From: Bacteroidales bacterium | GTDB taxonomy: Bacteria > Bacteroidota > Bacteroidia > Bacteroidales > FEN-979 | Assembly (NCBI GenBank): GCA_028706295.1 | Contig: JAQWBQ010000005.1 | Location: forward strand, 11,395-75,394 | Direction of reading: 5' to 3' | Length of the DNA: 64,000 nucleotides | The notes under the pieces: model-generated | Database searches by the model: none | Seen by the model: the letters and a program-made list of their open reading frames with translations, nothing else | What the model was told of the DNA's origin: nothing | Program-made: the position numbers and the translations under genes | In this document: positions 1 through 64,000 of the stretch, piece by piece | How the letters are laid out: the number at the start of each line of letters is the position of its first letter | Numbering within the stretch: position 1 is the stretch's first letter

Positions 1-158
1 GGGGATCAATGATCAAGGAAAATTATGGATACATTATCCTCGATTACGCCTATCTTGCCGTGCTTCCGGGTATCGTCATCATGATGGTTGTGCTGGCTTT
101 CATGCTCATGGGTAATGCCCTCCGTGATGCACTCGATGTGAAAGTTTCGCTGAACTGA
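1..158 (+). CDS. C-terminal fragment of an ABC transporter permease (OppC/DppC-like)
   Basis: Open frame from the window edge to TGA at 156-158. It translates to ...LAVLPGIVIMMVVLAFMLMGNALRDALDVKVSLN*, a typical peptide/nickel ABC permease C-terminus. Confidence 0.6.
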   Translation, partial: GSMIKENYGYIILDYAYLAVLPGIVIMMVVLAFMLMGNALRDALDVKVSLN

Positions 159-211
159 TAAACCGGTTGCCCAGGCAATAAGATTCTGATTTACCTTAAT
201 TTTCTATTTTG

Positions 212-219
212 TACCTTTG
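212..219 (+). promoter_or_regulatory. Bacteroidota-type -7 promoter box (TACCTTTG) upstream of tpx
   Basis: Exact match to TAnnTTTG, 21 nt before the ATG at 240. Confidence 0.4.
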
Positions 220-239
220 TACCCATAAAATATAACAAT

Positions 240-740
240 ATGGCAACAATAGCATTAAATGGCAACCCGATCCACACCATCGGCACACTGCCCGCCCCGG
301 GTACCCACGCACCCGATTTTCTTCTGACCCGGACGGATCTTTCCGATGTACGGCTGGCCGATTTCGCCGGGAAGAAAATTGTTCTGAATATTTTTCCCAG
401 CCTCGACACTGCCGTCTGCGCTGCTTCCGTCAGGAAATTCAATATCGAAGCCGGAAAACTAAACCAGACCATCGTTCTGTGTATCTCCAAAGACCTGCCG
501 TTTGCACACAGTCGCTTCTGTACCGCCGAAGGAATCCAGAACGTGGTTTCAGCATCGGAACTTCGCAATGGAAATTTCAGCCGCGACTACGGAGTGCTGA
601 TAACCGACGGACCACTGGCCGGACTGATGTCGCGGGCCGTCGTCGTTGTTGACGAAAAAGGTATGGTGAAATATACCGAACAGGTACCGGATATTGTGCA
701 GGAACCAGACTACGAAGCTGCACTGGCCGCCCTGAAGTAA
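240..740 (+). CDS. tpx: Thiol peroxidase (atypical 2-Cys peroxiredoxin Tpx)
   Basis: 166 aa. Contains the PAPDF...[17 protein letters not shown] motif and a second Cys in [10 protein letters not shown], as in Tpx. Confidence 0.9.
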
Positions 741-756
741 CAACGGAAAAAAAATG

Positions 757-764
757 TAACTTTG
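757..764 (+). promoter_or_regulatory. -7 promoter box (TAACTTTG) upstream of tRNA-Leu
   Basis: Matches TAnnTTTG, 24 nt before the tRNA 5' end. Confidence 0.4.
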
Positions 765-787
765 CAAACCCTTTCGGGAAACCTGCA

Positions 788-869
788 GCGGATGTGGCGT
801 AATTGGTAGCCGCGCAAGACTTAGGATCTTGTGCCTCAGGGCGTGGGGGTTCGAGTCCCTTCATCCGCA
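788..869 (+). tRNA. tRNA-Leu (anticodon TAG), class II with a long variable arm
   Basis: Acceptor stem GCGGATG/CATCCGC. Anticodon stem caaga/tcttg with loop cTTAGga. GGTTCGAGTCC T-loop. No encoded CCA. Confidence 0.9.
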
Positions 870-946
870 CCGATAACCAAATTGGCCGTTCACCTGACTT
901 TCAGGCCCGGCAAAAAATAAAATCATTACACCAATCAGAAATATAA

Positions 947-2206
947 ATGAACATAACCAAAGAAAACACCGGCGAATTAACAGCCCTGTTATCGATCGAA
1001 ATTGTGCCGGCCGATTACACCGAGAAAGTTGAGAAACAGATAAGCGATTATAAACGTAAAGCAAACATCCCGGGTTTCCGGCCCGGCCATGTTCCTGTCG
1101 GACTGATTAAAAAAATGTACGGTAAGGCTATCCTTGCCGACGAGGTCAACCACCTGCTCTCCGAAAGCCTTATGAATTATATCCGGGATGAGAAAATCGA
1201 TATTTTGGGAAATCCCCTTCCAAACCTCGAAAAAAACGCAGCCATCGACTTCGAAAACCAGGACACCTTTAAATTCTTCTTCGATCTGGGGCTTTCACCC
1301 GTATTCGACCTTCCTCAAGACCAGGACCTGCCGATCGAATACCTTTCCATCGCGATCGATGACACGATGGTGGATAAATACATCGAAGAAACACGACTCC
1401 GGTTCGGGAAAAAACCCGAAGTAGCTGAAGCTGCTGTTGAAGATCATGGAGAAGGAGCGTCTGCATCTGCCCCTGAACCTTCAGAAAATACTGAAGAAAA
1501 GAAAGAACCCGGAGTAATCCCGGCTACAATGGATCCCGACTTCTTCAATCAGGTTTACCCGGGAATGGGAATTCAAACGGAAGAAGAATTCAGGGCCCAG
1601 GTCAAAAAAGATGCTTCATCCAGTTTTGACAATGAATCCGATAAACTTCTCTTCAATGTCATTACCGAAGCCCTGGTGAATCATACCACCCTGACCCTGC
1701 CGGATGAATTTCTGAAAAGGTGGCTTGCCGAAAACAATGAAGGAAAGTACACCCCCGAACAAATTGAAAAGGAATATCCACTGTTCGCCGAATCGATGAA
1801 ATGGCAACTGATCGAGAACAAGATCATCAAAGATAACGGCATTACGGTTACTGACCCCGAGATCCGCGATTACATCCGTACGGTCATGCTGCGCCAGGTT
1901 CCCGGAGCAGAACCCAGCCCTGAAATGCAACAGCAGTACGAGTCGATCATCGATGTTTTCATGAAAAACAAAGAGCAGGTCCAACGTATCAACGATCAGC
2001 TGTACAACGCCAAAATGCTGAACTTTTTCAAGCAAACCTTTAAGTACACCACACGGGAGGTGACCTACGATGAATTTATTAAAATCGCTTCGCAGCATCA
2101 CAACCGGGAGCACACCCATTCACACAACGATATGCATGATCATGATCACGATCACGACCACGACCACGACCATAGCCATGAATCTGTTGAAGAAAAGGAA
2201 AAATAA
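947..2206 (+). CDS. tig: Trigger factor with a C-terminal His/Asp-rich tail
   Basis: 419 aa. N-terminal ribosome-binding motif GFRPGHVP. Lies upstream of clpP-clpX. Tail is HHNREHTHSHNDMHDHDHDHDHDHDHSHE. Confidence 0.9.
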   Translation: MNITKENTGELTALLSIEIVPADYTEKVEKQISDYKRKANIPGFRPGHVPVGLIKKMYGKAILADEVNHLLSESLMNYIRDEKIDILGNPLPNLEKNAAIDFENQDTFKFFFDLGLSPVFDLPQDQDLPIEYLSIAIDDTMVDKYIEETRLRFGKKPEVAEAAVEDHGEGASASAPEPSENTEEKKEPGVIPATMDPDFFNQVYPGMGIQTEEEFRAQVKKDASSSFDNESDKLLFNVITEALVNHTTLTLPDEFLKRWLAENNEGKYTPEQIEKEYPLFAESMKWQLIENKIIKDNGITVTDPEIRDYIRTVMLRQVPGAEPSPEMQQQYESIIDVFMKNKEQVQRINDQLYNAKMLNFFKQTFKYTTREVTYDEFIKIASQHHNREHTHSHNDMHDHDHDHDHDHDHSHESVEEKEK

Positions 2207-2234
2207 GGTTAAAAATATCTAACACGCTACCAAC

Positions 2235-2909
2235 ATGGACGAATTTTCGAAATATGCTACCCGTCACCTGGGGCTGAACAGATCGGTCCTCGAAAAATAC
2301 AAGGCCGTTTCTTCCAACTACATCTCCCCTACTATCATTGAGGAACGACAGCTCAACATCGCGACCATGGATGTATTCTCGCGGTTGATGATGGACCGGA
2401 TCATTTTCCTGGGAGTTCCCATCGATGATTATGTTGCGAATATCATTCAGGCACAGCTCCTTTTCCTCGAATCGGTGGATTCGAGAAAGGATATTCAGAT
2501 CTATCTGAACAGCCCGGGAGGGTCGGTCTATGCCGGACTCGGCATTTACGACACCATGCAGTATATCAACCCGGATGTGGCCACCATCTGCACCGGAATG
2601 GCCGCCTCAATGGGCGCTATCCTGCTCTGTGCCGGAGAAAAAGGGAAACGCACAGCCCTCCGACACTCACGAATACTGATTCATCAGCCCATGGGCAGCG
2701 CCGAAGGACAAGCCTCCGACATTGACATTACCGCCCGTGAAATTCAGAAATTGAAAAAAGAACTATACGAAATCATCTCCCTCCATTCGGGTCAACCCTA
2801 TAAAAAAATTCTCAAAGATGCCGATCGCGATTATTGGATGACCAGTTCCGAAGCGCTTGAATACGGGATGATCGACGAGATTCTGACCCGTTCAAAGAAG
2901 GATAACTAA
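2235..2909 (+). CDS. clpP: ATP-dependent Clp protease proteolytic subunit
   Basis: 224 aa. Contains GMAASMGA (active-site Ser), IHQP and the LNSPGGSV motif. tig-clpP-clpX synteny. Confidence 0.95.
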   Translation: MDEFSKYATRHLGLNRSVLEKYKAVSSNYISPTIIEERQLNIATMDVFSRLMMDRIIFLGVPIDDYVANIIQAQLLFLESVDSRKDIQIYLNSPGGSVYAGLGIYDTMQYINPDVATICTGMAASMGAILLCAGEKGKRTALRHSRILIHQPMGSAEGQASDIDITAREIQKLKKELYEIISLHSGQPYKKILKDADRDYWMTSSEALEYGMIDEILTRSKKDN

Positions 2910-2918
2910 TTCCTGATT

Positions 2919-4154
2919 ATGGCTAAGCAAGTCGAAAGGTGTTCATTCTGTGGCAGGGAAAAGCGTGAGACCCGCGTTCTCATTGCCGGACTCGATGGTC
3001 ATATTTGTGAAAGCTGCGTCCAGCAAGCACAGATGATCCTGCAGGAAGAACTGCTTACAGAGAAGCAAAAAGAGGTACCCGATTTTAACCTCCTTAAACC
3101 GGCCGATATCAAACGACATCTCGACCAGTTCATCATCGGACAGGATGAAGCGAAAAAAATCGTTTCCGTTGCCGTTTACAACCATTACAAGCGACTTTAC
3201 CGTGCCAAGGATCGCCGTGACGATGAGGTTGAAATCGAAAAATCAAACATCGTTATTGTTGGAGAGACCGGAACGGGAAAGACCTTGCTGGCGCGGACCA
3301 TCGCCCGGATCCTGAATGTTCCGTTCTGCATAGCAGATGCCACAGCCCTTACCGAAGCAGGATACGTGGGCGAAGATGTGGAAAGCATTCTTGCCCGGTT
3401 GCTCCAGGTGGCCGATTATAACATTCAGTCCGCCGAACGGGGAATCGTGTTTATCGACGAGATTGATAAGATCGCGCGAAAAGGCGATAACCCTTCGATC
3501 ACACGCGATGTAAGCGGCGAAGGAGTACAACAGGCGCTTCTGAAAATGCTCGAAGGATCCATCGTGAATGTCCCGCCTCAGGGCGGTCGGAAACATCCCG
3601 AACAACGGATGATCCAGATCAATACGCAAAATATCCTTTTCATCACCGGCGGAGCATTCGACGGGATCGAAAAGAAAATATCCAACCGTCTTCAGACCAA
3701 TAAAATAGGCTATAAAACCGACAAAAAACGTCAGAATATCGACAAGGACAACATCCTTCAGTACATTACCCCGGTCGACCTGAAAGCCTATGGACTGATC
3801 CCCGAACTGGTCGGAAGGCTTCCGATCGTGACTCATATGCATACGCTTGATCCCGTCACCCTCCGCCGTATCCTCACCGAGCCGAAGAATGCACTGATCA
3901 AACAATATGTTAAGCTCTTCGAACTGGATAACATCAAGCTGACTTTTGATGAAGAGGCGCTCGATTTCATTGTGAAAAAATCCATTGAATTTAAACTCGG
4001 AGCCCGAGGATTAAGGTCCATCCTTGAAGGGATCATGACCGACGCGATGTTTGAGTTGCCATCAAAAACCTCCACACGGTCCCTCCGGGTTACCGCCTCT
4101 CTGGTGGAAGAAAAGTTTCAGAAGACCAGCATGGCCAGGCTAAAGGTTGCCTGA
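2919..4154 (+). CDS. clpX: ATP-dependent Clp protease ATP-binding subunit ClpX
   Basis: 411 aa. N-terminal zinc finger CSFCG...CESC, Walker A GETGTGKT, Walker B FIDEIDK. Confidence 0.95.
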
Positions 4155-4206
4155 TACGAAACTGAAAAGGTTTTCGTTATATTGAATAACTGAAAAACCG
4201 GGCAGA

Positions 4207-4791
4207 ATGATGAAAGTCTTCGTTGTCGCCGCAATCTTCATCTGTCAATCGATAATATCATTTTCGCAGGACACTGCACGGGTAATTCCACCGGTGAAAA
4301 TAGTCGGTGGCGACACGCTGACGGTGGTCGATGTTCAACCCATCGTCATCTTCCCGCCAACCGTCATCCGCACCAAAAAAGAATCGATTCGTTATGACCG
4401 TCTGGTCTATAATGTAAAAAAGGTTTACCCCTACGCAAAACTCGCGGGGGCAAAACTCCGGGAATATGAAAAGGTGTTGGATACCATCCCCACGGAGAAA
4501 GGGAAACGGCTTTTTCTGAAAAAAGCACAGCATTCGCTGGAAGAACAATTCGGTAAGGAAATCAAGGACCTGACTTTTTCGCAGGGTAAAATTTTGATAA
4601 AACTGGTGTACCGCGAAACCGGGAATTCGACCTTTGACCTGATCAAAGAACTCAGGGGTGGATTTACTGCTTTTATTTTTCAGACATTGGCCACCATCTT
4701 CGGGTACAACCTGAAAACCGGCTACGATCCCGCAGGTACCGACCAGGCCATCGAACAGATTGTCCTGATGATCGAAGCAGGTGCAATATAG
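4207..4791 (+). CDS. Secreted hypothetical protein (possibly DUF4294 family)
   Basis: 194 aa with an N-terminal signal-like segment. Size and location after clpX resemble Bacteroidota DUF4294 proteins. Family assignment is from memory only. Confidence 0.45.
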   Translation: MMKVFVVAAIFICQSIISFSQDTARVIPPVKIVGGDTLTVVDVQPIVIFPPTVIRTKKESIRYDRLVYNVKKVYPYAKLAGAKLREYEKVLDTIPTEKGKRLFLKKAQHSLEEQFGKEIKDLTFSQGKILIKLVYRETGNSTFDLIKELRGGFTAFIFQTLATIFGYNLKTGYDPAGTDQAIEQIVLMIEAGAI

Positions 4792-4844
4792 TTTTATATT
4801 AATGTGAATAACCTTAATTTAGCCGGAAATTTGCAATCCTCTTG

Positions 4845-6815
4845 ATGAAACTCTCCATCGTCATCGTCAACTACAACGTAAAGTACTTTCTCGAACAATG
4901 CCTTCACTCTGTACAAAAGGCATGCTCCGGACTTGAGGTGGAAATTTTCGTCGTTGACAATAATTCGGTGGATGGTTCCGTAAAAATGGTAAGGGAAAAA
5001 TTTCCGGAAGTAAATCTGATCGAAAACAAAGAGAATAAAGGTTTTTCAACTGCGAACAATCAGGCTATAAAGATTTCAAAGGGAGCGTATGTACTCCTGC
5101 TTAACCCCGATACCATTGTGGAAGATGACACCTTGCGGAAGGTGATCGATTTTATGGATTCGCATCCGGATGCAGGAGGCCTCGGCGTGAAAATGCTCGA
5201 CGGAAAAGGAAAATTCCTTCCCGAAAGCAAAAGAGGACTGCCTACGCCACTGGTCGCATTTTTCAAGGTTTTCGGCTTATCGGCCCTGTTCCCACGGTCC
5301 AAACTGTTCAATACCTACCACCTGGGATACCTTGATAAGGAAAAAACCCATCAGGTCGATGTACTGGCCGGAGCCTTCATGCTGATCCGCCGAAGCGTCC
5401 TCGACATCACCGGACTGCTCGATGAAACATTCTTCATGTACGGTGAAGACATTGACCTGAGCTACAGGATCACCCGGGCAGGATATAAGAACTACTATTT
5501 CCCCGGCACCCGGATCATACACTACAAAGGCGAAAGCACCAAGAAAAGCAGCCTGAATTACGTGTTCATGTTCTACAATGCGATGATCATCTTCGCTAAA
5601 AAACATTTCTCAAGCGAAAATGCACGCTCGTTCTCCCTGATGATCAATTTCGCCATCTACTTCCGCGCATTTATCTCGATCCTCACCCGGTTCGCCAGGA
5701 AAATCTCACTTCCTGCGCTCGACGCCGTTTTGATTTATTCCGGCATCATCTTTATAAAGAATTACTGGGAAAGCCATTTCATCTTTCCGGAAGGAGGACA
5801 CTACCCGCAAATGTTTATCCTGGTTGTAATGCCCGTGTACCTTGCCATATGGCTATTGTGTGTATATCTGAGCGGCGGTTATGACAAACCCATCCGTCTC
5901 CGGAGAATATTTCAGGGGATGGCTACGGGAACCGTAATCATCCTGGTCATGTACTCGCTGCTGAATGAGCACTACCGGTTCTCCCGTGCCCTGATCCTGC
6001 TTGGGGCGCTCTGGGGAACCCTGATTATGACCGGGGTCCGGATCCTGCTTCACCACTTGAATGTAAAGGGCTTTACCCTGAATTCCGAAAAAAATAAGAG
6101 ATTTATTATCGTCGGCGAAAAGGAAGAGGGACAAAGAGTTTCCGAATTACTGCAGAAAACCGGCATGAATCCTTCCTTCACCGGATTGGTAAGTTTTCAG
6201 CACCACAGGAACAACTCCAACGGGTTTATCGGCCACCTCGGTCAGATCAAAGAGATCATCACCATCCACAAAATAAATGAAATAATTTTCTGCGCCAAAG
6301 ATGTCCCCGCCCAGGTTATCATTGATAAAATGTCGGAGCTGAAAAACGAACAGGTCGATTATAAGATTGCCCCCCCCGAAAGCCTGTCGATCATCGGCAG
6401 CAACTCGATCAACACCTCGGGCGACCTCTATGTCATCGATATCAAGGCCATCACCAAAATTACAAACCGCCGGAATAAACGGCTGCTTGACTTCCTCACC
6501 TCTGTCGCACTGCTGATTCTCTCCCCGCTGGTGATGTTCTTCGTCAACAACCCGGTCGGACTGATCCGTAACATTTTCAGTGTTCTGTTTGCCCGCAAAT
6601 CCTGGGTCGGATTTATCCATGCCAAGGACTCTGAAAAACATAAACTTCCCGAAATCAAACCCGGCGTTCTTACTCCGCTCGATGCCTTCAACGGAAAAAA
6701 TATGCCAATTGATTCGATCTCACGACTCGATATCATGTATGCACGCGACTACAACCTGTCGACCGACCTTAACATCATCATCCGGGGATTTAAACAACTG
6801 GGCAGAAGTTGTTGA
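4845..6815 (+). CDS. Fusion protein: family-2 glycosyltransferase, multi-TM region and C-terminal bacterial sugar (polyprenyl-phosphate) transferase domain
   Basis: N-terminus LSIVIVNYN...VVDNNSVDGS...FMYGEDIDLSYR is GT2-like. Hydrophobic middle section. C-terminus KRLLDFLTSVALLILSPLVM...RKSWVG...DLNII is WbaP/WcaJ-like. ATG at 4845 is preferred over TTG at 4842. Confidence 0.75.
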   Translation: MKLSIVIVNYNVKYFLEQCLHSVQKACSGLEVEIFVVDNNSVDGSVKMVREKFPEVNLIENKENKGFSTANNQAIKISKGAYVLLLNPDTIVEDDTLRKVIDFMDSHPDAGGLGVKMLDGKGKFLPESKRGLPTPLVAFFKVFGLSALFPRSKLFNTYHLGYLDKEKTHQVDVLAGAFMLIRRSVLDITGLLDETFFMYGEDIDLSYRITRAGYKNYYFPGTRIIHYKGESTKKSSLNYVFMFYNAMIIFAKKHFSSENARSFSLMINFAIYFRAFISILTRFARKISLPALDAVLIYSGIIFIKNYWESHFIFPEGGHYPQMFILVVMPVYLAIWLLCVYLSGGYDKPIRLRRIFQGMATGTVIILVMYSLLNEHYRFSRALILLGALWGTLIMTGVRILLHHLNVKGFTLNSEKNKRFIIVGEKEEGQRVSELLQKTGMNPSFTGLVSFQHHRNNSNGFIGHLGQIKEIITIHKINEIIFCAKDVPAQVIIDKMSELKNEQVDYKIAPPESLSIIGSNSINTSGDLYVIDIKAITKITNRRNKRLLDFLTSVALLILSPLVMFFVNNPVGLIRNIFSVLFARKSWVGFIHAKDSEKHKLPEIKPGVLTPLDAFNGKNMPIDSISRLDIMYARDYNLSTDLNIIIRGFKQLGRSC

Positions 6816-6856
6816 AAGTTTATTATTTTGAATGATTATAAATAATAAAAATCCAT

Positions 6857-6864
6857 TACCTTTG
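6857..6864 (+). promoter_or_regulatory. -7 promoter box (TACCTTTG) upstream of the E2 gene
   Basis: Matches TAnnTTTG, 22 nt before the ATG at 6886. Confidence 0.4.
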
Positions 6865-6885
6865 CAGAAACAATAACCATCGTAT

Positions 6886-8214
6886 ATGGCAACTTTTGAG
6901 GTAGTTATTCCAAAACTCGGAGAAAGCGTTATTGAGGCAACCCTTACCAAATGGTTGAAGGGTTTGGGTGATGTCATCCGGGAGGATGAACCTATTGCCG
7001 AGATCGCAACAGATAAAGTGGATTCTGAGATCATCTCGCCGGTATCGGGAAAAATGATCACCCAGCATTTTAAAGAAGGGGATGTCGTTGCTGTCGGAGC
7101 CGTCATCTCTGTTATCGAGACAACTGCCGGCAAGGAAGAAGGAAAAACCGAACCTGTTGGAGCAGGAAAAGTCGGTGAAAAAGCAACAATGGTTGATGCG
7201 AAACCTGAAATTCCACGGGATTCATCAGAATCGACGCACATTATCGAACAAAATACCATTGTAGAGACGCCTGCCGATCACTCCGGTACCCGGTTTTATT
7301 CACCACTCATCCGCAGTATTGCCCGCCGGGAAAACATCCCCTTTTCTGAATTGGATAATCTGAAAGGAACAGGGAAAGACGATCGGCTTACCAAACATGA
7401 CCTGCTGGATTACCTCTCCCGGAGGGGTACGAAGGAACTTCCAAAGATGGCGACGACAGAGGTCACTCTTTCAGCCTCACCGGCAACTGAACAGATCATT
7501 CCCGGCGATGACCGGATCGTGGAGATGGATCGCATCCGTCAACTCATCGCGAATCACATGGTGAGGTCCATCCAGACCTCGCCTCACGTCACCTCCTTCA
7601 TGGAAGCCGATATGTTGAAAGTGGTCACATGGAGAGAAAAAAACAAAGCGGGATTTCAGAAACGCGAAAACCAAAAGCTGACTTTTACACCCATCTTCAT
7701 TGATGCCATTGCCCGGACAGTCCGTGATTTTCCGATGGTAAACGTATCGGTCGACGGCTCCAAAATAATCGTTCATAAAAATATCAACATCGGGATGGCT
7801 GTAGCCTTGCCCAACAACAACCTGATCGTTCCCGTGGTCAGAAATGCCGGGGATAAAAACCTTTCGGGATTGATTAAAAGCGTCAATGACCTTGCAGAAC
7901 GGGCCCGTATCAACAAACTGGTTCCGGATGAGGTTACCGGCGGAACCATTTCCCTGACCAACCTGGGTTCCTTCGGTACCCTGATGGGCACACCGATCAT
8001 CAACCAGCCACAAACCGCCATTGTAGCCGTCGGCGCCATTAAAAAAAGACCGGTGGTGGTCGAAACAGCCGATGGCGATGTCATTGCCATCAGGCCTGTG
8101 ATGATGGTTTCCCTTACTTATGATCACCGGGTTATTGACGGTTCGCTCGGCGGCCAATTTCTTGCACGGATGGTGCATTACCTTGAAAATTTCGATATCA
8201 ATCAAACTGTTTAA
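6886..8214 (+). CDS. 2-oxoacid dehydrogenase E2 component (dihydrolipoamide acyltransferase)
   Basis: 442 aa. Lipoyl domain IATDKVDSEI, peripheral subunit-binding domain (SPLIRSIARRENI) and catalytic motif LTYDHRVIDG. Confidence 0.85.
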   Translation: MATFEVVIPKLGESVIEATLTKWLKGLGDVIREDEPIAEIATDKVDSEIISPVSGKMITQHFKEGDVVAVGAVISVIETTAGKEEGKTEPVGAGKVGEKATMVDAKPEIPRDSSESTHIIEQNTIVETPADHSGTRFYSPLIRSIARRENIPFSELDNLKGTGKDDRLTKHDLLDYLSRRGTKELPKMATTEVTLSASPATEQIIPGDDRIVEMDRIRQLIANHMVRSIQTSPHVTSFMEADMLKVVTWREKNKAGFQKRENQKLTFTPIFIDAIARTVRDFPMVNVSVDGSKIIVHKNINIGMAVALPNNNLIVPVVRNAGDKNLSGLIKSVNDLAERARINKLVPDEVTGGTISLTNLGSFGTLMGTPIINQPQTAIVAVGAIKKRPVVVETADGDVIAIRPVMMVSLTYDHRVIDGSLGGQFLARMVHYLENFDINQTV

Positions 8215-9044
8215 TGGAACTCAGACTTACCAAACCCATCGCATTTCTTGACCTGGAGACAACAGGGATCAAGGTTGCCACCGATCGTATCGTTGAAATC
8301 TGCCTGCTCCGGCTGAATGCCGACGGAACCACCCGGATCCTGACCCGAAGAATCAATCCGGAAATGCCGATTCCTCCTGAAGTAACGGCAATTCACGGGA
8401 TAACCGACGAGGATGTAAAGGATTGTCCCACATTTAAACAACTGGCCCATGAACTGGTCGGATTCCTGGATCACTGCGACCTTGCCGGTTACAACTCAAA
8501 CCATTTCGATATTCCGCTTCTGGTCGAGGAATTTTTAAGAGCCGGCGTCGATTTCGATATCAAAGGCCGACGTTTTGTCGACGTCCAGAATATCTTTCAT
8601 AAAATGGAACCCAGGAATCTCCACGCCGCTTATAAATTCTATTGCTCGCGGGAGTTGGTGAACGCCCACAGCGCCGAAGCCGACACCCTGGCCACCTATG
8701 AAATTCTGAAGGCCCAACTCGACCGCTATTCCAATGTTGCCATAAAAGACAAAAAAGGCAACCTGGTCACCCCCGTCATCAATGACGTGCAGGCCCTTAG
8801 CGATTTCTCCTATTCTTCAAAGTCGGTTGATCTCGTGGGGCATATTGTCTACAACGAACGCAATATCCCCGTGTTTAACTTTGGTAAACACAAAGGCAAA
8901 GCAGTGTTGCAGGTATTGAAAGATGAACCTTCGTATTACGACTGGATGATGAAGAGTGAATTTCCGCTTTCGACTAAGAAAGTACTGACTGCATTAAAAC
9001 TGAAGGGATTTAATAACGATATGGTAAAACTGGATCTGGATTAA
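8214..9044 (+). CDS. 3'-5' exonuclease (DnaQ/epsilon-like domain protein)
   Basis: 276 aa. ExoI FLDLETTG, ExoII NSNHFDIPLL, ExoIII HSAEADT. Its start overlaps the E2 stop (TAATG). Confidence 0.8.
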   Translation: MELRLTKPIAFLDLETTGIKVATDRIVEICLLRLNADGTTRILTRRINPEMPIPPEVTAIHGITDEDVKDCPTFKQLAHELVGFLDHCDLAGYNSNHFDIPLLVEEFLRAGVDFDIKGRRFVDVQNIFHKMEPRNLHAAYKFYCSRELVNAHSAEADTLATYEILKAQLDRYSNVAIKDKKGNLVTPVINDVQALSDFSYSSKSVDLVGHIVYNERNIPVFNFGKHKGKAVLQVLKDEPSYYDWMMKSEFPLSTKKVLTALKLKGFNNDMVKLDLD

Positions 9045-9092
9045 CCCGAAAGGGACACCGGTTCCGGGAATTAAAGGCATAATAATTACTGT

Positions 9093-9704
9093 ATGAAGAT
9101 CATCTGCATCGGTCGCAATTATGTAGCACACATCAGGGAACTCCACAACGAAATCCCTGAGAATCCCGTTTTTTTTCTGAAACCCGATACGGCGCTCCTT
9201 ATCCGGAACCGGCCGTTTTATTATCCTTCCTTTTCAAAAAATATTCATTACGAGGTGGAACTGGTCCTGAAAATAAAAAAAACGGGAAAAACCATCCAAA
9301 AGCAATTCGCGAATACTTACTTTGATGAAATCGGGATTGGTCTTGACCTCACTGCACGCGACCTGCAGGATGCCGCTAAACAGAAAGGGCTGCCCTGGGC
9401 TGTATCAAAAGGATTTGATTTTTCAGCTCCCATCAGCAAATTCCTGCCTTCCACAAATTTTCCCGATCTGAAAAACATTGATTTCAGGCTCGACAAAAAC
9501 GGGATCACCGTTCAAAAAGGGAATTCGGGATTGATGATCCACGGCTTCAGCGAAATCATTCACCATATTTCACAATTTATGACCCTCCGTACCGGTGACC
9601 TGATCTTCACAGGAACACCCGCAGGCGTGGGACCAATCAGTATCGGTGATAACCTGGAAGCTTATATCGGGGAAGAAAAATTACTTTCCTGCCACATCCG
9701 GTAG
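9093..9704 (+). CDS. Fumarylacetoacetate hydrolase (FAH) family protein
   Basis: 203 aa. KIICIGRNY...HYEVELV...GDLIFTGTPAGVGP is typical of FAH-fold hydratases/isomerases. Confidence 0.8.
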   Translation: MKIICIGRNYVAHIRELHNEIPENPVFFLKPDTALLIRNRPFYYPSFSKNIHYEVELVLKIKKTGKTIQKQFANTYFDEIGIGLDLTARDLQDAAKQKGLPWAVSKGFDFSAPISKFLPSTNFPDLKNIDFRLDKNGITVQKGNSGLMIHGFSEIIHHISQFMTLRTGDLIFTGTPAGVGPISIGDNLEAYIGEEKLLSCHIR

Positions 9705-9709
9705 CCCGG

Positions 9710-10000
9710 TCATTGAATTACAATTTCATCGATGACATTGGCGCCGGCTTCCTTGTTGAGCGCTTTCAGGATCCGGGAACGTGCGTAATGCAACTCATTC
9801 CTGAGGGCTGATGAGTTGACCCTGACATACAGGATCCGGTTCCGGATGTATAGATTCCGGGTGTTTTTCGCTACCATGTTCCCGACTACCTTCTCCCATG
9901 CCTGAACGATCTTCGTCTCATTGAGTTTGTCACGAAGATGGTAAGAATCGATGAACTCCTCGATCACAGCTTTCAATGGTTTTTCCCGGTCCCGACGCAT
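9710..10000 (-). CDS. DUF721-like protein downstream of recF
   Basis: The ORF was trimmed to the internal Met (MRRDREKPLKAV...) to avoid overlap with recF. A small protein after recF is typical of Bacteroidota. Confidence 0.6.
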   Translation of the reverse strand: MRRDREKPLKAVIEEFIDSYHLRDKLNETKIVQAWEKVVGNMVAKNTRNLYIRNRILYVRVNSSALRNELHYARSRILKALNKEAGANVIDEIVIQ

Positions 10001-10019
10001 GGCGCTGAATATGGCAATT

Positions 10020-11120
10020 TTAAGTGAGGTGACTAAGCGGTAAGGTAAAAGTCCTGTGTTCGATTGAGATTCGGTTAAAAAGATGGAGGATCCGGTCGGG
10101 GCTGGTGTCGGTGACAAAAACCTGACCGAAGCTATCGTCACTGACCAGCTTTAAGAGCTGGGCGACCCTGAAATCGTCGAGCTTGTCGAAGATATCGTCA
10201 AGCAACAGGATGGGCTTGAATCCCTTGATATTTCTGGTGTACTCAAACTGGGCAAGCTTGATTGCAATGAGAAAGGATTTCTGCTGACCCTGTGATCCGA
10301 ACTTCTTCACGGGATAACCATCAATCAGAAAAACCAGGTCATCCTTGTGAATACCTGCAGTTGAAAATCCTGCTGCCCTGTCGGAGGGTAAGGCCGCGCG
10401 TAATACATCTTCGAACTGTTCCGTTCCGACCTGGGAGGAATAGACGATTTCGACCTTTTCAGCCCCACCGGTTATCAATTCAAAATATTCCTGAAACAAG
10501 GGTTTCATTTGTTCAATAAAGCTGAACCGTCGTGTATGGATCCTCCCGCCGGCTGCAACCATCTGCTCGTCCCATATTTCCAGAGCGGCAGGTTCAAAGA
10601 AGCCTTTGTCAACAAACGACTTTAAAAGTGCATTGCGGTGTGCTACCGCCTTATGATACAGAATCAGATCATCGAGGTAGATTTTGTCGAATTGTGAAAT
10701 GACACTGTCAATGTACCTTCTGCGCAACTCGCTTCCGTCGTTAATCAAATCACGGTCGTAAGGGGATATCATTACCAGCGGAAAAAGGCCGATGTGATCC
10801 GACAGCCTTTCGTATTCCTTTTTATTGATCAGAAAACGCTTTCGCATCTCGCGTTTCTGTATGCACTGGATCAGGTCGCTTGAACCATCATTCCGGGTAT
10901 AGGTACCGTGTAATGCAAAAAAGTCATCTCCATGCCTGATATTCTGAATATCGAGGCTTGTGAAGAAACTCTTGCAGAAAGATAGATAATGGATGGCATC
11001 CAGTAAATTGGTCTTCCCCACCCCGTTATTCCCGACAAAACAGTTGATGTTCCCCGAAAAATCGAATTCCGCGTGTGCGTAATTTTTAAACCCGGACAGG
11101 ATCAACCGTTGCAGAATCAT
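10020..11120 (-). CDS. recF: DNA replication and repair protein RecF
   Basis: 366 aa. Walker A GNNGVGKTN, signature FGSQGQQKS, Walker B LLLDDIF. Confidence 0.9.
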   Translation of the reverse strand: MILQRLILSGFKNYAHAEFDFSGNINCFVGNNGVGKTNLLDAIHYLSFCKSFFTSLDIQNIRHGDDFFALHGTYTRNDGSSDLIQCIQKREMRKRFLINKKEYERLSDHIGLFPLVMISPYDRDLINDGSELRRRYIDSVISQFDKIYLDDLILYHKAVAHRNALLKSFVDKGFFEPAALEIWDEQMVAAGGRIHTRRFSFIEQMKPLFQEYFELITGGAEKVEIVYSSQVGTEQFEDVLRAALPSDRAAGFSTAGIHKDDLVFLIDGYPVKKFGSQGQQKSFLIAIKLAQFEYTRNIKGFKPILLLDDIFDKLDDFRVAQLLKLVSDDSFGQVFVTDTSPDRILHLFNRISIEHRTFTLPLSHLT

Positions 11121-11121
11121 A

Positions 11122-12006
11122 TCACTTGCCGTATTTCATGATATTCTGACCAATTTCCTCCATGAGCCACATGGGAGTCGAAGTTGCGCCACAGATACCG
11201 ACCGATGCGGCATCCCGGAACCATAAAGGATTCACGTCTTTCAGTGCGGAGACCAGGTACGTCTGTTCATTCACCTCTTTGCAAACCCGGTAAAGGATCA
11301 TCCCGTTCGAGCTTTTTTGGCCGCTCACAAAGATAACAACATCAAACCGGGAGGAAAAATCGCGTAGATGTCCGGAACGGTTGGATACCTGCCTGCAAAT
11401 ACTGTCATTCCATTTGAAATCGATCTCCCTGCCTCCTGATGCTTCCTCCATCCGGGTCCGGATCATCTGCACAATCCGGTTGAACCCTTCTACACTCTTC
11501 GTTGTCTGACTGTAAAACCTGACAGGCCGGGAAAAATCGATCCGGGGCAGGTCGTTCTCATCTCCGATAATGATGGCCGTACCGTTGGTCTGTCCCTTGA
11601 GCCCATTCACCTCGGCATGTCCTTCCTTCCCATAAATCACAATCTGCCCGTTTTTCCGGTTCATTTCAAGATACCCCTGACGGATCGAATTCTGTAGATG
11701 AAGCACGATCGGACAGGAAGCATCAATCAACTCCAGGTTATTTTTTAGTGCGGTTTGATAGGTTTCCGGAGGCTCGCCGTGCGCCCGGATCAGAACTTTG
11801 GAGTTGCTCAGGCTGCCAAGTTGTTCGTGGTCGATAATCACCAATCCCAGGCTCTTAAGCCGGTTTACCTCCATATTGTTGTGGACGATGTCGCCAAGAC
11901 AGTAAAGAACGGGACTCTTTCTCAGTTCCCGTTCGGCCACTTCAATGGCATACACCACGCCAAAACAAAACCCTGAATGTGGATCAATGGTTACCTGCAG
12001 ACTCAT
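11122..12006 (-). CDS. ispH: 4-hydroxy-3-methylbut-2-enyl diphosphate reductase
   Basis: 294 aa. GFCFGV, IVHN and SSN motifs with conserved Cys positions of IspH/LytB. Confidence 0.9.
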   Translation of the reverse strand: MSLQVTIDPHSGFCFGVVYAIEVAERELRKSPVLYCLGDIVHNNMEVNRLKSLGLVIIDHEQLGSLSNSKVLIRAHGEPPETYQTALKNNLELIDASCPIVLHLQNSIRQGYLEMNRKNGQIVIYGKEGHAEVNGLKGQTNGTAIIIGDENDLPRIDFSRPVRFYSQTTKSVEGFNRIVQMIRTRMEEASGGREIDFKWNDSICRQVSNRSGHLRDFSSRFDVVIFVSGQKSSNGMILYRVCKEVNEQTYLVSALKDVNPLWFRDAASVGICGATSTPMWLMEEIGQNIMKYGK

Positions 12007-13070
12007 TGCTTCTTGGTAAATTCCTGCAAATTTACGGCAATGGTGATATAATTCGGATTGGGGGAGCCCGCCTGGAAAATTCCCCGGGTATAACTCAGAT
12101 TAAACATCTTGACGCGAAGGCCGACTCCTGCTGAAAATCCTGCCAATCCTGCCTTTCCCGATAGTTTCAGTTCCTGGCGGCGCTGATAATTATAACCCAG
12201 CCTGACGGCCACGACCTTCGCAATGGTCAGTTCAGCACCAAGAACGATATGGCGCATGACTCCGTCGGCGATCTTTCCCATAGTGGTCTTTTCTTTGGTC
12301 TCACCGGTTATCGGATCGGGTTGGTTCGAAGGATCGGATGGATCATCATAAGTCAGATCCCACTTCTGAAGGTTGGTGATTAATTGTGAAAATCGCAGGG
12401 GTATGTGCTTAAGTTGTTCACTTAACCCGATCTGAAGCTCAAACGGAAGCGGGTCGCGGGTTCCCGGCAGATAGGGAACAACCTGGAATCCGATGTTTCT
12501 GCCGATCAGAGAAGCTGTAAAGGATTTGTCTTTTGAAATATAGGTACCCGCCACATCTACAGCTATACCGAAAGAATTATAAGTCTCGAGCTGGGAGTAG
12601 ATCAGCTTGCCGTTGGCGCCGATTGAGAAGATCGGCGATAGTTGCCTTCCCCATCCTATGTTTAAGGCATATTCCGATGCACTGAACTCACCCGTCAGAT
12701 TCCCCGTTGCATCAGCGCCCTGAAACGTGCCATAGTTGACAAACTGCAGGCTTCCGACAAAACTGCCTGCCTTCTGGAAAGTTCGGGAATACATGATAAA
12801 CCCGTAATTCACACCACCCGGTGTATTGACATAACTGAGGGCCAGATTGTTGTGCATCTGCGGCGTGATCAGCGAAGGATTCGCCTGTGTCAGGGTGATA
12901 TCATTATCCTGAATCGCCAGAAAATTTCCTCCCAACGCCGCGATCCTTGCCGAATTAGGTGTTCCGAGAAACTTAAAGGTTCCGTCGCCCCCGATTTGAG
13001 CAAAAGCAGGCAAGGAGACAAATAAGATCAGAATAATAAAATGGGGTAGTTTTCGATGTATGGAATGCAC
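12003..13070 (-). CDS. porQ: Outer-membrane beta-barrel protein, PorQ-like (type IX secretion)
   Basis: 355 aa. Signal peptide ...LPAFAQ and alternating beta-strand pattern through to the C-terminus. Adjacent to ispH, as I recall for the Porphyromonas porQ region. Family call is by recollection. Confidence 0.5.
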   Translation of the reverse strand: MHSIHRKLPHFIILILFVSLPAFAQIGGDGTFKFLGTPNSARIAALGGNFLAIQDNDITLTQANPSLITPQMHNNLALSYVNTPGGVNYGFIMYSRTFQKAGSFVGSLQFVNYGTFQGADATGNLTGEFSASEYALNIGWGRQLSPIFSIGANGKLIYSQLETYNSFGIAVDVAGTYISKDKSFTASLIGRNIGFQVVPYLPGTRDPLPFELQIGLSEQLKHIPLRFSQLITNLQKWDLTYDDPSDPSNQPDPITGETKEKTTMGKIADGVMRHIVLGAELTIAKVVAVRLGYNYQRRQELKLSGKAGLAGFSAGVGLRVKMFNLSYTRGIFQAGSPNPNYITIAVNLQEFTKKQ

Positions 13071-13131
13071 GATAGCTTTCTGTTTTTTATTTGTAACGGG
13101 ATTCCTGACAAAATATTTTGTCCGGCTGATA

Positions 13132-14139
13132 TTAAGTCATCAGGCCCCTTCCGGTTTTTATTATCCTTTTCTCCGCTGTCAGATCCGTGACCAGTTTGTC
13201 AAGTATTCCATTGATGAAAAGCTTACTCTTCTGGGAACTGAATTGCTTTGATATTTCAATGTACTCATTCAGGGTCACCTTTACGGGGATTTGTGAGAAA
13301 CAGGTGAATTCAGTCAATGCCATTTTAATCAGGATGATGTCGGTCAGGGCAATCCGGTCAATCTCCCAGTTCTTTGTCCGCGCATCAATCAACGCGGTGG
13401 AAGATTCACTGTTCAGCACCGTTTTCCTGAAAAGCTCGACAATGAACTTATGATCCTCTTCCGGATCATCTACCTGATCATGGGTGAAAACCGATGATAT
13501 CGGCTCAGCAGATGAAAATCCGGGTGTAAGTTGTTTGATGGTTTTTAAAACAAAAATGGCAGCGACATCAAAATCATCATACCAGAAAATATTTCTTTCT
13601 TCACAGTAATACTGCAAGTCAGGCGATTTAGCAATGTACTTCCTGAATAACCGCTCCAGGAATTCCTGATCCTCCTGGTAGGAACGGGTTTCCGATTGCA
13701 AATATTCCTGGTGGTCCTTGCCGGTCTTAATCTTCTGATAAACCTTCCGGACCATCTCCTGCTCTTCGGTCCATGAAATTTTATACTTTGAAATATTCCG
13801 GGAAAGGTCGGTATTTTCCTGAAGTTGCCTGATGAGAAGGTTCTCCATCAGTTTGTAACTGGGATTCAGCTCCTGTGGAGTCGGGAAGAATTTTGTCTTT
13901 GCCTCTTCAAGCCTGTAACCGTAAAAGTGGATAACTTCCAGTAGAAATGAGAGCTGGAGGTAATAAAGCTCATGTACTTTTTCGATACTGTTCAGTAGGT
14001 TTTTTTCAGCAACTTCGATCCGGTCTTCACCTCCCTGAAACCAGGCATAAAGTGCCTGAAGAACTTTTATGCGATAATGTCTTCTGCCGATCATGGGCGG
14101 GTTATGATAAAGAACATACCATTCAATTTTGGCCCGCAA
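13132..14139 (-). CDS. nusB: Transcription antitermination factor NusB (long Bacteroidota form)
   Basis: RRHYRIKVLQALYAW at the N-terminus and ...INGILDKL near the C-terminus. The start may instead be the Met at 14094. Confidence 0.75.
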   Translation of the reverse strand: MRAKIEWYVLYHNPPMIGRRHYRIKVLQALYAWFQGGEDRIEVAEKNLLNSIEKVHELYYLQLSFLLEVIHFYGYRLEEAKTKFFPTPQELNPSYKLMENLLIRQLQENTDLSRNISKYKISWTEEQEMVRKVYQKIKTGKDHQEYLQSETRSYQEDQEFLERLFRKYIAKSPDLQYYCEERNIFWYDDFDVAAIFVLKTIKQLTPGFSSAEPISSVFTHDQVDDPEEDHKFIVELFRKTVLNSESSTALIDARTKNWEIDRIALTDIILIKMALTEFTCFSQIPVKVTLNEYIEISKQFSSQKSKLFINGILDKLVTDLTAEKRIIKTGRGLMT

Positions 14140-14187
14140 AGCTACGGATTTAATAAGAAATAAAGTTTTGTTTTCAAATAATATTTA

Positions 14188-14195
14188 TATTTTTG
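14188..14195 (+). promoter_or_regulatory. -7 promoter box (TATTTTTG)
   Basis: Matches TAnnTTTG, 52 nt upstream of the ATG at 14247. Confidence 0.35.
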
Positions 14196-14246
14196 CGTTC
14201 GCTCTATGAACGTATAATGACTTTTAAACCTTAACACTACTCAATA

Positions 14247-14630
14247 ATGGAAGAAATTGATAATAAGGATCGTGACAGGGGTGAAATCTTTTCCCGGGCA
14301 GTACGGGCTGGCAAGCGGACATATTTCTTTGATGTCAAATCGACAGTGGGCGAAGAATACTATATAACCATTACTGAGAGCAAGAGGCGTTTCAACAACG
14401 AACAGGGAAAGTTCTTTTATGAGAAGCACAAACTCTTTTTATATAAGGAAGACTTCGAAAAATTTACCAACGGACTCAGTGATGTCATCGAATTCATTCG
14501 TACCGGAAAAGCGCCCTACCGCCCGGAATCAGAACAGGATGCTGCCGATGACAAGGATGTGAACCTGAGCCTGGGCCACTCCTCCCTGCAATTCGAGGAT
14601 CTGACAGCCGACTCCGATAACCGGCCATAA
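14247..14630 (+). CDS. DUF3276 (PUR-alpha-like) nucleic-acid-binding protein
   Basis: 127 aa. EIFSRAVRAGKRTYFFDVKSTVGEEYYITITESKRRF is characteristic of the Bacteroidota DUF3276 family. Confidence 0.7.
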   Translation: MEEIDNKDRDRGEIFSRAVRAGKRTYFFDVKSTVGEEYYITITESKRRFNNEQGKFFYEKHKLFLYKEDFEKFTNGLSDVIEFIRTGKAPYRPESEQDAADDKDVNLSLGHSSLQFEDLTADSDNRP

Positions 14631-14714
14631 AGCCGGCTTCTTCCTGCACCTTTCACCAGGGTGACATACTTGTTAAAACTTTTCAACATCCTTTATGATC
14701 TGGTCATTTCACTG

Positions 14715-14722
14715 TAATTTTG
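14715..14722 (+). promoter_or_regulatory. -7 promoter box (TAATTTTG) upstream of parA
   Basis: Matches TAnnTTTG, 20 nt before the ATG at 14742. Confidence 0.4.
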
Positions 14723-14741
14723 TGATCGCAGAAATTTTCTC

Positions 14742-15545
14742 ATGGGTAAAGTAATTGCAATAGCCAACCAAAAAGGTGGAGTAGGAAAAACAACGACAGC
14801 GATTAACCTGGCCGCTGGTCTGGCTGTTCTGGAACACAAAACCCTCATTATTGATGCTGATCCGCAGGCAAATGCCACTTCCGGCGTAGGATTCGATCCC
14901 CGGAACATCAAAACCAGCATCTACGAATGCATCATCGACGATGTTGAACCAGGAAATATCATCCTGAACACCTCCACCCCTTACCTCGACCTCCTGCCTG
15001 CTCATATTGATCTGGTCGGCGCCGAAATTGAGATGATCAACCTTCCCAACCGGGAAAAAATGATGCGAAAAGTGATCTCCCAGATCAAAGAGACCTACGA
15101 TTTTATTATCATCGACTGCTCCCCATCACTCGGACTGATCACCATCAACTCGCTTACAGCCGCAGATTCTGTCATAATTCCGGTTCAGTGCGAATACTTC
15201 GCGCTGGAAGGCCTCGGTAAGCTCCTGAATACGATCAAAATTGTACAGACCAGGCTGAATCCGGGTCTTGATATCGAAGGGATCCTGCTGACTATGTACG
15301 ACAATCGGCTGAACCTTGCAAAACAGGTTGTCGATGAAGTAAAGACCCATTTTCAGCAAATGGTTTTCAGAACCATCATCACCCGCAACACCAAGCTCGG
15401 TGAAGCCCCCAGTTTCGGTGTCTCCATTATGATGCACGATATCAACAGCACCGGCGCCATCAACTACCTGAACCTGGCCAGAGAGATCCTCCAGAAGAAT
15501 GATTTAACAAAATTGACCAACGCTGAAAAGGAGATCCATGTCTGA
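14742..15545 (+). CDS. parA: Chromosome partitioning ATPase ParA
   Basis: 267 aa. Deviant Walker A NQKGGVGKTT. Overlaps parB by 8 nt. Confidence 0.9.
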   Translation: MGKVIAIANQKGGVGKTTTAINLAAGLAVLEHKTLIIDADPQANATSGVGFDPRNIKTSIYECIIDDVEPGNIILNTSTPYLDLLPAHIDLVGAEIEMINLPNREKMMRKVISQIKETYDFIIIDCSPSLGLITINSLTAADSVIIPVQCEYFALEGLGKLLNTIKIVQTRLNPGLDIEGILLTMYDNRLNLAKQVVDEVKTHFQQMVFRTIITRNTKLGEAPSFGVSIMMHDINSTGAINYLNLAREILQKNDLTKLTNAEKEIHV

Positions 15546-16431
15546 TTCGCTTGGAAAAAAGAAAGTCTTGGGCAGAGGCCTCAGCGCATTACTCGATCAG
15601 TCGGGTACAGGCGAAACCTCGCTGGATGTCGCCGCAGAACATGCTACCGGTTCACCGGCACGCATCCCGGTCGACCGGATTGAACCCAACCCGTTTCAAC
15701 CCAGAACCCACTTCAGCGAGAATGACCTTCACGAACTGGCACTATCCATTACCGAATACGGTATTATTCAACCCCTTACCCTGCGAAAAATCGACCAGGG
15801 CCGATTCCAGGTCATCGCCGGCGAACGCAGGCTTAAAGCCGCAATAATTGCAGGACTGCAGGAAGTACCTGCCTATGTCCGACTGGCAAACGATGAACAA
15901 ATGCTCGAAATAGCGCTGGTTGAGAATATCCAGCGCACCGATTTGAATCCCCTCGAAGTGGCCATCAGCTTCCAGCGGCTTCTCGAAGAGTGTAAAATCA
16001 AACAGGAGGACCTGAGCCAGAAAGTCGGAAAAGACCGTTCGACCATTTCTAACTACATCCGGCTTCTTAAATTACCAACTGAAATACAGGTCGCTGTTCG
16101 CGACAACCTGATCAGTATGGGACATGCCCGCGCCCTGATAAATGTTGGCGATGAACGTTCCCAACTGATGATCCTGCAACAAATTCTTGAAGGAAAATTA
16201 TCGGTTCGGCAAGTTGAAGAATCTGTGCGGAACCTTACAACCGGCGTCCCAAATAGACCGGTTCCGAAAACAGAACTCACACCAAAACTCGAACAGGCCC
16301 GATCGTCACTTTCGAGAACATTGCAATCAAAAGTAGAACTTAAACTCCGGAAAACAGGCTCCGGCACCATTACCATCAGGTTCAGATCGGAGGAAGATCT
16401 CGATAGGATCATTGCCAAATTTGAATCGTAG
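15538..16431 (+). CDS. parB: Chromosome partitioning protein ParB
   Basis: 297 aa. Contains the PNPFQPR and GERRLKAA motifs and an HTH region. Confidence 0.9.
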   Translation: MSDSLGKKKVLGRGLSALLDQSGTGETSLDVAAEHATGSPARIPVDRIEPNPFQPRTHFSENDLHELALSITEYGIIQPLTLRKIDQGRFQVIAGERRLKAAIIAGLQEVPAYVRLANDEQMLEIALVENIQRTDLNPLEVAISFQRLLEECKIKQEDLSQKVGKDRSTISNYIRLLKLPTEIQVAVRDNLISMGHARALINVGDERSQLMILQQILEGKLSVRQVEESVRNLTTGVPNRPVPKTELTPKLEQARSSLSRTLQSKVELKLRKTGSGTITIRFRSEEDLDRIIAKFES

Positions 16432-17004
16432 ATGAAGCGCTACCTTACCTTTCTGGTGCTTTTGCCGGTAATCATCTGCTTCCCGACCAGGCTGTCGGCT
16501 CAAAAAGATTCCACATTTACCGAATTGCCTGATTCAATCAAGGAAAAACAGCATTCACCAACTAAGGCAACCCTCATGTCGGCATGCCTGCCTGGTCTCG
16601 GACAGGTCTATAATAAAAAATACTGGAAAGTCCCTATCATTTACGCGGGTTTCGGAGTTCTTACCTACTTCATCTATACCAATGCCGATGAATATATCAA
16701 TTTTAAATGTGCCTACATCGAATCATCCTACGGAAACATGAACGGGAACTACAGCTACCTGGTACAGCGATATTCAAAAGATGAGTTGCTGTCGGCCCGT
16801 GAATATTACCGCCGGAACCTTGAAATTACCTGCCTCCTTACGGCATTGTGGTACGCGCTGAATATCCTCGATGCAACGGTCGATGCACATCTTTATACCT
16901 TCAACATTACCGACAAACTCACCATGAAAGTGGAACCGAAGGTGTTGCCGGTTGGCAAATCTTTTCAATATGCCGGCGGTTTGTCCTTCAGCCTCCATTT
17001 CTAA
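16432..17004 (+). CDS. DUF5683-like membrane protein
   Basis: 190 aa with a signal/TM segment. Its position immediately after parB matches the usual Bacteroidota synteny. Confidence 0.5.
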   Translation: MKRYLTFLVLLPVIICFPTRLSAQKDSTFTELPDSIKEKQHSPTKATLMSACLPGLGQVYNKKYWKVPIIYAGFGVLTYFIYTNADEYINFKCAYIESSYGNMNGNYSYLVQRYSKDELLSAREYYRRNLEITCLLTALWYALNILDATVDAHLYTFNITDKLTMKVEPKVLPVGKSFQYAGGLSFSLHF

Positions 17005-17016
17005 CATTATAACATC

Positions 17017-17751
17017 ATGAAAATCGCAATTATCGGATACGGGAAAATGGGTCAGGAGATCGAAAAACTGGCGATTAAAAGAGGTCATGAAATCCCACTC
17101 ATTATTGATAACCTGGACGATTGGGAATCCGACGGAAGCCACCTCCCCGAAGTGGATGTAGCCATCGACTTTTCAACACCCTCCAGCATCGTGGAAAATA
17201 TCTACAACTGCTTCTCCGCAGGAATTCCCGTTGTTGTGGGTACCACAGGCTGGCTCGACGACCTTGAAAAAGTACGGCAGGATTGTGCAGATCAGAACCA
17301 GACCCTGTTTTATGCTACCAATTTCAGCATTGGTGTGAACCTTTTTTTCGATTTAAACCGGCACCTTGCACGGATCATGTCACAGGTAGAAGGTTATGAG
17401 ATCTCCATCGAAGAAACCCACCATATTCACAAGCAGGATGCTCCAAGCGGAACAGCTATCGCACTCGCCAACGACATCATTAACATCGTCGAAAGTAAAG
17501 AAAAATGGGTCAATAACCCGGTTGAAAACCCGGAAGAGCTTGGCATAAAATCATACCGCACCGATAATGCACCCGGAACCCATGTCATTAAATATGAATC
17601 GGATGAAGATATCATCCAGATAACCCACACGGCAAAAAGCCGTAAAGGATTTGCACTGGGGGCGTTGCTGGCTGCAGAATGGATTGTCGGGAAAAAAGGA
17701 TTCTTTGAGATGAAAGACCTGATCGCAGAACAAATATTCAACAAATTATAA
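17017..17751 (+). CDS. dapB: 4-hydroxy-tetrahydrodipicolinate reductase
   Basis: 244 aa. N-terminal GYGKMG Rossmann motif and E.HH..K.DAPSGTA catalytic motif. Confidence 0.9.
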   Translation: MKIAIIGYGKMGQEIEKLAIKRGHEIPLIIDNLDDWESDGSHLPEVDVAIDFSTPSSIVENIYNCFSAGIPVVVGTTGWLDDLEKVRQDCADQNQTLFYATNFSIGVNLFFDLNRHLARIMSQVEGYEISIEETHHIHKQDAPSGTAIALANDIINIVESKEKWVNNPVENPEELGIKSYRTDNAPGTHVIKYESDEDIIQITHTAKSRKGFALGALLAAEWIVGKKGFFEMKDLIAEQIFNKL

Positions 17752-17815
17752 GAAATCGAGCAATTGTGCGTTTTATCTGATGATAACCGCTTAAAGAAAA
17801 AATCGATATACCGCC

Positions 17816-19330
17816 ATGAACCTTTACCTGATCCTTACCATTCTGTTCTTTATCCTGACGCTGGCAGGACTTTGGGGTATCTTTGAAAAATCCGGAAACA
17901 AAGGATGGATCGTCCTGATACCCCTGTACAATTTCTACATCTGGCTTAAAATCATAAAAAAACCGTTGTGGTGGTACATTTTCCTGCTGATCCCCTTCAT
18001 CAACGTATTTGTGGTCCTGTTGATGATCGTCGAAATTCTGAAATGTTTCAAAAAAAACGGGCTCCTCGAACAGGCTGTCGGAGTCCTCTTCCCCTTCTTC
18101 TACCTGCCATGGCTTGCTTTTATTTCGAAGGATCCTTACTTCGATCCCTCGAAACTCAAACCAGCAAAGAAATCTGCCATTCGAGAGTGGGTTGATGCTA
18201 TAATCTTTGCCGTGATTGCAGCCAGCATCATCCGGATTTTCCTCATCGAAGCCTATACCATCCCGACCTCGTCCATGGAGAAAACACTGCTGGTTGGCGA
18301 CTACCTGTTTGTCAGTAAACTCAGTTTCGGCCCAAAAGTGCCCAATACCCCTATCGCCTTCCCCTTTGTCCATCATACCTTACCTTTGACCGAAAATACC
18401 CGGTCCTACCTCGAATGGATCAAACTGCCCTATTACCGCTTCCCCGGATTTGCTGACATAAAAAATATGGATGTTGTGGTTTTTAATTATCCCGATGGCG
18501 ATACCCTATCCTCAAAACTACAAAGTAATGTCAGTTATTACCAGCTCGTTCGTCAATATGGCCGTGAAAATGTATGGAATAACAAGCAATATTTCGGCGA
18601 TATCATTGCCCGTCCGGTCGATAAACGCGAAAATTTCATTAAAAGATGTATCGGAATCCCGGGCGATACAATCCGGATAACCGACAGAAAAGTGTTCATC
18701 AATGGCATTGAGGAAAAGAACCCGGGGAATCGACAATTTAAATATATCGTGAAAACCGACGGCTCACCGATCAACCAGAAGAATTTCGAAAAGCTCGATA
18801 TCACGGAGAATGTCAGCACCGACAACATGGGAATGTACGAATTAACCCTGTCAGATGATGCGCTCGCCAGGCTGAAATCATACAGCAATATCGTCTCCAT
18901 CGAACCGGTAATCGCACCCAGAGACGGATGGGACCCCAACATCTTTCCTTTTGATTCAACCTATCGTTGGAATGTCGATAACTTTGGTCCCGTATGGGTT
19001 CCGAAAAAAGGTGTGACAATTCCCCTTAACATCGGAAATATATGTTTCTACAACAGGATTATCGATGTTTTTGAAGGACATGATCTGCAAATCAAGGATC
19101 AGAAAATATATATCGACGGAAAAGAGTCAGACCATTATACCTTCCAATTGGACTATTACTGGATGATGGGTGATAACCGCCACAATTCGGCCGACTCAAG
19201 GTACTGGGGATTCGTGCCTGAAGACCATGTGGTTGGAAAAGCAGTATTTGTGTGGCTTTCACTTGCACCAAACAAATCTCTGCTCGATGGAAAAATAAGG
19301 TGGGGTAAACTCATGCGATTTGTAAAATAA
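17816..19330 (+). CDS. lepB: Signal peptidase I with an N-terminal multi-TM extension
   Basis: 504 aa. [17 protein letters not shown] (catalytic Ser), KRCIGIPGD and [16 protein letters not shown] boxes. Confidence 0.85.
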
Positions 19331-19372
19331 CTAACTTTGTCATAAATATTCACAAAAGCCTTGAAAATCATC

Positions 19373-20053
19373 ATGAAAAAAACACTGATCAGCATCCTTG
19401 TGGCATTTGCCGCTGTTATTGGTTATTCCGGAACCTTCGCCGGCAAACCATTCGAAGGAGTTATTACTTTTAAAATCACCTATCCCGACAGCAAATTCTC
19501 AGAAAGTCAACTTGCCATGTTCCCAAAGCTGATGACCCTCTCCATTAAGGGAAATAAATCGCGTACGGATATGCAAATGAGCGGGGTCAATTCGGTCGAG
19601 ATAACCGACTATGTAAACAAGACCAAAGTGGCCCTGATAAACATGATGGGACAAAAATATGCCATAAAACAATCCACCGCCGACATTGAAAAGGCAATGG
19701 GCGACAATCCGAAGCCCACTGTTGAACTGTCGTCCGAGACTAAAGTAGTCGCCGGCTACACTTGTAAAAAAGCCCTGGTGACAGTCAATGAAGATGGTGT
19801 TAAAAGTACTTTTGAAGCTTATTACACCTCTGAACTCGGGACCAAAATGGCCAATTTCGACAGTCCTGTTTATAAAGATATCGACGGCGTGCTGCTTGAA
19901 TTCGTTTTCAGTTCCAAGGGCATTAACATGAAGTTTACCGCTACTTCCATCGAAAAAAAGAATCTTTCGGCCAAGGATTTCGAAATTCCTTCTGACTACA
20001 CACTGACAACCCAGGAAGAACTTAAAAGCAAGTTTGGAGGAGGGGGAGAGTAA
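19373..20053 (+). CDS. Secreted hypothetical protein
   Basis: Signal peptide MKKTLISILVAFAAV. ATG at 19373 is preferred over TTG at 19361. A TAACTTTG -7 box lies at 19332-19339. Confidence 0.5.
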   Translation: MKKTLISILVAFAAVIGYSGTFAGKPFEGVITFKITYPDSKFSESQLAMFPKLMTLSIKGNKSRTDMQMSGVNSVEITDYVNKTKVALINMMGQKYAIKQSTADIEKAMGDNPKPTVELSSETKVVAGYTCKKALVTVNEDGVKSTFEAYYTSELGTKMANFDSPVYKDIDGVLLEFVFSSKGINMKFTATSIEKKNLSAKDFEIPSDYTLTTQEELKSKFGGGGE

Positions 20054-20059
20054 GTAAAA

Positions 20060-22573
20060 ATGGCGCGTCCGGGGAATCAGCCACGATCCAACACATACAG
20101 GGAAGAACCAGGCGAAAATGTTGTTCCCGAAATACCTGTGGTTACAGGTGAGGAACCTGTTAAACGAAAACGGGAAAAAAAAGGAAAACCACCGACTCCT
20201 CCCAAATCACCAAAACCGCCAAAGCAGAAAAAAATACGCACGGAACACGAACAAGCCCGTCACGAAAGACGGGTGCACGTACTGGGTCTCTTTTTCGTCC
20301 TGCTTGCCTTTTACCTGCTGTTTTCGTTTACCTCATACCTCTATACCTGGAAGTCCGATTATAGTTTTACCGATACTATTTTTAAACACTTCAGCCCGGA
20401 TGTATTTTTCGAGAATAATACCCCCGTGGAAAACTGGATGGGTAAAATCGGCGCCCTTACCGCTTACCTGTTTATCACAAAATGGTTCGGAATCTCTTCC
20501 TTCCTGTTTGTGATCATCCTGTTAAATACGGGAATGAAACAATTTTTCCACATCCGGATTTTCCCGCTTTGGGCGACCCTTGAATATGGTTTCTTCGGAA
20601 TTATCTGGATCCCGGTTCTCCTTGGACTGGTTGCGCCCGGGAATGACCTGCTTACCGGGGTATATGGTTTTCAGATGAACATCTGGCTGACGGAATTCCT
20701 GGGAACGTCGGGTCTTGCCTTGTTGCTTGCTTTCTCAGGTCTCAGTTTTCTGATACTGGCTTTTAACATTCCTTTCAGATGGCTTGGAACAGGAAAACAA
20801 AAAGAGATCCCTGTGAGCGATGCCTCCGAAGCCCCTTCACCTTTTGGGGAGGAGACTCCCGTGGAATCCGGACAAAATTCAGAACCCTATCCGGTCAATC
20901 AGCTCATCGAAAAAGAACCGGCACCGCTGAATGAGATCGACCTCGACATCCCTTCAGAACCCACTGCAAATCCAGTCATCGAAAACGAAGTCGAACTCCA
21001 GATCGAAAAACCTGTTGAAGAACCTTCAACCGAAGATCCCCTTCCCCATCAGACCCTCGATACCCGGTACGATCCGACCCTGGATCTCGCCCATTATAAA
21101 TATCCAACGCTCGACCTGTTAAGCGACTACGGGGGAGAATCGGTCAATGTTCGAAAAGAAGAGTTGGAATCAAACAAGGATAAAATTGTCCAAACGCTTT
21201 CCAATTACGATATCCGCATTCAGAAAATCAAGGCCACCATCGGCCCTGCAGTCACCCTGTATGAGATCGTACCCGAGGCAGGGATACGGATCGCGCGGAT
21301 AAAGAACCTGGAAGACGACATTGCCCTGAGCTTAGCTGCAATGGGGATCAGGATAATAGCCCCCATCCCGGGAAAGGGAACAATCGGCATCGAAGTCCCC
21401 AATCAAAACCCGGAAATTGTATCTATCAAATCATTACTCAGTACTGAAAAATTCAAAAATTCCACCTTTGAGCTGCCATTTGTGCTCGGTAAAACCATTG
21501 CGAACGAGACCTTTATTGCAGATCTTTCGCGGATGCCGCACCTCCTGATGGCCGGGGCAACCGGACAGGGAAAATCGGTAGGCCTCAATACCATCATCAC
21601 ATCGCTCCTCTATAAAAAACACCCGGCCCAAATCAAGTTTGTGCTCATCGACCCAAAAAAGGTTGAACTTACCTTGTATTCCAAGCTTGAACGGCACTTT
21701 CTGGCAAAACTCCCGGATGCGGAAGAGGCCATCATTACAGATACTAAGAAAGTGATCCGTACCCTCAACTCCCTGAACATCGAAATGGACAGCCGATACG
21801 ACCTGCTCCGCGATGCCCAGGTAAGAAATATCAAGGAATACAACGAAAAATTCCTTTCCCGAAAACTGAATCCCAACGACGGTCACCAGTTTTTGCCTTA
21901 CATCATCCTGGTCATCGACGAATTTGCCGACCTCATCATGACTGCCGGCCGCGAAATCGAAACGCCGCTCACCCGCTTAGCACAATTGGCACGCGCAACG
22001 GGAATCCACCTGATCATTGCCACCCAGCGCCCCTCGGTCAACATTATTACCGGCACCATCAAAGCCAACTTCCCTGCACGCATTGCATTCCGCGTAATTT
22101 CAAAGATCGACTCCCGTACCATTCTCGACTCTTCTGGCGCCGATCAGTTGATCGGTCGCGGCGATATGCTCCTGTCGACCGGAAGTGACCTGATCAGGCT
22201 TCAATGCGCCTTTGTCGACACTCCCGAAATTGACCGGTTGACAGAATTTATCGGATCGCAACGTGGTTACCCCGACGCCTTCTCCTTACCGGAATATTAT
22301 GACGAGGAGAGCGGATCATCGTCCAGGGAATTCGACGCCAATGAAAAGGATGAGTTCTTTGCAGAAGCCGCACGGATCGTTGTTCAACATCAACATGGTT
22401 CCACTTCGCTGATCCAGAGAAAACTTAAATTGGGCTATAACCGGGCCGGAAGAATCATCGACCAGCTTGAAAGCGCCGGAATCGTGGGTCCTTTCGAAGG
22501 CAGCAAGGCCCGTGAAGTCAGGTATAAAGATCTGACCTCGCTGGAGGAATATTTGAATATCCTGGGCCAGTAA
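20060..22573 (+). CDS. ftsK: DNA translocase FtsK/SpoIIIE
   Basis: 837 aa. Basic/Pro-rich N-terminus, TM segments, Walker A GATGQGKS, Walker B VIDEFADL and a C-terminal gamma winged helix (LIQRKLKLGYNRAGRIIDQLE). Confidence 0.9.
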   Translation: MARPGNQPRSNTYREEPGENVVPEIPVVTGEEPVKRKREKKGKPPTPPKSPKPPKQKKIRTEHEQARHERRVHVLGLFFVLLAFYLLFSFTSYLYTWKSDYSFTDTIFKHFSPDVFFENNTPVENWMGKIGALTAYLFITKWFGISSFLFVIILLNTGMKQFFHIRIFPLWATLEYGFFGIIWIPVLLGLVAPGNDLLTGVYGFQMNIWLTEFLGTSGLALLLAFSGLSFLILAFNIPFRWLGTGKQKEIPVSDASEAPSPFGEETPVESGQNSEPYPVNQLIEKEPAPLNEIDLDIPSEPTANPVIENEVELQIEKPVEEPSTEDPLPHQTLDTRYDPTLDLAHYKYPTLDLLSDYGGESVNVRKEELESNKDKIVQTLSNYDIRIQKIKATIGPAVTLYEIVPEAGIRIARIKNLEDDIALSLAAMGIRIIAPIPGKGTIGIEVPNQNPEIVSIKSLLSTEKFKNSTFELPFVLGKTIANETFIADLSRMPHLLMAGATGQGKSVGLNTIITSLLYKKHPAQIKFVLIDPKKVELTLYSKLERHFLAKLPDAEEAIITDTKKVIRTLNSLNIEMDSRYDLLRDAQVRNIKEYNEKFLSRKLNPNDGHQFLPYIILVIDEFADLIMTAGREIETPLTRLAQLARATGIHLIIATQRPSVNIITGTIKANFPARIAFRVISKIDSRTILDSSGADQLIGRGDMLLSTGSDLIRLQCAFVDTPEIDRLTEFIGSQRGYPDAFSLPEYYDEESGSSSREFDANEKDEFFAEAARIVVQHQHGSTSLIQRKLKLGYNRAGRIIDQLESAGIVGPFEGSKAREVRYKDLTSLEEYLNILGQ

Positions 22574-22810
22574 GAATAAAACGTAAATTCAAATTAGGAA
22601 TCAGGCATTGGCCATTAGCCATTAGGGAAAAAAGTAATTCAAAATTCAAATGTCAAAATTCAAATTAGCCATTAGCCATTTGCTAATAGCAATTAGAGTA
22701 AAGGGTTTTCCGTTTTCCATTTTCAATTGTCCATTGTCCATTGTCAATCACTCAATCCCTCAATAAATCAGTCAATCAATCAATCAATCAATAAATAAAT
22801 AATTCCTTTC
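22574..22810. repeat. Compound short-period repeat spacer between ftsK and lolA
   Basis: Blocks seen by eye: aaattcaaa(t) units, (gccatta)n, (ccattgt)x3-4 at about 22724-22745, (tcaa)x5 at 22772-22791, and (taaa)n. The 3' half is almost free of G. Confidence 0.8.
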
Positions 22811-23449
22811 ATGACCAGACTCAGTTTATTATTTACCGCCGTTTTCACAGTCGTTTCCATATTTTCTTTTGGCCAGAGTAAAGATCAGAAAGCCTCAGCA
22901 TTGCTCGATCAGGTGAGCGTAAAGGCGAAATCGCACAAATCCATCAAAGTCGATTTTTCCTATTCCATGGTAAACCCGAAAGCGAGGATTAAGGAAGAAA
23001 AGTCCGGAACCCTTTTGGTTTCCGGTGACCGGTACCGGATGTCGGTTGCCGGTCAGACCGTGATCTCCGACGGAACAACTGTCTGGACTTACCTGAAAGA
23101 ATCCAATGAGGTCCAGATCAATACACTGGATAATAAAGATGACGCCATGACACCATCGAAATTGCTCACCTCCTACAATGCCAATTACAAGGCAAAGATG
23201 ATCAAGGCGAATGATGCCGCGACAGAGTCGGTGGAACTCACCCCGAACAATTCAAAGAATTTTACCAAAGCCATCCTGGAAATTGATAAAGTGAAGAAAC
23301 AGGTAAAAAGCTTCACACTTTACGATAAGGGCGGGAATGTTTTCACCTACACGATTAAAAACTATGTCACTGACACACCGGTAACACCGGCTGATTTCGT
23401 GTTCGATTCAAAAAAATTCCCCGGTGTGGAAGTGATCGACATGCGTTAA
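22811..23449 (+). CDS. lolA: LolA-like outer-membrane lipoprotein carrier/chaperone
   Basis: 212 aa with a signal peptide. ftsK-lolA synteny is common in Bacteroidota. The beta-rich sequence is consistent with the LolA fold. Confidence 0.6.
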   Translation: MTRLSLLFTAVFTVVSIFSFGQSKDQKASALLDQVSVKAKSHKSIKVDFSYSMVNPKARIKEEKSGTLLVSGDRYRMSVAGQTVISDGTTVWTYLKESNEVQINTLDNKDDAMTPSKLLTSYNANYKAKMIKANDAATESVELTPNNSKNFTKAILEIDKVKKQVKSFTLYDKGGNVFTYTIKNYVTDTPVTPADFVFDSKKFPGVEVIDMR

Positions 23450-23480
23450 CCGGCCTGAACAATTCAAAGTGGAATCCTTT

Positions 23481-24314
23481 ATGCGTTTTCAGCGGATCAA
23501 CGATCATGATCAGTTAAAGACGATTGCAAAGTCAGTCAGGAAGTCGGTCATCACCAGCCTCAGCGCAGCAGGTTCCGGTCACCTGGGAGGATCGTTGGGG
23601 CTTGCCGATATCTTCACCTTTTTGTATTTCAACATCATGAATCATGACCCGGCTGATCCGACCTGGAAAGGGCGCGACCGGATGATCCTTTCCATCGGTC
23701 ATGTTGCACCAGTGCTGTACGCCACACTTGCCCATGCAGGGTATTTCAGCATCGATGAACTGGTAACCCTGCGAAAACTAGGCAGCCGACTGCAGGGCCA
23801 TCCGGGAAGAGATCACGGACTGCCCGGATTGGAGCTTTCGGCCGGATCGCTGGGGCAGGGTCTTTCAGTTGCCGTTGGCATGGCCCTGGCAGGAAGAATC
23901 GATCAGTCAGATCACAATGTATATTGTATTCTGGGCGACGGGGAACTCCAGGAAGGCTCCGTCTGGGAAGCCGCCATGGCCGCAGCCCACCATAAACTTG
24001 GAAACCTTTGCGCCATTGTTGACCGCAATGGAGTCCAGATTGACGGGTGCACTGAGAAAGTAATGGCTATTGAACCTTTGGCCGATAAATGGAGCAGCTT
24101 TGGCTGGCAGGTTTTTACCTGCGACGGAAACGATTTCGGAGAGCTGGCCGACGTTTTCGCAAAGATCAGCCCTGACCGGAAGCGACCCTCAGTGATCATT
24201 GCGAAAACCGTCATGGGCAAAGGTATAACAGCTATTGAAGGTGATTACCGCTGGCATGGCAAAGCACCGGCAAGAGAGCAAGCGATTGAATTTATCAAAG
24301 AGATCGACAGTTGA
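23481..24314 (+). CDS. Transketolase, N-terminal (TPP-binding) subunit
   Basis: AGSGHLGGSLG and GDGELQEGSVWEA motifs. ATG at 23481 is preferred over GTG at 23469. Confidence 0.85.
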   Translation: MRFQRINDHDQLKTIAKSVRKSVITSLSAAGSGHLGGSLGLADIFTFLYFNIMNHDPADPTWKGRDRMILSIGHVAPVLYATLAHAGYFSIDELVTLRKLGSRLQGHPGRDHGLPGLELSAGSLGQGLSVAVGMALAGRIDQSDHNVYCILGDGELQEGSVWEAAMAAAHHKLGNLCAIVDRNGVQIDGCTEKVMAIEPLADKWSSFGWQVFTCDGNDFGELADVFAKISPDRKRPSVIIAKTVMGKGITAIEGDYRWHGKAPAREQAIEFIKEIDS

Positions 24315-24440
24315 CAATGGACAATTGACAATGGAAAATTGAAAATTGAAAACAGAAAATTTTCTCATCAATCAATCATTCAGTAAATCAATCATTCAGT
24401 AAATCAATCATTCAGTAAATCAATCATTCAGTAAATAAAT
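24312..24440. repeat. Repeat spacer between the transketolase subunits: (acaatgg/aaaattga) block followed by a 16-bp unit repeated 4 times
   Basis: The repeat starts at the stop codon. Positions 24313-24350 are nearly the reverse complement of 22708-22745. The tandem atcaatcattcagtaa x4 occupies 24371-24434 exactly. Confidence 0.85.
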
Positions 24441-24501
24441 TCCGTCACACGGCACCAATCACGATATTTTTCTTAACGACTAAATTCTGATATTCACAGT
24501 G

Positions 24502-25467
24502 ATGACTTTTCAAAATCGGGGAAATAAAGCGACCAAGACAGGCTTTGGCGAAGGACTGCTGGAAGCCGGCCGGCTGAATCCTGACGTGATTTGCCTTGGT
24601 GCCGACATCACTGCATCAGTGGGATGCGATTTGTTTGCGAATGCTTTACCCGATCGGTTCTTCTCGATGGGTATTGCCGAGCAAAACTGCGTTGGAGTGG
24701 CGGCAGGATTGGCTCTCGAGGGCAAGATCCCGGTTTTTTCAACCTATGGTGTGTTCGCGGCGCTCCGTTGTGCCGATCAGATCCGGGTCTCCGTTTGCTA
24801 CAACAACCTCCATGTTGTAATCGGGGGCGCCCACGCCGGCGTTTCGGTCGGTCCCGACGGCGCAACCCACCAGGCACTCGAAGATATCGGAATAATGCGC
24901 GTTTTACCGAACATGACAGTCATCTCGCCATGCGATGCCACACAGACCAGAACTGCCACCCTTGCGGCCATTCTCAGGCATAAAGGGCCGGTTTACATCC
25001 GTTTCGGAAGGGAACCAATGCCCGATTTCACCAATGTGGCAGATGAATTCCTGATCGGTAAAGCCCAGGTTCTCCGGCCCGGCGAAGACCTGACGATCAT
25101 CGCCACCGGACACCTTGTCTGGGAGGCCATACAGGCATCGTACCTGCTGGAAATGCAGGGCATCCATGCAAGGGTCATCAATATGCACACCATAAAGCCC
25201 ATCGATAAAGCTGCCATTTTTACCGCAGCACTCGAAACAGGAGCCATCGTCACTGCCGAAGAGCACCAAATCCTCACCGGAATGGGTTCGGCAGTGGCCG
25301 AAGCCATCGTGAGCCAATGTCCTGTGCCGATGGAATTCATCGGAATGCCTGACCGTTTCGGCGAATCCGGAACGCCGCACGAACTGATGGACAAATTTGG
25401 CCTCACAGCCCGGGCCATTGCTGAGGCCTCACTGAAAGTGTTTGCGCGAAAGAAGGGAGTTGTGTAA
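24502..25467 (+). CDS. Transketolase, C-terminal (pyrimidine-binding) subunit
   Basis: 322 aa. FFSMGIAEQN motif and a typical C-terminal domain. ATG at 24502 follows a GTG at 24499. Confidence 0.85.
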   Translation: MTFQNRGNKATKTGFGEGLLEAGRLNPDVICLGADITASVGCDLFANALPDRFFSMGIAEQNCVGVAAGLALEGKIPVFSTYGVFAALRCADQIRVSVCYNNLHVVIGGAHAGVSVGPDGATHQALEDIGIMRVLPNMTVISPCDATQTRTATLAAILRHKGPVYIRFGREPMPDFTNVADEFLIGKAQVLRPGEDLTIIATGHLVWEAIQASYLLEMQGIHARVINMHTIKPIDKAAIFTAALETGAIVTAEEHQILTGMGSAVAEAIVSQCPVPMEFIGMPDRFGESGTPHELMDKFGLTARAIAEASLKVFARKKGVV

Positions 25468-25511
25468 TATTTATTAACCCTTTCCGGGCCGGTATCCTTT
25501 CACCGGAGTCA

Positions 25512-26297
25512 CTAACGGAGGGGTTCACCTTCGTTGTCGCAGCGAAAAACCCAGTCAGGATATTCAATACCGGTCAGCATCAGTCCCCGAGCAGGGGCCG
25601 ATTCACCTGCTGCCCGCCGGTCCTGCAATTCGATGATCCGTACAAGTTCGTCGGTTGTTATTCGTTTCTTTCCGAGTTCCACAAGGGTGCCAACGACCGA
25701 CCTGACCATGTTCCTTAAAAACCGGTCGGCCGTAATGGTAAACACGAGGGCATTTCCTTCGGATTCCCAACGGGCATGCGAAACCCGGCAGATATTGGTC
25801 TTTGTATCGGTATCGACCTTCGAAAAAGAGGTATAATCTTCGTACTGCATCAGGATCCGGGCACCCTGGTTCATCAGATCCACATCCAGGTTACCGAACA
25901 CAAACCATGAATAATTCCTCACAAAGGGATCCTTTTTCCGCGTTATGGTATACCTGTATGTCCTGGAGGCAGCGCTGAATCTGGAGTGTGCCAACGGATT
26001 GACTGGAAATATCCGATCTATGGCAATCCCGGGTCCGAGGAAAGAATTGAGTTTGTAAACCAGCCTGCTCAACATCGGCTGGTCAGGCTCCGGTTCCATA
26101 TCGAAATGTGCATAAAAAACGGCTGCATGTACCCCGGTATCGGTTCGGCCGGCACCGGTAAGTCTGACCGGCTGCCGGAGAATCAGCGATATCGCCTCTT
26201 CAAGGGTTTGCTGAACCGTTATTGCGTTCGGCTGTCGTTGCCAGCCGTGAAAACCGGTGCCGTCATACGACAACTCGACAAAATACCTTTGGTCCAT
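25512..26297 (-). CDS. truA: tRNA pseudouridine(38-40) synthase
   Basis: 261 aa. YDGTGFHGWQRQ and GAGRTDTGVHA (catalytic Asp) motifs. Confidence 0.9.
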   Translation of the reverse strand: MDQRYFVELSYDGTGFHGWQRQPNAITVQQTLEEAISLILRQPVRLTGAGRTDTGVHAAVFYAHFDMEPEPDQPMLSRLVYKLNSFLGPGIAIDRIFPVNPLAHSRFSAASRTYRYTITRKKDPFVRNYSWFVFGNLDVDLMNQGARILMQYEDYTSFSKVDTDTKTNICRVSHARWESEGNALVFTITADRFLRNMVRSVVGTLVELGKKRITTDELVRIIELQDRRAAGESAPARGLMLTGIEYPDWVFRCDNEGEPLR

Positions 26298-26420
26298 AAA
26301 CAGGTTCTGATATGCAAATTTAGATAAAGGAAAACAATACCCCCTACCTGGAAAACAAAGACAGCTTCTTTCGAATTTAGACCATGTATAAATTAAACAA
26401 AATCTGAAAAAACCGTACGA

Positions 26421-26438
26421 TTGTTAAGTTAATCACAA
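26421..26438. promoter_or_regulatory. Rex-type operator, distal site (TTGTTAA-GTTA-ATCACAA)
   Basis: 18-bp imperfect palindrome matching the Rex consensus TTGTGAA-N4-TTCACAA (clostridial variant TTGTTAA-N4-TTAACAA). Lies in the AT-rich region upstream of hydrogenase operon 1. Confidence 0.55.
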
Positions 26439-26465
26439 AAGAAAATAATAAATTTGCTAAAAAAA

Positions 26466-26483
26466 TTGTTAATCTTTTCACAA
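26466..26483. promoter_or_regulatory. Rex-type operator, proximal site (TTGTTAA-TCTT-TTCACAA)
   Basis: One mismatch to TTGTGAA-N4-TTCACAA. Lies 54 nt upstream of the ATG at 26537. Confidence 0.65.
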
Positions 26484-26536
26484 TTAAAATTATTCACACC
26501 TAAAATATTATATATTAATAATTTAAAAAAACAATT

Positions 26537-27001
26537 ATGACTGAATGCCAATCATTAATCAGGGAATTAGCAGACAAATACGGCCGTGAACGAGCCAGCC
26601 TGCTGCCCATCCTGCAGGGAGTGGTTGAAAGGGATAATTTTCTTTCCGATACCTGTATGACTGATATAGCGAAAGAGTTGGATATCTCTGCTGCTCAGGT
26701 TTACGGTACTGCAACATTTTACTCCTTCCTCGAGACTCAGCCCAGGGGTGAGTATGTGATCCGTGTTTGCAAAACCATCACCTGCGATATGCATGGAAAA
26801 AAACAGATCGTCCAGACCCTGGAAGATATGTTGAAAATCAAGGTCGGAGAAACGACCCCGAACAAAAAATTCACCCTGCTCGAAACCAATTGCCTGGGAT
26901 GGTGCCATGAAGGCCCTGCCATGCTGATCAACGAAAAACCTTACAGCGGGCTTACTCCTGAAAAGGTACATGATATCATCAGTGAATATATCAACAAATA
27001 A
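26537..27001 (+). CDS. hydC: NuoE/HydC-like [2Fe-2S] subunit (hydrogenase operon 1)
   Basis: 154 aa. Cys pattern VCKTITC ... NCLGWC, typical of the 24-kDa NuoE/HndA family. Confidence 0.85.
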   Translation: MTECQSLIRELADKYGRERASLLPILQGVVERDNFLSDTCMTDIAKELDISAAQVYGTATFYSFLETQPRGEYVIRVCKTITCDMHGKKQIVQTLEDMLKIKVGETTPNKKFTLLETNCLGWCHEGPAMLINEKPYSGLTPEKVHDIISEYINK

Positions 27002-27025
27002 TCCATAGAAATAGGAGAATAAGTC

Positions 27026-28192
27026 ATGTCAGAACAAACATTAAAGAGGGTTGACCTCATCTTCGGGGAATACTCCAGTGAAAAATATAAAGTCTTGGCC
27101 AATACCTTACATCGTTCGAATGAGGAAATTCTGAAGGATCTGCTGGAGTCAGGCCTTCGCGGCCGTGGCGGCGCAGGATTCCCGACAGCAATGAAATGGA
27201 AATTCACGGCCGAAACTCCGGGTGATGAAAAATATGTGATCTGTAATGCCGACGAAGGCGAACCGGGCACATTCAAAGACCGTGAAATTCTTTCAAGGGT
27301 ACCCCGTAAAGTATTCTCAGGAATGGCAATTTGCGGGAAAGTAATCGGCGCCCGCAAAGGATATATGTATCTGCGCGGCGAATACCGGTTCATGCTTCCC
27401 GAACTTCAAAAAGAACTCGACATTTATCATGAACATGCCAAAAACCTTGGACTGAACTTCCCGATCGAAATCAGAATGGGATCAGGAGCCTATATCTGTG
27501 GAGAAGAGAGCGCCCTTTTTGAATCCATGGAAGGCGGAAGAGGCGAACCCCGGAACAAACCGCCCTACCCCACAACCAGTGGATTTATGAAAAAACCGAC
27601 GGTTATCAACAATGTTGAAACATTTGTCAATGTGCTGATGATCATGCGCCTGGGCCCCGAACAGTATAAAAAACTCGGCACCACCGATTCGCGCGGTTCT
27701 AAGGTCTTTTCAGTTTCCGGCGACACCCCCATCCCCGGCATTTATGAACTCGAACTCGGTATGTCGCTCGATCGTTTTGTCGATGAATTCGGCGACGGAG
27801 ATACCAAGGCCGTACAGGTTGGAGGAGCATCAGGCTTTTGCGTTCCCAGAAAGAAATTCAAAGATACCATCATCGGTTTCGAAGGTGTCCCGACCGGCGG
27901 TTCCATGATGATTTTCAACAGCTCCAGGTCGATGTATAATGTCCTGCACAATTATCTCGAATTTTTCGAAGAGGAATCCTGCGGACAATGTACCCCATGC
28001 CGGGTTGGCTGCCAACAGTTACGCAAAGGGATTGAAGCAGTAAAGAAAGGTGAAAAGAAAGCCCTCTATCTTGATCAGTTGATGAAACTCAGCGAAAGTA
28101 TGAAACTTACTGCCAAGTGCGGACTCGGACAATCAGTCGCCAATTCATTCTCTTCCATCGTCAATAACTTCAAAGAAGAGATGATCTATTAA
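27026..28192 (+). CDS. hydB: Minimal NuoF-like flavoprotein subunit (FMN/NADH site plus one [4Fe-4S]) lacking the N- and C-terminal Fe-S domains
   Basis: 388 aa. GLRGRGGAGFPT (FMN), GAYICGEESAL (NADH), CGQCTPCR...CGLGQ (N3-type cluster). No Cys-rich N-terminal domain and no CxxCxxCxxxCP motifs at the C-terminus. Confidence 0.85.
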   Translation: MSEQTLKRVDLIFGEYSSEKYKVLANTLHRSNEEILKDLLESGLRGRGGAGFPTAMKWKFTAETPGDEKYVICNADEGEPGTFKDREILSRVPRKVFSGMAICGKVIGARKGYMYLRGEYRFMLPELQKELDIYHEHAKNLGLNFPIEIRMGSGAYICGEESALFESMEGGRGEPRNKPPYPTTSGFMKKPTVINNVETFVNVLMIMRLGPEQYKKLGTTDSRGSKVFSVSGDTPIPGIYELELGMSLDRFVDEFGDGDTKAVQVGGASGFCVPRKKFKDTIIGFEGVPTGGSMMIFNSSRSMYNVLHNYLEFFEEESCGQCTPCRVGCQQLRKGIEAVKKGEKKALYLDQLMKLSESMKLTAKCGLGQSVANSFSSIVNNFKEEMIY

Positions 28193-28225
28193 TCCAGTAT
28201 TAACAAGTTAATTAAGATTCTTTAT

Positions 28226-30019
28226 ATGGCTAAACAAATAAATCTGACGATCGACGGTATCGCCATCACAGTGGATGAAGGTACAACCATCCTCGAAGCC
28301 GCCCGCAAACTCAACATACACATCCCGACCCTCTGCTACCATGAAGATCTCTGTGTAGCCGGAAATTGCCGCGTATGTGTTGTTGAACAGGAAAAGGTAA
28401 AAAACCTCCCTGCATCATGCGCCATGCCGGTTTCTGAAGGAATGGTGATCCATACCAACAGCATGAAAGTTAGGCTTGCCCGGAAACACATCGTTGAATT
28501 GCTCCTTTCCGAACATAACGCCGACTGTACCAAATGTTACAAAAACGGGAACTGTGAGCTTCAGGGACTCGCCTCACAAATGCTCACCGGCGACCACCTT
28601 TTCCTCGATCTGGTACCCGAGAAAAATTACACCATCGACATGTTCAACACCGCCATCATTAAAGATGACAGCCGTTGCATCCGTTGTCAAAGATGTGTCC
28701 GCACCTGCGAAGAACTCCAGAGTGTAAGTGCACTCGGAGTGGCATACAAAGGTGATAAAATGAAAATTTCTACCTTCTTTGAACATTCGCTGTTTGAAGT
28801 CGTTTGCACCAACTGCGGACAGTGTGTGAACCGGTGCCCGACCGGAGCCCTCATCGAACGGAACTATATTGATCAGGTTTGGGACGCCATTTATGATCCG
28901 GGCAAACATGTCGTGGTACAAACCGCCCCCGCCGTCCGGGTAGCCCTTGGAGAAGCCCTGGGCTTGCCTCACGGAAAGATCGTTACCGGAAAAATGGTTG
29001 CAGCCCTTCGCAGACTGGGATTTTCTTCGGTACTCGACACCGACTTCACAGCAGACCTCACCATTATTGAAGAAGGCCACGAATTGCTGACCCGGCTGAA
29101 AAAAGCCCTGGTCGACAAAGATCCCACGGTTGCCCTCCCGATGGCTACTTCCTGCTCCCCGGGATGGATCAAGTTCATTGAACATACATTCCCTGAATAT
29201 CTGCCCAACCTGTCTACCTGTAAATCACCACAACAGATGTTCGGTGCACTGGCAAAAACCTACTACGCCCAAAAACGCAAACTCGATCCGCGTAATGTTG
29301 TGTCTGTTTCCATCATGCCTTGCACAGCCAAAAAGTTTGAGGCAAACCGACCCGAAATGCGCTCCAGCGGATTTAAGGATGTCGATTATGTACTCACAAC
29401 CCGTGAACTGGCCATCATGATCAAACAGGCCGGACTCGAATTTGACGAATTACCCGAAGAAAAATACGACAGTTTCATGGGTGCCTCCACCGGAGCAGCT
29501 GTTATCTTCGGATCCACCGGCGGTGTTATGGAAGCAGCCTTACGTACTGCGTATGAAATCGTAACCGGCAGGGAAGTACCATTCGATGGACTGAATATTA
29601 TCCCGGTCCGCGGAACAGAAGGTGAAGTCAGGGAAGCAACCATAAAAATCGAAAAAGTAAAACCTGAATGGAGCTTTCTCGAAGGTGTTGAACTGAAATG
29701 CGCGGTTGCAAACGGCTTGGCCCATGCCAAAACCGTTATGCAAAACGTTAAAGACGGTAAAGTCAATTACCACTTCATCGAAATTATGGCATGTCCGGGC
29801 GGATGTCTTGGCGGCGGGGGACAACCGATCCCTACCAGTCCCGAGATCAGATCGAAACGGAAGATGGCCATCTACCAGGAAGATATGGGAATGCCAATCC
29901 GTAAATCGCACGAAAATCCTGAGATTGCAGAGATCTATAAAGAATTCCTTGAGAAACCACTCGGACATAAATCTCACGAACTCCTGCACACCCATTATAC
30001 TCCGCGCAAGAGATATTAA
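28226..30019 (+). CDS. hydA: [FeFe]-hydrogenase catalytic subunit, M3 architecture, with a non-canonical L1 motif TSCSPGW
   Basis: 597 aa. N-terminal 2Fe-2S (CYHEDLCVAGNCRVC), HNADCTKCYKNGNCELQ, CIRCQRCVRTC and CTNCGQCVNRCP. H-cluster motifs are TSCSPGW (29147-29167), MPCTAKKFE and EIMACPGGCLGGGGQP. Confidence 0.9.
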   Translation: MAKQINLTIDGIAITVDEGTTILEAARKLNIHIPTLCYHEDLCVAGNCRVCVVEQEKVKNLPASCAMPVSEGMVIHTNSMKVRLARKHIVELLLSEHNADCTKCYKNGNCELQGLASQMLTGDHLFLDLVPEKNYTIDMFNTAIIKDDSRCIRCQRCVRTCEELQSVSALGVAYKGDKMKISTFFEHSLFEVVCTNCGQCVNRCPTGALIERNYIDQVWDAIYDPGKHVVVQTAPAVRVALGEALGLPHGKIVTGKMVAALRRLGFSSVLDTDFTADLTIIEEGHELLTRLKKALVDKDPTVALPMATSCSPGWIKFIEHTFPEYLPNLSTCKSPQQMFGALAKTYYAQKRKLDPRNVVSVSIMPCTAKKFEANRPEMRSSGFKDVDYVLTTRELAIMIKQAGLEFDELPEEKYDSFMGASTGAAVIFGSTGGVMEAALRTAYEIVTGREVPFDGLNIIPVRGTEGEVREATIKIEKVKPEWSFLEGVELKCAVANGLAHAKTVMQNVKDGKVNYHFIEIMACPGGCLGGGGQPIPTSPEIRSKRKMAIYQEDMGMPIRKSHENPEIAEIYKEFLEKPLGHKSHELLHTHYTPRKRY

Positions 30020-30034
30020 TCTTTCAAAACCGTT

Positions 30035-30075
30035 AAAAAAGGTTGTCCCGTCAATTCAGGGACAACCTTTTTTTT
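30035..30075 (+). terminator. Rho-independent terminator after hydA (operon 1), potentially bidirectional
   Basis: Stem ggttgtccc/gggacaacc (30041-49/30059-67) flanked by an A6 run and a T8 run. Confidence 0.8.
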
Positions 30076-30087
30076 ATTTCAAGAACG

Positions 30088-30120
30088 AAAAAAAAGGAGA
30101 CGGCCTTTTGAGCCGCCTCC
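30088..30120 (-). terminator. Rho-independent terminator of the minus-strand gene 30166-31053
   Basis: On the minus strand: ggaggcggc-tcaaaa-ggccgtctcc followed by T8. Confidence 0.7.
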
Positions 30121-30165
30121 GGAGCGCACATTTCTAACAATGGTATGTATAAAGAACGAAGAAAG

Positions 30166-31053
30166 TTAAATTTTGGGTTTCTCGGTTGAAGTCTTGGTTT
30201 CCGGACGCTCTTCTCCCTTTGACGACTCCGGCGTCGTCTGTGATTTCTTTTGTTGCTGCATCTCATATTCTTCCGCTCCTTGTTGCGGACGCACAATGAC
30301 TCTGACATTCTTTTCACCTCCCCTGGTACGCTGCCTCATCTGTTGAGGCTTTTCCCTCACAATCACCATCCGGTCGCGAACAACGGGAAACGGACCATCT
30401 TCAAGGTCAATCACAATCCTTTTCCCATTTTTCCGATCCTTGATGGAATAACTTTTTACACGATCCATCGGAATATCACCCAACAGTTCGTTCAACGAAC
30501 CCCGTTCGTCCCGGCTGAAATTCAGGATTCTGTGGTCCGGGCATGGCACAGGACAATCAAACCTGAAACCTTCGGGAGATTCCCATTCAGGAAGTTCAGG
30601 TAGTTCCGGACATTCGAAATCATAATCATAGTTAAACCCTTGGGGAAACCTGTGTATCCTGACATTACCTCCCTTTCCTTTGTTTTTGAGAACAATGATG
30701 TTATCCATGTCGTTTTCAAGAGAATCAAGATTTTCCAGGTTCTCCAACTCCAGATCAATATTATAACCCTCCTTTTTCATGTTCATCTTCATTGCTTTCA
30801 TATCCCCCTTCAGTTTATGTACCAGCTCCCTGATCTCTTCCCGGTCAAGGGACGAATTATACGTAATCGTTGTGTCGATGGTCGTTGTCTTTCCATCGTC
30901 ATCCTTCACGATTTTTAGGTGGATGGTCGATTCCTTTTTCGACGAATCGGATCCTGTGTCCTGGGTCCGTCCTGGTTTTGTGATAAAAATTACCAGTATG
31001 GTTGCCACTGCTGTGACAAAAAACCGGCTTGGTGAAATGCTGAAGATTTTCAT
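30166..31053 (-). CDS. Secreted hypothetical protein with a Lys/Glu/Pro/Thr-rich C-terminal tail
   Basis: 295 aa with an N-terminal signal/TM segment. No recognisable catalytic motif. Divergent from the two-component system. Confidence 0.5.
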   Translation of the reverse strand: MKIFSISPSRFFVTAVATILVIFITKPGRTQDTGSDSSKKESTIHLKIVKDDDGKTTTIDTTITYNSSLDREEIRELVHKLKGDMKAMKMNMKKEGYNIDLELENLENLDSLENDMDNIIVLKNKGKGGNVRIHRFPQGFNYDYDFECPELPELPEWESPEGFRFDCPVPCPDHRILNFSRDERGSLNELLGDIPMDRVKSYSIKDRKNGKRIVIDLEDGPFPVVRDRMVIVREKPQQMRQRTRGGEKNVRVIVRPQQGAEEYEMQQQKKSQTTPESSKGEERPETKTSTEKPKI

Positions 31054-31188
31054 GAGGTCCTCCTGTGTTTTAAATGATGTCGCAAATCTAAACTGTCTAA
31101 GCAGTTGAAAATGTTAATGTATCGTTAAATTCAGTTAAGGAATCGTTAATCTTGATGATTGGGGAACTCCTTTATTTACTTTTGTACC

Positions 31189-33069
31189 ATGAATAAGAAA
31201 TTGCTATACATTTTGATCCTTTGCATCTGCATATCCCTTGTGGGGATCATCATTGTCCAGTTCTTTTGGATCCGGAACGCATTCCAGGTCAAGGAAGCCC
31301 AATTTAACCGAAGTGTTAACGATGCCCTTGGAGATGTTGTCAATAAGATAGAGACCAGGGAAAACATGCACTTCATCAGCCGCAATTATGAAGGCGACAG
31401 CATCATGAGTATCGTTCAGGCTTTTTCAAAAGATTCATCCATTACCATCAAAGCCCGCCTTGACTCACTGCTCGCATTGAATGAACTACCAGAAACACAT
31501 TCTTTACCAAAACACCGTTCTGAACGTGCATTCCGCCGCCCGCTCGCACCGGGCGTTCTCCATTACTCCTACCAGTATAACGTGATCCCTGTCCTGGAAG
31601 GTCTCGACTCGCTGACAATAAGGATGGAACAGGTTTATGAAGAAATGCATCAGATTGAACCTGATGCATACAGTTTTGAATGGAAAGATCAGGTAAGCAA
31701 ACTTGATTCCATGATAGAAATCAACGAACGGAATCGGGGACTGGCATTTCAGGAGAAGGAGTGGGAATCCGACCAGGCAGGCAACAAAACCATTATTTTA
31801 ACAACACCAGGGTACCGGCGATCACGGAATATCCAGCATCCGATCTCCCCAAATCCATCTCCTCCTACCCCAATGAGCAGGATGAAAGTAAACCGTGAAA
31901 AATTCCAATACCGCGAAAATAACATTCAGAAGCTGGACAATAAGGCAAAAAAAATCCAGGATGTTATTAAAAAAATGGCTATCGAATTAGAAACCAAACC
32001 AGCACCAATCCAGCAACGGATTAACAAAAAAACGCTCCAGGCTTCTTTGAGCAAATCGTTAATTGATAAAGGAATCGATCTTCCGTTTGAATTTGCCGTG
32101 TATTCTCCAACAAACGACAGCAATCATATTCCGATCCGGTCGGCCGGATTTATTGAACCCGGAACGATCTCCGATCATAAAGTTTCCCTATTCCCCAACG
32201 ATTTATTCAAAAAGCCTGATTTGCTCGTTATCCGCTTCCCCGGACAGAAAACTCATGTTCTGAAATCTTTGTCTTTGCTGCTTGCAGGTTCTGTCCTCTT
32301 TACGCTGATCATCATTCTCTCCTCCGGTGCAAGCATCGTGGTAATGATCCGGCAAAAGAAAATTTCGGATATTAAAACCGATTTCATAAACAACATGACC
32401 CATGAGTTTAAAACTCCCATAGCGACTATTTCCATCGCTGCTGATTCGATCAATAATCCAAGGGTACTGTCGGAACCGGATACTATTAAAAATTTCACAA
32501 GGATCATAAAGGAAGAGAACAACCGGATGAACACACGGGTAGAACAGGTCCTTCAGATGGCGTTATTGGACAGTCGTGACTTCAAACTCCGACTTGTACT
32601 TGTTGATCTGAATGAACTAATCGAAAGGGTAACCGATCATTTCAGGTTGCAGGTAGAAAAACGTGAGGGAAAGATCATTACTGATCTGAGGGCCGAAAAC
32701 CCCATGGTACTTGCAGATGAAGATCATATGAGAAATGTGCTCCTCAACCTTCTCGACAATGCCAACAAATATTCCATCATCAAACCACAGATCACCGTTA
32801 CTTCCTTTAACCGATCCGGAAAATATTTTTTCTCTGTTCAGGATAGAGGGTTAGGCATGAGTGCAGATACACAGCGGAAAATCTTTGATAAATTCTACCG
32901 GGTTACATCCGGAAACATACATAATATTAAAGGATTCGGTCTGGGATTAAGTTATGTCAGGGCAATTGTCCTGGCACACAAAGGTGAAATCCAACTGCAG
33001 AGCGAATTCGGGAAAGGAAGCAAATTCGAAATAAGTATGGTCAATGCTCAAACAAATCAGAATGAATAA
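31189..33069 (+). CDS. Sensor histidine kinase (membrane-bound, large N-terminal sensor region)
   Basis: H-box FINNMTHEFKTPIATI, N-box LLNLLDNANKY, G-boxes DRGLGM and GFGLGLSYV. ATG at 31189 is preferred over TTG at 31159. Confidence 0.85.
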   Translation: MNKKLLYILILCICISLVGIIIVQFFWIRNAFQVKEAQFNRSVNDALGDVVNKIETRENMHFISRNYEGDSIMSIVQAFSKDSSITIKARLDSLLALNELPETHSLPKHRSERAFRRPLAPGVLHYSYQYNVIPVLEGLDSLTIRMEQVYEEMHQIEPDAYSFEWKDQVSKLDSMIEINERNRGLAFQEKEWESDQAGNKTIILTTPGYRRSRNIQHPISPNPSPPTPMSRMKVNREKFQYRENNIQKLDNKAKKIQDVIKKMAIELETKPAPIQQRINKKTLQASLSKSLIDKGIDLPFEFAVYSPTNDSNHIPIRSAGFIEPGTISDHKVSLFPNDLFKKPDLLVIRFPGQKTHVLKSLSLLLAGSVLFTLIIILSSGASIVVMIRQKKISDIKTDFINNMTHEFKTPIATISIAADSINNPRVLSEPDTIKNFTRIIKEENNRMNTRVEQVLQMALLDSRDFKLRLVLVDLNELIERVTDHFRLQVEKREGKIITDLRAENPMVLADEDHMRNVLLNLLDNANKYSIIKPQITVTSFNRSGKYFFSVQDRGLGMSADTQRKIFDKFYRVTSGNIHNIKGFGLGLSYVRAIVLAHKGEIQLQSEFGKGSKFEISMVNAQTNQNE

Positions 33070-33760
33070 AAAAATCAAAATACTGCTGGTCGAAGACGAC
33101 CCCAATTTTGGATCTATAATGAAATCTTACCTGGAGCTCAACGATTTCTCAGTCGTTTTAAAATCGGATGGTAAACAGGGATTATCAACATTTAAATCCG
33201 AAGCCTTCGATATCTGCATCCTTGATGTTATGATGCCAGAAATGGACGGTTTTACTTTGGCTAAAGAGATTAAGAAAACCAACAGCCCGGTCCCTTTCAT
33301 CTTTCTTACGGCGAAATCACTGAAAGAGGATATGCTGGAAGGCTTCAGAACGGGAGCCGATGATTATATAACCAAACCATTCGATTCGGAGGTCCTGCTC
33401 TTTAAACTTCATGCCATCCTGAAAAGAAATCTCAAATCACCCAACAACGAAAATGAACCGAGTGAGATCATGGTGGGAAAATTGAAATTCAACATTCCAT
33501 TACGGACACTTTCCTTCGAAAAAGAGACCTTTCAACTTTCGCCCAAAGAAGCGAACCTGCTGAAAATGCTTTGTTCCGCCAAAGATGGAATTCTGCTGCG
33601 CAAAGATGCCTTGGAACAGATATGGGGGGCTGATAACTACTTCAATGGCAGAAGTATGGATGTATTCATCGCCAGGCTCAGGAAGTACCTGAAAACCGAT
33701 CCCTGTATTGAAATTGCGAACATCCATGGAAATGGATTTCGATTAGTTATCCAGAAATAA
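33062..33760 (+). CDS. OmpR-family DNA-binding response regulator
   Basis: REC domain (ILLVEDD...ILDVMMPEMDG...LTAK) plus a winged-helix output (LSPKEANLLKML...FIARLRKYL). The ATG overlaps the kinase stop by 8 nt. Confidence 0.85.
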   Translation: MNKKIKILLVEDDPNFGSIMKSYLELNDFSVVLKSDGKQGLSTFKSEAFDICILDVMMPEMDGFTLAKEIKKTNSPVPFIFLTAKSLKEDMLEGFRTGADDYITKPFDSEVLLFKLHAILKRNLKSPNNENEPSEIMVGKLKFNIPLRTLSFEKETFQLSPKEANLLKMLCSAKDGILLRKDALEQIWGADNYFNGRSMDVFIARLRKYLKTDPCIEIANIHGNGFRLVIQK

Positions 33761-33782
33761 ATCAATTGTTATTTTGTTAACA

Positions 33783-33800
33783 TTGTTAAATAAATAACAA
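33783..33800. promoter_or_regulatory. 18-bp palindrome TTGTTAA-ATAA-ATAACAA (degenerate Rex-like site)
   Basis: Perfect TTGTTA-N6-TAACAA inverted repeat. One mismatch to the clostridial Rex variant TTGTTAA-N4-TTAACAA. Lies about 30 nt upstream of a -7 box. Confidence 0.4.
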
Positions 33801-33828
33801 AAAGCTTGGTTCGAAGAAATACAAATTG

Positions 33829-33836
33829 TAATTTTG
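33829..33836 (+). promoter_or_regulatory. -7 promoter box (TAATTTTG) upstream of the DRTGG gene
   Basis: Matches TAnnTTTG, 31 nt before the ATG at 33867. Confidence 0.4.
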
Positions 33837-33866
33837 TAGCTGAATTTATGGGCAATACACTTCGAA

Positions 33867-34232
33867 ATGGCAGCAACGAACAACCTGGTTAACTTAGAAA
33901 AAATAGCGCAGCTCCTCGATGGCCAGATCATTACCGACGCCGGAAATCCCGACCGGATCATTGAGGGGGCCTTTGCTTCTGACCTCATGAGCGATGTTCT
34001 CACACTCCCGACTAAACATTTGTTGTTATTGACAGGCCTGGTCAACATCCAGGCGATCAGGACGGCCGAAATGTCAGACATCGATTGTATCGTATTTGTC
34101 AGAAATAAAAAAGTAACAGTCGAAATGACCAACCTGGCTAATGAAACCGGGATTGCAATAATCCACAGTCCTTTTTCCATGTATAAAGCCAGCGGCATTT
34201 TATACCAGGCTGGAATCAAACCCGTTTATTGA
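33867..34232 (+). CDS. DRTGG domain protein (copy 1)
   Basis: 121 aa. ...GAFASDLMSDVL...LLLLTGL... pattern typical of small DRTGG proteins found in Firmicutes/Thermotogae hydrogenase operons. Confidence 0.7.
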   Translation: MAATNNLVNLEKIAQLLDGQIITDAGNPDRIIEGAFASDLMSDVLTLPTKHLLLLTGLVNIQAIRTAEMSDIDCIVFVRNKKVTVEMTNLANETGIAIIHSPFSMYKASGILYQAGIKPVY

Positions 34233-34239
34233 TCCGCTC

Positions 34240-34662
34240 ATGCATTTTGAATACCATGTTGAAGGGGGAAATTTTTCTCAGGCCGGTTTTACCTCCAGTC
34301 AGGTTAAAAAAACACTGAAACAACTGAATGTCGATGGTGATGTGATCAGGCGAACGGTAATAGCGCTCTATGAAGCTGAAGTGAACATTGTGGCTCATGC
34401 TTACAAGGGTAAAATCGCCGTTGATATCGATCCTGAAAAAATCAGCATTTTATTAGACGATGAAGGACCGGGGATTCCCGATATTCAAAAGGCGATGGAA
34501 GTGGGTTATTCCACAGCCACTCCACAGGTCAGGGAGATGGGATTTGGGGCCGGGATGGGACTTTCGAACATGAAAAATAATTCCGACCGGCTCGATATCG
34601 ACAGTGTGGTCGGAAAAGGAACAAGAGTCATGATCATCAACTATTTCAACCCAACAAGATGA
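34240..34662 (+). CDS. GHKL-type ATPase / RsbW-SpoIIAB-like serine kinase (copy 1)
   Basis: 140 aa. EAEVNIVAHAY (N-box-like), DDEGPGIPD (G1), GFGAGMGLSNM (G2). No HisKA domain. Confidence 0.7.
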   Translation: MHFEYHVEGGNFSQAGFTSSQVKKTLKQLNVDGDVIRRTVIALYEAEVNIVAHAYKGKIAVDIDPEKISILLDDEGPGIPDIQKAMEVGYSTATPQVREMGFGAGMGLSNMKNNSDRLDIDSVVGKGTRVMIINYFNPTR

Positions 34663-36056
34663 CACAGGTTACCGGGTCTCATTTTCAACATGCACTTCAA
34701 TTCAGGGAAGATACCTGCATCGGATGCTCCCATTGCATGAATGTTTGTCCTACCGAAGCAATCCGTGTTTCATCGGGAAAAGCAAGACTTATACCTAACC
34801 GGTGTATCGATTGCGGAGAATGTTACCGCGTTTGTCCGGTTCGTGCCATCGTAGTGGAACAAGACGATTTTGAAGAGATTTACCGTTACCCTACACGTGT
34901 TGCACTAATCCCCGGCGTTTTCACTGGTCAGTTTCCCGACAGCGTCGGACCCGAACAGATAATCAGCGCCATTTATGAACTTGGATTTACCCATGTTGCC
35001 GAAGTCGAAGAAGGAGTAGAATTTCTCTGTAATCAAAGTAATAATTACATTGGAACCAACCGGGAAACCGCTCCTCTTATTTCATCATTCTGTCCGGCCA
35101 TCGTACGACTGATCCAGGTTAAGTTTCCCTCTCTCACCGGCAACATTATCCGGCTGAAGGCCCCTCTCGATATAACTGCCCTGACAATCCGGTATAATCT
35201 TTCAAAACAGGGTATCCCTCCCGAAGATATCGGAATCTTTTACGTTACCCCCTGTGCCGCAAAAATTGTGGCCGTGAAAAACCCCGTCGGCGAAGAACAT
35301 TCGGCCATTGACGGCGTACTCAACATGAATTTTGTTTACAATAAGGTTTTCCGGATACTCCGCCAAAAAAAAGGTACATCCGTCAACCTTCCTGACTCAG
35401 GGCTGACATCGCGTGCGGTGACCTGGAGCCTGACCCATGGCGAAGCCGACCATATGATGGCAGGGCGCAGCCTGGCAATCGATCAGATAAACAATGTAAT
35501 TGAATTCCTCGAAAAGATCGAAAATGAGGAAATCAGTGGGGTTGGATTCCTTGAACTACGAGCCTGCGACGAAAGCTGTGCAGGCGGAATCCTTTGCCCC
35601 GGTAATCGATTCCTTACAGTCGACAGACTGCGAAAGCGAGCCAGGGCGTTATCCGCTGTAAAACCGATATCAAACCATCGGGAGGAGCATTACCCGCAGG
35701 GTCTCTTTACCCATCTTCAGAATAATATGGAATTAGGTAAAATCCAGCCCAGGTCAATGATGAAACTTGATGATCAGGTGATGCAGGCCATGATTAAGAT
35801 GAAACGGATTTATGAGTTGAACAGCGTGTTGCCACAGGTTGATTGCGGAATTTGCGGATCACCTTCCTGCAAAGCATTGTCGGAGGATATCGTTCAGCAC
35901 AATGCCCACCTCCGTCAATGTATCTTTGTACAGCGGATTCTTGAACAAAATGATCAAATGGATCCGGCCGAGTCAATGAAAATCATGGCCGGCATCTGGA
36001 GTGACCAGAAACTGGATAAAAACAAATTAAAGGATAAAATCAATGATGTTTCATAA
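34659..36056 (+). CDS. HydS-like [FeFe]-hydrogenase-domain protein (S1): 2x[4Fe-4S] ferredoxin, degenerate H-domain and C-terminal 4-Cys domain, with no output domain
   Basis: 465 aa. CIGCSHCMNVCP and CIDCGECYRVCP. L1 is SSFCPAIV (35082-35096), L2 is VTPCAAK, L3 is ACDESCAGG (35565-35588). C-terminal CGICGSPSC...C. ATGA overlap with the upstream gene. Confidence 0.8.
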   Translation: MTQVTGSHFQHALQFREDTCIGCSHCMNVCPTEAIRVSSGKARLIPNRCIDCGECYRVCPVRAIVVEQDDFEEIYRYPTRVALIPGVFTGQFPDSVGPEQIISAIYELGFTHVAEVEEGVEFLCNQSNNYIGTNRETAPLISSFCPAIVRLIQVKFPSLTGNIIRLKAPLDITALTIRYNLSKQGIPPEDIGIFYVTPCAAKIVAVKNPVGEEHSAIDGVLNMNFVYNKVFRILRQKKGTSVNLPDSGLTSRAVTWSLTHGEADHMMAGRSLAIDQINNVIEFLEKIENEEISGVGFLELRACDESCAGGILCPGNRFLTVDRLRKRARALSAVKPISNHREEHYPQGLFTHLQNNMELGKIQPRSMMKLDDQVMQAMIKMKRIYELNSVLPQVDCGICGSPSCKALSEDIVQHNAHLRQCIFVQRILEQNDQMDPAESMKIMAGIWSDQKLDKNKLKDKINDVS

Positions 36057-36417
36057 AATCCATCCCGATATGAACCTGGCAGAACTTGTTGAAAAGCTTA
36101 ATTTATCAATTTTTTCGGGTAAGGAAGCATTGTCAAAGCCTGTTACAGGCGGTTATACTTCCGACCTTCTCAGTGATGTAATGGGGCATGCCGGACCCGG
36201 ACAGGTATGGATAACCCTTCAAACCCATAAGAATGTCGTTGCAATAGCATCACTTAAAGAATTATCGGCCATTATCCTTGTCAAAGGATATAAACCCGAC
36301 GATGAGATGCTTAGTCAAAGCATAGCGGAACGGATTCCGGTTTTAGGAACGACTCTTGAGACATTTGAAATAACCGGTCGTGTATTTATGTTGTTAAACA
36401 GAGATAATTCCGACTGA
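36043..36417 (+). CDS. DRTGG domain protein (copy 2)
   Basis: 124 aa. ...GGYTSDLLSDVMGH...ASLKELSAIILV... The start overlaps the end of S1. Alternative Met at 36070. Confidence 0.7.
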   Translation: MMFHKIHPDMNLAELVEKLNLSIFSGKEALSKPVTGGYTSDLLSDVMGHAGPGQVWITLQTHKNVVAIASLKELSAIILVKGYKPDDEMLSQSIAERIPVLGTTLETFEITGRVFMLLNRDNSD

Positions 36418-36470
36418 TTCCATTTCTGAGTGTTTACTGATTCATTGTATTGAAAAGCTATTTCGCACGA

Positions 36471-37220
36471 ATGAAATCGTTTATCGGTGATCTTCATATA
36501 CATACCGTTTTATCACCCTGCGGCGACCTTGAGATGAGCCCCGATAACATTATTCGTCGTGCGGCAGATTTGAATCTCGACATTATCGGCATTACCGACC
36601 ATAATAGCACCCGGCAATGTAACCTGATCAGACAAATGGGCGAGGATGCAGGTATTCTTGTTTTATGCGGTGCCGAGGTCACCTCACGCGAAGAGGTACA
36701 TTGTCTGACCTATTTTGAAACGCCTGCCCAGCTTGAAGAATTTCAGCATTATCTCGATCAGAACCTTCCGGATATCCCAAACGATCCGCGATTGTTCGGC
36801 CACCAGGTTGTGGTCGACGACATGAACAACATCATTTACACCGAAGAACGCTCCCTTCTCATGGCATTAACTCAGCGTCTGGATGAGATTGCATCTTGTG
36901 TGAGGCAATTACAAGGATTGTTCATTCCCGCCCATATCGACAGGCCAAGGTTCGGTATTTTAGGACAACTTGGATTTTTTCCGCAGGAATTGATGGTGGA
37001 TGCAGTAGAACTTTCGCCGAATTCAAATCAGGAAAGCCTTCGGGCATTGTTCCCGGATATTTTTAAGCATTCCTTTATAGGAGGATCGGATGCACATTTT
37101 CTCCACCATATGGGAACATGGAAAACCGTTTTTCGGATGCGGGAACCCAGTTTTGCCGAAATCCGTCGATGCTTGCACCGAAAGGCAGGACGCAGCGCTG
37201 TCATCGACACCTTAACCTGA
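36471..37220 (+). CDS. PHP-domain metal-dependent phosphoesterase
   Basis: GDLHIHTVLSPCGD, ITDHNS and GGSDAH motifs. ATG at 36471 is preferred over TTG at 36450. Confidence 0.75.
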   Translation: MKSFIGDLHIHTVLSPCGDLEMSPDNIIRRAADLNLDIIGITDHNSTRQCNLIRQMGEDAGILVLCGAEVTSREEVHCLTYFETPAQLEEFQHYLDQNLPDIPNDPRLFGHQVVVDDMNNIIYTEERSLLMALTQRLDEIASCVRQLQGLFIPAHIDRPRFGILGQLGFFPQELMVDAVELSPNSNQESLRALFPDIFKHSFIGGSDAHFLHHMGTWKTVFRMREPSFAEIRRCLHRKAGRSAVIDTLT

Positions 37221-37393
37221 TTCGGCTGTGTGTGATAAAAATATCATTTAAATCGGATTATTCAGAATATTTTTTTATCTTTAACAATTCCTTTAGCAAG
37301 AGCGCAACACCACCGTGTCGCCCTCTAGTCGCAAAAGGAAACAAAGATAAATGACAAAGCAAAACACTGTTTTATAAATTTTTAAGATACTTT

Positions 37394-37411
37394 TTGTGAA
37401 TTTTTTCACAA
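37394..37411. promoter_or_regulatory. Perfect Rex operator TTGTGAA-TTTT-TTCACAA
   Basis: Exact match to the 18-bp Rex consensus palindrome. Lies about 28 nt upstream of a TATCTTTG -7 box (37439-37446), i.e. around the -33 region of the operon 2 promoter. Confidence 0.75.
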
Positions 37412-37448
37412 AGTGAATAAAATAACAATAAAGTTTTTTATCTTTGCA

Positions 37449-37994
37449 ATGAAAAATTTATCAATGCATATTATGGACATCCTTCAGAATTCGATCCGGG
37501 CAGGTGCGACCGAAATATCGCTTGAGATCAGGGAGGATACGCTGCTGAACTTACTCCGGTTTAATATCAGCGATAACGGATGTGGTATGGCGCCGGATGT
37601 ATTGAAGAAGGTAACCGATCCGTTTTTCACGACGCGGACAACGCGTAAGGTCGGTTTGGGATTGTCGCTGTTAAGGCAAAACGCGGAGCGGTCGAATGGT
37701 TCTTTGAAAATCGATTCGGAAACCGGGAAAGGCACAGTGGTGGAAGCCTGTTTTGAATATAATCATATCGACCGGCCGGTGTTGGGCGACATTGCGGGCA
37801 CAGTTCTCCTGACGCTGACAGCGCACCCGGAAATCCAATTCCGCTACCTTCATAACAGGAATGGCCGATCTTTTGAATTATCCACCATCGCGTTGAAGGA
37901 TGCATTGTGCGGAATTCCGATCAATGAACCGGCGCTCTATCCCACCCTGCTTCAGATGGTGAAAGAGAACCTGAAAGATATTGATGTTAATTGA
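37449..37994 (+). CDS. GHKL-type ATPase (copy 2), no HisKA domain
   Basis: DILQNSIRAG (N-box), SDNGCGM (G1), KVGLGLSLL (G2), GKGT. The start is uncertain: GTG 37413, ATG 37449 or ATG 37464. Confidence 0.7.
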   Translation: MKNLSMHIMDILQNSIRAGATEISLEIREDTLLNLLRFNISDNGCGMAPDVLKKVTDPFFTTRTTRKVGLGLSLLRQNAERSNGSLKIDSETGKGTVVEACFEYNHIDRPVLGDIAGTVLLTLTAHPEIQFRYLHNRNGRSFELSTIALKDALCGIPINEPALYPTLLQMVKENLKDIDVN

Positions 37995-38017
37995 ATTTAT
38001 ACAACATACTGATTTTT

Positions 38018-38413
38018 ATGGAAAAAATAAAATCATTGGCCGACTTAAGGAAGATGCAGGATGATCTTCGGGCAAAAATTTCCCTGAGAGAAAAGAGCAA
38101 CGAACCCGATAAACGGATACAGGTGAAAGTAGCCATGGCTACCTGTGGAATTGCTTCAGGGGCAAAAGAAGTCATGGAAGCGTTTATCGAAGAATTTACC
38201 AAACGAAACATCGATGCCGTGGTCACACAAACCGGTTGTATGGGTTACTGCTATGCTGAGCCTACCGTTGAAATAACCAAGCCGGGAGTGGAACCTATTA
38301 CATTTGGATATGTCGATGTAAAAAAAGCCAGCAAGATTATTGACAAATATATTTTGAACAACGAGCTGGTCGATGGGATCATTCCGGTAAATTACCATTC
38401 AATTGATAATTGA
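38018..38413 (+). CDS. Small thioredoxin-like ferredoxin-fold protein (HndB/HydD-like)
   Basis: 131 aa. ATCG...TGCMGYC, so only three Cys are visible. It sits before the NuoF-like gene, as in Hnd/Hyd operons. Confidence 0.65.
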   Translation: MEKIKSLADLRKMQDDLRAKISLREKSNEPDKRIQVKVAMATCGIASGAKEVMEAFIEEFTKRNIDAVVTQTGCMGYCYAEPTVEITKPGVEPITFGYVDVKKASKIIDKYILNNELVDGIIPVNYHSIDN

Positions 38414-38431
38414 TATAGAAGATCATAGACA

Positions 38432-40225
38432 ATGACACAGATCAAGTACCACATGTTGGTTTGCGGCGGAACAGGTTGCCACGCATCCCAGAGCGATCAG
38501 ATCCTGAAGGTGTTTCAGGAACAGATCATCGCCCATGGCCTCGACACGGAAGTGCAGGTTATTAAAACCGGTTGTTTCGGTTTCTGTGAAAAAGGGCCGA
38601 TCGTCAAGATGATGCCCGATAACACGTTTTACACTCAGGTAACGCCAGCCGATTGTTCGGAGATTTTGGAAGAACATATCATCAAGGGAAGGCGGGTTAA
38701 TCGTTTGTTGTATGAAAATCCTGAAACCGGTGAAAAGGTCAGTGATTCCAAGCACATGGGATTTTATAAAAAGCAGATCCGCATCGCTTTACGTAATTGC
38801 GGATTTATCAATCCTGAGAACATCGATGAATATATCGCCCGTGATGGTTATATGGCGCTGGGCAAGGTTCTTACAGAGCTAACACCGGAAGCCACCATCG
38901 AAATTATCAAAAAATCAGGATTAAGGGGGCGTGGCGGTGGAGGATTCCCGACCGGTTTAAAGTGGGAAATCACGCGTGCTGTGAAAGCCGATCAGAAATA
39001 TGTAGTCTGCAATGCCGATGAAGGCGACCCGGGAGCATTTATGGACCGGTCGGTGCTTGAAGGCGATCCGCATACGGTACTGGAAGCAATGGCTATTAAC
39101 GGATATTGCACAGGTGCCGACAAGGGATTGATCTATATCCGGGCCGAATATCCGCTTGCCGTGGAACGGCTGAAGATCGCCATGAAACAGGCGCAGGAAT
39201 ATGGTTTACTCGGGAAAAATATTCTGGGAACCGATTTTTCATTTGACATCGATATCCGTTATGGCGCGGGAGCCTTCGTTTGCGGTGAAGAGACGGCTCT
39301 GATCCATTCGATGGAAGGGTTACGCGGCGAACCTACCGTGAAGCCCCCATTCCCCTCCGAATCCGGTTACATGGGCAAGCCTTCCAACGTCAACAACGTT
39401 GAGACCTATGCCAATATCCCGGTTATCCTTAACAAAGGTGCAGCATGGTTTGCCGCCATAGGAACCGAAAAATCGAAAGGCACCAAGGTGTTTGCATTAG
39501 CCGGGAAGATCAATAACGTAGGACTCATTGAAGTTCCGATGGGCATTACGCTCCGTGAAGTGATCTATGAAATCGGCGGTGGCATCAAAGGAGGGAAAAA
39601 ATTCAAATCGGTACAAACCGGCGGACCTTCAGGTGGCTGCCTTACAGAGCGACATCTGGATACGCCGATCGATTATGATAACCTGCTTGCAGCAGGGTCG
39701 ATGATGGGTTCGGGAGGAATGATTGTGATGGACGAGGATGATTGCGCCGTTGGAATGGCCAAATTCTATCTCGACTTCACGGTCGAAGAATCCTGTGGAA
39801 AATGCTCACCCTGCAGAATTGGGAACAAGCGGTTATATGAGATCCTGGAAAAGATCACCCAGGGTAACGGAACTATTGAAGATCTTGATAAACTGAGAAA
39901 CCTCAGCCATGTCATTAAGGACACCTCTCTGTGTGGTTTAGGACAGACTTCGCCAAATCCGGTACTTTCGACCCTGGATAATTTTTATGACGAATATCTG
40001 GAACATGTAACCAGTAAAAAATGTCGCGCCGGAAATTGTAAATCGCTGATGCAGTACATGATCATTTCGGAAAATTGTATCGGTTGTACGCTTTGCGCAA
40101 GAAACTGTCCGGTTAATGCCATTACCGGTGAGCGTAAGCAACCGCATCTGATTGACCAGGATAAATGTATCAAATGCGGCGCCTGTATGGAAAAATGTAA
40201 ATTCAACGCTATTTTTATCAATTAA
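38432..40225 (+). CDS. hydB: Full-length HydB/NuoF-like subunit (N-terminal 2Fe-2S, FMN/NADH, [4Fe-4S], C-terminal 2x[4Fe-4S])
   Basis: 597 aa. VCGGTGC...GCFGFC, GLRGRGGGGFPTG, GAFVCGEETAL, CGKCSPCR, CIGCTLCARNCP, CIKCGACMEKC. Confidence 0.9.
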   Translation: MTQIKYHMLVCGGTGCHASQSDQILKVFQEQIIAHGLDTEVQVIKTGCFGFCEKGPIVKMMPDNTFYTQVTPADCSEILEEHIIKGRRVNRLLYENPETGEKVSDSKHMGFYKKQIRIALRNCGFINPENIDEYIARDGYMALGKVLTELTPEATIEIIKKSGLRGRGGGGFPTGLKWEITRAVKADQKYVVCNADEGDPGAFMDRSVLEGDPHTVLEAMAINGYCTGADKGLIYIRAEYPLAVERLKIAMKQAQEYGLLGKNILGTDFSFDIDIRYGAGAFVCGEETALIHSMEGLRGEPTVKPPFPSESGYMGKPSNVNNVETYANIPVILNKGAAWFAAIGTEKSKGTKVFALAGKINNVGLIEVPMGITLREVIYEIGGGIKGGKKFKSVQTGGPSGGCLTERHLDTPIDYDNLLAAGSMMGSGGMIVMDEDDCAVGMAKFYLDFTVEESCGKCSPCRIGNKRLYEILEKITQGNGTIEDLDKLRNLSHVIKDTSLCGLGQTSPNPVLSTLDNFYDEYLEHVTSKKCRAGNCKSLMQYMIISENCIGCTLCARNCPVNAITGERKQPHLIDQDKCIKCGACMEKCKFNAIFIN

Positions 40226-40238
40226 TCAGGAGGAAAAG

Positions 40239-42011
40239 ATGGAAATGGTTAAGTTGACTATTGACGGGAAAGCCGTTGAAGTCGAAAAAAACACCACGAT
40301 ATTAATGGCAGCCAGAACTGCCGGCATTGAAATCCCAACCCTTTGCTATTTTCAATTAAAGGATATGGAGATTGAAAACCGTCCGGGCGGGTGCCGTATT
40401 TGCGTAGTTGAGGTCTCCGGCCGGCGAAACCTTGCGCCTGCATGTACCACTACAGTAACACCGGGGATGGTTGTGAACACCCATTCCATAAGGGTATTGA
40501 ACGCACGGCGCACCGTATTGGAACTGATCCTTTCCGATCATCCTGCCGAGTGTCTGACTTGTGCCAAATCGGGAAATTGCGAGTTGCAGGATATGGCTCA
40601 AAAGCTTGGAGTACGTGAAATTCCTTTCCAGGGAGCCCAGTCAACTTATCGAAAAGACACCTCCCCTGCCATCATTCGTGATGTGGACAAATGCATCATG
40701 TGCCGCCGATGTGAAATGATGTGTAATGAGGTGCAAACCGTGGGTGCGCTCTCTGCAGTTAACCGGGGATTTATGGCTGTAGTTGCGCCGGCATTCGAAA
40801 TGAACCTTGAAAAATCACCCTGTACCTATTGCGGACAGTGCGTGTCGGTTTGTCCTACCGGGGCACTGACTGAGGTTGACCATTCACGCAATGTTATCAA
40901 TGCACTTGCCGATCCCACAAAAACCGTTGTCGTTCAGACCGCCCCTGCCGTCAGAGCTGCTCTGGGTGAAGAATTCGGACTTGCTCCCGGAACCCTGGTA
41001 ACCGGCAAAATGGTTGCTGCACTCAGGCGTCTTGGTTTTAATTATGTATTTGATACCGATTTCGCCGCTGACCTTACAATCATGGAGGAGGGCAGCGAAT
41101 TGCTGGATCGTCTCACCCGCCATCTGAACGGTGATAAAAATGTAAAATTACCCATTCTGACTTCGTGTTGTCCAGGCTGGGTCAATTTCTTCGAGCACAA
41201 TTTTCCGGAAATGCTTGATATTCCTTCTACTGCAAAATCACCCCAACAAATGTTCGGTCCTATTGCTAAGGAATACTTCGGAAAAAAACTGGGAATTGAC
41301 CGGCGAAACCTGATCGTGGTTTCAATCATGCCTTGCCTTGCAAAAAAATATGAATGTCAGCGGGAAGAATTCAAAGTAAACGGGGACCCGGATGTTAATT
41401 ATTCCATTTCGACCCGTGAGCTGGCTCACCTGATCAAACAAGCCAACATTGACTTTGCATCGCTGCCTGAGGAGGATTTCGACAATCCCCTGGGTGAATC
41501 GACGGGAGCAGGCGTTATTTTTGGCAACACGGGAGGAGTCATTGAGGCTGCCTGCCGCACTGCTTACGAATTATACACCGGTAAGAAGCTGGAGAAAGTT
41601 GAATTCAACGAACTTCGCGGTATGGAAAACATCCGGCATGCTACTATCGATTTTAACGGATTACCTATTAATATTGGAATAGCACATGGTTTGGGGAATG
41701 CGCGCAAACTTCTTGAAGACATTCAGGCCGGGAAGAGTCATTTTCATGCCATTGAGATCATGGCCTGTCCGGGTGGTTGCATCGGCGGCGGCGGACAACC
41801 TTACCACCACGGCGATTCATCAATCCTGAAGGCAAGAGCCGCGGCCATTTATCGGGAAGATGCCGGGAAGCCGATCCGTAAATCGCATGAGAATCCCTTT
41901 ATCATTGAACTCTATAAAGAATTCCTCGAAAAACCATTGGGTGAAAAATCACATCATCTGCTTCACACCCACTATTTCGATAAGAGTGCAGGAGTTTTTG
42001 TAGAAGAGTAG
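40239..42011 (+). CDS. hydA: [FeFe]-hydrogenase catalytic subunit (canonical motifs)
   Basis: 590 aa from the ATG preceded by GGAGGA. TSCCPGW (41160-41180), MPCLAKKYE, EIMACPGGCIGGGGQP, plus N-terminal 2Fe-2S and three 4Fe-4S motifs. Confidence 0.9.
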   Translation: MEMVKLTIDGKAVEVEKNTTILMAARTAGIEIPTLCYFQLKDMEIENRPGGCRICVVEVSGRRNLAPACTTTVTPGMVVNTHSIRVLNARRTVLELILSDHPAECLTCAKSGNCELQDMAQKLGVREIPFQGAQSTYRKDTSPAIIRDVDKCIMCRRCEMMCNEVQTVGALSAVNRGFMAVVAPAFEMNLEKSPCTYCGQCVSVCPTGALTEVDHSRNVINALADPTKTVVVQTAPAVRAALGEEFGLAPGTLVTGKMVAALRRLGFNYVFDTDFAADLTIMEEGSELLDRLTRHLNGDKNVKLPILTSCCPGWVNFFEHNFPEMLDIPSTAKSPQQMFGPIAKEYFGKKLGIDRRNLIVVSIMPCLAKKYECQREEFKVNGDPDVNYSISTRELAHLIKQANIDFASLPEEDFDNPLGESTGAGVIFGNTGGVIEAACRTAYELYTGKKLEKVEFNELRGMENIRHATIDFNGLPINIGIAHGLGNARKLLEDIQAGKSHFHAIEIMACPGGCIGGGGQPYHHGDSSILKARAAAIYREDAGKPIRKSHENPFIIELYKEFLEKPLGEKSHHLLHTHYFDKSAGVFVEE

Positions 42012-42121
42012 GAAGGGAATGTAAAAATCAACATGCAAAATGCAAAATTCAAATCACCCATTCACTCAGTCATTCAATCAATCAGTCATTCAGTCAATCA
42101 GTAAGTCAATCGTTTAGTCAA
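42012..42121. repeat. G-poor short-period repeat spacer between hydA and hydC (operon 2)
   Basis: aaaatgcaaaatgcaaaattcaaat followed by cattcactcagtcattcaatcaatcagtcattcagtcaatcagtaagtcaatc. Same motif family as 22574-22810 and 24312-24440. Confidence 0.8.
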
Positions 42122-42598
42122 ATGGCAAAGATAAAATTATCCGACAGAAAAGTCCAGGAATTGAAGGATGTATGCAAATCCTTCAACAACGACAAAGGAG
42201 AACTGATCAACGTACTACACAAAGCACAGGGAATTTTCGGGTACCTGCCAGCTGAGGTTCAGGAAGTTGTCGCACATGAGCTTCAGGTCTCTGTTGCCCA
42301 TGTTTACGGGGTCGTGACCTTCTATTCTTTCTTTACGATGACCCCTAAGGGTGAACACCCCATCTCCATTTGTCTTGGGACAGCCTGTTATGTAAGGGGC
42401 GCTGAAAAGGTGCTTGATGAATTTAAACGGGTACTGAACATTCAGGTTGGAGAAACCACTGCCGATGGAAAGTTTTCGCTAAGCTGTCTCCGGTGTGTTG
42501 GAGCCTGCGGACTGGCTCCTGTCGTGATGGTGGGTGAAAAAGTATATGGGCGCGTTTCTCCCGACGGTGTGAAAGACATTGTCGCTGAATATAATTAG
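42122..42598 (+). CDS. hydC: NuoE/HydC-like [2Fe-2S] subunit (operon 2)
   Basis: 158 aa. CLGTAC ... CLRCVGAC Cys pattern. Confidence 0.85.
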   Translation: MAKIKLSDRKVQELKDVCKSFNNDKGELINVLHKAQGIFGYLPAEVQEVVAHELQVSVAHVYGVVTFYSFFTMTPKGEHPISICLGTACYVRGAEKVLDEFKRVLNIQVGETTADGKFSLSCLRCVGACGLAPVVMVGEKVYGRVSPDGVKDIVAEYN

Positions 42599-42624
42599 GA
42601 AATTCGGTTAGTACCGCGTACAGC

Positions 42625-42659
42625 CTGCCGGGTGAAATCCATCCGGCAGATTTTTTTTT
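42625..42659 (+). terminator. Rho-independent terminator after operon 2
   Basis: Stem ctgccgg/ccggcag (42625-31/42643-49) followed by T9. Confidence 0.8.
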
Positions 42660-42773
42660 AGAATAATAATGCCCCGTCTAACAGCTTTGAACCCTGTCAG
42701 GGGTTTCGTTCCAGGAACAGGCTTGCATTTTAGGTATGATTTCAGCGTACGGGTTGAATAGAGGTTTAATCAA

Positions 42774-43934
42774 TCATTGATTCCTGATGCATCGGACTGA
42801 GAATCCGAATTCTTTTCCTTCGGTAGCTCTTATAATGTCTTGCAAGGATGTATAAAGGGTTCTGATCCAAACCGACCATAAATTGACATTTTGAGTTGAT
42901 GTTCGAAAAAATCCATTCACATTGATTGTATAAAAATCCCCGGCCGATCCCCTGTATCCACCGGGGAGGGCTGTAAAGCCGCTGATATTGGTCGCACCCG
43001 TGTTAGGCGCCGCCCAATGGGTTAGTCCTGCTTCTTTCAGTTTTCCACCAGCAACAGATTCCCCTCCAAGGAAATCGGTCAATGTCGTCCAGTCCGTATC
43101 GGACGGGACATGCCAACCGTCAGGACAAATTCCCTGAGAACCTGAAGTGGTAACATATTGCATCATTTCATCCCACTGGTATAATCCGCCATACACATTA
43201 CAACCTGTTGTTAAATTATCATAACAGTACTTCTCAATAATTCCATTGTTCAATTGGTTTTGATAACTGTTGATCATCTGGCCCACGTTCAGGTTTTCAG
43301 CAAACCAGCATTGCGTTCCGATCTGAACAGTATTGTAAACATGGCCATCGCGCCCGTCAGTTAAAGGTTGTCCGCATGACTGGCAAGGCAGAGTTGATTG
43401 GGTCATACTGAGCACTGTTGATGATCCACAAGTATTATAAGCCCAAACGAATCTCGCATAAGAGGTTCCGCAGGACAGTCCCGATTCCGGCTTTGATGTG
43501 GCTGTTCCTAAATCGATAGCAGTGCCAAAGTCGTTGGCGGTATTCCATTTGTATCCTGTGGCCCCCGCAACCGGATTCCAGTTCCATATAATCTGTGTTT
43601 CGAGCGGGGTATTTGTCGCCGCAACAGGTGGCCATGGAAGTATGCAGCTTGCGCTCAGCGTATACCATCCGTTACTTAAAAAGACAACGATTGCGCCAGC
43701 TCCGGATATCCCGCAATCGGTACAGAACACCAGAAGCCCTTGGGCCGGGCTGGAAATGTTTTGAAGTTGTGAATAGGTCATCCGTGGCGGGAGAAAGCCT
43801 TTAATGTCAGTCTTAACATCGAGCATAGCAGAAGGGTCAGGCTGACTGTTATCGGCATTTATACCCACCTGGGCCATGACGATGTTGACCCTGCAAGATA
43901 CCAACAGGGCCAGTATTAAAATCATTCGATTCAT
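42774..43934 (-). CDS. Secreted FISUMP (Fibrobacter succinogenes major paralogous) domain protein with an N-terminal Fn3-like region
   Basis: 386 aa. DGRDGHVYNTVQIGTQCWFAENLN...YGGLYQW...CPDGWHVPSDTDWTTL...AGGKLKE...GFSVRCI. Confidence 0.8.
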   Translation of the reverse strand: MNRMILILALLVSCRVNIVMAQVGINADNSQPDPSAMLDVKTDIKGFLPPRMTYSQLQNISSPAQGLLVFCTDCGISGAGAIVVFLSNGWYTLSASCILPWPPVAATNTPLETQIIWNWNPVAGATGYKWNTANDFGTAIDLGTATSKPESGLSCGTSYARFVWAYNTCGSSTVLSMTQSTLPCQSCGQPLTDGRDGHVYNTVQIGTQCWFAENLNVGQMINSYQNQLNNGIIEKYCYDNLTTGCNVYGGLYQWDEMMQYVTTSGSQGICPDGWHVPSDTDWTTLTDFLGGESVAGGKLKEAGLTHWAAPNTGATNISGFTALPGGYRGSAGDFYTINVNGFFRTSTQNVNLWSVWIRTLYTSLQDIIRATEGKEFGFSVRCIRNQ

Positions 43935-44069
43935 TTTACCTCGATTTTATACCGAAAACACAACAAAGGATCCCGCTACGAATTCAGTAGTGTCCTGGAA
44001 TCTGTATTGACAGGTCGTAAGCGATACGAACTCTGACAAATATAACAAAAAAAAAGAGTTATTACAAGA

Positions 44070-45254
44070 TCAGAAGAACTTCATGGTGACCTCTTTGAGG
44101 AATTTCTCTTCCAGGGTCCTGGCAATACGGTGTACCACCGTTCGGCGCAATTCAAGTTCCATGGGAAGGGTTGGATCCTGGTGGGCGATATTGATGTTTG
44201 TTCCCACAAGAAAATGAATTTCGTCACAATCGATAATAGTTTTAACAATTTCATCGGCTGGTCCCCTACCCAGGGTATAATTGTTGGTATACTTCTTCAA
44301 CAATTCGCTCACCTTGCTCAGAGTCAGGATTCCCTCTGTTATCAATTCCACCCCGTTCATATGGGAAACAGGTGGAAGTTCCTGGTCGAAACGTTCTTTC
44401 GAATCAATGATTTCCTCCTTCCATTCGCGGGCAACCATATCGGCCGTTGTTGCTCCGCAGATGATTTTTTTTCCGTCGAAATGTTTCAACAATTCCGTAA
44501 CCGTGTTATCATTTGATGGATCCACGGGCGGTCCGGTGAATATCATCAGTTTCCTGGGTTCGCGAAAGTACAATACCGAACAACTTATATCGTCGCGCGG
44601 GTGAAATCCGTCATTCAGATTGGCCTTATTGACAACCTTTGAAGCCAGATTCACCGCGGATATATCAGGTTCTTTCTTAATGGATTCTTCGATAAAATTC
44701 AGAAGGTTTTCTGCTCCCCATCCGGTGAGCATTTTATCGGATCCCAAACCGGATTGGGTCACCCCATCGGAGCAAAACACAATCCGGTCTTCCTTCTGAG
44801 GCCTGAAAGTGGCAGTAAGTACTTCACGGCCGGTATGTTTTTCACCCTCCAATACCACGCAGTTCCATTCAGGTTCATGAGGTCGTGATCCCCTGAAGAC
44901 CATGGTTCTTGGGTTTTCATATTCCAGGATTCGCACTTTCGTATCCGGGTCAATCTCGACGATGGTAAAAGTAGAGTAATTCATTTTTTTCACACTGTCG
45001 ACCGGGAGGGTGTTCATAATAATCTCCGAGATCTTCTGGATGGTCTTGTGTTCGCGTGTAAAATGTACTGCCATCACAGCCGTAAGGGTTCCAAGCATGT
45101 TGGCTTTGATCCCGTGACCCATACCATCGGAGAGTACGACAATAATGCGCCCTTCCTCTTTGATCCTTTTCGAAATGAAGACATCGCCGCAAACACGGGC
45201 TTCAGCGTGACATTTTTGCTGACAGGTTACTTCGATAAAGAATTTTTCATTCAA
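44070..45254 (-). CDS. PP2C/SpoIIE-family protein phosphatase with an extra ~170-aa C-terminal domain
   Basis: 394 aa. GDVF...VLSDGMGHGIKAN...FCSDGV motifs. Lies downstream of the PAS-containing HydS-like gene. Confidence 0.8.
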   Translation of the reverse strand: MNEKFFIEVTCQQKCHAEARVCGDVFISKRIKEEGRIIVVLSDGMGHGIKANMLGTLTAVMAVHFTREHKTIQKISEIIMNTLPVDSVKKMNYSTFTIVEIDPDTKVRILEYENPRTMVFRGSRPHEPEWNCVVLEGEKHTGREVLTATFRPQKEDRIVFCSDGVTQSGLGSDKMLTGWGAENLLNFIEESIKKEPDISAVNLASKVVNKANLNDGFHPRDDISCSVLYFREPRKLMIFTGPPVDPSNDNTVTELLKHFDGKKIICGATTADMVAREWKEEIIDSKERFDQELPPVSHMNGVELITEGILTLSKVSELLKKYTNNYTLGRGPADEIVKTIIDCDEIHFLVGTNINIAHQDPTLPMELELRRTVVHRIARTLEEKFLKEVTMKFF

Positions 45255-45356
45255 GAGGCAGGAAAATTATGATATCCTGTTCCATTATCAATTCCATCGT
45301 TCTCCATCGCCGGTCTCATCTCCGTTTTCTGCAGTCTGTTGCCTGTTCCCAATAGT

Positions 45357-47252
45357 TTATTGTCTTTTTCCGGGAGGATTGGAGTAGGTTTCAATAACCG
45401 AGTTGAGCATCTGCTCTGATTTGGCAGCACCTTCGCCGAGCAGGTAAGCAATCTTTTGTACCATATCAAAATTTTCGTCAATCACCTCCTGAAGCCGGTT
45501 AACAATCTGTTCTTTTTGCAATTCAGGCATATACCGGTCACGCAGAATTCCCCCTACATATTTATGGCTGCGAAGGGGAAAAATCGAAACTCCCAGTTTG
45601 TTATCTCCGAACTGTACATCTCTGTTTTCAATGGATTCATCGGAGGAAAGCACATACGTGAACATTTTATAGAAATGGATCGGCAACAGCGACTTCAGGT
45701 CGGCCCCGACCAAACCGGGTATCACTTCATCGATCAGGGTGGCTTCCTCCCCGACAATTCTGATAAAGGCTTTATTCGACTGGTAGATTTTCAGATTTTC
45801 ATCTACAATCACGACTCCTGAAATCAGTTTTTGGAGCATGGTACTGATAATCTCTGAAGTTTCTTTCTGGGCTTCCTGTTCATGTTTAGCCTTTTCTTCA
45901 GATTCTTTGAGTGCGATTTTGGTTTTGGCGAGGTTTTCATTGGTAGTCCTGAGGGTCTGGATATACTCCTGGCGGTTTTTACCGCTAAATACATGGCACA
46001 TATCAGTGGTGGCAAGGCCCTGGGAGATGGCGATTGCAAGATCGCGGCAGCTTGAATACCCGCACGATTCGCAGCCAACATCGCCATGCAGGTGTGATTC
46101 GCGTTCGATCATTTTGAGAACTTCTGCAATCTTTTCCTCGTCAGGAACCGGTAGTCGTTGATCATCCGCAATAAATTGTCTTGAAAGGTCAAGTTCTTCA
46201 AAGGAATTAACATCGTGCTGCCAATCATCGAGATTCAGGGTCTTCAGCCGCTTATTTGCGTATTCCTTTACCAGGGTCATTCTCAGGAATTTTTCTCCTT
46301 TCGGGGAAGTGCCAGGCCCCATGATACACCCTTCATCATAAAATATGTTGAAATTCCTTTTGATCAGATCAATTCGCGATTCAAATTCCCTTACTGCATC
46401 GGTCATATTGATCCGGCCTTCAGTCGTAATTACGCTTCCCGACAGGAGGTCTTCGTTAATCCCGACTGCCTGGAGAATCCCGTTGCTGATTGGATAAAGC
46501 GATCCTTTTTGTCCGAGGGGAGGATCGAATTCAAAATATTCAAGCTGGCTTTCGCGGATATTGAATTGAGCAAACAGTTGCCTGAGTTCAACAAAAGTAA
46601 GGACCGCATCGACAGCCGATTCGCCTGTAAACCTTAATGCTTCGTCCTTGGTTGCAATGCAGGGACCAATGAAAACGATTCTGGTACCGGATCCATACCT
46701 TTGTCGGATCACCCGGGCTGTTGCGATCATCGGCGACACCAGGGGGGCAAGATTGTTGATCAGTTCGGGATGATACTTTTCTATAAAAGCCACAACAGAC
46801 GGGCAGTTGGAAGTGAAATAATATTTACCCCTGAAATTATCGAGCAGTTCTTTATACCGGGAAGCGATGAGGTCGACGCCGAAAGAGACTTCGCTTACAT
46901 AAGTAAAACCAAGTTCCCGGATCATTCCGACAAATTTCCGGTAATCGGTAATGTCGTGAAATTCGCCAGAAATGGCCGGATCACAAATGGCGGCAACCGG
47001 TTCTCCGGAATGGAGGAGTTCAATAGTCTGTTCAATGGAACTCCGGTATGAAATGGCTTGTGTTGAGCATGCCCGGTAGCAGCTTCCGCAACCAATACAA
47101 CGTTCCGGAAGGATCGAAGGAAATTCGGTGTTAACATCGACCCTGATGGCTTTAACCGGACAAATGCGAACGCAGGAATAACATTTAATGCATTGGTCAT
47201 GGGTTATCCGGAAAAGCGGTTCGTCTATCATTTCGGCATTTATAAAATTCAA
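45357..47252 (-). CDS. HydS-like sensory [FeFe]-hydrogenase homologue with a C-terminal PAS domain (S2)
   Basis: 631 aa. CIKCYSCVRICP and CIGCGSCYRAC. L1 is TSNCPS (46797-46814), L2 is GPCIATKDE, L3 is FYDEGCIMGPG (46311-46340). 4-Cys CESCGYSSC...C, a coiled-coil, then a PAS-like GVVIVDENLKIYQSNKAF. Confidence 0.8.
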   Translation of the reverse strand: MNFINAEMIDEPLFRITHDQCIKCYSCVRICPVKAIRVDVNTEFPSILPERCIGCGSCYRACSTQAISYRSSIEQTIELLHSGEPVAAICDPAISGEFHDITDYRKFVGMIRELGFTYVSEVSFGVDLIASRYKELLDNFRGKYYFTSNCPSVVAFIEKYHPELINNLAPLVSPMIATARVIRQRYGSGTRIVFIGPCIATKDEALRFTGESAVDAVLTFVELRQLFAQFNIRESQLEYFEFDPPLGQKGSLYPISNGILQAVGINEDLLSGSVITTEGRINMTDAVREFESRIDLIKRNFNIFYDEGCIMGPGTSPKGEKFLRMTLVKEYANKRLKTLNLDDWQHDVNSFEELDLSRQFIADDQRLPVPDEEKIAEVLKMIERESHLHGDVGCESCGYSSCRDLAIAISQGLATTDMCHVFSGKNRQEYIQTLRTTNENLAKTKIALKESEEKAKHEQEAQKETSEIISTMLQKLISGVVIVDENLKIYQSNKAFIRIVGEEATLIDEVIPGLVGADLKSLLPIHFYKMFTYVLSSDESIENRDVQFGDNKLGVSIFPLRSHKYVGGILRDRYMPELQKEQIVNRLQEVIDENFDMVQKIAYLLGEGAAKSEQMLNSVIETYSNPPGKRQ

Positions 47253-47322
47253 AATTAGGAATATCTGCGTTTAGATTGCCATCCGAAACAAAAAAAATAC
47301 CGGTCCGGCATGGTAAATATAT

Positions 47323-47357
47323 TTGTTTATTTTTTCACATTGATAATTTTTTCACAA
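47323..47357. promoter_or_regulatory. Two abutting Rex-like operators in the divergent S2 / operon 3 control region
   Basis: 47323-47340 is TTGTTTA-TTTT-TTCACAT. 47340-47357 is TTGATAA-TTTT-TTCACAA. Each has an intact or near-intact TTCACA(A) half-site. Confidence 0.55.
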
Positions 47358-47387
47358 TTAATTAATTCGTAATTAAGATAATTATAC

Positions 47388-47395
47388 TATTTTTG
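47388..47395 (+). promoter_or_regulatory. -7 promoter box (TATTTTTG) for hydrogenase operon 3
   Basis: Matches TAnnTTTG, 27 nt before the ATG at 47422. The Rex-like sites lie just upstream. Confidence 0.45.
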
Positions 47396-47421
47396 TGAAT
47401 CAGATACTGATATTTTGTAAT

Positions 47422-47889
47422 ATGAACAAGGAGGTACCGGTACATATTCTTGAAAAGTACCCGGCCGGAAAAAGGGATGGATTGATCCCAATCCTGATGG
47501 AGATCCAGGATGAAAAGGGATTTCTTTCGGAAGAGGTATTTCAAGAAGTCGGCAGGTATTTGAATATTCCTGCTAACAAGGTTTATTGTGTTGCTACTTT
47601 TTATGATCGGTTCAGGTTTAAGCCCGCGGGGCGTTATTTAATTCAGATGTGCCGAGGCACCGCCTGTTATCTGTCAGGATCAACCACTTATCTGGATGAA
47701 TTTGTAAGACAGCTAAAGGTGAGTCCGGGCGGGACCAGTAAAGACAGGCGATACAGTCTGGAAGTCACGAGTTGCATGGGCGCTTGTGACTCTGCACCTG
47801 TCATCCGCATCAATGATAAAATTTATTCCAGGGTAACTCCGGAGGACCTGGTTCGGATCATCCGGTCGCTCAAAGAAAAAACCGAGTAA
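47422..47889 (+). CDS. hydC: NuoE/HydC-like [2Fe-2S] subunit (operon 3)
   Basis: 155 aa from the ATG at 47422. CRGTAC ... CMGAC Cys pattern. Confidence 0.85.
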   Translation: MNKEVPVHILEKYPAGKRDGLIPILMEIQDEKGFLSEEVFQEVGRYLNIPANKVYCVATFYDRFRFKPAGRYLIQMCRGTACYLSGSTTYLDEFVRQLKVSPGGTSKDRRYSLEVTSCMGACDSAPVIRINDKIYSRVTPEDLVRIIRSLKEKTE

Positions 47890-47890
47890 G

Positions 47891-49840
47891 ATGGTTGTCG
47901 TTAATACAACAGAACAAAAGGAGTTTCTCACCGAAAAGGTACTGAAGAATTATTCCAGTGTATTTGATAAAGCCACATCCGATCGTCTTTCGCTGATAAA
48001 AAGGGAGCGGATAGATCATTCTGTGATCTATGTCGGAATGGGTACCTGCGGCATTACCGCGGGGTCAGCAAAGACTTACGATGCGATTCAAAGATATTGT
48101 AAGAATCACAACCCGGAGGCAGAAATCATCCGGGTCGGATGCATTGGCATGTGTTCGGCGGAGCCGCTCATGGATGTCCAGTTACCGGGAAAGACCAGGA
48201 TCTCTTTCCATCATGTCACGGAGGACCTGGTGGAAGACATTCTGAACTCTGTTTTTCACCGGAGCCTCTCCACCGACCATGTTTTAGGGCAATTCAAATC
48301 GCAATCGCAGGAGGTTTGGCCAAACATCCCGTTTATCGATCAACTCCCGTTTTTTGCAAAACAACACCGGATCGTAACGCGTAATGCAGGGATTATTTCG
48401 CCCAATAGTATTGATGATTATTTGGCTTCCGGCGGTTACAAGTCATTATATAAGACTGTGTTGAATTACACGGCCGACAAGGTATGTGATATTATCACGC
48501 AGAGTGAATTGCGTGGGCGTGGCGGAGGGGGGTATCCGACAGGAAAAAAATGGATGATGGCCCTGGGTACCGGCAGTGATCAAAAGTATTTGATATGCAA
48601 TGCAGACGAAAGCGATCCGGGGGCATTCATGAACCGTTCAATTATCGAGGGTGATCCACACAGAGTTATTGAGGGAATTGCCATTGCTTCCTATGCCATC
48701 GGTGCAAACAATGCATATATCTACCTCCGTGCCGATTATGAACAGCCACATACCTTATTGCTCAAAGCCATTGATGATGCCAGGGAATACGGATTTCTGG
48801 GTGAGAATATTTTTGGAAGTGGTTTTAATCTGAAAATCCACATCAGGCTTGGGGCCGGAGCTTTTGTTTGCGGAGAAGAGACCGCATTGATTGCAAGTCT
48901 TGAAGGCAAGCAGGGAATTCCTCAATCGAAGCCCCCGTATCCTGCTGAAAAGGGGCTATTCGGCCATCCAACGGTTGTCAATAATATCGAAACGCTTGCC
49001 AATGTCCCTTCGATCCTTGAAAACGGGCCTTCGTGGTTCAAATCGACCGGGATCAGGGACAACCGGGGGACCAAAATCTTCTGCATTTCCGGGAAGGCAG
49101 TAACAACAGGCTTTGCAGAGGTACCTATCGGTTCAAAACTTTCAGATCTGGTGACCGGGATTGGTGGCGGAGTCAGGGATGGGAAAAAACTGAAAGCAGT
49201 TCAATTCGGTGGACCTTCCGGAGTCTGCATTCCTACGCAAAACCTTGATATGGAGATCAGTTATGAGTCGATGCAGGAAATCGGTTCTTCATTAGGGTTG
49301 GGTGGTTTGATCCTGTTGGACGAAGAAACCTGCATGGTCAGTCTTTCGAAATATTTTATGCAGTTCCTGCAGCATGAAAGCTGCGGAAAGTGCATTCCCT
49401 GCCGGGAAGGCACACGGAGGATGTTGCAGATCCTTGATGAGATAAGTCGCAGGCCCCGCGAAGAGAGTTCCCATGAGACCCTGGAACGGTTCAAAGGAGT
49501 TGTTGAGTTGGAGCGACTGGCTTCGGTGATCAAAGACACCTCACTCTGTGGTTTGGGCCAGAATGCCCCAAATCCTGTCATTTCCTCGTTAAAGTGGTTC
49601 CGTGAAGAGTACGAAGAGCATATTTTCGACCGAAAGTGTCAGGCTGGTGTCTGCCGGGATCTCAGGACGTTTTATATCAATGCGGACCTTTGCAACGGAT
49701 GTAATCTTTGTCAGCGTAAGTGTCCCGAAAACGCAATTATCGGGACCGTCAAATACCCGCATTTCATCATTGAGTCAAAATGTACAGGTTGCGGGATCTG
49801 TTTTGATGTTTGTAAGTTTAATGCAATCTATTTCAAGTAA
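47891..49840 (+). CDS. hydB: Full-length HydB/NuoF-like subunit with an extended N-terminus (operon 3)
   Basis: 649 aa. GTCG...GCIGMC, ELRGRGGGGYPTG, GAFVCGEETAL, CGKCIPCR, CNGCNLCQRKCP, CTGCGICFDVC. Confidence 0.9.
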   Translation: MVVVNTTEQKEFLTEKVLKNYSSVFDKATSDRLSLIKRERIDHSVIYVGMGTCGITAGSAKTYDAIQRYCKNHNPEAEIIRVGCIGMCSAEPLMDVQLPGKTRISFHHVTEDLVEDILNSVFHRSLSTDHVLGQFKSQSQEVWPNIPFIDQLPFFAKQHRIVTRNAGIISPNSIDDYLASGGYKSLYKTVLNYTADKVCDIITQSELRGRGGGGYPTGKKWMMALGTGSDQKYLICNADESDPGAFMNRSIIEGDPHRVIEGIAIASYAIGANNAYIYLRADYEQPHTLLLKAIDDAREYGFLGENIFGSGFNLKIHIRLGAGAFVCGEETALIASLEGKQGIPQSKPPYPAEKGLFGHPTVVNNIETLANVPSILENGPSWFKSTGIRDNRGTKIFCISGKAVTTGFAEVPIGSKLSDLVTGIGGGVRDGKKLKAVQFGGPSGVCIPTQNLDMEISYESMQEIGSSLGLGGLILLDEETCMVSLSKYFMQFLQHESCGKCIPCREGTRRMLQILDEISRRPREESSHETLERFKGVVELERLASVIKDTSLCGLGQNAPNPVISSLKWFREEYEEHIFDRKCQAGVCRDLRTFYINADLCNGCNLCQRKCPENAIIGTVKYPHFIIESKCTGCGICFDVCKFNAIYFK

Positions 49841-49845
49841 CCGGC

Positions 49846-51564
49846 ATGCAATTCAATATTGAGATCAATAATCAGCAGGTATCGGCAAAGCGGGGCGAGA
49901 CCATTAAAAATGTGCTGGATCGTATCGGGATCAATATTCCCACATTGTGTTATATGAATGGTTTCTCACCTTCGGGTGGGTGCAGGATGTGTGTTGTGGA
50001 GATCGAGGGTATACCGGGACTTGTTCCGGCCTGTTCGCATCCGGTCAGTGAGTGGATGAAGATCAGGACTCACTCCCCCAAAGTATTAAAGGCCAGAAAA
50101 GTTATTGTAGAACTCCTTCTGGCAAGTCATCCTGACGATTGTTTGTATTGTGAGCGGAGCGGAGCGTGTCGTTTACAGGAACTGGCGGTTGAAATGGACA
50201 TTCACGATCGAAAGTACCATGGAAAGCGGGAGATTATTCCGATCGATAAAGCGTGTCCTTCGGTCATAAGAGATCCTGAGAAGTGTGTGCTTTGCGGTCG
50301 TTGTATCCGTGTGTGTGACGAGGTGATCGGGGTTTCAGCGATAGATATTGTCGGCAGAGGATCGGAAAGCAGGATAGGCACCTCGTACAACAAGGGATTG
50401 AATATGCAAACCTGTGTAAAATGCGGTCAATGTATTATGGTTTGCCCGACCGGAGCGTTGACTGAGCGGTCGTCACTGACAAGTGTCGTGGAGGCACTGA
50501 ATAATCCGGAACTCTTTCCGGTGATCCAGTTCTCTCCTACCGTCCCTGCTTCGATTGCTGAGGAATTCAATCTCAAGGCCAGTAAGGATATTTTAAATAT
50601 TGTCAGGGCAGCGTTGAAACGGATAGGGTTCCGGCAGGTATTCGACACCTCCATGGCGGCCGATCTGCATATCATGGAAGAGGCAGCTACTTTTGTAGAG
50701 CGTCTCAATTCAAATGGTCCCTTACCCCTGCTGACCTCCTGTTGTCCTTCCTGGGTCAGGTATGTTGAAGAGCTTTACCCCTCACTTATCCCAAATCTTG
50801 CCACACCACGGTCACCGCAACAGATCATGGGCAGGATGATCAAAAACTATATTGCCAGTTCAGCAGGGATTAAGCCTGAGAGTGTCTTTGTTGTGTCTGT
50901 TATGCCCTGTACTGCAAAAAAATATGAATCCGGACAGGATATAGGGAAAGAGGGCTCTTACCGGTTTGTTGATGCCGTGCTTACCACCCGCGAACTGAAT
51001 AAAATCATCAGGTTGCTTGGGATCGATTTCAGCGCCCTGGAGCCTGAGCCAAGCGATACTGCCTTCAGTATGCGCAGCTCGGCCGGAAATCTGTTCGGGG
51101 TTTCAGGAGGTCACCTGGAAGGGCTGATGCGTACGATACATTTTATGTTGACAGGTCAGGAGATGAGTCCCCTGAAACTTATGGAGTTGCGGGGTTTAAA
51201 GAACAGGAAAGAGGCGCGGGTCAAGATCGGTAAGGCGATCTTCCCGGTTGTTGCCGTTAACGGTCTCGCTCAGATGAAACCAATAATGGATGAAATTATC
51301 TCGCAAAAGAATGCGTTCAAGATCATTGAGGTTATGGCTTGTCCTTTTGGCTGTATAAACGGCGGAGGACAAAAGCTAAACCCGGATGAGAAGAATCTGA
51401 AATCACGGATGAAAGCATTATATGATGTGGATGAGGAAGAGATGATCAAGGTATCACATAAGAATCCGATCGTCAATGATCTGTATGATAAATTTCTTGG
51501 AAAGCCCGGGAGTGACAGAAACCGGGAGATCCTGCATGTTTCACGCAATACCGATAAGGAGTAA
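49846..51564 (+). CDS. hydA: [FeFe]-hydrogenase catalytic subunit (operon 3)
   Basis: 572 aa. TSCCPSW (50734-50754), MPCTAKKYE, EVMACPFGCINGGGQ, plus N-terminal 2Fe-2S and 4Fe-4S motifs. Confidence 0.9.
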   Translation: MQFNIEINNQQVSAKRGETIKNVLDRIGINIPTLCYMNGFSPSGGCRMCVVEIEGIPGLVPACSHPVSEWMKIRTHSPKVLKARKVIVELLLASHPDDCLYCERSGACRLQELAVEMDIHDRKYHGKREIIPIDKACPSVIRDPEKCVLCGRCIRVCDEVIGVSAIDIVGRGSESRIGTSYNKGLNMQTCVKCGQCIMVCPTGALTERSSLTSVVEALNNPELFPVIQFSPTVPASIAEEFNLKASKDILNIVRAALKRIGFRQVFDTSMAADLHIMEEAATFVERLNSNGPLPLLTSCCPSWVRYVEELYPSLIPNLATPRSPQQIMGRMIKNYIASSAGIKPESVFVVSVMPCTAKKYESGQDIGKEGSYRFVDAVLTTRELNKIIRLLGIDFSALEPEPSDTAFSMRSSAGNLFGVSGGHLEGLMRTIHFMLTGQEMSPLKLMELRGLKNRKEARVKIGKAIFPVVAVNGLAQMKPIMDEIISQKNAFKIIEVMACPFGCINGGGQKLNPDEKNLKSRMKALYDVDEEEMIKVSHKNPIVNDLYDKFLGKPGSDRNREILHVSRNTDKE

Positions 51565-53546
51565 TGGGACATACCTATCACCGGCAGCTTGTTTTCACGA
51601 TCAAGGATCGTTGCCGGGTATGTTTTACCTGTGTAAGGGAATGTCCGGTAAAAGCCATTAAGATCATCAATGGTCAGGCAGAGGTGTTAAACGACCGTTG
51701 TATCGGATGTGGCAATTGTGTGAGGGTTTGCAGCCAGGGCGCCAAGGTTCCCCTGAGATCGGTTGAGGCTGTGGAGAATCTTTTACAATCGGGATCGAAG
51801 ATCGCCGCTTGTTTAGCGCCGAGTTTTCCGGCAGAGTTTACCGAAATCCGTGAACCCGGGCTGATGGCAGGAATGATCCGCGCATTGGGGTTTGATTATG
51901 TCAGCGAGGTTTCGTTCGGGGCCGATCTCGTTGCGCTGCAATATGAAAAAATGATCAAAGGCAGTGGCACAGAGGGTTCGATCTCTTCAGATTGTCCTGC
52001 CATCGTTTATTTTATCCGACACTATCATCCTGATCTGGTAAAATCACTGGCGCCCATCGTATCACCCATGCTTGCGATGACCCGGGTTATGAAAAAAAAA
52101 TACGGTGAAGATCTGAAGGTGGTTTTCATCGGGCCTTGTTTTGCCAAAAAGGCCGAATCACTTGAGGTTGACGAGGTTCTGACTTACATGGAACTCCGCG
52201 AGATGTTGGTAAAACGGGGGATCACGCCTGAAAAGGTAGTTCCCTCACCTTTTGACCCACCCCACAGCGGTAAAGGGTCTATTTTTCCAGTCAGCCGGGG
52301 GTTGTTTTACACGGCCAATAATCAGGAATCGATTCCTGAGGAACGAGTTATCATTGCAGAAGGGCGCGAGCATTACAAGGCTGCCATCAATGAGTTTGAA
52401 GAGGGATCAATCCGCGACAAACAATTAATGCTTTTGTGTTGTGACGGTTGTATCATGGGGCCCGGAACATCACCGGGTGGCAAACGATATATTCGGAGTG
52501 CCGCTGTTGGCGATTATGTGAAAAACAAGATCAAAAAGATCGATGAGGAATCCTGGAACAATGATATCCGGGAATTTCTCGAACTCGATTTTTCACAAAG
52601 CTTTGTTCCGGAAGACAGACGGCTTTCGCCTCCCAGCGCTGATGATGTATTAGAAGCCTTACATTCGATGGGAAAATTCTCGCCGATGGATCACCTGAAT
52701 TGCGGAGCTTGTGGTTATGATACCTGTGTGGATCATGCCAGCGCCATCGTAACGGGTCTTGCCGAGTCGGAGATGTGTCTCCCTTATGCCATTGAGAAGC
52801 TGCACACCTCGATCAGTTCCCTCAACCTGACCCATGAAAAGCTCGCGAAAGCCAAGGCAGCGCTCAAACAATCGGAAAAACTGGCCCACATGGGACAATT
52901 GTCGGCCGGTATCGCACATGAATTGAATAATCCGTTGGGTGTAATTACGATGTACAGCAACATCCTGATGGACGAAGCGCCCGATGGAGATCCTGTCCGC
53001 GAGGATTTAAAACTTATCGTTGAGCAGGCTGACCGGTGTAAAAAAATCGTCAGTGGTTTGTTGAATTTCGCCAGAAAAAATCAGGTAACTCTTTCTGAGA
53101 CCGATGTAATCAAATTTACCCAACACAGCCTGAACTCCATTGTCAAGCCCGATTCTGTCAACTTTCAGTTTACATCGGGTATTGAGAATCCTATAGCTTA
53201 TTTGGATATTGATCAGATGATGCAGGTATTGACGAACCTGGAGAAAAACGCGATAGAGGCGATGCCCGAAGGGGGAACGCTGAAAGTCGGAGTGGAAGGC
53301 GATGATTCGGAAGTTACATTTATTGTTTCCGACACGGGAATCGGAATCCCCAAGGAAAACATGGACAAGCTTTTCACTCCCTTCTTCACGACCAAAGAGA
53401 TGGGAAAGGGAACCGGATTGGGGCTTGCATTGATATACGGCATTGTTAAAATGCATAAAGGGAAAATTCACGTCGATTCGGTTTCTGATCCCGCTGAAGC
53501 GCCTACCGGGACCACGTTCAGGATTACAATTCCCCGTGGAACATAG
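51564..53546 (+). CDS. HydS-like sensory [FeFe]-hydrogenase homologue fused to a histidine kinase (S3)
   Basis: 660 aa. CFTCVRECP and CIGCGNCVRVC. L1 is SSDCPAIV (51984-51998), L2 is GPCFAKKAE, L3 is CCDGCIMGPG (52437-52466). 4-Cys CGACGYDTC...C. H-box SAGIAHELNNP and HATPase GTGLGLALIYG. The start overlaps the hydA stop (TAATG). Confidence 0.85.
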   Translation: MGHTYHRQLVFTIKDRCRVCFTCVRECPVKAIKIINGQAEVLNDRCIGCGNCVRVCSQGAKVPLRSVEAVENLLQSGSKIAACLAPSFPAEFTEIREPGLMAGMIRALGFDYVSEVSFGADLVALQYEKMIKGSGTEGSISSDCPAIVYFIRHYHPDLVKSLAPIVSPMLAMTRVMKKKYGEDLKVVFIGPCFAKKAESLEVDEVLTYMELREMLVKRGITPEKVVPSPFDPPHSGKGSIFPVSRGLFYTANNQESIPEERVIIAEGREHYKAAINEFEEGSIRDKQLMLLCCDGCIMGPGTSPGGKRYIRSAAVGDYVKNKIKKIDEESWNNDIREFLELDFSQSFVPEDRRLSPPSADDVLEALHSMGKFSPMDHLNCGACGYDTCVDHASAIVTGLAESEMCLPYAIEKLHTSISSLNLTHEKLAKAKAALKQSEKLAHMGQLSAGIAHELNNPLGVITMYSNILMDEAPDGDPVREDLKLIVEQADRCKKIVSGLLNFARKNQVTLSETDVIKFTQHSLNSIVKPDSVNFQFTSGIENPIAYLDIDQMMQVLTNLEKNAIEAMPEGGTLKVGVEGDDSEVTFIVSDTGIGIPKENMDKLFTPFFTTKEMGKGTGLGLALIYGIVKMHKGKIHVDSVSDPAEAPTGTTFRITIPRGT

Positions 53547-53653
53547 GTTGAATGAACCAGTCCGGCAAATTTGTGATCTGTTATGCAAGGAAGGCCGCAC
53601 GGGAGGTGGCAGAGATAAAATGAATTTTAAATGCGAATAAAAATTTTTACAAT

Positions 53654-54055
53654 ATGGCACCGGTAAATAAAACCATTTTAATTGTTGATGATGATCAGGA
53701 TTATTTGTTTCAGCTTAAAATGAAGGTTGAAAAGTTTGGGTACAAGACGATCACAGCCGACAGCCAAGAGGAAGCTGAGGAATTACTGGAGCGGATCAAG
53801 CCTGATCTTGCGATCCTTGATCTTATGATGGAGAAGGAGGACAGCGGATTCATCCTGTGTTACCGGATGAAGAAAAAATATCCCGATGTCCCCATCATCA
53901 TCGCCACGGGTGTTGCGGCTGAAACGGGGATCATTTTTGACATTCAGGATGAGAACAACCGTAAATGGATCAAGGCTGACCGTTTCCTTGACAAAGGAAT
54001 CAGGTCGGAGCTCCTGAAGATGGAGATTGAAAAGCTTTTACAGAAACCTAATTGA
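53654..54055 (+). CDS. Single-domain response regulator (receiver only)
   Basis: 133 aa. ILIVDDD...DLAILDLMM...IIATG. No output domain. Confidence 0.85.
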   Translation: MAPVNKTILIVDDDQDYLFQLKMKVEKFGYKTITADSQEEAEELLERIKPDLAILDLMMEKEDSGFILCYRMKKKYPDVPIIIATGVAAETGIIFDIQDENNRKWIKADRFLDKGIRSELLKMEIEKLLQKPN

Positions 54056-54160
54056 AACAGCATACTACCTAAAAGAGCAGTATTGGACAATCTAAATGTG
54101 AACCACATGGCAAATCACCGGTGAGGATCCCTGTCCGGAATTTTTTGGAAAAATTAAATT

Positions 54161-55294
54161 ATGGCAACATTAAAAATACTGGTAGTTGATGATGAGCCCG
54201 GCATCCGAAGCGGTGTAAGCCGGATCCTGAGAAATTTCAGGGTTGATTATCCTTTCATGGATGAGCCCTTCGATTTTGAAGTTCTCGAAGCAGCCACCGG
54301 GGAGGAAGGAATTGAGATTATTGAATCGAATCCTCCCGATATCCTGCTGCTCGATAACAAACTCCCCGGCATCCAGGGTGTTGAGGTCCTTGAATATATC
54401 AAGAAGAAGCAAATCAGCATCATTGTGGTCATGATCACTTCCTATGCATCGCTTGAGCTTGCGGTGAAGGCAACCAGTGACGGGGCTTATGACTTCATTC
54501 CAAAACCATTTACCCCGCAGGAGTTGAAGTCCTCGGTCGAGAATATCACGAAAAGGGTTTTTCTTAAAAAGATGACGACCCGGCTGCAGGATACCGGGAA
54601 GCAGATCCGTTTTACTTTTTTATCTGTACTCTCCCACGAGCTGAAAGCGCCGTTAAATGCTATTGAAGGATATCTGAAGATGATCAAAGAGCGGCAAAAC
54701 GGAATCCAGTTAGCCGATTACGACGTAATGATCGATCGCTCCCTGGAACGGATCAAAGGGATGAGAACCCTGATCCTTGACTTGTTGGATCTTACCCGCG
54801 TGGAATCGGGCAAAGCCAAACGGAACATTACACGGGTCGATCTTGTGTCAATCGCACGTACGGCCATGGACACGATGCGGCCCTATGCCATTCAGCGGGA
54901 TGTCGTATTGAATTTGCAGACCCGTGAGCCGGTTGAAATGGACGCGGACAGCGAAGAGCTGGAAATTATTTTCAATAATTTGATTTCCAATGCAATAAAA
55001 TATAACCGTGATGGAGGCAGGGTTGATTGTTTGATCGAACCCGGTGACGGGAAATTGGTGATCCAGGTCACCGATACCGGTATCGGGATGACACCTGCAG
55101 AGATCGAAAAGATCTTTGATGATTTTGTCCGGATCAAGAATGAAAAGACCAAGAATATAACCGGAACCGGACTGGGTTTGTCGATTGTCAAGAAACTTAT
55201 TGACCATTATAACGGCCGGATCGAAGTTGTGAGCAATCCGGATGCCGGCAGTACCTTCAAAGTTATTCTTCCAACTGTAAAACCATGTTCATAA
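54161..55294 (+). CDS. Hybrid receiver-histidine kinase (REC-HisKA-HATPase)
   Basis: 377 aa. ILVVDDE...ILLLDNKLPG, H-box LSHELKAPLNAI, DTGIGM, GTGLGLSIV. Confidence 0.85.
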   Translation: MATLKILVVDDEPGIRSGVSRILRNFRVDYPFMDEPFDFEVLEAATGEEGIEIIESNPPDILLLDNKLPGIQGVEVLEYIKKKQISIIVVMITSYASLELAVKATSDGAYDFIPKPFTPQELKSSVENITKRVFLKKMTTRLQDTGKQIRFTFLSVLSHELKAPLNAIEGYLKMIKERQNGIQLADYDVMIDRSLERIKGMRTLILDLLDLTRVESGKAKRNITRVDLVSIARTAMDTMRPYAIQRDVVLNLQTREPVEMDADSEELEIIFNNLISNAIKYNRDGGRVDCLIEPGDGKLVIQVTDTGIGMTPAEIEKIFDDFVRIKNEKTKNITGTGLGLSIVKKLIDHYNGRIEVVSNPDAGSTFKVILPTVKPCS

Positions 55295-55926
55295 GAAATT
55301 TACCCCATAAAACCGTTGAGCGCCTGAGTCAGTACCGTCGCTCCTTATTGATGACCCTTTCAAAAGAAAAAACCCATGTTTTTTCTCATGAAATTGCGCA
55401 GATGCTCCACATCACTCCTGTTCAGGTCAGACGTGACCTGATGCTGATCGGCTACTCGGGAAACCTAAGAAAAGGTTATGACATCAAGGAGTTGATTGAT
55501 CTGATCGGAAAAATCATAGATTCGGACCGGGGTCAGCGGGTTGCTGTGGTCGGGCTCGGAAATCTCGGGAAGGCAATGATCAGCTATTTTAAGGGGAAAA
55601 GATCGAAACTGGCAATCATTGCAGCCTTTGACATCAATCCGGAGAAGATCAACCGGATTTACGACGGGGTTGCCTGCTACCATGTAAGCCAGCTGACCGA
55701 TATCATCAGGCAAAACAACATTTCAATCGGAATCATTTCGGTTCCTTCGGAGCAGGCGCCTGAAATAGCCGAGACCATGGTATTGGCAGGGATCAAGGGA
55801 ATTCTTAATTTCACACCCAAACCCCTGAATGTACCTGCCTTTGTTTACCTTGAGGAGTATGACATGATAACTTCTCTGGAGAAAGTAGCTTTCTTTGCCA
55901 AGAAAAATGATGAACGATTTAAGTAG
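55285..55926 (+). CDS. rex: Redox-sensing transcriptional repressor Rex
   Basis: 213 aa. Winged helix (VERLSQYRRSL...ITPVQVRRDL..IGYSG..RKGY) plus Rossmann motif VVGLGNLGKA and GIKGILNFTP. The start overlaps the upstream kinase by 10 nt. Confidence 0.85.
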   Translation: MFIRNLPHKTVERLSQYRRSLLMTLSKEKTHVFSHEIAQMLHITPVQVRRDLMLIGYSGNLRKGYDIKELIDLIGKIIDSDRGQRVAVVGLGNLGKAMISYFKGKRSKLAIIAAFDINPEKINRIYDGVACYHVSQLTDIIRQNNISIGIISVPSEQAPEIAETMVLAGIKGILNFTPKPLNVPAFVYLEEYDMITSLEKVAFFAKKNDERFK

Positions 55927-55937
55927 AAAGGGATTTA

Positions 55938-56867
55938 GTGAAGATTTTTCATAATTTCAACGATGTCGGGTCTATCCGGAATGCCGTTGTAACGACGGGT
56001 TCGTTCGACGGGGTTCACATCGGTCATAAAATGATCCTCCAGCGACTACGCAAACTGGCCATGGAGATCGACGGGGAGACAGTCCTGATCACTTTTCATC
56101 CCCATCCACGGAAAGTGCTTTATCCAGAAAGTGTTGGGCGTGATCTTTTTCTGATCAATTCACAACGCGAAAAGATTGAGTTACTCCGGAAAGCGGGTCT
56201 CGACAACCTGATCATTGTTGAGTTCACGGTTGAATTTTCGAAAATCACTTCGCTTGAATTCGTGACCAACATCCTGCTCAACAAGTTGCACTCCCGGATT
56301 ATTGTCATCGGGTTCAATCACCATTTCGGCCACAACCGGGAGGGAGACTATGAAGCATTGAAAAGACTCGGTTCGGTGAATGGTTTTGGTGTTGAGGAGA
56401 TACCGGAACAGGACATACAAAATGAATCGGTCAGTTCGACAAAGATCCGAAAAGCCTTACAGGATGGGAACATACAAAAGGCGAATGCATATCTTGACCA
56501 CCAGTACATCATTATGGGCGAGGCCAGGAAAAGCAGTCAGGCCCTTGAGGATATCGGGTTTCCTTGCTATTCACTCCGGATTGAGGAGGATTGTAAACTG
56601 GTTCCTCCCAATGGTGTCTACGCGGTAACGGTAGTAGGTGAAGATTGTTTTTCAAGGGCCATGTGTTTTATCCGTAAAAATGAGGCCTCCCCGCTTGACA
56701 CGCTTGTTGAGGTCCATTTGCTCGAAAGTTACGGAAGCCTGGAGGGAGCAGTCGTCACCATTTTATTTCACAAGCGGATCCGGGAAGAACGGGTAATCAC
56801 AACCACCGAGGATCTCAGAAAGCAACTGATTCTTGATCGCAACCAGGTTGATGAACTTATATTCTGA
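55938..56867 (+). CDS. ribF: Bifunctional riboflavin kinase / FMN adenylyltransferase
   Basis: 309 aa with a GTG start. GSFDGVHIGH, FHPHP and SSTKIR motifs. Confidence 0.85.
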   Translation: MKIFHNFNDVGSIRNAVVTTGSFDGVHIGHKMILQRLRKLAMEIDGETVLITFHPHPRKVLYPESVGRDLFLINSQREKIELLRKAGLDNLIIVEFTVEFSKITSLEFVTNILLNKLHSRIIVIGFNHHFGHNREGDYEALKRLGSVNGFGVEEIPEQDIQNESVSSTKIRKALQDGNIQKANAYLDHQYIIMGEARKSSQALEDIGFPCYSLRIEEDCKLVPPNGVYAVTVVGEDCFSRAMCFIRKNEASPLDTLVEVHLLESYGSLEGAVVTILFHKRIREERVITTTEDLRKQLILDRNQVDELIF

Positions 56868-57652
56868 TGGATACAGCAACAAATAATCCCATCAAGGTAA
56901 CGTTCCTGGGCACGGGGACTTCCATCGGTGTGCCGGTGATCACCTGTGACTGTCCGGTGTGCACTTCTTCCGATCCCCGGGATAAAAGGATGCGCACCTC
57001 TGTTATGGTCGAGGTGTCGGGAAAGACCCTTGTGATTGACTGCGGTCCCGATTTCAGGCAACAGATGCTCCGGCAGCAGGTGATCAATCTTGATGCCGTT
57101 GTTTTTACCCACGAGCACCGGGATCATATTGCGGGGCTTGATGACGTAAGGGCATTCAACTATGTCCTTAATAAAAAAATTGATATTTACGGAACTCCGC
57201 AGGTAATTGAAGCCATCCGGATTGAGTTCCCGTATATCTTTTCCGAAACCCGTTATTTCGGCGCTCCACAGCTAAACATCCATCCGATCGGAACAGAACC
57301 ATTCAATGTCCATGGTATCGACTTGATCCCAATCCGGGCCCTTCATGATAAAATTCCGGTCACCGGCTACCGGATCGGCGATTTCACCTATATGACTGAT
57401 GCCAGTTACATCGGTCCGGAGGAGCTGGAGAAGATCAGGGGTTCGAAAGTGATCGTATTGAATGCTTTAAGGAATTCCCGGCACGTATCTCATTTTTCGG
57501 TGGGTGAAGCGGTTGAGATTCTGACCGATCTTGCTCCGAGGGAGGGTTATCTGACCCATCTGAGCCATTTTGTTGGAACGCATGAAGAGGTAAACAACAA
57601 GTTACCTGATTTTATCAGACTTGCATACGATGGCCTCGAGGTGGTAGTATAA
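56867..57652 (+). CDS. MBL-fold metallo-hydrolase
   Basis: 261 aa. THEHRDH motif. TGATG overlap with ribF. Confidence 0.75.
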   Translation: MDTATNNPIKVTFLGTGTSIGVPVITCDCPVCTSSDPRDKRMRTSVMVEVSGKTLVIDCGPDFRQQMLRQQVINLDAVVFTHEHRDHIAGLDDVRAFNYVLNKKIDIYGTPQVIEAIRIEFPYIFSETRYFGAPQLNIHPIGTEPFNVHGIDLIPIRALHDKIPVTGYRIGDFTYMTDASYIGPEELEKIRGSKVIVLNALRNSRHVSHFSVGEAVEILTDLAPREGYLTHLSHFVGTHEEVNNKLPDFIRLAYDGLEVVV

Positions 57653-57714
57653 GGCAATACCATCCCTGGTGTCTTTTTCCCTAAAATTCTTTTTGAGAAA
57701 TTAGTTTTGCCCTA

Positions 57715-57722
57715 TACCTTTG
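57715..57722 (+). promoter_or_regulatory. -7 promoter box (TACCTTTG) upstream of trmD
   Basis: Matches TAnnTTTG, 19 nt before the ATG at 57741. Confidence 0.4.
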
Positions 57723-57740
57723 TCCTCTTATAAAAAATGA

Positions 57741-58430
57741 ATGAGGATAGATATTCTGACGTTATTTCCGGAGATGTTCGAGGGGCCTTTCGGTCAATCG
57801 ATCCTGAAGCGGGCACAAGTAAAAGGGGAAGTCGGGATTAACCTGTACAACATTCGCAACTGGAGCACCAACAAGCACCGCACGGTGGATGATTATCCAT
57901 ACGGGGGCGGCGCCGGGATGGTCATGATGGTGGAACCCGTCGCCTTGTGCATCGAGGAACTGAGATCCAGGACTCCCTATGATGAAGTCATTTACCTCTC
58001 GCCCGACGGAGAATTGCTCAATCAGTCACTGGCCAACCAACTGTCGGTCAAAAAAAACCTGTTGCTACTTTGTGGTCATTACAAGGGGATTGATGAACGG
58101 ATCAGGGAGCATTTCATCACCCGGGAGATCTCGATCGGCGATTACGTTATATCGGGCGGGGAATTAGCTGCGATGGTTGTGACGGATGCCATTGTTCGGT
58201 TGCTACCCGGTGTATTGAATGATGAGACCTCTGCCCTGTCGGACTCTTATCAGAACAATTTGCTCTCACCACCTGTCTACACGCGACCCAGTGATTTCAG
58301 AGGATGGAAAGTCCCGGATGTACTGTTATCGGGAAATGAACGGGAGATTAAAAAATGGCAGTTTGAAAAGGCGCTCGAACGTACAACCGAGAAACGGCCA
58401 CATCTTATTGATGATGAGGACTTTAAATGA
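57741..58430 (+). CDS. trmD: tRNA (guanine37-N1)-methyltransferase
   Basis: 229 aa. [29 protein letters not shown] and GDYVISGGE motifs. Confidence 0.9.
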
Positions 58431-60295
58431 AGAATAGCAGATCAGGTTCAGCGTTTGCATATTTTCTGAGGTTATTCGTTTTCTGGACTGCATTGTTCCT
58501 GGCACAAAGGATCTTATTCATACTGATTCACGGCTCGTCTTCAGTCACCCTCACCGATTACCTGGAATCATCGATTCATGCCCTTCCCATGGACATCAGT
58601 ATGTATTTCTATCTGATGATCATTCCCTTTTTACTTTATCTGGTCAGCCTGTTTGTAAAAGAGTCGGAAATCCCGGCTAAAGTCACGGGAATTTATATGA
58701 TCGTAATGATTCTCCTTTCGAATTTTATTTTCACGATCGACCTGGGTCTATTTGCGTTCTGGGAAGTAAAGATCAATCATAAAATATTCTTTTACCTGTC
58801 AAATCCCAGGGAAGCCATAGTTTCGACATTATCGGTTCCCTACGCCAGGCTTTTACTTTTTTTTATTCTTTTGTCGGCATCTTTTATTGTGATATACCGT
58901 TATCTTATTCATATAAACCAATACAAAACAAGCAGCCTGATCAGCAGGATTTTCTTTATTCTGGCATTTGCAGGTTTATCCATTGCAGGTTTAAGGGGAG
59001 GGATTCAGGATATTCCGTTAGGCAAACACAAGATCTATTATTCGGAGCACCCGGTATTCAACCAGGCCGCTTTGAACAGTTTCTGGAATTGTATGGATGA
59101 GCTGGTTAGTGCGGGTCAGTACGAAAACATTTCGTACAATTTTTTCCCGGACCATGAGGCGTCAGGCATTTTCAACACCCGGATGACCGTTCCAAAAGAC
59201 ACGACGGAGCGCCTTTTCCGAAAGGCTTTGAAGCCCAACCTGGTTATAATTCTCTTGGAAAGCTGGAGCGCTGAGGGAACCGGAGCATACGGGTATGGCA
59301 GGAATCTGACTCCGGAGTTTGATTCTTTGTCATCCGGGGGGCTGCTTTTCAATCATTTTTATGCCAGCGGAACCCGAACAGATCAGGGATTGGTATCAAT
59401 TCTCAGTAGTTTCCCGGCCCAGCCCAGGAACATCATCATCCGTGAATTCGGCAAATTTGAGCATTTACCTGCCCTTTCGAAAGATCTGAACCACAGCGGA
59501 TATCAGTGCGATTACTTTTGTGGCAGCAACAGTGATTTTGCAAATACGAAAGCCTATTTATACAGTGCGGGGTTCCGATCGGTGACCGATATCAGGAATT
59601 TTTCTTTAACAAGACGCACCTATTGGGGCGCCTACGATTCGGACGTATTCGATTACCAATTGAAAGCTGCATCAACAAGCACATCTCCTTTTTTTCATAT
59701 GATCGCTACCATCACGAATCATGAGCCATTTGATGCAAAGGTCCCGAGAAAATTTGGAGGAGATGATTTGGTGTCGTGTTACCGGAACACGATGGCATAC
59801 ACGGATATGGTTCTGGGTGATTATTTCAGGAAGGCACGATCGACAGGATGGTACAAGAACACACTCTTTTTCATAACCGCCGATCATGCACATTCGATGC
59901 CTTTCGGACGGACCCTGTCAGATCCACGTCGGTATCATATTCCGTTTTTAATATATGGGGAACCACTGGAAGAAATGTGGAGGGGAAAGCAAGCGGATCG
60001 GTACGCAAGTCAAACTGACATTTCCCCGACGGTTCTTGCCCAGCTTGGCATTGATTACGGCGCTTACTGGTGGGGGAAAAATCTTTTCAATCCATTTGCC
60101 CCGGACTTCGCTTACTTTGCATATGACGACGGATGGGGATGGTTGACTCCTGCACAGCAGATCACATTTGATAACCGACTTGGAAGAGTTGTTGCAAAAG
60201 CTCCTCTGGTTAGTAAAGATTCGATGGAATTGGACGCCATTCGGAATGGCAAAGCATATTTACAGAAATACATGATTGATTATCAGAAGTTTTAG
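58427..60295 (+). CDS. LtaS/sulfatase-family membrane phosphotransferase
   Basis: 622 aa. Five or more N-terminal TM helices plus an alkaline-phosphatase-superfamily domain ([10 protein letters not shown]...GTRTDQG...ITADH). ATGA overlap with trmD. Confidence 0.7.
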
Positions 60296-60299
60296 TCAA

Positions 60300-61595
60300 A
60301 TGAAGAAAGGGTTTATCTGGTTTTTAATTGCTGCTTTTCTGTTAAGGCTTGGTTACAGCCTGGTTTCACCCCTCATTGAGGATGACGAGATTCAGGTATA
60401 TCTTTTAGGACTGAAATTTTACACCACTCATTTGTGGCCTTTTTTCGGACCCGATGTCGAGTACACGCATTCCCAGATTCCGGGGGCGCTTCAGGGAATC
60501 CTGGTAGGATTACCTTTGTTTATCATTCCGTTACCCGAATCGCCAATATTATTGCTGAATATCCTGTGTTTTGGCGGGCTGGGTTTGTTAGCATGGTATA
60601 TCAACAAGCGGTTGCCGGAAATTCCATGGTGGATTGTCTGGGGATTCGTGATGACCGCACCCTGGACCCTGCGTTTCGGATGCCGTATTGTAAACCCTTC
60701 CTATGTACAACCCTTTTCAATTCTCTTCTTCATAGGTTTCTTCGAAAGTTCCGGAATCTGTAAAAACAAGGTCATAAACAAAGGGCTTGCATTTTTTCTG
60801 ATGGGATTCTCCATGCTATCGGTGATGCAGCTTCATCTGTCATGGATTTTACTGCTGCCATTTATTTTATATGCAATTTTAAAAGAATCCGCAGGCAGGT
60901 GGAACGCATTGGCAAAATCGGCAGCATGGTTGTGTTCAGGAATCATCGTGGGTTCCCTGTTGCTGATTCCCACGATTATCAGTGGGGAATTCAACAGTGC
61001 AGGTAATCTTCACGACAATGTTCTATTAAACCGCAATAATATCGGCAATCTGCCAACGATTCTGGCGCGAATGCTCTCCTTCTCAAGTTATGAAATCCCT
61101 TACATGTTAGGGGAGGATAATCCTGTAAGGATGGCCGTTATCCGGGAAAATCCATGGATGGCGCCGTTTACCGTCATTCTGCTTGTTGCAGGAATGGTTC
61201 AGGTCGTTTTTTACATTATTTCATTCTTTTTGAAAAACAAAGCAGAAGGGTGGCACAGTATCAGGTGGATTACTTTAGGTGCAGTTATTATTGTTTACCT
61301 CTCCTTTTTCTTCTCAGTAAAGGGTCCATCCTCACATACATACTATGTTCTGATGCCGCTTATCATGTTGTATTCATTCTATTGTTATAACAACCTGATG
61401 CGTTGGCCTACAGCGGTCAAAAAAGCAGCCGTGGTCCTACTTTTATCGGGTGTGGTGTTTCATGCCGGAGTTGGTAAATACTATTTCGGATTGTCAATTT
61501 ACCCTAAACGACTGGTCATAGAAAAAGCAATAAAGACAAAAGATTACTCCAAGGTCGGATTGCGCCGGGCTGATGTCTGGGGGAGCGGGTATTAG
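60300..61595 (+). CDS. Polytopic membrane protein (possible ArnT/PMT-like glycosyltransferase; function unknown)
   Basis: About 431 aa from the ATG at 60300 with more than 10 hydrophobic segments. No soluble domain recognised. Confidence 0.45.
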   Translation: MKKGFIWFLIAAFLLRLGYSLVSPLIEDDEIQVYLLGLKFYTTHLWPFFGPDVEYTHSQIPGALQGILVGLPLFIIPLPESPILLLNILCFGGLGLLAWYINKRLPEIPWWIVWGFVMTAPWTLRFGCRIVNPSYVQPFSILFFIGFFESSGICKNKVINKGLAFFLMGFSMLSVMQLHLSWILLLPFILYAILKESAGRWNALAKSAAWLCSGIIVGSLLLIPTIISGEFNSAGNLHDNVLLNRNNIGNLPTILARMLSFSSYEIPYMLGEDNPVRMAVIRENPWMAPFTVILLVAGMVQVVFYIISFFLKNKAEGWHSIRWITLGAVIIVYLSFFFSVKGPSSHTYYVLMPLIMLYSFYCYNNLMRWPTAVKKAAVVLLLSGVVFHAGVGKYYFGLSIYPKRLVIEKAIKTKDYSKVGLRRADVWGSGY

Positions 61596-61681
61596 AAAAC
61601 AGCCGGGTAACCGGAGCTGCTATCGGGCTGTAGTTGTATTACTTTTTTCTCCTTTCTGATTATTAATCCAAAAAAAAAATC

Positions 61682-61689
61682 TATATTTG
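61682..61689 (+). promoter_or_regulatory. -7 promoter box (TATATTTG) upstream of rplS
   Basis: Matches TAnnTTTG, 46 nt before the ATG at 61735. Confidence 0.4.
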
Positions 61690-61734
61690 CAAACTTTTTA
61701 GCGTGAAAACAAACCAATCGATTACACGAAAGCC

Positions 61735-62091
61735 ATGAATAAAGCGGAAATTATCAAATTTGTAGAGGATACCGTGATTGCCAAGAACGAGCTTCCTGTC
61801 TTTAAAGCAGGAGATACCATCACGGTTCATTATAAGATCAAGGAAGGAAACAAGGAACGTATCCAGACCTTTCAGGGTGTAGTGTTACAAAGATCGGGCA
61901 AAGGTGTGAATGAGACATTTACTGTACGGAAGATATCCGGAAACATTGGTGTTGAGCGTATTTTCCCTTGTACATCGCCCTTTATCGATAAAATAGAAGT
62001 CAACAAGCGGGGCGTCGTTCGCAGAGGTCGTATTTTTTACCTCCGCGGATTGCAAGGCAAGAAAGCCCGCATCAAGGAAGAACGCATTTAG
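61735..62091 (+). CDS. rplS: 50S ribosomal protein L19
   Basis: 118 aa. FKAGDTI.VHYKI.EG.KERIQ.F.GVV...G. Typical L19. Confidence 0.95.
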
Positions 62092-62115
62092 TTTATACTA
62101 CCAAAAGACCGAAAG

Positions 62116-62149
62116 AAGGTGTGACCAACAGGTATCGCACCTTTTTTTT
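62116..62149 (+). terminator. Putative terminator after rplS
   Basis: Stem aaggtg/cacctt with a 16-nt loop, followed by T8. A weak stem. Confidence 0.45.
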
Positions 62150-62155
62150 ATGTAC

Positions 62156-62186
62156 AAAAAAATCGGGGCCGCTATTAAGCGGCTCC
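62156..62186 (-). terminator. Rho-independent terminator for the minus-strand sigma-factor unit
   Basis: On the minus strand: ggagccgc-ttaata-gcggcccc followed by gaTTTTTTT. Confidence 0.65.
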
Positions 62187-62194
62187 GCGATTTT

Positions 62195-62389
62195 TCAGTT
62201 CATCACCAGGTTAATGAATCCGGTGTTTGGAGTAGAAATAACAGCAAGGGCCTTCGAGTAGTTTAGCAGGTTACGGATCACTGATTCACTGGGAGAAACT
62301 GCCTTGCGTTTCCTTCGGGTCTCACAGGAAGGATTGTTTACCTTTGAATGATCGCCGATCAAAGAATAAATTGTAGAGGTTCGCTTCAT
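62195..62389 (-). CDS. Small hypothetical protein downstream of the ECF sigma factor
   Basis: 64-aa ORF with no TM segment and no recognisable motif. Retained only because of its position between the sigma gene and the terminator. Confidence 0.3.
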   Translation of the reverse strand: MKRTSTIYSLIGDHSKVNNPSCETRRKRKAVSPSESVIRNLLNYSKALAVISTPNTGFINLVMN

Positions 62390-62576
62390 AGGCCGGTGTT
62401 TGGGTTGAATCCTTAATCATACCTATGAAACGGTAGTTTTAATCCGATATTTTATCTGTTCACAAAATATTTTAGAATTGAATATTTTAAGGTGGGGAAC
62501 TGATTCGTCAAAAAACGTCAGGGATCTCCCGCCCAAAAAAGTGTGAAAAGAGTCAGATTTTCCTTAATCAACCGGG

Positions 62577-63161
62577 TCAAACAGTCAGGATAACCTCTTT
62601 CTCCCTGACCAGTTTCCGGAGGTTGATCAGGGCATAGCGCATACGTCCCAGAGCCGTATTAATGCTCACGTTTGTAACCTCGGCGATGTCTTTGAAACTC
62701 ATTTCACCGTAGTGGCGCATGACCAGCACCTCCTTTTGTTCCCGGGGGAGGTAATCAATCAGTTTTTTTACATCCTGATGGATTTGTTCGGTGATCATTT
62801 GTTCTTCAATGGATTCAACCGGTACGCGAACTTTCTCAAAGATGTCGTACTCATCGCTATTTTCCACCGTGGGAATTCTTTTCGATTTTCTGAAATAATC
62901 GATGATCAGGTTATGGGCAATTCGCATAACCCACTGGATGAATTTTCCTTCTTCTTTATAGGTACCCGATCTGAAGGTATTAATCACCTTGATAAAGGTA
63001 TCCTGGAACAGATCTTCAGCCAGTTCTTTATCTTTGACTACCATAAGGATGTAAGCAAAGACTCTGTTCTTATGACGGCGAATGAGAACTTCGAGGGCGG
63101 ATTCATGACCGGCTAAATAGCGTCCGATCAGATCCTGATCACTAATGACATGGGCTTGCAT
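62577..63161 (-). CDS. ECF-type RNA polymerase sigma-70 factor
   Basis: Region 2 (FQDTFIKV...WVMRIAHNLIIDYFRK) and region 4 (MSFKDIAEVTNVSINTALGRMRYA). ATG at 63161, with a GGAGG upstream, is preferred over TTG at 63182. Confidence 0.85.
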   Translation of the reverse strand: MQAHVISDQDLIGRYLAGHESALEVLIRRHKNRVFAYILMVVKDKELAEDLFQDTFIKVINTFRSGTYKEEGKFIQWVMRIAHNLIIDYFRKSKRIPTVENSDEYDIFEKVRVPVESIEEQMITEQIHQDVKKLIDYLPREQKEVLVMRHYGEMSFKDIAEVTNVSINTALGRMRYALINLRKLVREKEVILTV

Positions 63162-63328
63162 TGGGCCTCCTTTTTTATTCAAAAAAGAGTAGAAGTCTAG
63201 TCTATAGTGTCCCTCCTATATTTGTGCGGATGCTAAGGATCACGCGGTTAGTGTTGAATGATACGGAATTTTTCCGTTTTGGTTTCGGCAAAAGTAAATA
63301 AAAAAAACCAAAAAGCAAGTTTTCTTTA

Positions 63329-63336
63329 TAATTTTG
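63329..63336 (+). promoter_or_regulatory. -7 promoter box (TAATTTTG) upstream of uvrA
   Basis: Matches TAnnTTTG, 19 nt before the ATG at 63355. Confidence 0.4.
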
Positions 63337-63354
63337 CCCCTTCTATTGAAAAAA

Positions 63355-64000
63355 ATGAACGTTGACGCGCTTGATCCCAGGGATTACATCATCATAAAAG
63401 GTGCACGGGTAAACAATCTAAAGAATATCAGCCTTGCCATTCCACGGAATAAATTCATTGTAATCACGGGATTATCCGGGAGCGGAAAATCCTCGCTGGC
63501 ATTCGACACGCTGTATGCCGATGGCCAGCGGCGATATGTTGAGAGTCTCAGCGCCTACGCCCGTCAGTTTCTGGGAAGGATGAGCAAACCCGACGTTGAA
63601 TACATCAAGGGTATCTCACCAGCTGTAGCCATTGAACAAAAGGTAAATTCCCAGAATCCGCGTTCAACTGTCGGGACTTCGACGGAGATCTATGAATACC
63701 TGAAACTTTTGTTTGCGCGTATCGGAAAGACATACGCACCGGTTTCAGGCTCCCAGGTCAGGCGGGATACAGTTACCGACGTTGTCGATTTTATCACCGC
63801 GCTTCCGGATGATTCCGCGATCACCATTTTTGCACCGTTAGACCGGGCCATTGTTAACGGAGACCTGGAGGCCAAGTGCAATGTTCTTCTTCAGCAGGGA
63901 TTCACGAGAATCTTATTGGATGGGGATATCCTCCGGATTGATGAAATCCCGGATAAAAAGAAGAAAAAATTCAGGGAATTATACGTAGTGGTCGACCGAT
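63355..64000 (+). CDS. uvrA: Excinuclease ABC subunit A, N-terminal part (runs off the window)
   Basis: My translation is MNVDALDPRDYIIIKGARVNNLKNISLAIPRNKFIVITGLSGSGKSSLAFDTLYADGQRRYVESLSAYARQFLG. It is absent from the ORF track because there is no stop codon in the window. Confidence 0.9.
   Translation, partial: MNVDALDPRDYIIIKGARVNNLKNISLAIPRNKFIVITGLSGSGKSSLAFDTLYADGQRRYVESLSAYARQFLGRMSKPDVEYIKGISPAVAIEQKVNSQNPRSTVGTSTEIYEYLKLLFARIGKTYAPVSGSQVRRDTVTDVVDFITALPDDSAITIFAPLDRAIVNGDLEAKCNVLLQQGFTRILLDGDILRIDEIPDKKKKKFRELYVVVDR

Follow-up and report, generated by a model that had tools for sequence, protein, structure and literature searches.

A conserved locus of Prolixibacteraceae-like Bacteroidota that probably couples three NADH-linked [FeFe]-hydrogenases to Rex and hydrogenase-like sensors

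Do three [FeFe]-hydrogenase operons and three hydrogenase-like sensor proteins lying side by side in a Bacteroidota genome constitute one regulated locus, or do they merely share a neighborhood? We analyzed a 64,000-nt stretch of DNA, here referred to as the window, and Pfam scans of the ~30 kb between truA (25512-26297, reverse strand) and ribF (55938-56867) revealed three NuoE/NuoF/HydA operons, three hydrogenase-like sensors (S1, S2, and S3), and Rex, each at the place where a sequence-only reading of this DNA had put it. The Bacteroidota origin proposed in that reading was also correct; the host is an uncultured, Prolixibacteraceae-like organism known from metagenome-assembled genomes (MAGs) only. 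The interval contains further genes that had been overlooked. These are a membrane histidine kinase gene (31159-33069, forward) with its classical two-component partner, an OmpR-type response regulator (33044-33760, forward); a Fib_succ_major lipoprotein gene (42774-43934, reverse); and a conserved gene of unassigned function (30166-31053, reverse), which is followed by a hairpin terminator (30096-30120) and encodes a 295-amino-acid protein with an N-terminal hydrophobic segment and no Pfam match. Homologues of this protein, 29 to 38% identical, occupy the same position in relatives, and the two-component pair is likewise kept between operon 2 and operon 1. Genes for the maturases HydE, HydF, and HydG were absent from the window.

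Independent assemblies, two complete MAG chromosomes among them, show the same gene order, and the locus is therefore not an assembly artifact. About 40 species-level genomes of Prolixibacteraceae/Bacteroidales share its core synteny, and the core order is maintained while S2 identity falls from 100% to 51%; only the S1 module varies, being present in about 9 and absent from 13 of 22 informative loci. The arrangement, which had been called unusual, is thus not so within its lineage. Kinase-fused sensors beside group A3 enzymes (PMC11406978) and a rex-hydABC operon with a Rex box (PMC5317091) have already been reported outside Firmicutes and Thermotogae. The combined arrangement of three operons, three sensors, and Rex nevertheless retains its novelty, as the library searched yielded no paper describing it.

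The three operons are not equivalent: alignment to Thermotoga maritima HydB and motif scans, judged by published criteria (PMC7311640), separated operon 1 from the other two. Operon 1 encodes, on the forward strand, NuoE-like HydC1 (26537-27001), a short NuoF-like HydB1 of 388 amino acids (27026-28192), and HydA1 (28226-30019). HydB1 carries every published nonbifurcating signature. Like the nonbifurcating NADH-dependent enzymes Hyd1ABC of Syntrophomonas wolfei and HydAB of Syntrophus aciditrophicus (Losey et al. 2020, PMC7311640), it is without the additional Fe-S domains, carries Thr and Lys at the positions matching residues 232 and 234 of T. maritima HydB, has Tyr in GxGAYxCGE (here GSGAY), and has GGASG in place of GGPSG. 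HydABC1 is therefore predicted to be a nonbifurcating NADH-dependent [FeFe]-hydrogenase, although its host belongs to a fermentative Bacteroidota lineage and is not a syntroph, and although the operon adjoins two enzymes of the bifurcating type. HydA1 scored 869 bits against NF040763 (cutoff, 765 bits) and matched Thermoanaerobacter kivui HydA1 with 624 bits; its motif TSCSP, which replaces the canonical TSCCP, is shared with motif L1 of Acetobacterium woodii HydA1.

Operon 2 comprises genes for a GHKL ATPase (37413-37994), a HydD-like small thioredoxin-like 2Fe-2S protein (37991-38413), HydB2 (38432-40225), HydA2 (40239-42011), and HydC2 (42122-42598), followed by a terminator (42625-42649), while operon 3 comprises those for HydC3 (47422-47889), the 649-amino-acid HydB3 (47891-49840), and HydA3 (49846-51564), all on the forward strand. 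Both enzymes are predicted to be electron bifurcating and resemble the group A3 HydABC/HydABCD complexes of T. maritima, T. kivui, and A. woodii (PDB 7P5H, 8A6T, and 7Q4V). HydA2 and HydA3 follow the same M3 domain order and have canonical H-cluster motifs (TSCCP, MPCxxKKYE, and ExMACxxGC); in HydB2 and HydB3, a 2Fe-2S domain at the N terminus and 2x[4Fe-4S] domains at the C terminus accompany A/M, F (in GAGAF), and GGPSG, and HydC in the island is NuoE-like; HydB2 matched A. woodii HydB with 863 bits. Unlike the characterized complexes, the island enzymes, known here from sequence, stand as three adjacent sets, operon 2 has the order D-B-A-C with a GHKL gene in front, and HydA3 is divergent. 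While HydA2 scored 904 bits against NF040763, HydA3 fell below the cutoff of this NCBIfam A6 model and only just passed that of TIGR02512 (406.3 versus 405.95 bits).

The involvement of Rex had previously been guessed from the presence of its gene. Rex (55285-55926, forward; PF06971 and PF02629), whose start overlaps the end of the preceding hybrid kinase gene, exceeded the cutoffs of several NCBIfam Rex models (e.g., NF003995; 198 versus 126 bits) and carries the GxGxxG motif as GLGNLG. A scan with the operator consensus TTGTGAAN4TTCACAA placed conserved predicted operators ahead of all three operons and the S1 module, which puts the guess on firmer ground. Two palindromes (26421-26438 and 26466-26483, with 2 and 1 mismatches) lie upstream of operon 1, flanking a TAnnTTTG box at 26449; a site with 3 mismatches (33783-33800) precedes the S1 module, and in two related loci the homologue of its first gene has upstream sites with no more than 2 mismatches. 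A perfect operator, TTGTGAATTTTTTCACAA (37394-37411, 0 mismatches), precedes operon 2, and relatives retain its equivalent ahead of hydD or hydB whether or not they carry the S1 module. Finally, tandem sites (47323-47340 and 47340-47357; all sites are given on the forward strand) occupy the divergent S2/operon 3 intergenic region, where they are retained in 41 of 43 related loci as the most conserved block of the alignment. Of the eight operator-like sites in the window, the four promoter regions belonging to the locus (727 bp) contain six, against an expectation of 0.16, and none of 2,000 shuffles reached six; across 887 kb of related loci, 52 of 64 sites were in hydrogenase promoter regions. 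The left half-site departs from the consensus in several cases (TTGTTTA and TTGCTAA), and the S2/operon 3 sites lie upstream of, not over, the putative −33/−7 elements. The system is comparable to the rex-hydABC operon of Caldithrix abyssi, in which rex also lies within the hydrogenase cluster and similar operators lie upstream (PMC5317091), and to the Rex regulons of Clostridia and Thermotogae. It differs from these in that rex closes a sensor cassette at its 3′ end, four separate transcription units have operators in front, and the S2/operon 3 tandem pair has the lineage-specific left half-site TTGTTTA/TTGCTAA.

These operators bear on the best-surviving alternative, namely, that three independently acquired cassettes, each under its own adjacent sensor, came to lie together without an integrated circuit. 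The enzyme sets are indeed old paralogues (identity is 51% between HydA1 and HydA2 and 37 to 38% between HydA3 and either of them), the S1 module was gained or lost among relatives, and Ignavibacteriales and Muiribacteriota (loci L055 and L057) carry the same cassettes in other combinations. We nevertheless consider incidental clustering unlikely. The Rex box, a single regulator motif, precedes all four transcription units, the core order has withstood the divergence of S2 described above, and S2 and S3, close paralogues with 37% identity across 500 residues, lie on opposite sides of a regulatory region that they share.

The sensors were compared with the features compiled by Land et al. (2020). 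The putative sensors of group C/M2f include HydS of T. maritima and Ruminococcus albus and HfsB of Thermoanaerobacterium saccharolyticum, and those of group D/M2e include HydS of Thermoanaerobacter mathranii. All three island proteins share with both groups the 2x[4Fe-4S] and H-domains, the Cx2Cx4Cx16C motif, and a noncysteine residue at CpI-C299; the island differs in joining all three sensor types in one locus. Their three distinct output wirings, which had been proposed earlier, proved real: S1 is accompanied by DRTGG, GHKL, and PHP partners, S2 has a PAS domain and a PP2C neighbor, and S3 is fused to a kinase and followed by REC, REC-kinase, and Rex genes.

The S1 module, on the forward strand, encodes a weak DRTGG-like protein (unk121; 33867-34232), an RsbW-type GHKL ATPase (34240-34662), S1 itself (34659-36056), a DRTGG protein (36043-36417), and a PHP phosphoesterase (36450-37220). 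S1 has the motifs SSFCP and TPC, Thr at the M353 position, Phe at C299, and no PAS domain, and by these features it fits the M2e/group D sensors. As in the T. mathranii HydS type, M353 is Thr, a GHKL protein is the neighbor, and a multimeric group A enzyme is encoded downstream; in contrast to that type, S1 lacks an AraC neighbor and has DRTGG and PHP proteins and a second GHKL protein. S1 may be an optional module that acts on operon 2 through these partners, its output probably being serine/threonine phosphorylation.

The domains and motifs of S3 (51564-53546, forward) mark it as a sensor of group C to which a HisKA-HATPase histidine kinase is fused. It has the motifs SSDCP and GPC, Gly at M353, and the H-box AHELNNP, and all four H-cluster cysteines are present, as they are in S1 and in the orthologues of both S1 and S3. 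It differs from the putative group C sensors in that a full histidine kinase core replaces the PAS domain and in having Asp at the C299 position. A stand-alone REC protein (53654-54055, forward) and a REC-HisKA-HATPase hybrid kinase (54161-55294, forward) follow and are syntenic in every related locus that covers the region. In Hydrogenedentota, PAS- or histidine kinase-bearing sensors, termed BfuT, adjoin A3 enzymes, and some group C proteins lack recognizable H-cluster motifs (PMC11406978). As with BfuT, a hydrogenase-like protein with a kinase domain is encoded directly beside bfuABC/hydABC (PMC11406978); S3 differs in its fixed cassette of REC, REC-kinase, and Rex and in being accompanied by a divergently transcribed PAS/PP2C paralogue. 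We propose that S3 would bind an H-cluster and turn H2 occupancy into histidine kinase activity, the phosphate passing to the stand-alone receiver and the hybrid kinase. Because Pfam revealed no DNA-binding protein among the genes of the S3 module, nor among those of the S1 module, the target of S3 is a guess; the sole in-locus candidate for its DNA-binding output would be the OmpR-type regulator noted above, which carries the only REC-linked DNA-binding domain of the locus.

Could S3 and S1, at least, be extra hydrogenase-complex subunits that serve electron transfer or posttranslational tuning, and not transcriptional H2 sensors? The start codon of S3 overlaps the stop codon of hydA3, and this translational coupling is also compatible with a structural "T subunit," the role given to the equivalent protein in the BfuABC of Hydrogenedentota (PMC11406978). 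S1 and operon 2 form one string of genes uninterrupted by a terminator, and the missing DNA-binding proteins would agree with such a role. The complete HisKA-HATPase of S3, with its conserved H-box and two receiver proteins following in every relative, argues otherwise, as does the lack of the CpI-C299 cysteine from S1 and S3, whose characterized relatives are low-turnover and sensor-like (Land et al. 2020). Furthermore, solved HydABC complexes lack such a subunit, and the best PDB matches to S2 were HydA chains only. We therefore regard the subunit role as improbable and retain the sensor reading for S1 and S3.

S2 (45357-47231, reverse) is group C-like and consists of 2x[4Fe-4S], an H-domain, Cx2Cx4Cx16C, a coiled coil, and a PAS domain; a PP2C/SpoIIE-family phosphatase gene (44070-45254, reverse) lies downstream. 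With the putative group C sensors it shares Gly at M353, the PAS domain, and a Ser/Thr phosphatase neighbor, and its other motifs are TSNCP and GPC. In the window protein, the PAS domain scored under the Pfam threshold (E value of 0.003); it is backed by PAS_8 matches in orthologues and by a structural model whose top Foldseek matches were PAS domains only. The phosphatase, consistently 394 amino acids long in orthologues, has a C-terminal alpha/beta domain of unassigned function, and its model (pLDDT of 87) had no PDB match at an E value of ≤0.001. What sets S2 apart from the group C sensors is the CpI-C499 ligand, which is missing in 44 of 44 orthologues and replaced by Asp (as in the window), Asn, or Lys. 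C355 is additionally missing from L029, and two orthologues, L051 and L052, as well as P0242, keep none of the four ligands. The expectation of three H2 sensors is consequently an overstatement: S1 and S3 do show sensory-type motif changes, but the ligand set of S2 is incomplete, and its sequence indicates that it is more degenerate than described sensors. Three cysteines and an Asp could still hold a cluster in the window protein. With this site incomplete, S2 more likely reports the Fe-S/redox state or a partner protein than H2, and its PAS domain may relay the signal to the PP2C phosphatase. R. albus HydS with a phosphatase and the hfsB deletion of T. saccharolyticum are precedents for the reading as a whole. 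S2 could also be a nonfunctional paralogue of S3 in the course of decay, which would leave at most two working hydrogenase-like sensors and Rex. The ligand losses, which are rare elsewhere (4 of 140 representatives of its wider relatives, the other 136 keeping all four), would agree with this alternative, but we consider it very improbable. S2 and its PP2C partner are retained in every related locus at 51 to 100% S2 identity, and all 44 orthologues retain each of the 8 cysteines of the ferredoxin domains and the 4 of the C-terminal cluster. Many columns of the PAS region are likewise invariant, and S2 is preceded by a conserved promoter region with Rex boxes, a pattern that points to selection on a changed function and not to decay.

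Collectively, the island is common in its bacterial family and is assembled from known part types. On balance, we favor the reading that it constitutes a conserved hydrogen-metabolism locus of Prolixibacteraceae-like Bacteroidota, in which three cytoplasmic NADH-linked [FeFe]-hydrogenases would be governed by a circuit of Rex, S1, S2, and S3. Rex would bind the TTGTGAAN4TTCACAA-like operators before each of the operons, the S1 module, and S2 and let go of them as NADH/NAD+ rises. The enzymes of operon 2 (HydABC plus the small 2Fe-2S protein) and operon 3 (HydABC) would bifurcate between NADH and ferredoxin, while operon 1 would supply an NADH-only HydABC, a type useful only at very low H2.

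ORF listing and Pfam scans confirmed the gene map that the sequence-only reading had drawn for the roughly 30-kb hydrogenase and sensor island, which is bounded by truA (25512-26297, reverse strand) and ribF (55938-56867). According to Pfam, operon 1 encodes the NuoE-like 2Fe-2S protein HydC1 (26537-27001), the NuoF-like flavoprotein HydB1 of 388 amino acids (27026-28192) and the 597-amino-acid HydA1 (28226-30019). It is followed by three genes that were absent from that map, namely a conserved gene on the reverse strand (30166-31053), a membrane histidine kinase gene (31159-33069) and a gene for an OmpR-type regulator (33044-33760). The 295-amino-acid product of the first had no significant family match in Pfam; it has a hydrophobic N-terminal segment and a charged low-complexity tail, and a homologue of 29-38% identity occupies the same place beside HydA1 in relatives. 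No significant family was found for the N-terminal region of the membrane kinase.

The module of the first putative sensor, S1, comprises genes for a DRTGG-like protein (33867-34232), a GHKL protein (34240-34662), S1 itself (465 amino acids; 34659-36056), a DRTGG protein (36043-36417) and a PHP protein (36450-37220). Operon 2 consists of a GHKL gene (37413-37994) and genes for a small 2Fe-2S protein (37991-38413), HydB2 (38432-40225), HydA2 (40239-42011) and HydC2 (42122-42598), with a strong terminator on its 3′ side (42625-42649). On the reverse strand lie a Fib_succ_major lipoprotein gene (42774-43934) and the module of the second sensor, made up of a PP2C phosphatase gene (44070-45254) and S2 (45357-47231), which starts at the ATG at 47231 and encodes 624 amino acids. 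Operon 3 (47422-51564) diverges from S2 and is followed by the third sensor, S3 (51564-53546, forward strand), a receiver (REC; 53654-54055), a REC-kinase hybrid (54161-55294) and Rex (55285-55926). The Fib_succ_major gene appears to be a variable insert without relation to the island; its site is empty in most relatives, and two others have distant copies elsewhere.

The remainder of the window holds housekeeping genes (tig, clpPX, parAB, dapB, ftsK, lolA, trmD and rplS), and no hydEFG maturase genes were found within these 64 kb. An ORF at 24499-25467 has the pyrimidine-binding and C-terminal transketolase domains in Pfam, and the ORF just upstream (23469-24314) may encode the missing N-terminal half of what would be a split transketolase. 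A 355-amino-acid ORF (12003-13070, reverse strand) between the lytB and nusB-domain genes had no Pfam match at E ≤1e-5.

To place the island among related genomes, we compared 30 window proteins with 58 fetched loci by tblastn. One gene order, ribF-Rex-REC-kinase-REC-S3-HydA3-B3-C3 / S2-PP2C / HydC2-A2-B2-D2, recurred wherever the contig was long enough, in about 40 species-level genomes over which S2 identity fell from 100% to 51%. All of the island-bearing genomes found were metagenome-assembled genomes (MAGs), and two of those with the recurring order were complete MAG chromosomes. Because dozens of independent assemblies repeat the arrangement, we ruled out that it is an assembly artefact or chimera. 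What varied was the S1 module with its accompanying GHKL gene (37413), which 9 loci have and 13 lack; in these 13, the OmpR-type pair, the unknown gene and HydA1 come immediately after hydD or hydB. For the S3-like and for the S2-like proteins, clustering at 90% identity gave more than 120 clusters each with over 68% identity to the query, and nearly all of the named clusters were labelled Bacteroidota. The island is thus real and conserved within a Prolixibacteraceae-like family, where it is not unusual; the sequence-only reading had called it unusual for a genome with Bacteroidota hallmarks.

The window is 100% identical to SACF01000014.1, which belongs to a MAG titled "Alphaproteobacteria bacterium INTA.CYC.164". 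This MAG is probably mislabelled or mis-binned, because every relative of the locus comes from Prolixibacteraceae (a member of Bacteroidota), Draconibacterium or Bacteroidales MAGs. Genes flanking the island carry DUF4294, DUF5683 and DUF5684 domains. Farther afield, cassettes of the island recombine across phyla: in an Ignavibacteriales locus (L055), an S3-like kinase, a REC, a REC-kinase and a further REC lie directly upstream of an operon-1-like hydrogenase with a short HydB, and in a Muiribacteriota locus (L057), Rex-HydC-HydB-HydA, an S3-like sensor and PP2C form one string.

The three hydrogenases themselves are predicted to be NADH-linked but not equivalent, falling into two types. In bifurcating HydB subunits, T. 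maritima position 232 is Ala or Glu and 234 is Met, the GAGAFxCGE motif has Phe, and a GGPSG motif and extra Fe-S domains are present; in non-bifurcating ones, position 232 is Thr or Ser and 234 is Lys, Ser or Ala, the FMN site has Tyr, GGPSG is missing and there are fewer Fe-S domains (PMC7311640). We applied these criteria of Losey et al. 2020 by motif scans and by alignment to T. maritima HydB, in which the FMN-site Phe/Tyr position, 367 in the numbering of PMC7311640, corresponds to residue 312. HydB1 has Thr and Lys at positions 232 and 234, Tyr in its FMN-site motif (GSGAYICGE), GGASG as its SLBB motif and no extra Fe-S domains; it contains the stretch DEGEPGTFKDR, and its only Pfam domains are Complex1_51K and NADH_4Fe-4S. 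HydB2 and HydB3 share Ala and Met at the two positions, Phe in GAGAFVCGE, GGPSG, and extra domains at both ends (an N-terminal 2Fe-2S domain and C-terminal 2x[4Fe-4S]). HydB1 is accordingly predicted to be non-bifurcating on every criterion, with none of the bifurcating signatures, and HydB2 and HydB3, which show all of them, are predicted to be bifurcating.

The HydA proteins have N-terminal 2Fe-2S and 4Fe-4S domains in Pfam and are 37-51% identical to one another, and the three hydrogenase sets are judged from their sequences to be old paralogues. HydA1 and HydA2 scored above the NCBIfam cut-off for "NADH-dependent [FeFe] hydrogenase, group A6", and HydA3 only just reached the general group A model. 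HydA2 and HydA3 carry the canonical H-cluster motifs L1 TSCCP, L2 MPCxxKxxE and L3 ExMxCxxGCxxG. In HydA1, L1 (residues 308-312) reads TSCSP, with Ser at the cluster-ligand position C300 (CpI numbering, used throughout for the H-cluster site), and the same reading occurred in one of two aligned HydA1-like homologues. We considered that this serine might render HydA1 inactive and dropped the idea, since the solved, active A. woodii HydA1 (7Q4V chain A) shares the motif, so that TSCSP is not a defect.

The three sensors were assigned to classes by motifs, architecture and gene context. M2f (group C) and M2e (group D) proteins have in common 2x[4Fe-4S], the H-domain, a Cx2Cx4Cx16C motif and the lack of the cysteine at C299; M2f proteins also contain a PAS domain, and T. 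maritima HydS has Gly at M353, while M2e proteins have no PAS domain, carry Ser or Thr at M353, lie upstream of a multimeric group A enzyme and have a GHKL ATPase neighbour (Land et al. 2020). S1 has the motifs SSFCP (Phe at 299), TPCAAK (Thr at 353) and ACDESC with both L3 cysteines; it lacks a PAS domain and ends shortly after a C-terminal CGICGSPSC-x16-C. A GHKL gene overlaps its start, and operon 2 lies downstream. Judged in this way, S1 fits the M2e/group D class on every point. It is 27-31% identical to S2 and S3, which are 37% identical to each other over 500 residues.

S3 matched Fer4, Fe_hyd_lg_C and PF04060 in Pfam and has the motifs SSDCP, GPCFAKKAE and CCDGC, with Asp at 299 and Gly at 353. 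All four H-cluster ligand cysteines (C300, C355, C499 and C503) are conserved in its 42 orthologues, the second cysteine of CCDGC aligning to C499, and the scored Cx2Cx4C part of the C-terminal cluster is kept in 42/42. In place of a PAS domain, the C-terminal cluster motif is followed by a complete HisKA-HATPase core whose H-box reads AHELNNP. The Asp at the C299 proton-relay position was found in 41 of the 42 orthologues and in none of 140 S2-like representatives. Replacement of this cysteine by Asp is the only substitution reported to preserve activity in prototypical enzymes, and S3 may therefore retain a proton relay.

S2 showed a different picture. It too matched Fer4, Fe_hyd_lg_C and PF04060, with Asn at 299 and Gly at 353 (the latter in 120/140 wider relatives), and its residue at C499 in the window is Asp, within FYDEGC. 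Of 44 orthologues, 36 have Asp here, 6 have Asn and 2 have Lys, and none has Cys. C355 is also lost in one of these proteins (locus L029), and in two others (L051 and L052) all four ligands are gone, the positions being occupied by D, L, K and F; in both of these genomes PP2C still stands beside S2, and S3 is intact. The eight ferredoxin-domain cysteines and the four of the C-terminal cluster are invariant (44/44). A library-wide search found all four ligands in 136 of 140 full-length representatives, and the nearest relatives outside the clade read FYCEGC, which argues that the loss in S2 is derived, clade-specific and rare. Judged from these alignments, the ligand loss would have arisen under continued selection on the remainder of the protein, and the fully Cys-less orthologues indicate that S2/PP2C function would need no H-cluster.

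S2 and S3 both show the group C architecture and the changes at C299 and M353, but of the two only S3 has all four ligand cysteines; S2 does share the group C trait of a PAS fold and an adjacent PP2C phosphatase gene. The PAS domain was sub-threshold by sequence alone (Pfam E 0.003; Aer2 PAS at E 0.07 in a profile search of the PDB). An AlphaFold model of low confidence (pLDDT 54) gave the S2 C-terminus a coiled coil and a domain with the PAS beta2-alpha4-beta3 topology, the top Foldseek matches of which were all PAS domains (CitA, PYP, NifL and NtrB; E ~3e-4), and several S2 orthologues had Pfam PAS_8 matches. The PP2C protein ends in a highly conserved alpha/beta domain of 163 amino acids (44073-44561, reverse strand; model pLDDT 87, pTM 0.83), for which no PDB match was found at E ≤0.001, the best being methylglyoxal-synthase-like folds at TM ~0.5.

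The last gene before ribF encodes a Rex protein with a winged-helix domain (PF06971), a Rossmann NAD(H)-binding domain (PF02629) and a GLGNLG motif, which scored above several curated NCBIfam models (198 bits for NF003995, against a cut-off of 126). We searched for the Rex operator consensus TTGTGAAN4TTCACAA (PMC5317091) with its 4-nt spacer; a search with a 6-nt spacer gave background counts. Six of the eight matches at ≤3 mismatches in the window fell in the island's four promoter regions: two upstream of operon 1 (26421 and 26466), one upstream of the S1 module (33783), one, a perfect match, upstream of operon 2 (37394), and two in tandem between S2 and operon 3 (47323 and 47340). Dinucleotide shuffles of the 727 bp of promoter DNA gave a mean of 0.16 matches and reached six in 0/2000 cases. 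Related loci totalling 887 kb contained 64 sites at ≤2 mismatches, of which 52 lay in the same promoter regions, a count that covers the sites other than those of operon 1, as the fetched loci stop short of its promoter.

The tandem pair was kept in 41/43 loci and forms the best-conserved block of the intergenic alignment, beside TAnnTTTG boxes. Its two boxes (47323-47357) overlap by one base at a 17-bp offset; the left half-site is lineage-specific (TTGTTTA or TTG[C/A]TAA), and the right half-site, TTCACA, is almost invariant. The TAnnTTTG boxes, located by eye and regular expression only, resemble the Bacteroidota -7 promoter element; a sigma-70 promoter scan stayed at background level and was uninformative. 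Collectively, the candidate operators define a predicted Rex regulon that covers all three hydrogenases.

These results bear on the layered H2 plus NADH/NAD+ control circuit proposed in the sequence-only reading, which stands in part. Its NADH/NAD+ layer had been deduced from the presence of rex alone and now has direct sequence support in the conserved operator-like sites; its other premises need revision in that the enzymes are not equivalent, the H-cluster site of S2 is incomplete and the island is not unusual in its family. In the circuit that we infer, rising NADH would lead Rex to derepress the island, and S3, on binding H2, would cause the neighbouring receiver and REC-kinase hybrid to be phosphorylated. 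S1 would act on operon 2 through its GHKL, DRTGG and PHP partners, and S2 would report not H2 but a different signal, probably redox or Fe-S state. The H-boxes of S3 (AHELNNP) and of the hybrid kinase (SHELKAP) and the acidic pockets of the receivers are present. No DNA-binding domain was found in the S3 cassette, and the only REC-linked DNA-binding regulator in the island is the OmpR-type protein (33044-33760), 18 kb away.

As to precedent, the bifurcating HydABC structures anticipate the type of operons 2 and 3, the non-bifurcating HydB of Losey et al. 2020 anticipates HydB1, and the HydS proteins of T. maritima and T. mathranii anticipate the sensors, for parts of which R. albus HydS with its phosphatase and T. 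saccharolyticum hfsB are further examples. In Hydrogenedentota, A3 enzymes occur next to group C proteins that carry a PAS or histidine-kinase domain, some of these proteins also lacking recognisable H-cluster motifs, and Caldithrix has a rex-hydABC cluster with a Rex box. No component of the island is therefore of a new type. We found neither the combined arrangement nor hydrogenase regulation in Prolixibacteraceae described in the literature searched, and we thus rate the island as a novel combination of known parts; the novelty lies in this combination, in a Rex wiring that is conserved in Bacteroidota and in the stepwise loss of the S2 H-cluster site.

A bolder reading, which we think improbable, takes the island for a controller with three inputs, each of them a reactant in the bifurcating hydrogenase reaction, with Rex reading NADH/NAD+, S3 reading H2, and S2 reading ferredoxin or Fe-S redox state through PAS and PP2C, the three jointly choosing between the NADH-only enzyme and the two bifurcating ones. 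In such a controller, S2 would derive from a hydrogenase and have lost the H-cluster while keeping its three accessory Fe-S clusters. If true, this would make S2 the first bacterial "pseudo-hydrogenase" sensor with a stepwise active-site loss traceable in one family, from CCCC through CCDC to the proteins of L051 and L052 with no ligand cysteine.

For annotation, counting every group C match as an H2 sensor would miscount S2-like proteins. H2 sensing in fermenting anaerobes is still largely unproven, and the sensory role of groups C and D rests mainly on spectroscopy of two enzymes and a few Firmicutes knockouts. A practical limit is that no cultured hosts are among the genomes found. The family nevertheless brings together three sensor architectures, two predicted enzyme types and Rex in one 30-kb block, along with natural variants that have or lack the S1 module and whose S2 ligands are intact, partly lost or fully lost. 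It thereby offers a compact comparative system for asking which sensor does what, whether signalling needs an H-cluster and how cells switch their H2 production between NADH-only and bifurcating enzymes, and would be a good natural system for working out how [FeFe] sensors signal.

Follow-up and report, generated by a model that had tools for sequence, protein, structure and literature searches.

A Bacteroidales putative sensory [FeFe] hydrogenase of group D is flanked by likely DRTGG and kinase-like partners

RESULTS

The window analyzed here, a 64,000-nucleotide (nt) stretch of a Bacteroidales contig, carries on its plus strand the genes DRTGG1, GHKL1, S1, DRTGG2, PHP, GHKL2 and Fdx, followed by HydB, HydA and HydC (Table 1). 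ORF and domain searches recovered the first seven in the order and with the domains that an earlier note on this DNA had given them, together with the hydB and hydA genes that it had placed downstream; the HydC gene had been overlooked. The HydA score exceeded the cut-off (765 bits) of NF040763, the NCBIfam family "NADH-dependent [FeFe] hydrogenase group A6," and just three Cys residues of Fdx were conserved in the orthologue alignment.

Table 1. Features of the cassette and of the downstream hydrogenase genes (positions in the window)
Feature	Position	Strand	Description	Evidence
DRTGG1	33867..34232	+	121-aa stand-alone DRTGG-fold protein	weak Pfam DRTGG match; AF2/Foldseek
GHKL1	34240..34662	+	140-aa SpoIIAB/RsbW-like GHKL ATPase, putative Ser kinase	HATPase_c_2, 39 bits
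S1	34659..36056	+	putative sensory [FeFe] hydrogenase of group D (M2e), 465 aa	domain search; TamHydS alignment
DRTGG2	36070..36417	+	DRTGG1 paralog, first gene of accessory module B	Pfam DRTGG, 27 bits
PHP	36471..37220	+	PHP-family metal-dependent phosphoesterase	Pfam PHP, 34 bits; PHP_C, 27 bits
Rex operator	37394..37411	.	predicted operator, TTGTGAATTTTTTCACAA	0 mismatches to consensus
GHKL2	37449..37994	+	181-aa histidine-kinase-type CA domain	HATPase_c, 65 bits
Fdx	38018..38413	+	small Trx-like ferredoxin, HydD-like	weak PF01257 match; NCBIfam 2Fe-2S ferredoxin, 36 bits
HydB	38432..40225	+	NuoF-like flavoprotein subunit	Complex1_51K, NADH_4Fe-4S, N-terminal Trx-like, C-terminal Fer4
HydA	about 40239..42011	+	catalytic group A [FeFe] hydrogenase	NF040763, 904 bits; Fe_hyd_lg_C, 318 bits
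HydC	42122..42598	+	NuoE-like	PF01257, 170 bits
Terminator	42625-42649		intrinsic terminator after HydC	10-bp stem and T-run; strong

Orthologue alignments placed the likely starts of DRTGG2, PHP, GHKL2 and Fdx downstream of the starts of the longest ORFs, which open at 36043, 36450, 37413 and 37991, respectively. Of the two gene overlaps claimed previously, the ATGA at 34659, which joins the GHKL1 stop to the S1 start, is real in the sequence, while the 14-nt overlap at 36043 is probably not, because DRTGG2 likely starts at 36070. The PHP and GHKL2 genes are separated by a 228-nt noncoding gap (37221-37448).

Within this gap, 38 nt upstream of the start codon (ATG) of GHKL2, lies a predicted Rex operator that matches the consensus TTGTGAAW4TTCACAA (PMC2883068) at every position. 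Two Rex-like sites with at most one mismatch were observed against 0.02 expected, and five with at most two mismatches against 0.46 expected; a Rex gene is present in the window at 55285-55926. The candidate operator separates the sensor unit of the cluster from a hydrogenase operon predicted to be controlled by Rex, a division that the earlier note had missed while giving the gene order correctly. The equivalent five-gene hyd operon of C. bescii (Athe_1295-1299; PMC6391272) has a Rex site 39 nt upstream, and in both organisms the site stands just 5′ of a unit that begins after PHP and includes GHKL2 along with the structural genes. In contrast, most related Bacteroidales loci have the Rex-like box upstream of DRTGG1 or of a neighboring hyd set.

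S1 combines two Fer4 domains (N-terminal 2×[4Fe-4S]), an H-domain (Fe_hyd_lg_C, 82 bits) and a C-terminal PF04060 domain, and the domain search agreed with the earlier note in finding no PAS, kinase or DNA-binding domain. S1 does contain the two sets of Cys residues that had been ascribed to it, four for the H-cluster (C145, C199, C303 and C307) and four in a C-terminal Cx2Cx4Cx16C motif (C396, C399, C404 and C421), and none of them varies among 28 diverse representatives of the family. The top PDB matches of its AF2 model (pLDDT 91.1) were [FeFe] hydrogenases.

From end to end, S1 is 38% identical to TamHydS of Thermoanaerobacter mathranii (419 amino acids, 288 bits), compared with only 26% for the PAS-type sensor encoded in the window. 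TamHydS is the model enzyme of the group D or M2e family (PMC8163306, PMC13104023), and like S1 it consists of 2×[4Fe-4S], the H-domain and Cx2Cx4Cx16C with no PAS domain. The Cys corresponding to CpI C299 is absent from both proteins, S1 having F there, and both have a hydroxyl residue at the position of CpI M353, where S1 has T and where Ser/Thr is the group D signature (PMC8163306); the Glu/Asp/Glu proton path of TamHydS (E252, D265 and E289) is retained in S1 as E262, D275 and E299. Both genes precede those of a group A hydrogenase of the NuoE/NuoF type, and the genes flanking S1 match those of Firmicutes loci. S1 differs from TamHydS in its Bacteroidota host, in the replacement of R32, K58 and D403 by S38, I64 and Q420, in having R rather than L at the M497 position and in a 40-amino-acid helical C-terminal tail; in addition, HydC follows HydA here, whereas in the Firmicutes loci it lies between PHP and GHKL2. 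Collectively, the assignment of S1 as a Bacteroidota member of the group D (M2e, TamHydS-type) putative H2-sensing [FeFe] hydrogenases is well supported. The occurrence of group D in Bacteroidota is already in the literature, Parabacteroides and Alkaliflexus enzymes being on the published list, and S1 is not the first of its family there. Publications on the family have likewise covered its binding of the H-cluster, its reaction with H2 and its designation as "putative sensory" (PMC8163306, PMC13104023). The cassette had been called uncharacterized, which holds for the signaling partners and mechanism but not for the S1 family, which is named and partly characterized.

S1 also resembles the group C sensors (the PAS-linked TmHydS and R. 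albus HydS and the HisKA-linked forms) in its H-domain without the proton-relay Cys, its C-terminal four-Cys cluster (PF04060) and its genomic link to group A hydrogenases and Ser/Thr phosphatases or kinases. However, it is fused to neither a PAS domain nor a kinase, shares only 25% identity with the group C proteins in the window and has DRTGG, GHKL and PHP proteins as candidate partners where group C has PAS and PP2C. The window contains two group C genes, one at 45357-47252 that adjoins a PP2C gene and one at 51564-53546 that is fused to HisKA-HATPase.

The Pfam DRTGG match of DRTGG1 was weak (18.4 bits, under the cut-off). In Foldseek, its AF2 model (pLDDT 85.8) matched the DRTGG protein 2ioj (TM 0.79) and the DRTGG domain of CBS-PPase (TM 0.76) and gave no STAS match, so that the modeled fold is confirmed as DRTGG and not STAS; the domain search of the cassette ORFs bore out the previous statement that no STAS protein is encoded there. 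DRTGG2 aligned with DRTGG1 with an hhalign probability of 99.6%. The motifs of the two proteins, S38-D-L-M-S42-D-V-L and S40-D-L-L-S44-D-V-M, share an invariant D-L-[LM]-S located at a short-helix N-cap, and D39, S42, D43, T56 and E68 of DRTGG1 are invariant across phyla.

The best PDB matches of GHKL1 were the anti-sigma F factors 1til and 1l0o, aligned over the full length (E value of 4e-8), and its N, G1 and G2 ATP-binding boxes are conserved in 78 orthologues; its score for TIGR01925 (SpoIIAB) was 63 bits against a cut-off of 135. GHKL2 matched best the CA domains of histidine kinases (e.g., 3d36), contained no DHp/HisKA in the domain search and bears a conserved H-x-D-R-x-P-x-G-D in its C-terminal region of ~70 amino acids. 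The ligand motifs of PHP (HxH, DH, E..H, H and DxH) are conserved in 60 orthologues. Its nearest PDB entries, 3e0f and 2anu, have no assigned protein-phosphatase role or other function, and its substrate could be a nucleotide instead of a protein.

The cassette arrangement is far from chance: it is shared by 80 genome loci and is also found in Firmicutes. In 76 of 79 loci, S1 has DRTGG1-GHKL1 immediately upstream. This near-invariant triad occurs by itself in 9 of the 50 loci that are well flanked, and DRTGG2-PHP-GHKL2 constitutes an all-or-none accessory module (module B) in 48/50. The same ten genes were found in Caldicoprobacter and Christensenella. In Firmicutes the cassette genes thus accompany trimeric/tetrameric [FeFe] hydrogenases, much as the earlier note had suggested for bifurcating hydrogenases, and this gene set also fits published locus-tag spacing (PMC3561251). 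Part of the synteny represents shared ancestry, given that 78 of the 80 loci are labeled Bacteroidota (mostly Bacteroidales), the cross-phylum support consisting of a few loci and the locus-tag spacing from the literature. Independent fusions of the types GHKL1::S1 (P0193 being a natural example), DRTGG1::S1 and S1::DRTGG2 recur in 11 of 150 family representatives at 50% identity, with S1::DRTGG2 in eight of the 150, and several are present on multiple long contigs. Co-conservation of the neighbors with S1 was strong across the 80 loci, with some of them fused to it among the 150 representatives. Kinase genes near group D genes have been remarked on since the 2010-2012 literature, and the sequence data suggest that the small DRTGG and kinase-like neighbors are likely direct partners of S1.

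DISCUSSION

We somewhat favor an explanation in which S1 is a group D sensor that acts through a partner relay with a likely post-translational output. S1 would bind an H-cluster and three [4Fe-4S] clusters and react slowly with H2, as TamHydS does. Because S1 has no output domain, we propose that it sits in a complex with the other members of the invariant triad, DRTGG1 and the SpoIIAB-like ATPase/kinase GHKL1, and that its H2-dependent state would alter the binding of GHKL1 to, or its action on, a DRTGG protein. We infer, as a best guess, an ATP-dependent, partner-switch-like relay from S1 in which DRTGG would replace the STAS antagonist, possibly being phosphorylated on its invariant Ser (S42 of DRTGG1, S44 of DRTGG2); we know of no phosphorylated DRTGG domain. 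The optional module B, with its DRTGG2, PHP and DHp-less GHKL2, would supply another GHKL-DRTGG pair together with a reset enzyme. As its output, the relay would post-translationally control the hydrogenase or the flow of electrons to it, while Rex (NADH/NAD+) would set hydrogenase transcription. It counts against such a relay that the C-terminal cluster of TamHydS keeps the same redox state under H2 (PMC13104023).

The proposed relay resembles the SpoIIAA-SpoIIAB-SpoIIE and RsbV-RsbW-RsbU modules in its small GHKL Ser-kinase-like protein, the gene of which comes directly after that of a small alpha/beta protein and before that of a presumed binding partner, and in the nearby gene for a metal-dependent phosphoesterase. 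It differs in that the small protein is, judging by sequence and model, of the DRTGG and not the STAS fold, the phosphoesterase is PHP and not PP2C, the cassette contains no sigma factor, and GHKL1, with its putative kinase activity, falls below the SpoIIAB and RsbW family cut-offs. In the HoxBC-HoxJ-HoxA system of Cupriavidus necator, a slow H2-binding regulatory [NiFe] hydrogenase signals via a kinase-type protein and controls the catabolic hydrogenases. The concept of a slow H2-binding hydrogenase with an associated kinase-type protein is the same, but HoxBC is unrelated to S1 in metal site and protein family, and the cassette has counterparts of neither the PAS-containing histidine kinase HoxJ nor its cognate response regulator.

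Alternatively, S1 might not sense H2 but instead be the target of regulation or sense redox state, as a slow hydrogenase or ferredoxin-level sensor. The ATP-dependent GHKL, DRTGG and PHP proteins would then report cellular energy or nucleotide status and gate S1 activity or its electron transfer to HydABC. DRTGG domains occur in nucleotide-regulated CBS-pyrophosphatases and Pta, and the folds closest to DRTGG1 are the CBS-PPase regulatory region and the HprK/P N-domain; moreover, the GHKL1 gene comes before S1 just as SpoIIAB comes before sigma-F, the target that it binds, and the triad occurs also away from any HydABC genes. TamHydS is catalytically competent, performing reversible H+/H2 conversion (PMC8163306), and a metabolic role is therefore possible for an S1-type enzyme. 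However, its turnover is low and its H2 affinity high, the proton-relay Cys is absent and Hred is stabilized as in regulatory hydrogenases (PMC8163306), and the S1 family has relatives in the group C sensors of the PAS-linked and HisKA-linked kinds, both found in the window; we consider this alternative unlikely.

If H2 instead switched hyd transcription, GHKL1 would be the anti-sigma factor or kinase of a regulator encoded elsewhere, for example, a sigma factor or an AraC-type regulator (Thermoanaerobacter). Anti-sigma F and RsbW are the proteins that GHKL1 most resembles, an AraC regulator adjoins the TamHydS gene (Land et al.), and published studies of R. albus and T. saccharolyticus tie group C sensors to transcript changes. 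Such a pathway nevertheless appears quite improbable: the 80 Bacteroidota-type and two Firmicutes loci have no conserved transcription or sigma factor next to the cassette, the upstream HK/OmpR pair is limited to the three closest relatives, and the hyd operon already bears a perfect Rex operator match. Because the cassette has no conserved transcription factor and the operon has its own predicted Rex operator, a post-translational output of the S1 relay is more likely than dedicated transcriptional control. That the small proteins are hydrogenase assembly, maturation or protection factors and not signaling proteins, with GHKL as chaperone-like clamps and PHP as a nucleotide phosphoesterase, would fit the Firmicutes GHKL2 gene lying among structural genes between HydC and HydD, the additional HATPase_c_3 match of GHKL2 (MutL/Hsp90 type, 28.8 bits) and its missing DHp domain, but is very improbable given the solved HydABC/HydABCD structures (PDB 7p5h, 8a6t and 7q4w), the preparations for which we take to have lacked GHKL, DRTGG and PHP proteins, the lack of these proteins in hydrogenase sets 1 and 3 of the window, and the two loci in which Fdx-HydB stands directly 3′ of S1 and module B is absent.

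The identification of group D signaling partners was described as critical in a 2026 paper, and the DRTGG and GHKL partner candidates presented here bear on how group D enzymes signal.

Organization of the S1 gene cluster

Domain searches recovered all seven open reading frames (ORFs) that the earlier note had listed, on the plus strand and with the domains assigned there: the putative sensory [FeFe] hydrogenase gene S1, two DRTGG genes, two GHKL ATPase genes, a PHP gene, and the gene of a small Trx-like, HydD-like ferredoxin (Fdx), followed by HydB, HydA, and HydC (see table). The ATGA overlap between GHKL1 and S1 proved real; the stop/start overlap proposed at 36043 is probably an artefact of choosing the longest ORF, because alignments of orthologues place the start of DRTGG2 at 36070. 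The same alignments set the starts of PHP, GHKL2, and the ferredoxin gene at 36471, 37449, and 38018, respectively, and 228 noncoding bases separate PHP from GHKL2. In the ferredoxin itself (38018-38413), only three Cys residues are conserved among 54 orthologues (ATCG... and GCMGYC), whereas the homologous N-terminal domain of HydB carries four (CGGTGC...GCFGFC), and cluster ligation in the small protein may therefore be unusual.

Features of the window (Rex-like sites other than that at 37394-37411 carry 1 to 3 mismatches)
Feature	Coordinates	Strand	Annotation
Rex-like sites	26421-26438, 26466-26483		upstream of hydrogenase set 1
Hydrogenase set 1	26537-30019		NuoE/NuoF/HydA type
NuoF-like subunit of set 1	27026-28192		388 aa
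Histidine kinase and OmpR-type regulator	31159-33760		classical HisKA kinase
Rex-like site	33783-33800		67 nt upstream of DRTGG1
DRTGG1	33867-34232	+	weak Pfam match; fold confirmed by structure model
GHKL1	34240-34662	+	HATPase_c_2; SpoIIAB model 63 bits, under cut-off
S1	34659-36056	+	two Fer4 motifs; Fe_hyd_lg_C 82 bits; PF04060 'FeS'
DRTGG2	36043-36417 (longest ORF)	+	Pfam DRTGG
PHP	36450-37220 (longest ORF)	+	PHP and PHP_C
Predicted Rex site	37394-37411		PHP/GHKL2 gap
GHKL2	37413-37994 (longest ORF)	+	HATPase_c 65 bits, no HisKA
Small ferredoxin	37991-38413 (longest ORF)	+	weak Trx-like [2Fe-2S] match
HydB, then HydA, HydC	3' of ferredoxin		HydA: NCBIfam 'NADH-dependent [FeFe] hydrogenase, group A6', 904 bits
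Second hydrogenase set	38432-42598		NuoE/NuoF/HydA type
Strong terminator	42625-42649		after HydC
Fib_succ_major-domain protein	42774-43934	-	just 3' of the hyd terminator
SpoIIE/PP2C phosphatase	44070-45254	-	after PAS-type sensor gene
PAS-type sensor hydrogenase	45357-47252	-	631 aa
Rex-like site(s)	47323-47357		divergent region, PAS-type sensor gene/set 3
Hydrogenase set 3	47395-51564		NuoE/NuoF/HydA type
HisKA-fused sensor hydrogenase	51564-53546		HisKA and HATPase_c
Receiver	53654-54055		stand-alone
Hybrid	54161-55294		receiver-HisKA-HATPase
Rex gene	55285-55926		repressor

S1 is a putative group D sensory hydrogenase

The four cysteines proposed earlier as equivalents of the H-cluster ligands are kept in S1. 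When S1 was aligned with the three group A HydA proteins and the two further sensor-type proteins encoded in the window, C145, C199, C303, and C307 corresponded to C300, C355, C499, and C503 of CpI, and all four were invariant in 28 S1-family representatives obtained by searching 1.8 billion cluster representatives. The N-terminal cluster cysteines (C20, C23, C26, and C30; C49, C52, C55, and C59) are present as well, with several Fer4 Pfam matches, and seven of these eight were invariant in the 28 representatives, C23 varying in one sequence. The proton-relay residue C299 of CpI is replaced by F144 (SSFCP), M353 by T197 (TPC), and M497 by Arg. The C-terminal cysteine domain that had been noted from the sequence (C396, C399, C404, and C421; Cx2Cx4Cx16C) was likewise invariant in the 28 representatives and matched PF04060 with 38.5 bits, and the description of S1 as a protein devoid of an output domain stood, since the domain search returned no PAS, HisKA, or DNA-binding match.

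The hallmarks of group D (M2e) enzymes include a Ser/Thr at the M353 position and no PAS domain (PMC8163306, PMC13104023). S1 agreed with this group in each sequence feature compared, namely the N-terminal and H-domain cysteines, the loss of C299 together with the change at M353, the C-terminal motif without PAS, and a closer similarity to the model enzyme TamHydS of Thermoanaerobacter mathranii than to group C sensors. In an end-to-end alignment of 419 residues, S1 and TamHydS are 38% identical (288 bits), as opposed to 25% identity between S1 and the PAS- or HisKA-linked (group C) sensory hydrogenases of the window, the PAS-type one of which scored 107 bits against TamHydS. When compared with a TamHydS protein sequence reconstructed from the CDS listed in PMC13104023 (Table S1), in which OCR errors were corrected by hand and single residues may be wrong, S1 keeps R30, K35, and R42 (R36, K41, and R48 in S1), D378/C379 (D395/C396), S384 (S401), E392/D393 (E409/D410), and the proton path residues E252, D265, and E289 (E262, D275, and E299), but not R32, K58, and D403 (S38, I64, and Q420). 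An AlphaFold2 model built with 56 homologues reached a pLDDT of 91.1 and its PDB matches were all [FeFe] hydrogenases; a sequence search of the PDB returned no solved group D enzyme. Collectively, S1 constitutes a putative group D (M2e) sensory [FeFe] hydrogenase, a group in which H-cluster binding and reaction with H2 have been demonstrated for TamHydS only (PMC8163306). Its occurrence in Bacteroidota is not new, because enzymes of Parabacteroides and Alkaliflexus are among the 70 group D members listed in the literature. One homologue in our representative library (P0249) is a 4122-aa predicted protein in which part of an S1-like H-domain occurs in tandem at least seven times.

Other hydrogenase and signaling genes of the window

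The window constitutes a hydrogenase island with three hydrogenase sets. The NuoF-like subunit of set 1 is unusually short and lacks the N-terminal Trx-like and C-terminal Fer4 domains present in the other two sets. Directly after HydA of set 3 lies a gene for a sensor-type [FeFe] hydrogenase that, being fused to HisKA and HATPase_c, is a true histidine kinase, and it is followed by the genes of a stand-alone receiver, a hybrid kinase, and the Rex repressor. Judged by their domains, the HisKA-fused sensor, receiver, and hybrid would make up a complete His-Asp relay beside the output-less group D sensor. A further sensor-type hydrogenase gene, divergent from set 3, encodes a long PAS-like C-terminal region that gave no Pfam PAS match at an E value of 1e-4; this sensor gene is followed by the phosphatase gene and has no kinase gene alongside.

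The DRTGG1-GHKL1-S1 triad is conserved across genomes

We scanned one genome per species with a nine-sequence alignment as the query, which yielded 595 relatives, and compared the best 80 loci, in which we called genes by our own ORF-plus-HMM procedure and assigned them via family HMMs derived from the proteins encoded in the window. Seventy-eight of these loci are labelled Bacteroidota, mostly Bacteroidales; the other two, from a Sediminispirochaeta MAG and a Desulfoluna MAG, may be mis-binned. Of the 79 loci that extend far enough, 76 had DRTGG1-GHKL1 immediately 5' of S1, the exceptions being one possible gene-calling problem, one duplicated GHKL1 match, and one permuted order. Among 50 well-flanked loci (3.5 kb or more on the upstream side and 4.5 kb or more on the downstream side), 37 had the full set DRTGG2-PHP-GHKL2-Fdx-HydB and onward, 9 had the triad alone between unrelated genes (e.g., L008, L031, and L036), 2 had Fdx-HydB straight after S1, 1 had DRTGG2 and PHP only, and 1 (L066) had the permuted order. 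DRTGG2, PHP, and GHKL2 therefore come or go together, being co-present or co-absent in 48 of the 50 loci, and in three more loci (L026, L029, and L035) this block was found 5' of the triad. On these counts, the cluster consists of three modules: an obligate core (A, DRTGG1-GHKL1-S1), an optional block (B, DRTGG2-PHP-GHKL2), and the hydrogenase structural genes (C). The histidine kinase/OmpR pair encoded upstream of DRTGG1 was considered as the output but rejected as part of the conserved system, as an HK-like match 5' of DRTGG1 was confined to three of the closest relatives (L001, L002, and L004).

Similar gene sets in Firmicutes, which the earlier note had mentioned, were found by called genes and Pfam matches in Caldicoprobacter oshimai and Christensenella, in the order DRTGG, HATPase_c_2, M2e, DRTGG, PHP, HydC, HATPase_c, small protein, HydB, HydA; the ten genes are thus those of the window, with HydC relocated. 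In six model Firmicutes, published locus tags are spaced in agreement with this plan, for example TTE0887 with TTE0892-0894, Athe_1292 with Athe_1297-1299, and Cthe_0335 with Cthe_0340-0342 (PMC3561251). Since the best 80 loci are nearly all from Bacteroidales, the evidence across phyla consists of the two Firmicutes loci and these locus tags. By the labels of the two MAGs, the system also occurs outside both phyla: the Desulfoluna locus L066 (10001-13189) reads S1-DRTGG2-DRTGG1-GHKL1 without PHP or GHKL2, and the Sediminispirochaeta locus L031 (9112-11332) holds the triad alone, flanked by unrelated genes of opposite orientation.

Partner proteins and natural fusions

GHKL1 aligned over its full length with the anti-sigma F factor SpoIIAB (1til and 1l0o; E value of 4e-8) and more weakly with RsbW, and its N, G1, and G2 ATP-binding boxes are intact and conserved (YEaEVN..AHAY, D.GPGI, and GFGAGMGL); its scores stayed under the curated cut-offs of TIGR01925 (SpoIIAB; 63.1 versus 135) and NF003144 (RsbW; 28.5 versus 145). 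While SpoIIAB/RsbW modules comprise a cognate STAS antagonist and a sigma factor, the domain search of the cassette found neither, in line with the initial reading that no STAS antagonist is encoded, and the small upstream protein has the DRTGG fold instead. The DRTGG1 model (pLDDT of 85.8) matched 2ioj (TM of 0.79) and 3l2b (TM of 0.76), and its fold relatives include the CBS-pyrophosphatase regulatory region and the HprK/P N-domain. A disguised STAS domain was rejected, as Foldseek returned DRTGG and HprK-N folds only. In Pfam, DRTGG2 scored 27 bits, above the DRTGG cut-off of 25.2, and DRTGG1 18.4, below it; the two are paralogs (hhalign, 99.6%) and share across phyla a D-L-[LM]-S core (SDLMSDVL in DRTGG1, SDLLSDVM in DRTGG2) with an invariant Ser (S42 and S44, respectively), which in the DRTGG1 model caps a short helix after a strand. 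Some DRTGG1 orthologues (P0444, P0502, and others) also match PF07905 and bear public names such as 'PucR family transcriptional regulator ligand-binding domain-containing protein', 'predicted transcriptional regulator', or 'serine kinase of HPr protein'; as the proteins are 114 aa long and have neither a DNA-binding nor a kinase domain, such labels probably mislead.

PDB matches of GHKL2 covered the histidine kinase catalytic (CA) domain only, and the domain search found no DHp/HisKA domain, the absence of which had been proposed before. Its C-terminal extension (residues ~105-130) carries a conserved H-x-D-R-x-P-x-G-D motif that matched no known domain. PHP scored 34.1 bits against PF02811 (cut-off, 26.4), and its metal-ligand motifs (HxH, DH, E..H, H, and DxH) are intact in 60 orthologues; the nearest solved relatives in a PDB sequence search gave no informative function.

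Natural fusions provided our strongest evidence on how these proteins may work. Among the 150 best cluster representatives (50% identity), eight were S1::DRTGG2, two DRTGG1::S1, and one GHKL1::S1 fusions, and the DRTGG paralog or GHKL protein fused to S1 was always the one that gene order predicts. The 607-aa GHKL1::S1 protein is encoded on contigs of up to 347 kb and a 535-aa S1::DRTGG2 protein on a 1.5-Mb contig. Frameshift artefacts were rejected as their source: the fusions form 11 separate 50%-identity clusters and are real genes, because several recur at identical length on independent long contigs. We infer that the S1, GHKL, and DRTGG protein types work in physical contact.

A predicted Rex site within the cluster

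The gap between PHP and GHKL2 contains TTGTGAATTTTTTCACAA, a predicted Rex site and perfect match to the operator consensus TTGTGAAW4TTCACAA (PMC2883068). Allowing up to one mismatch, the window holds two Rex-like sites versus 0.02 expected, and allowing up to two, five versus 0.46; four of these five lie just 5' of the three hydrogenase operons, and the fifth, a two-mismatch site at 18036, lies away from any hydrogenase gene. In C. bescii, Athe_1295, whose annotation reads '5 genes; Hyd hydrogenase system', has a top-scoring Rex site 39 nt before it (PMC6391272), and locus-tag numbering puts this site directly behind the PHP gene, as in the window. In related Bacteroidales, Rex-like boxes are commoner 5' of DRTGG1, where 9 loci have one (that of L012 being perfect), or 5' of the neighboring hyd set (11 matches). 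A sigma-70 promoter scan performed no better than on shuffled sequences, as expected for Bacteroidota, and TAnnTTTG at 37439-37446 was rejected as a Bacteroidetes -7 element because its end lies 3 nt before the GHKL2 ATG.

Discussion

M2e enzymes have been regarded as putative sensors since about 2010-2012 owing to their kinase neighbors (PMC3561251), TamHydS has been characterized biochemically (PMC8163306, PMC13104023), and the 2026 study of TamHydS described its interaction partners as unknown and finding them as critical. The cluster thus represents a known but unsolved system, rediscovered correctly in a host genome that is new for it, and the added value lies in the partner predictions. 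Of the earlier claim of an uncharacterized signaling cassette, the part that stands is that the system is real and its signaling unsolved, but the family was already known. Our literature search returned no paper on DRTGG or PHP genes in the context of group D hydrogenases, and nothing relevant that links HydS proteins with anti-sigma factors.

In the mechanism that we propose, S1 would report H2 to GHKL1 and DRTGG1 within a complex, the working units would be GHKL-DRTGG pairs, possibly acting via phosphorylation of the invariant Ser, and PHP would provide the reset step. We expect the output to be mainly post-translational, given that the neighborhood has no conserved regulator and that the operon would already be under Rex control; signaling may instead take a transcriptional route via a regulator encoded elsewhere. 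S1 may also be a regulated target or a redox sensor, and the small proteins may serve in assembly or maturation. In its most specific form, our proposal of a post-translational output holds that DRTGG, GHKL, and PHP form a previously unrecognized type of partner switching or phosphorelay, with DRTGG in place of STAS and PHP in place of PP2C, which is docked directly on a group D [FeFe] hydrogenase and, in response to the H2 level, controls an NADH-linked or bifurcating hydrogenase post-translationally and separately from Rex-dependent transcription; we offer this version tentatively and consider it rather unlikely to be correct in full.

In gut, rumen, and sediment, group D hydrogenases are widely distributed among fermenters, with thousands of sequences found in our search. 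In model cellulolytic thermophiles, their genes adjoin those of the principal H2-evolving hydrogenases. The comparison names candidates, with DRTGG1 and GHKL1 as the predicted obligate partners of S1 and DRTGG2, PHP, and GHKL2 as an optional module; the invariant DRTGG Ser offers a target for mutation, and the natural fusions are direct material for structural work. A sensor set apart from Rex-dependent transcription would bear on the engineering of H2/ethanol yields and on H2 cross-feeding in the gut and rumen.

Follow-up and report, generated by a model that had tools for sequence, protein, structure and literature searches.

Group C of the HydDB classification comprises sensory hydrogenases, and its C1 is named "histidine kinase-linked" (PMC5037454). 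The putative sensory enzymes HydS of Thermotoga maritima (TmHydS; M2f, group C) and TamHydS (M2e, group D) contain two N-terminal [4Fe-4S] clusters, an H-domain in which all Cys ligands are kept and the proton-relay Cys and the Met353/Met497 positions are replaced, and a C-terminal Cx2Cx4Cx16C motif, and they are encoded beside a trimeric group A3 hydrogenase (PMC8163306). BfuT with a His-kinase is encoded next to bfuCBA. In the "Sub-type V" clusters (bfuCBA-bfuT) of Hydrogenedentota and Calditrichota, the gene for this group C hydrogenase directly follows that of the catalytic subunit, and in the two-bfuT variant of Bacteroidota (Perlabentimonas, Tenuifilum, and Williamwhitmania), a second, PAS-type sensor is located upstream of the NuoE-like gene (PMC11406978). 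The combination of rex and hydCBA with a Rex box has been described in Caldithrix (PMC5317091), and regulation by both Rex and HydS has been suggested in Ruminococcus albus and Solidesulfovibrio (PMC10084766, PMC5707799). The HK-fused HydS beside hydABC, including the two-sensor layout in Bacteroidota, the presence of rex within a hyd operon, and the idea of dual control are all already published.

We analyzed a 64,000-nucleotide stretch of a Bacteroidales contig (the window), in which an electron-bifurcating [FeFe] hydrogenase is encoded together with a fusion of a hydrogenase-like sensor and a histidine kinase (HydS-HK), two receiver proteins (REC and REC/HK), and Rex. The window HydS-HK shares the features of TmHydS and TamHydS listed above, with Gly at the Met353 position as in TmHydS. 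It differs in having Asp at the proton-relay position, and HisKA-HATPase follows straight after the C-terminal cluster, whereas TmHydS has a PAS domain. Its gene lies downstream of the catalytic subunit gene as in Sub-type V, and the window as a whole has the exact layout of the two-bfuT variant. On balance, we lean towards the interpretation that this is a Rex-controlled operon for a HydABC-type bifurcating hydrogenase that encodes its own H2-sensing two-component circuit, with the two regulatory inputs acting in parallel.

Gene arrangement and conservation of the locus

The features of the locus are listed in Table 1. The best solved-structure match of HydA3, over its full length, is 8a6t_A ("electron bifurcating hydrogenase subunit HydA1"; 2e-149), and the top matches of HydB3 include HydB of bifurcating hydrogenases (7q4v_B, 8e-180; 8a6t_B, 2e-172). 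The likely start of hydC3 is the ATG at 47422, as the listed GTG at 47395 falls within the -7 promoter element; the counterpart in a relative was called as 155 aa.

Table 1. Genes, gene junctions, and predicted regulatory sites of the window (positions are those of the window)
Feature	Position	Strand	Basis or remark
Two Rex-like operators	26421..26483	.	26421-26438 (2 mismatches), 26466-26483 (1 mismatch); upstream of hydC1
Perfect Rex operator TTGTGAATTTTTTCACAA	37394..37411	.	Precedes second hydrogenase operon
PP2C/SpoIIE-type Ser/Thr phosphatase	44070..45254	-	Pfam SpoIIE, E=3e-15; downstream of PAS-like HydS
PAS-like HydS, second sensor, 631 aa, divergent	45357..47252	-	PAS-like C-terminal region (sub-threshold PAS hit)
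Tandem pair of Rex-like operators with one T in common, TTGTTTATTTTTTCACAT and TTGATAATTTTTTCACAA	47323..47357	.	3 and 2 mismatches to TTGTGAAnnnnTTCACAA
TATTTTTG, -7 promoter element match (TAnnTTTG)	47388..47395	+	30 nt downstream of second Rex box
hydC3, NuoE-like [2Fe-2S] subunit	47422..47889	+	Pfam 2Fe-2S_thioredx, E=2e-47
hydB3, NuoF-like FMN/NAD subunit with C-terminal ferredoxin domains	47891..49840	+	Pfam
hydA3, catalytic [FeFe] hydrogenase subunit	49846..51564	+	Canonical motifs TSCCPSW, MPCTAKKYE, MACPFGCINGGGQ
TAATG stop/start overlap, hydA3/hydS-HK	51562..51566	+	TAA 51562-51564, ATG 51564-51566
hydS-HK, sensory-type [FeFe] hydrogenase and histidine kinase, 660 aa	51564..53546	+	Pfam, motifs, conservation
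REC, single-domain response regulator, 133 aa, extended beta4-beta5 region	53654..54055	+	Pfam Response_reg only
REC/HK, REC-HisKA-HATPase kinase, 377 aa	54161..55294	+	Pfam Response_reg, HisKA, HATPase_c
rex, redox-sensing repressor, 213 aa	55285..55926	+	NCBIfam, solved-structure alignment

The first-pass annotation of this DNA had placed the hydA3 stop codon across the sensor-kinase start and the rex start 10 nt within the REC/HK gene, and both overlaps were found as claimed, the latter between the ATG at 55285 and the TAA at 55292-55294. Gene calls made independently in a relative with 91% identity reproduce both junctions, and the 1-nt hydA/hydS overlap appears in the gene calls of two loci, L081 and L082. 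That hydA3 and its putative sensor belong to one conserved, tightly packed unit, as had been proposed, is supported, and we infer that hydCBA, hydS-HK, REC, REC/HK, and rex are co-transcribed. No terminator-like site was found in the two spacers of the window before REC (107 nt) and before REC/HK (105 nt), which exceed those of most relatives and could harbour internal promoters. The unit was also said to end in rex; in fact, ribF continues the co-directional string 11 nt further on, without a terminator-like site.

The order hydC-hydB-hydA-hydS(HK)-REC-REC/HK is kept in 80 species-level Bacteroidales genomes wherever the contig extends far enough. REC follows hydS-HK in 78 of the 80 loci and REC/HK is present in 75, every miss being a contig end, and the median intergenic gaps are 24 nt and 44 nt. 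The rex gene lies outside this core: one lineage has rex downstream, whereas in the other (at least 29 loci) hydGFE takes this place and a further receiver gene lies upstream, with the trio of HydS-HK, REC, and REC/HK equally conserved. This second locus type adds the receiver-only paralog REC172, and neither type encodes a DNA-binding regulator besides the Rex of the first. The PAS-like HydS, which shares the Rex-box promoter region with hydC3, co-occurs with a downstream rex in 25 loci, and the phosphatase gene adjoins it in relatives too.

Regulatory proteins and predicted Rex operators

Homologs of HydS-HK with E below 1e-10 number more than 7000. Pfam placed two [4Fe-4S] Fer4 motifs at residues 13-60, Fe_hyd_lg_C at 79-300 (E=4e-42), an FeS motif at 377-407, HisKA at 443-506, and HATPase_c at 548-658; the order is 2x[4Fe-4S], H-domain, the cluster motif C380x2C383x4C388x16C405, a helical linker, HisKA with His452, and HATPase, in agreement with the kinase domains noted earlier. 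The kinase core resembles AtoS/ZraS. The three H-domain motifs quoted in the first-pass annotation (SSDCP, GPCFAKKAE, and CCDGCIMGPG) are all present, but its description of the domain as degenerate was overstated: the four Cys residues that ligate the cluster are all kept, with a conservation of at least 95% among 81 sequences (80 orthologs and the window). Judged from its residues, the H-domain is a sensory variant and not a decayed domain. The proton-relay position is Asp143, likewise at least 95% conserved in the 81 sequences, in contrast to the Pro, Ala, Thr, or Ser of other HK-fused representatives; Gly190 takes the place of Met353.

Both proteins encoded downstream were correctly recognized as a receiver-only protein and a REC-HisKA-HATPase kinase, and Pfam found no output domain on any receiver of the locus. 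The small receiver has the key residues Asp12/13, Asp56, Thr85, and Lys113, and REC/HK has the receiver Asp64, His158, and intact N, G1, F, and G2 boxes. In alignments of 76-81 sequences (the window together with its orthologs), conservation reaches at least 95% for the ligands of the H-cluster, for the His and Asp residues that accept phosphoryl groups, and for the ATP-binding boxes. Receivers and kinases of the supposed phosphorelay are present, but there is no Hpt domain to support the term phosphorelay in its strict sense. The receiver of REC/HK scores slightly best against those of LuxO, AtoC, and NtrX, and its alpha1 helix (0.63 bits) varies as little as the two His helices (0.45 and 0.59 bits), whereas the small receiver has a variable alpha1 (1.56 bits). 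This family resemblance and the alpha1 conservation may weakly indicate the order of phosphotransfer.

With NCBIfam NF003995 (cut-off 126), Rex reaches a score of 198 bits, and its alignments with solved Rex structures run the full length; the protein is canonical and of standard length, and no extra domain or insertion was found by domain search or structure alignment. The tandem boxes before hydC3 occupy the promoter region shared by hydC3 and the divergent PAS-like hydS, and they are offset by 17 bp. Together with the -7 element, whose sequence TAnnTTTG we take to be the Bacteroidetes -7 promoter consensus, they form a conserved footprint in 10 aligned loci. Their 3 and 2 deviations from the consensus and the AT-rich DNA around them count against the assignment of these two boxes. 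A perfect box precedes the second hydrogenase operon (a HATPase-only gene, ferredoxin, hydB2, hydA2, and hydC2), and upstream of hydC1 two boxes flank a -7-like element, TAAATTTG. Five of the eight matches to TTGTGAAnnnnTTCACAA in the window (at most 3 mismatches) fall in these three hyd promoter regions (binomial P 9e-10). Of 29 rex-adjacent loci, 25 have candidate boxes upstream of hydC, at 2.1 per kb versus 0.13 per kb elsewhere; in the rex-less lineage, 12 of 23 loci have them upstream of the first gene of the operon. The literature searched gave no experimental definition of a Rex operator in Bacteroidota and no description of a Bacteroidales Rex regulon.

A proposed dual control and its alternatives

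We suggest that at low NADH/NAD+ Rex would bind the tandem boxes, which cover the -33 region of the hydC3 promoter, and repress hydC3B3A3-hydS(HK)-REC-REC/HK-rex and probably also the divergent pair of PAS-like hydS and phosphatase genes, and that NADH would release it from the operators. The position of rex as the last regulatory gene of the repressed unit would make this loop negatively autoregulated. Through the boxes at their own promoters, the two other hydABC operons of the window would be held by this Rex as well. In parallel, H2 would reduce the H-cluster of HydS-HK, whose sensory-type site is complete, and electrons may reach the C-terminal cluster, which adjoins the dimerisation/His helix, and shift the balance of autokinase and phosphatase at His452. 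The phosphoryl group would most likely pass to Asp64 of REC/HK and gate this second kinase, which would phosphorylate the small receiver at Asp56. The final output would not be a locus-encoded transcription factor; the small receiver may act protein-to-protein, or the signal may reach a DNA-binding orphan regulator encoded at another site of the genome.

It is also conceivable, though rather unlikely in our estimate, that HydS-HK is a fourth subunit or tight partner of HydABC that tunes its activity or direction post-translationally without transcriptional output, the small receivers serving as protein-binding effectors or phosphate sinks. The stop-start overlap and the tight hydA/hydS linkage in all loci suggest stoichiometric co-production, a DNA-binding regulator for the pathway is absent from both locus types even where a receiver is added, and the HydS-HK type has been treated as subunit "T" of the gene cluster (PMC11406978). 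However, such a subunit is absent from the matched solved HydABC complexes, and the complete catalytic kinase core of REC/HK suggests signal relay and not a mere sink.

A less probable scheme is that REC/HK phosphorylates a DNA-binding regulator encoded elsewhere that controls the hyd genes. By its kinase core, REC/HK is nearest to the PhoR/PnpS type, which pairs with regulators of the OmpR family. One such regulator (33044-33760) is encoded 20 kb upstream, within the hydrogenase island that also holds the locus, and is flanked by hydABC1 and a group D-like HydS. This regulator, however, has an obvious cognate kinase, whose gene (31159-33069) overlaps its own by 26 nt; no other receiver-bearing regulator was found among the ORFs of at least 150 aa scanned in the window, and no conserved non-Rex motif was identified upstream of the operon.

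The possibility raised earlier of convergence on Rex, in which a phosphorylated single-domain receiver or REC/HK would bind Rex and alter its DNA binding, integrating H2 and NADH on one repressor, seems to us highly improbable: domain search did confirm Rex as the only DNA-binding protein of the unit, the receivers lack output domains, and the 10-nt REC/HK-rex overlap (exact in 22 of 34 rex-adjacent loci, with no gap above 23 nt) would couple synthesis, but this standard Rex has its own predicted cis-elements at three hyd promoters, the trio is fully conserved without an adjacent rex, L044 and L051 have ribF directly after REC/HK with no rex between, and we know of no precedent for a response regulator acting on Rex. 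The weaker version of that proposal, a kinase pathway parallel to Rex, fits the persistence of the trio and the separate Rex boxes and is the one we prefer; the exact overlap could be a weak residual hint of a closer functional tie.

Comparison with known systems

Multi-kinase circuits in which N-terminal-receiver kinases act with single-domain receivers include CheA3-CheS3 of Rhodospirillum centenum, LvrA/LvrB of Leptospira, RedCDEF of Myxococcus, and DivJ/PleC-DivK. As in these, the window locus has a first kinase, a REC-HisKA-HATPase second kinase, a stand-alone receiver, and no output domain in the cluster. Here, however, the input is a hydrogenase domain, and the resemblance, with LvrB among the matches, is that of a generic kinase core and does not establish orthology.

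The logic of a hydrogenase-like H2 sensor acting through a histidine kinase on hydrogenase expression is that of the [NiFe] regulatory hydrogenase system HupUV-HupT-HupR in Rhodobacter capsulatus. It is also that of the second [NiFe] system, HoxBC-HoxJ-HoxA in Cupriavidus necator (HoxJ/HoxA, PMC5707799). Those sensors have another metal site, belong to another protein family, and are separate from the kinase, and their pathways end on an NtrC-type DNA-binding regulator, which the window locus lacks.

The hydrogenase Rex regulons of Firmicutes and Thermotogae, of Caldithrix abyssi (rex-hydCBA, PMC5317091), and of Caldicellulosiruptor bescii (PMC6391272) likewise have a canonical Rex, TTGTGAAnnnnTTCACAA-type boxes at hydABC promoters, and rex within the operon under its own control; in the window, rex is the last regulatory gene and not the first, the boxes are tandem, and the host belongs to Bacteroidales. 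In the text on the bfuT clusters, "response regulator" and "Rex" have no occurrences, and the receiver, the REC/HK kinase, and Rex are unmentioned (PMC11406978). Compared with those clusters, REC and REC/HK are invariant here and Rex is lineage-specific; the invariant pair, the Rex boxes, and the Asp that this clade has as its proton-relay residue appear to be unreported features of this type of hydrogenase locus.

Organization of the putative hydA3-rex operon and the sensor domain of HydS-HK

The catalytic gene hydA3 and the gene of HydS-HK, the sensory-type [FeFe] hydrogenase-histidine kinase fusion, overlap in a TAATG junction, in which the ATG of the latter uses the A of the hydA3 TAA. This junction, the receiver-only protein REC133, the REC-HisKA-HATPase protein REC/HK, and the 10-nt overlap of rex with the REC/HK gene had been described in the first-pass annotation; all were recovered in the ORF map and by Pfam, the sensor motifs it quoted were found in the sequence, and both overlaps are reproduced by the gene calls in a 91%-identical relative. 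A scan of 44000-58500 for terminator and promoter consensus sequences gave counts at shuffle level, with none within the two spacers, the sigma-70 promoter consensus used being uninformative for Bacteroidetes. The Rfam scan of the same region gave no family match. On the same strand (55938-58430), ribF, encoding FAD synthetase/riboflavin kinase, follows 11 nt after rex and precedes the genes of an MBL-fold hydrolase and trmD. For hydC3, the listed start, GTG 47395, falls within the promoter −7 element, so that ATG 47422 is likely the true start, which fits the 155 aa called for this gene in the relative. Likewise, hydA2 likely starts at ATG 40239, because a start at TTG 40152 would create a 74-nt overlap with hydB2 and the protein called in the relative has 590 aa.

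Positions of the hydrogenase, sensor, and regulatory features
Feature	Position (nt)	Strand	Basis or remark
hydA3	49846-51564		ORF map
TAATG junction hydA3/HydS-HK	51562-51566		ORF map
HydS-HK, 660 aa	51564-53546		ORF map, Pfam
REC133, 133 aa	53654-54055		Pfam: receiver alone
REC/HK, 377 aa	54161-55294		Pfam: receiver, HisKA, HATPase_c
Rex, 213 aa	55285-55926		10-nt overlap with REC/HK gene
Predicted Rex boxes before hydC3	47323-47340, 47340-47357		TTGTGAAnnnnTTCACAA match
Predicted Rex box before second hyd operon	37394-37411		perfect TTGTGAAnnnnTTCACAA match
Predicted Rex boxes before hydC1	26421-26438, 26466-26483		near-perfect match
NuoE/NuoF/HydA-type operons	26537-30019; ~37400-42600; 47395-51564		
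Group D/M2e-like sensor, 465 aa	34659-36056		SSFCP, TPCAAK; third sensor module
PAS-like HydS, 631 aa	45357-47252	minus	sub-threshold PAS region; PP2C phosphatase next
Kinase of third sensor module	31159-33069		N-terminal 400 aa without Pfam match; overlaps OmpR-type regulator gene
OmpR-type regulator	33044-33760		third sensor module
DRTGG protein	36043-36417		third sensor module
PHP-like protein	36450-37220		third sensor module
HATPase-only protein	37413-37994		third sensor module
Example loci of hydGFE type (L025, L027, L055)	~5200-5750 and ~13500-17300		

In HydS-HK, Pfam places two [4Fe-4S] ferredoxin motifs (Fer4 families, residues 13-60), the H-domain (PF02906, E=4e-42), a small Fe-S motif (PF04060, residues 377-407), HisKA, and HATPase_c in this order. 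The small motif reads C380x2C383x4C388x16C405 and is followed by a helical stretch and the H-box His452, without a PAS domain; the same Cx2Cx4Cx16C motif has been described for M2e/M2f sensory enzymes (PMC8163306). The criterion for the sensory type is the replacement of the proton-relay Cys (CpI C299) and of the residues at the Met353 and Met497 positions (PMC8163306). HydS-HK has SSDCP, GPCFAKK, and LLCCDGC where HydA2 and HydA3 of the window have TSCCP, MPC, and MAC, that is, Asp143 replaces the group A proton-relay Cys, Gly190 replaces Met353, and Leu replaces Met497; the remaining proton-pathway residues are not retained either. The H-cluster cysteines are all kept (Cys144, Cys192, Cys292/293, and Cys296). 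Across 81 sequences, that of the window and 80 orthologs, conservation reaches at least 95% for these cysteines, the substituted residues, the C-terminal cluster cysteines, and His452. The H-domain had been called degenerate, but because the ligand cysteines, the sensory-type substitutions, and the Cx2Cx4Cx16C motif are all present, it is a sensory variant, and decay is ruled out by the conservation of every cluster ligand. With its H-domain, replaced residues, Fe-S motifs, and attached kinase, HydS-HK has the sequence features of HydS of HydDB group C, and its gene adjoins the group A3 genes hydCBA in 76 of the 80 loci retrieved for synteny. The AlphaFold2 model of HydS-HK (10-sequence alignment) is of too low confidence for use, with a mean pLDDT of 54.6.

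The Asp143 codon lies at 51990-51992, and the residue is at least 95% conserved across the Bacteroidales family (81 sequences), whereas distant kinase-fused representatives have Pro, Ala, Thr, or Ser at this position and none has Asp. To our knowledge, Cys-to-Asp is the one substitution at the proton-relay position reported to retain activity in group A enzymes.

Conservation of the sensor, receiver, and second kinase

HydS-HK gave more than 7000 protein matches at E<1e-10, and relatives occur in at least 540 species-level genomes. The best 120 matches are 72-100% identical over their length and nearly all full length; among the best 150 clusters at 50% identity, about 30 are full-length kinase fusions with 32-51% identity to HydS-HK. 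The order hydC-hydB-hydA-hydS(HK)-REC-REC/HK is kept in the 80 Bacteroidales loci wherever the contig allows, REC being found in 78 and REC/HK in 75, with all misses at contig ends and median gaps of 24 nt and 44 nt before the two genes.

Around this core, two contexts were found. In the first (at least 25 loci, including the closest relatives of the window), a divergent PAS-like HydS gene and a PP2C gene lie upstream and rex-ribF-MBL-trmD, a block conserved among relatives, lies downstream. In the second (at least 29 loci of another Bacteroidales lineage, L025, L027, L055, and about 30 others), REC172 is upstream, hydG-hydF-hydE is downstream, and rex is absent. REC172, a paralog of REC133, consists of a receiver alone (172 aa), in which a long insertion separates beta4 from beta5. 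In two loci (L044 and L051), REC/HK abuts ribF and rex is missing. The absence of rex from the hydGFE-type loci rules it out as a member of the conserved core; Rex is therefore lineage-specific, and the trio of HydS-HK, REC133, and REC/HK is the invariant partner of the hydrogenase.

Both kinases have the H-box His and the N, G1, F, and G2 boxes (AHELNNPLG, NLEKNAIEA, DTGIGI, FTPFFTTK, and GKGTGLGL in HydS-HK; SHELKAPLN, NLISNAIKY, DTGIGM, FDDFVRI, and GTGLGLS in REC/HK). These N, G1, F, and G2 boxes show at least 95% conservation across the 81 sequences, as does the acceptor Asp in each receiver. The kinase core of HydS-HK resembles AtoS/ZraS and that of REC/HK resembles PhoR/PnpS, while the family scores of the REC/HK receiver are close together (68 bits for LuxO versus 62 for PhoB), and such family resemblance gives a weak hint at the kinase-receiver pairing. 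Helix alpha1 is frozen in the REC/HK receiver and variable in REC133. Covariation between kinase and receiver interfaces was judged uninformative, because the His helices of the kinases are nearly invariant in the alignments. The REC/HK receiver also carries an insertion, RVDYPFMDEPFDF, between helix alpha1 and strand beta2 (residues ~26-38, 54236-54274), which is at least 70% conserved at most positions in 76 sequences.

The first-pass annotation had described these genes as a phosphorelay in which no receiver has an output domain. The latter observation stands: REC133 and REC172 are receiver-only, and a terminal response regulator with an output domain is absent from both conserved locus types. 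The former is not established in the strict His-Asp-His-Asp sense, which calls for an Hpt domain or a Spo0B-like phosphotransferase between two receivers and for such a regulator at the end. Pfam found no Hpt family in HydS-HK, REC133, REC/HK, or Rex, and the second His, that of REC/HK, sits in a kinase with an intact ATPase. Because no Hpt domain is present, two-kinase cascade is the safer term. Our literature search found no relevant paper on REC and REC/HK partners of HydS.

Predicted Rex operators and the relation of Rex to the proposed HydS-HK circuit

The Rex protein matches PF06971 and PF02629, in keeping with an N-terminal winged-helix domain and a Rossmann NAD(H) domain, and NF003995 (198 bits versus a cut-off of 126), contains GLGNLG, and aligns end to end with the structures 5zz5, 2vt2, and 1xcb (E down to 3e-32). 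Operators were searched with the consensus TTGTGAAnnnnTTCACAA, which has a 4-nt spacer, allowing up to 3 mismatches. Five of the eight matches in the window fall within the three hyd promoter regions (binomial P 9e-10), whereas the pattern with a 6-nt spacer gave 7 matches versus 5.6 expected, which is chance level. Alignment of the hydC upstream regions from 10 loci revealed a conserved block, TTTGTTTATTTATTCACATTGCTAATTTTTTCACAA, followed ~30 nt on by TAtTTTTG, which we take to be a Bacteroidetes −7-type element. Box density is 2.1 per kb upstream of hydC versus 0.13 per kb elsewhere, and 25 of 29 rex-adjacent loci have boxes there. Similar boxes occur in the rex-less type: in 12 of 23 loci they lie on either side of the −7 element ahead of the first gene, indicating that Rex control is older than rex adjacency. 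The perfect box before the second hyd operon is ~28 nt upstream of a −7-like element, TATCTTTG, and the two near-perfect boxes before hydC1 (26421-26483) flank the element TAAATTTG. With boxes before each of them, all three hydABC operons look Rex-controlled. Our literature search found no paper describing a Rex regulon in Bacteroidota.

It had been proposed that an H2-driven pathway either converges on Rex or acts in parallel with it. The separate Rex boxes speak for the second alternative, and the best-supported model is one in which Rex and the HydS-HK circuit are two parallel inputs. At low NADH/NAD+, Rex would repress all three hydABC operons, including its own. H2-dependent reduction of the clusters of HydS-HK would change its kinase activity, with the REC/HK receiver as the putative primary phosphoryl acceptor and REC133 as the substrate of the second kinase, an order tentatively proposed from family resemblance and from the frozen versus variable helix alpha1. 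Since a DNA-binding regulator with a receiver is missing from both conserved locus types, the circuit would act either at the protein level, through the small receiver, or through a regulator encoded elsewhere in the genome. An unlikely further reading, taken as a whole, is that the trio is a self-contained H2-sensing circuit lacking any output domain, in which protein contacts of REC133 (with HydABC, the PP2C/PAS-HydS branch, or Rex) would adjust, within seconds, how active the bifurcating hydrogenase is or in which direction it runs, and in which the clade-specific Asp143 would make HydS-HK, unlike TmHydS, a catalytically competent, fast-equilibrating H2 probe. Convergence, in which the H2-driven pathway ends on Rex, has the conserved 10-nt REC/HK-rex overlap as the sole point in its favor, but the trio is conserved independently of Rex, including in loci without rex.

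The hydrogenase island and comparison with known systems

The window contains a hydrogenase island with three NuoE/NuoF/HydA-type operons and three H-domain proteins of sensor-like type, namely the group D/M2e-like protein, the PAS-like HydS, and HydS-HK. The best matches of HydA3 and HydB3 are subunits of structurally characterized electron-bifurcating HydABC enzymes. HydA1 (28226-30019) has TSCSPGW where HydA2 and HydA3 have TSCCPxW, its Ser (residue 311) aligning with CpI C300, a Cys ligand of the [4Fe-4S] subcluster of the H-cluster, and its NuoF-like partner (27026-28192) is short (388 aa) and without ferredoxin domains. HydA1 may thus be an unusual or inactive catalytic subunit or reflect a sequencing error; a literature search on TSCSP found nothing relevant. 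The PAS-like HydS reads FYDEGC at residues ~304-308, compared with FYC[HE]GC in its more distant orthologs and LCCDGC in the kinase fusion; the [4Fe-4S]H ligand Cys is thus Asp in the window, and it is Asp or Asn in all close relatives, so the protein may bind an altered cluster or none. All genes of the third sensor module (31159-37994) precede hydB2/hydA2/hydC2. Within the first 26 kb, the larger ORFs that were scanned are housekeeping genes, with no further regulator among them.

The HydS-HK family bears on the question of how anaerobes sense H2 and tune electron-bifurcating hydrogenases, and we know of no [FeFe] sensory hydrogenase with a demonstrated signaling output. Its members are abundant in Bacteroidales from the environment and from digesters, and it is a good experimental handle: the kinase is fused to the sensor, which makes autophosphorylation with and without H2 a simple read-out, and the adjacent genes encode invariant candidate partners. 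The operator footprints carry the Rex regulon concept to Bacteroidales and predict that three hydABC operons of one genome are co-repressed according to NADH/NAD+ status.

The HydS-HK/hydABC system belongs to a catalogued, experimentally uncharacterized kind. In HydDB, [FeFe] group C1 carries the label 'histidine kinase-linked (putative)' and group C3 the label 'phosphatase-linked' (PMC5037454), but the labels have been used inconsistently (PMC11406978). A 2024 study reported gene clusters of Hydrogenedentota and Calditrichota in which the catalytic gene is followed by that of 'BfuT', a group C protein bearing a His-kinase domain, and three Bacteroidota with a second, upstream sensor gene (PMC11406978). 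The layout of the window is this Bacteroidota two-sensor arrangement; receivers and Rex are unmentioned in that study. In Caldithrix abyssi, rex-hydCBA is described as an operon with an upstream Rex box (PMC5317091). For Ruminococcus albus and Solidesulfovibrio, it has been proposed that Rex and HydS together control a bifurcating hydrogenase (PMC10084766, PMC5707799). What is new here is modest: the REC and REC/HK pair is invariant, the core occurs in two alternative contexts, Asp143 is specific to the clade, and Rex-box footprints are present at three hydABC operons of a Bacteroidales genome. These points refine a catalogued system and change no concept. In the [NiFe] HoxBC/HoxJ/HoxA system, the sensor subunits are of the [NiFe] type, the PAS kinase is a separate protein, and the regulator is NtrC-type. 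In contrast, the sensor here is an [FeFe] H-domain fused to its kinase, without an NtrC-type regulator, which places it outside the [NiFe] regulatory hydrogenase class and makes the likeness one of functional analogy only.
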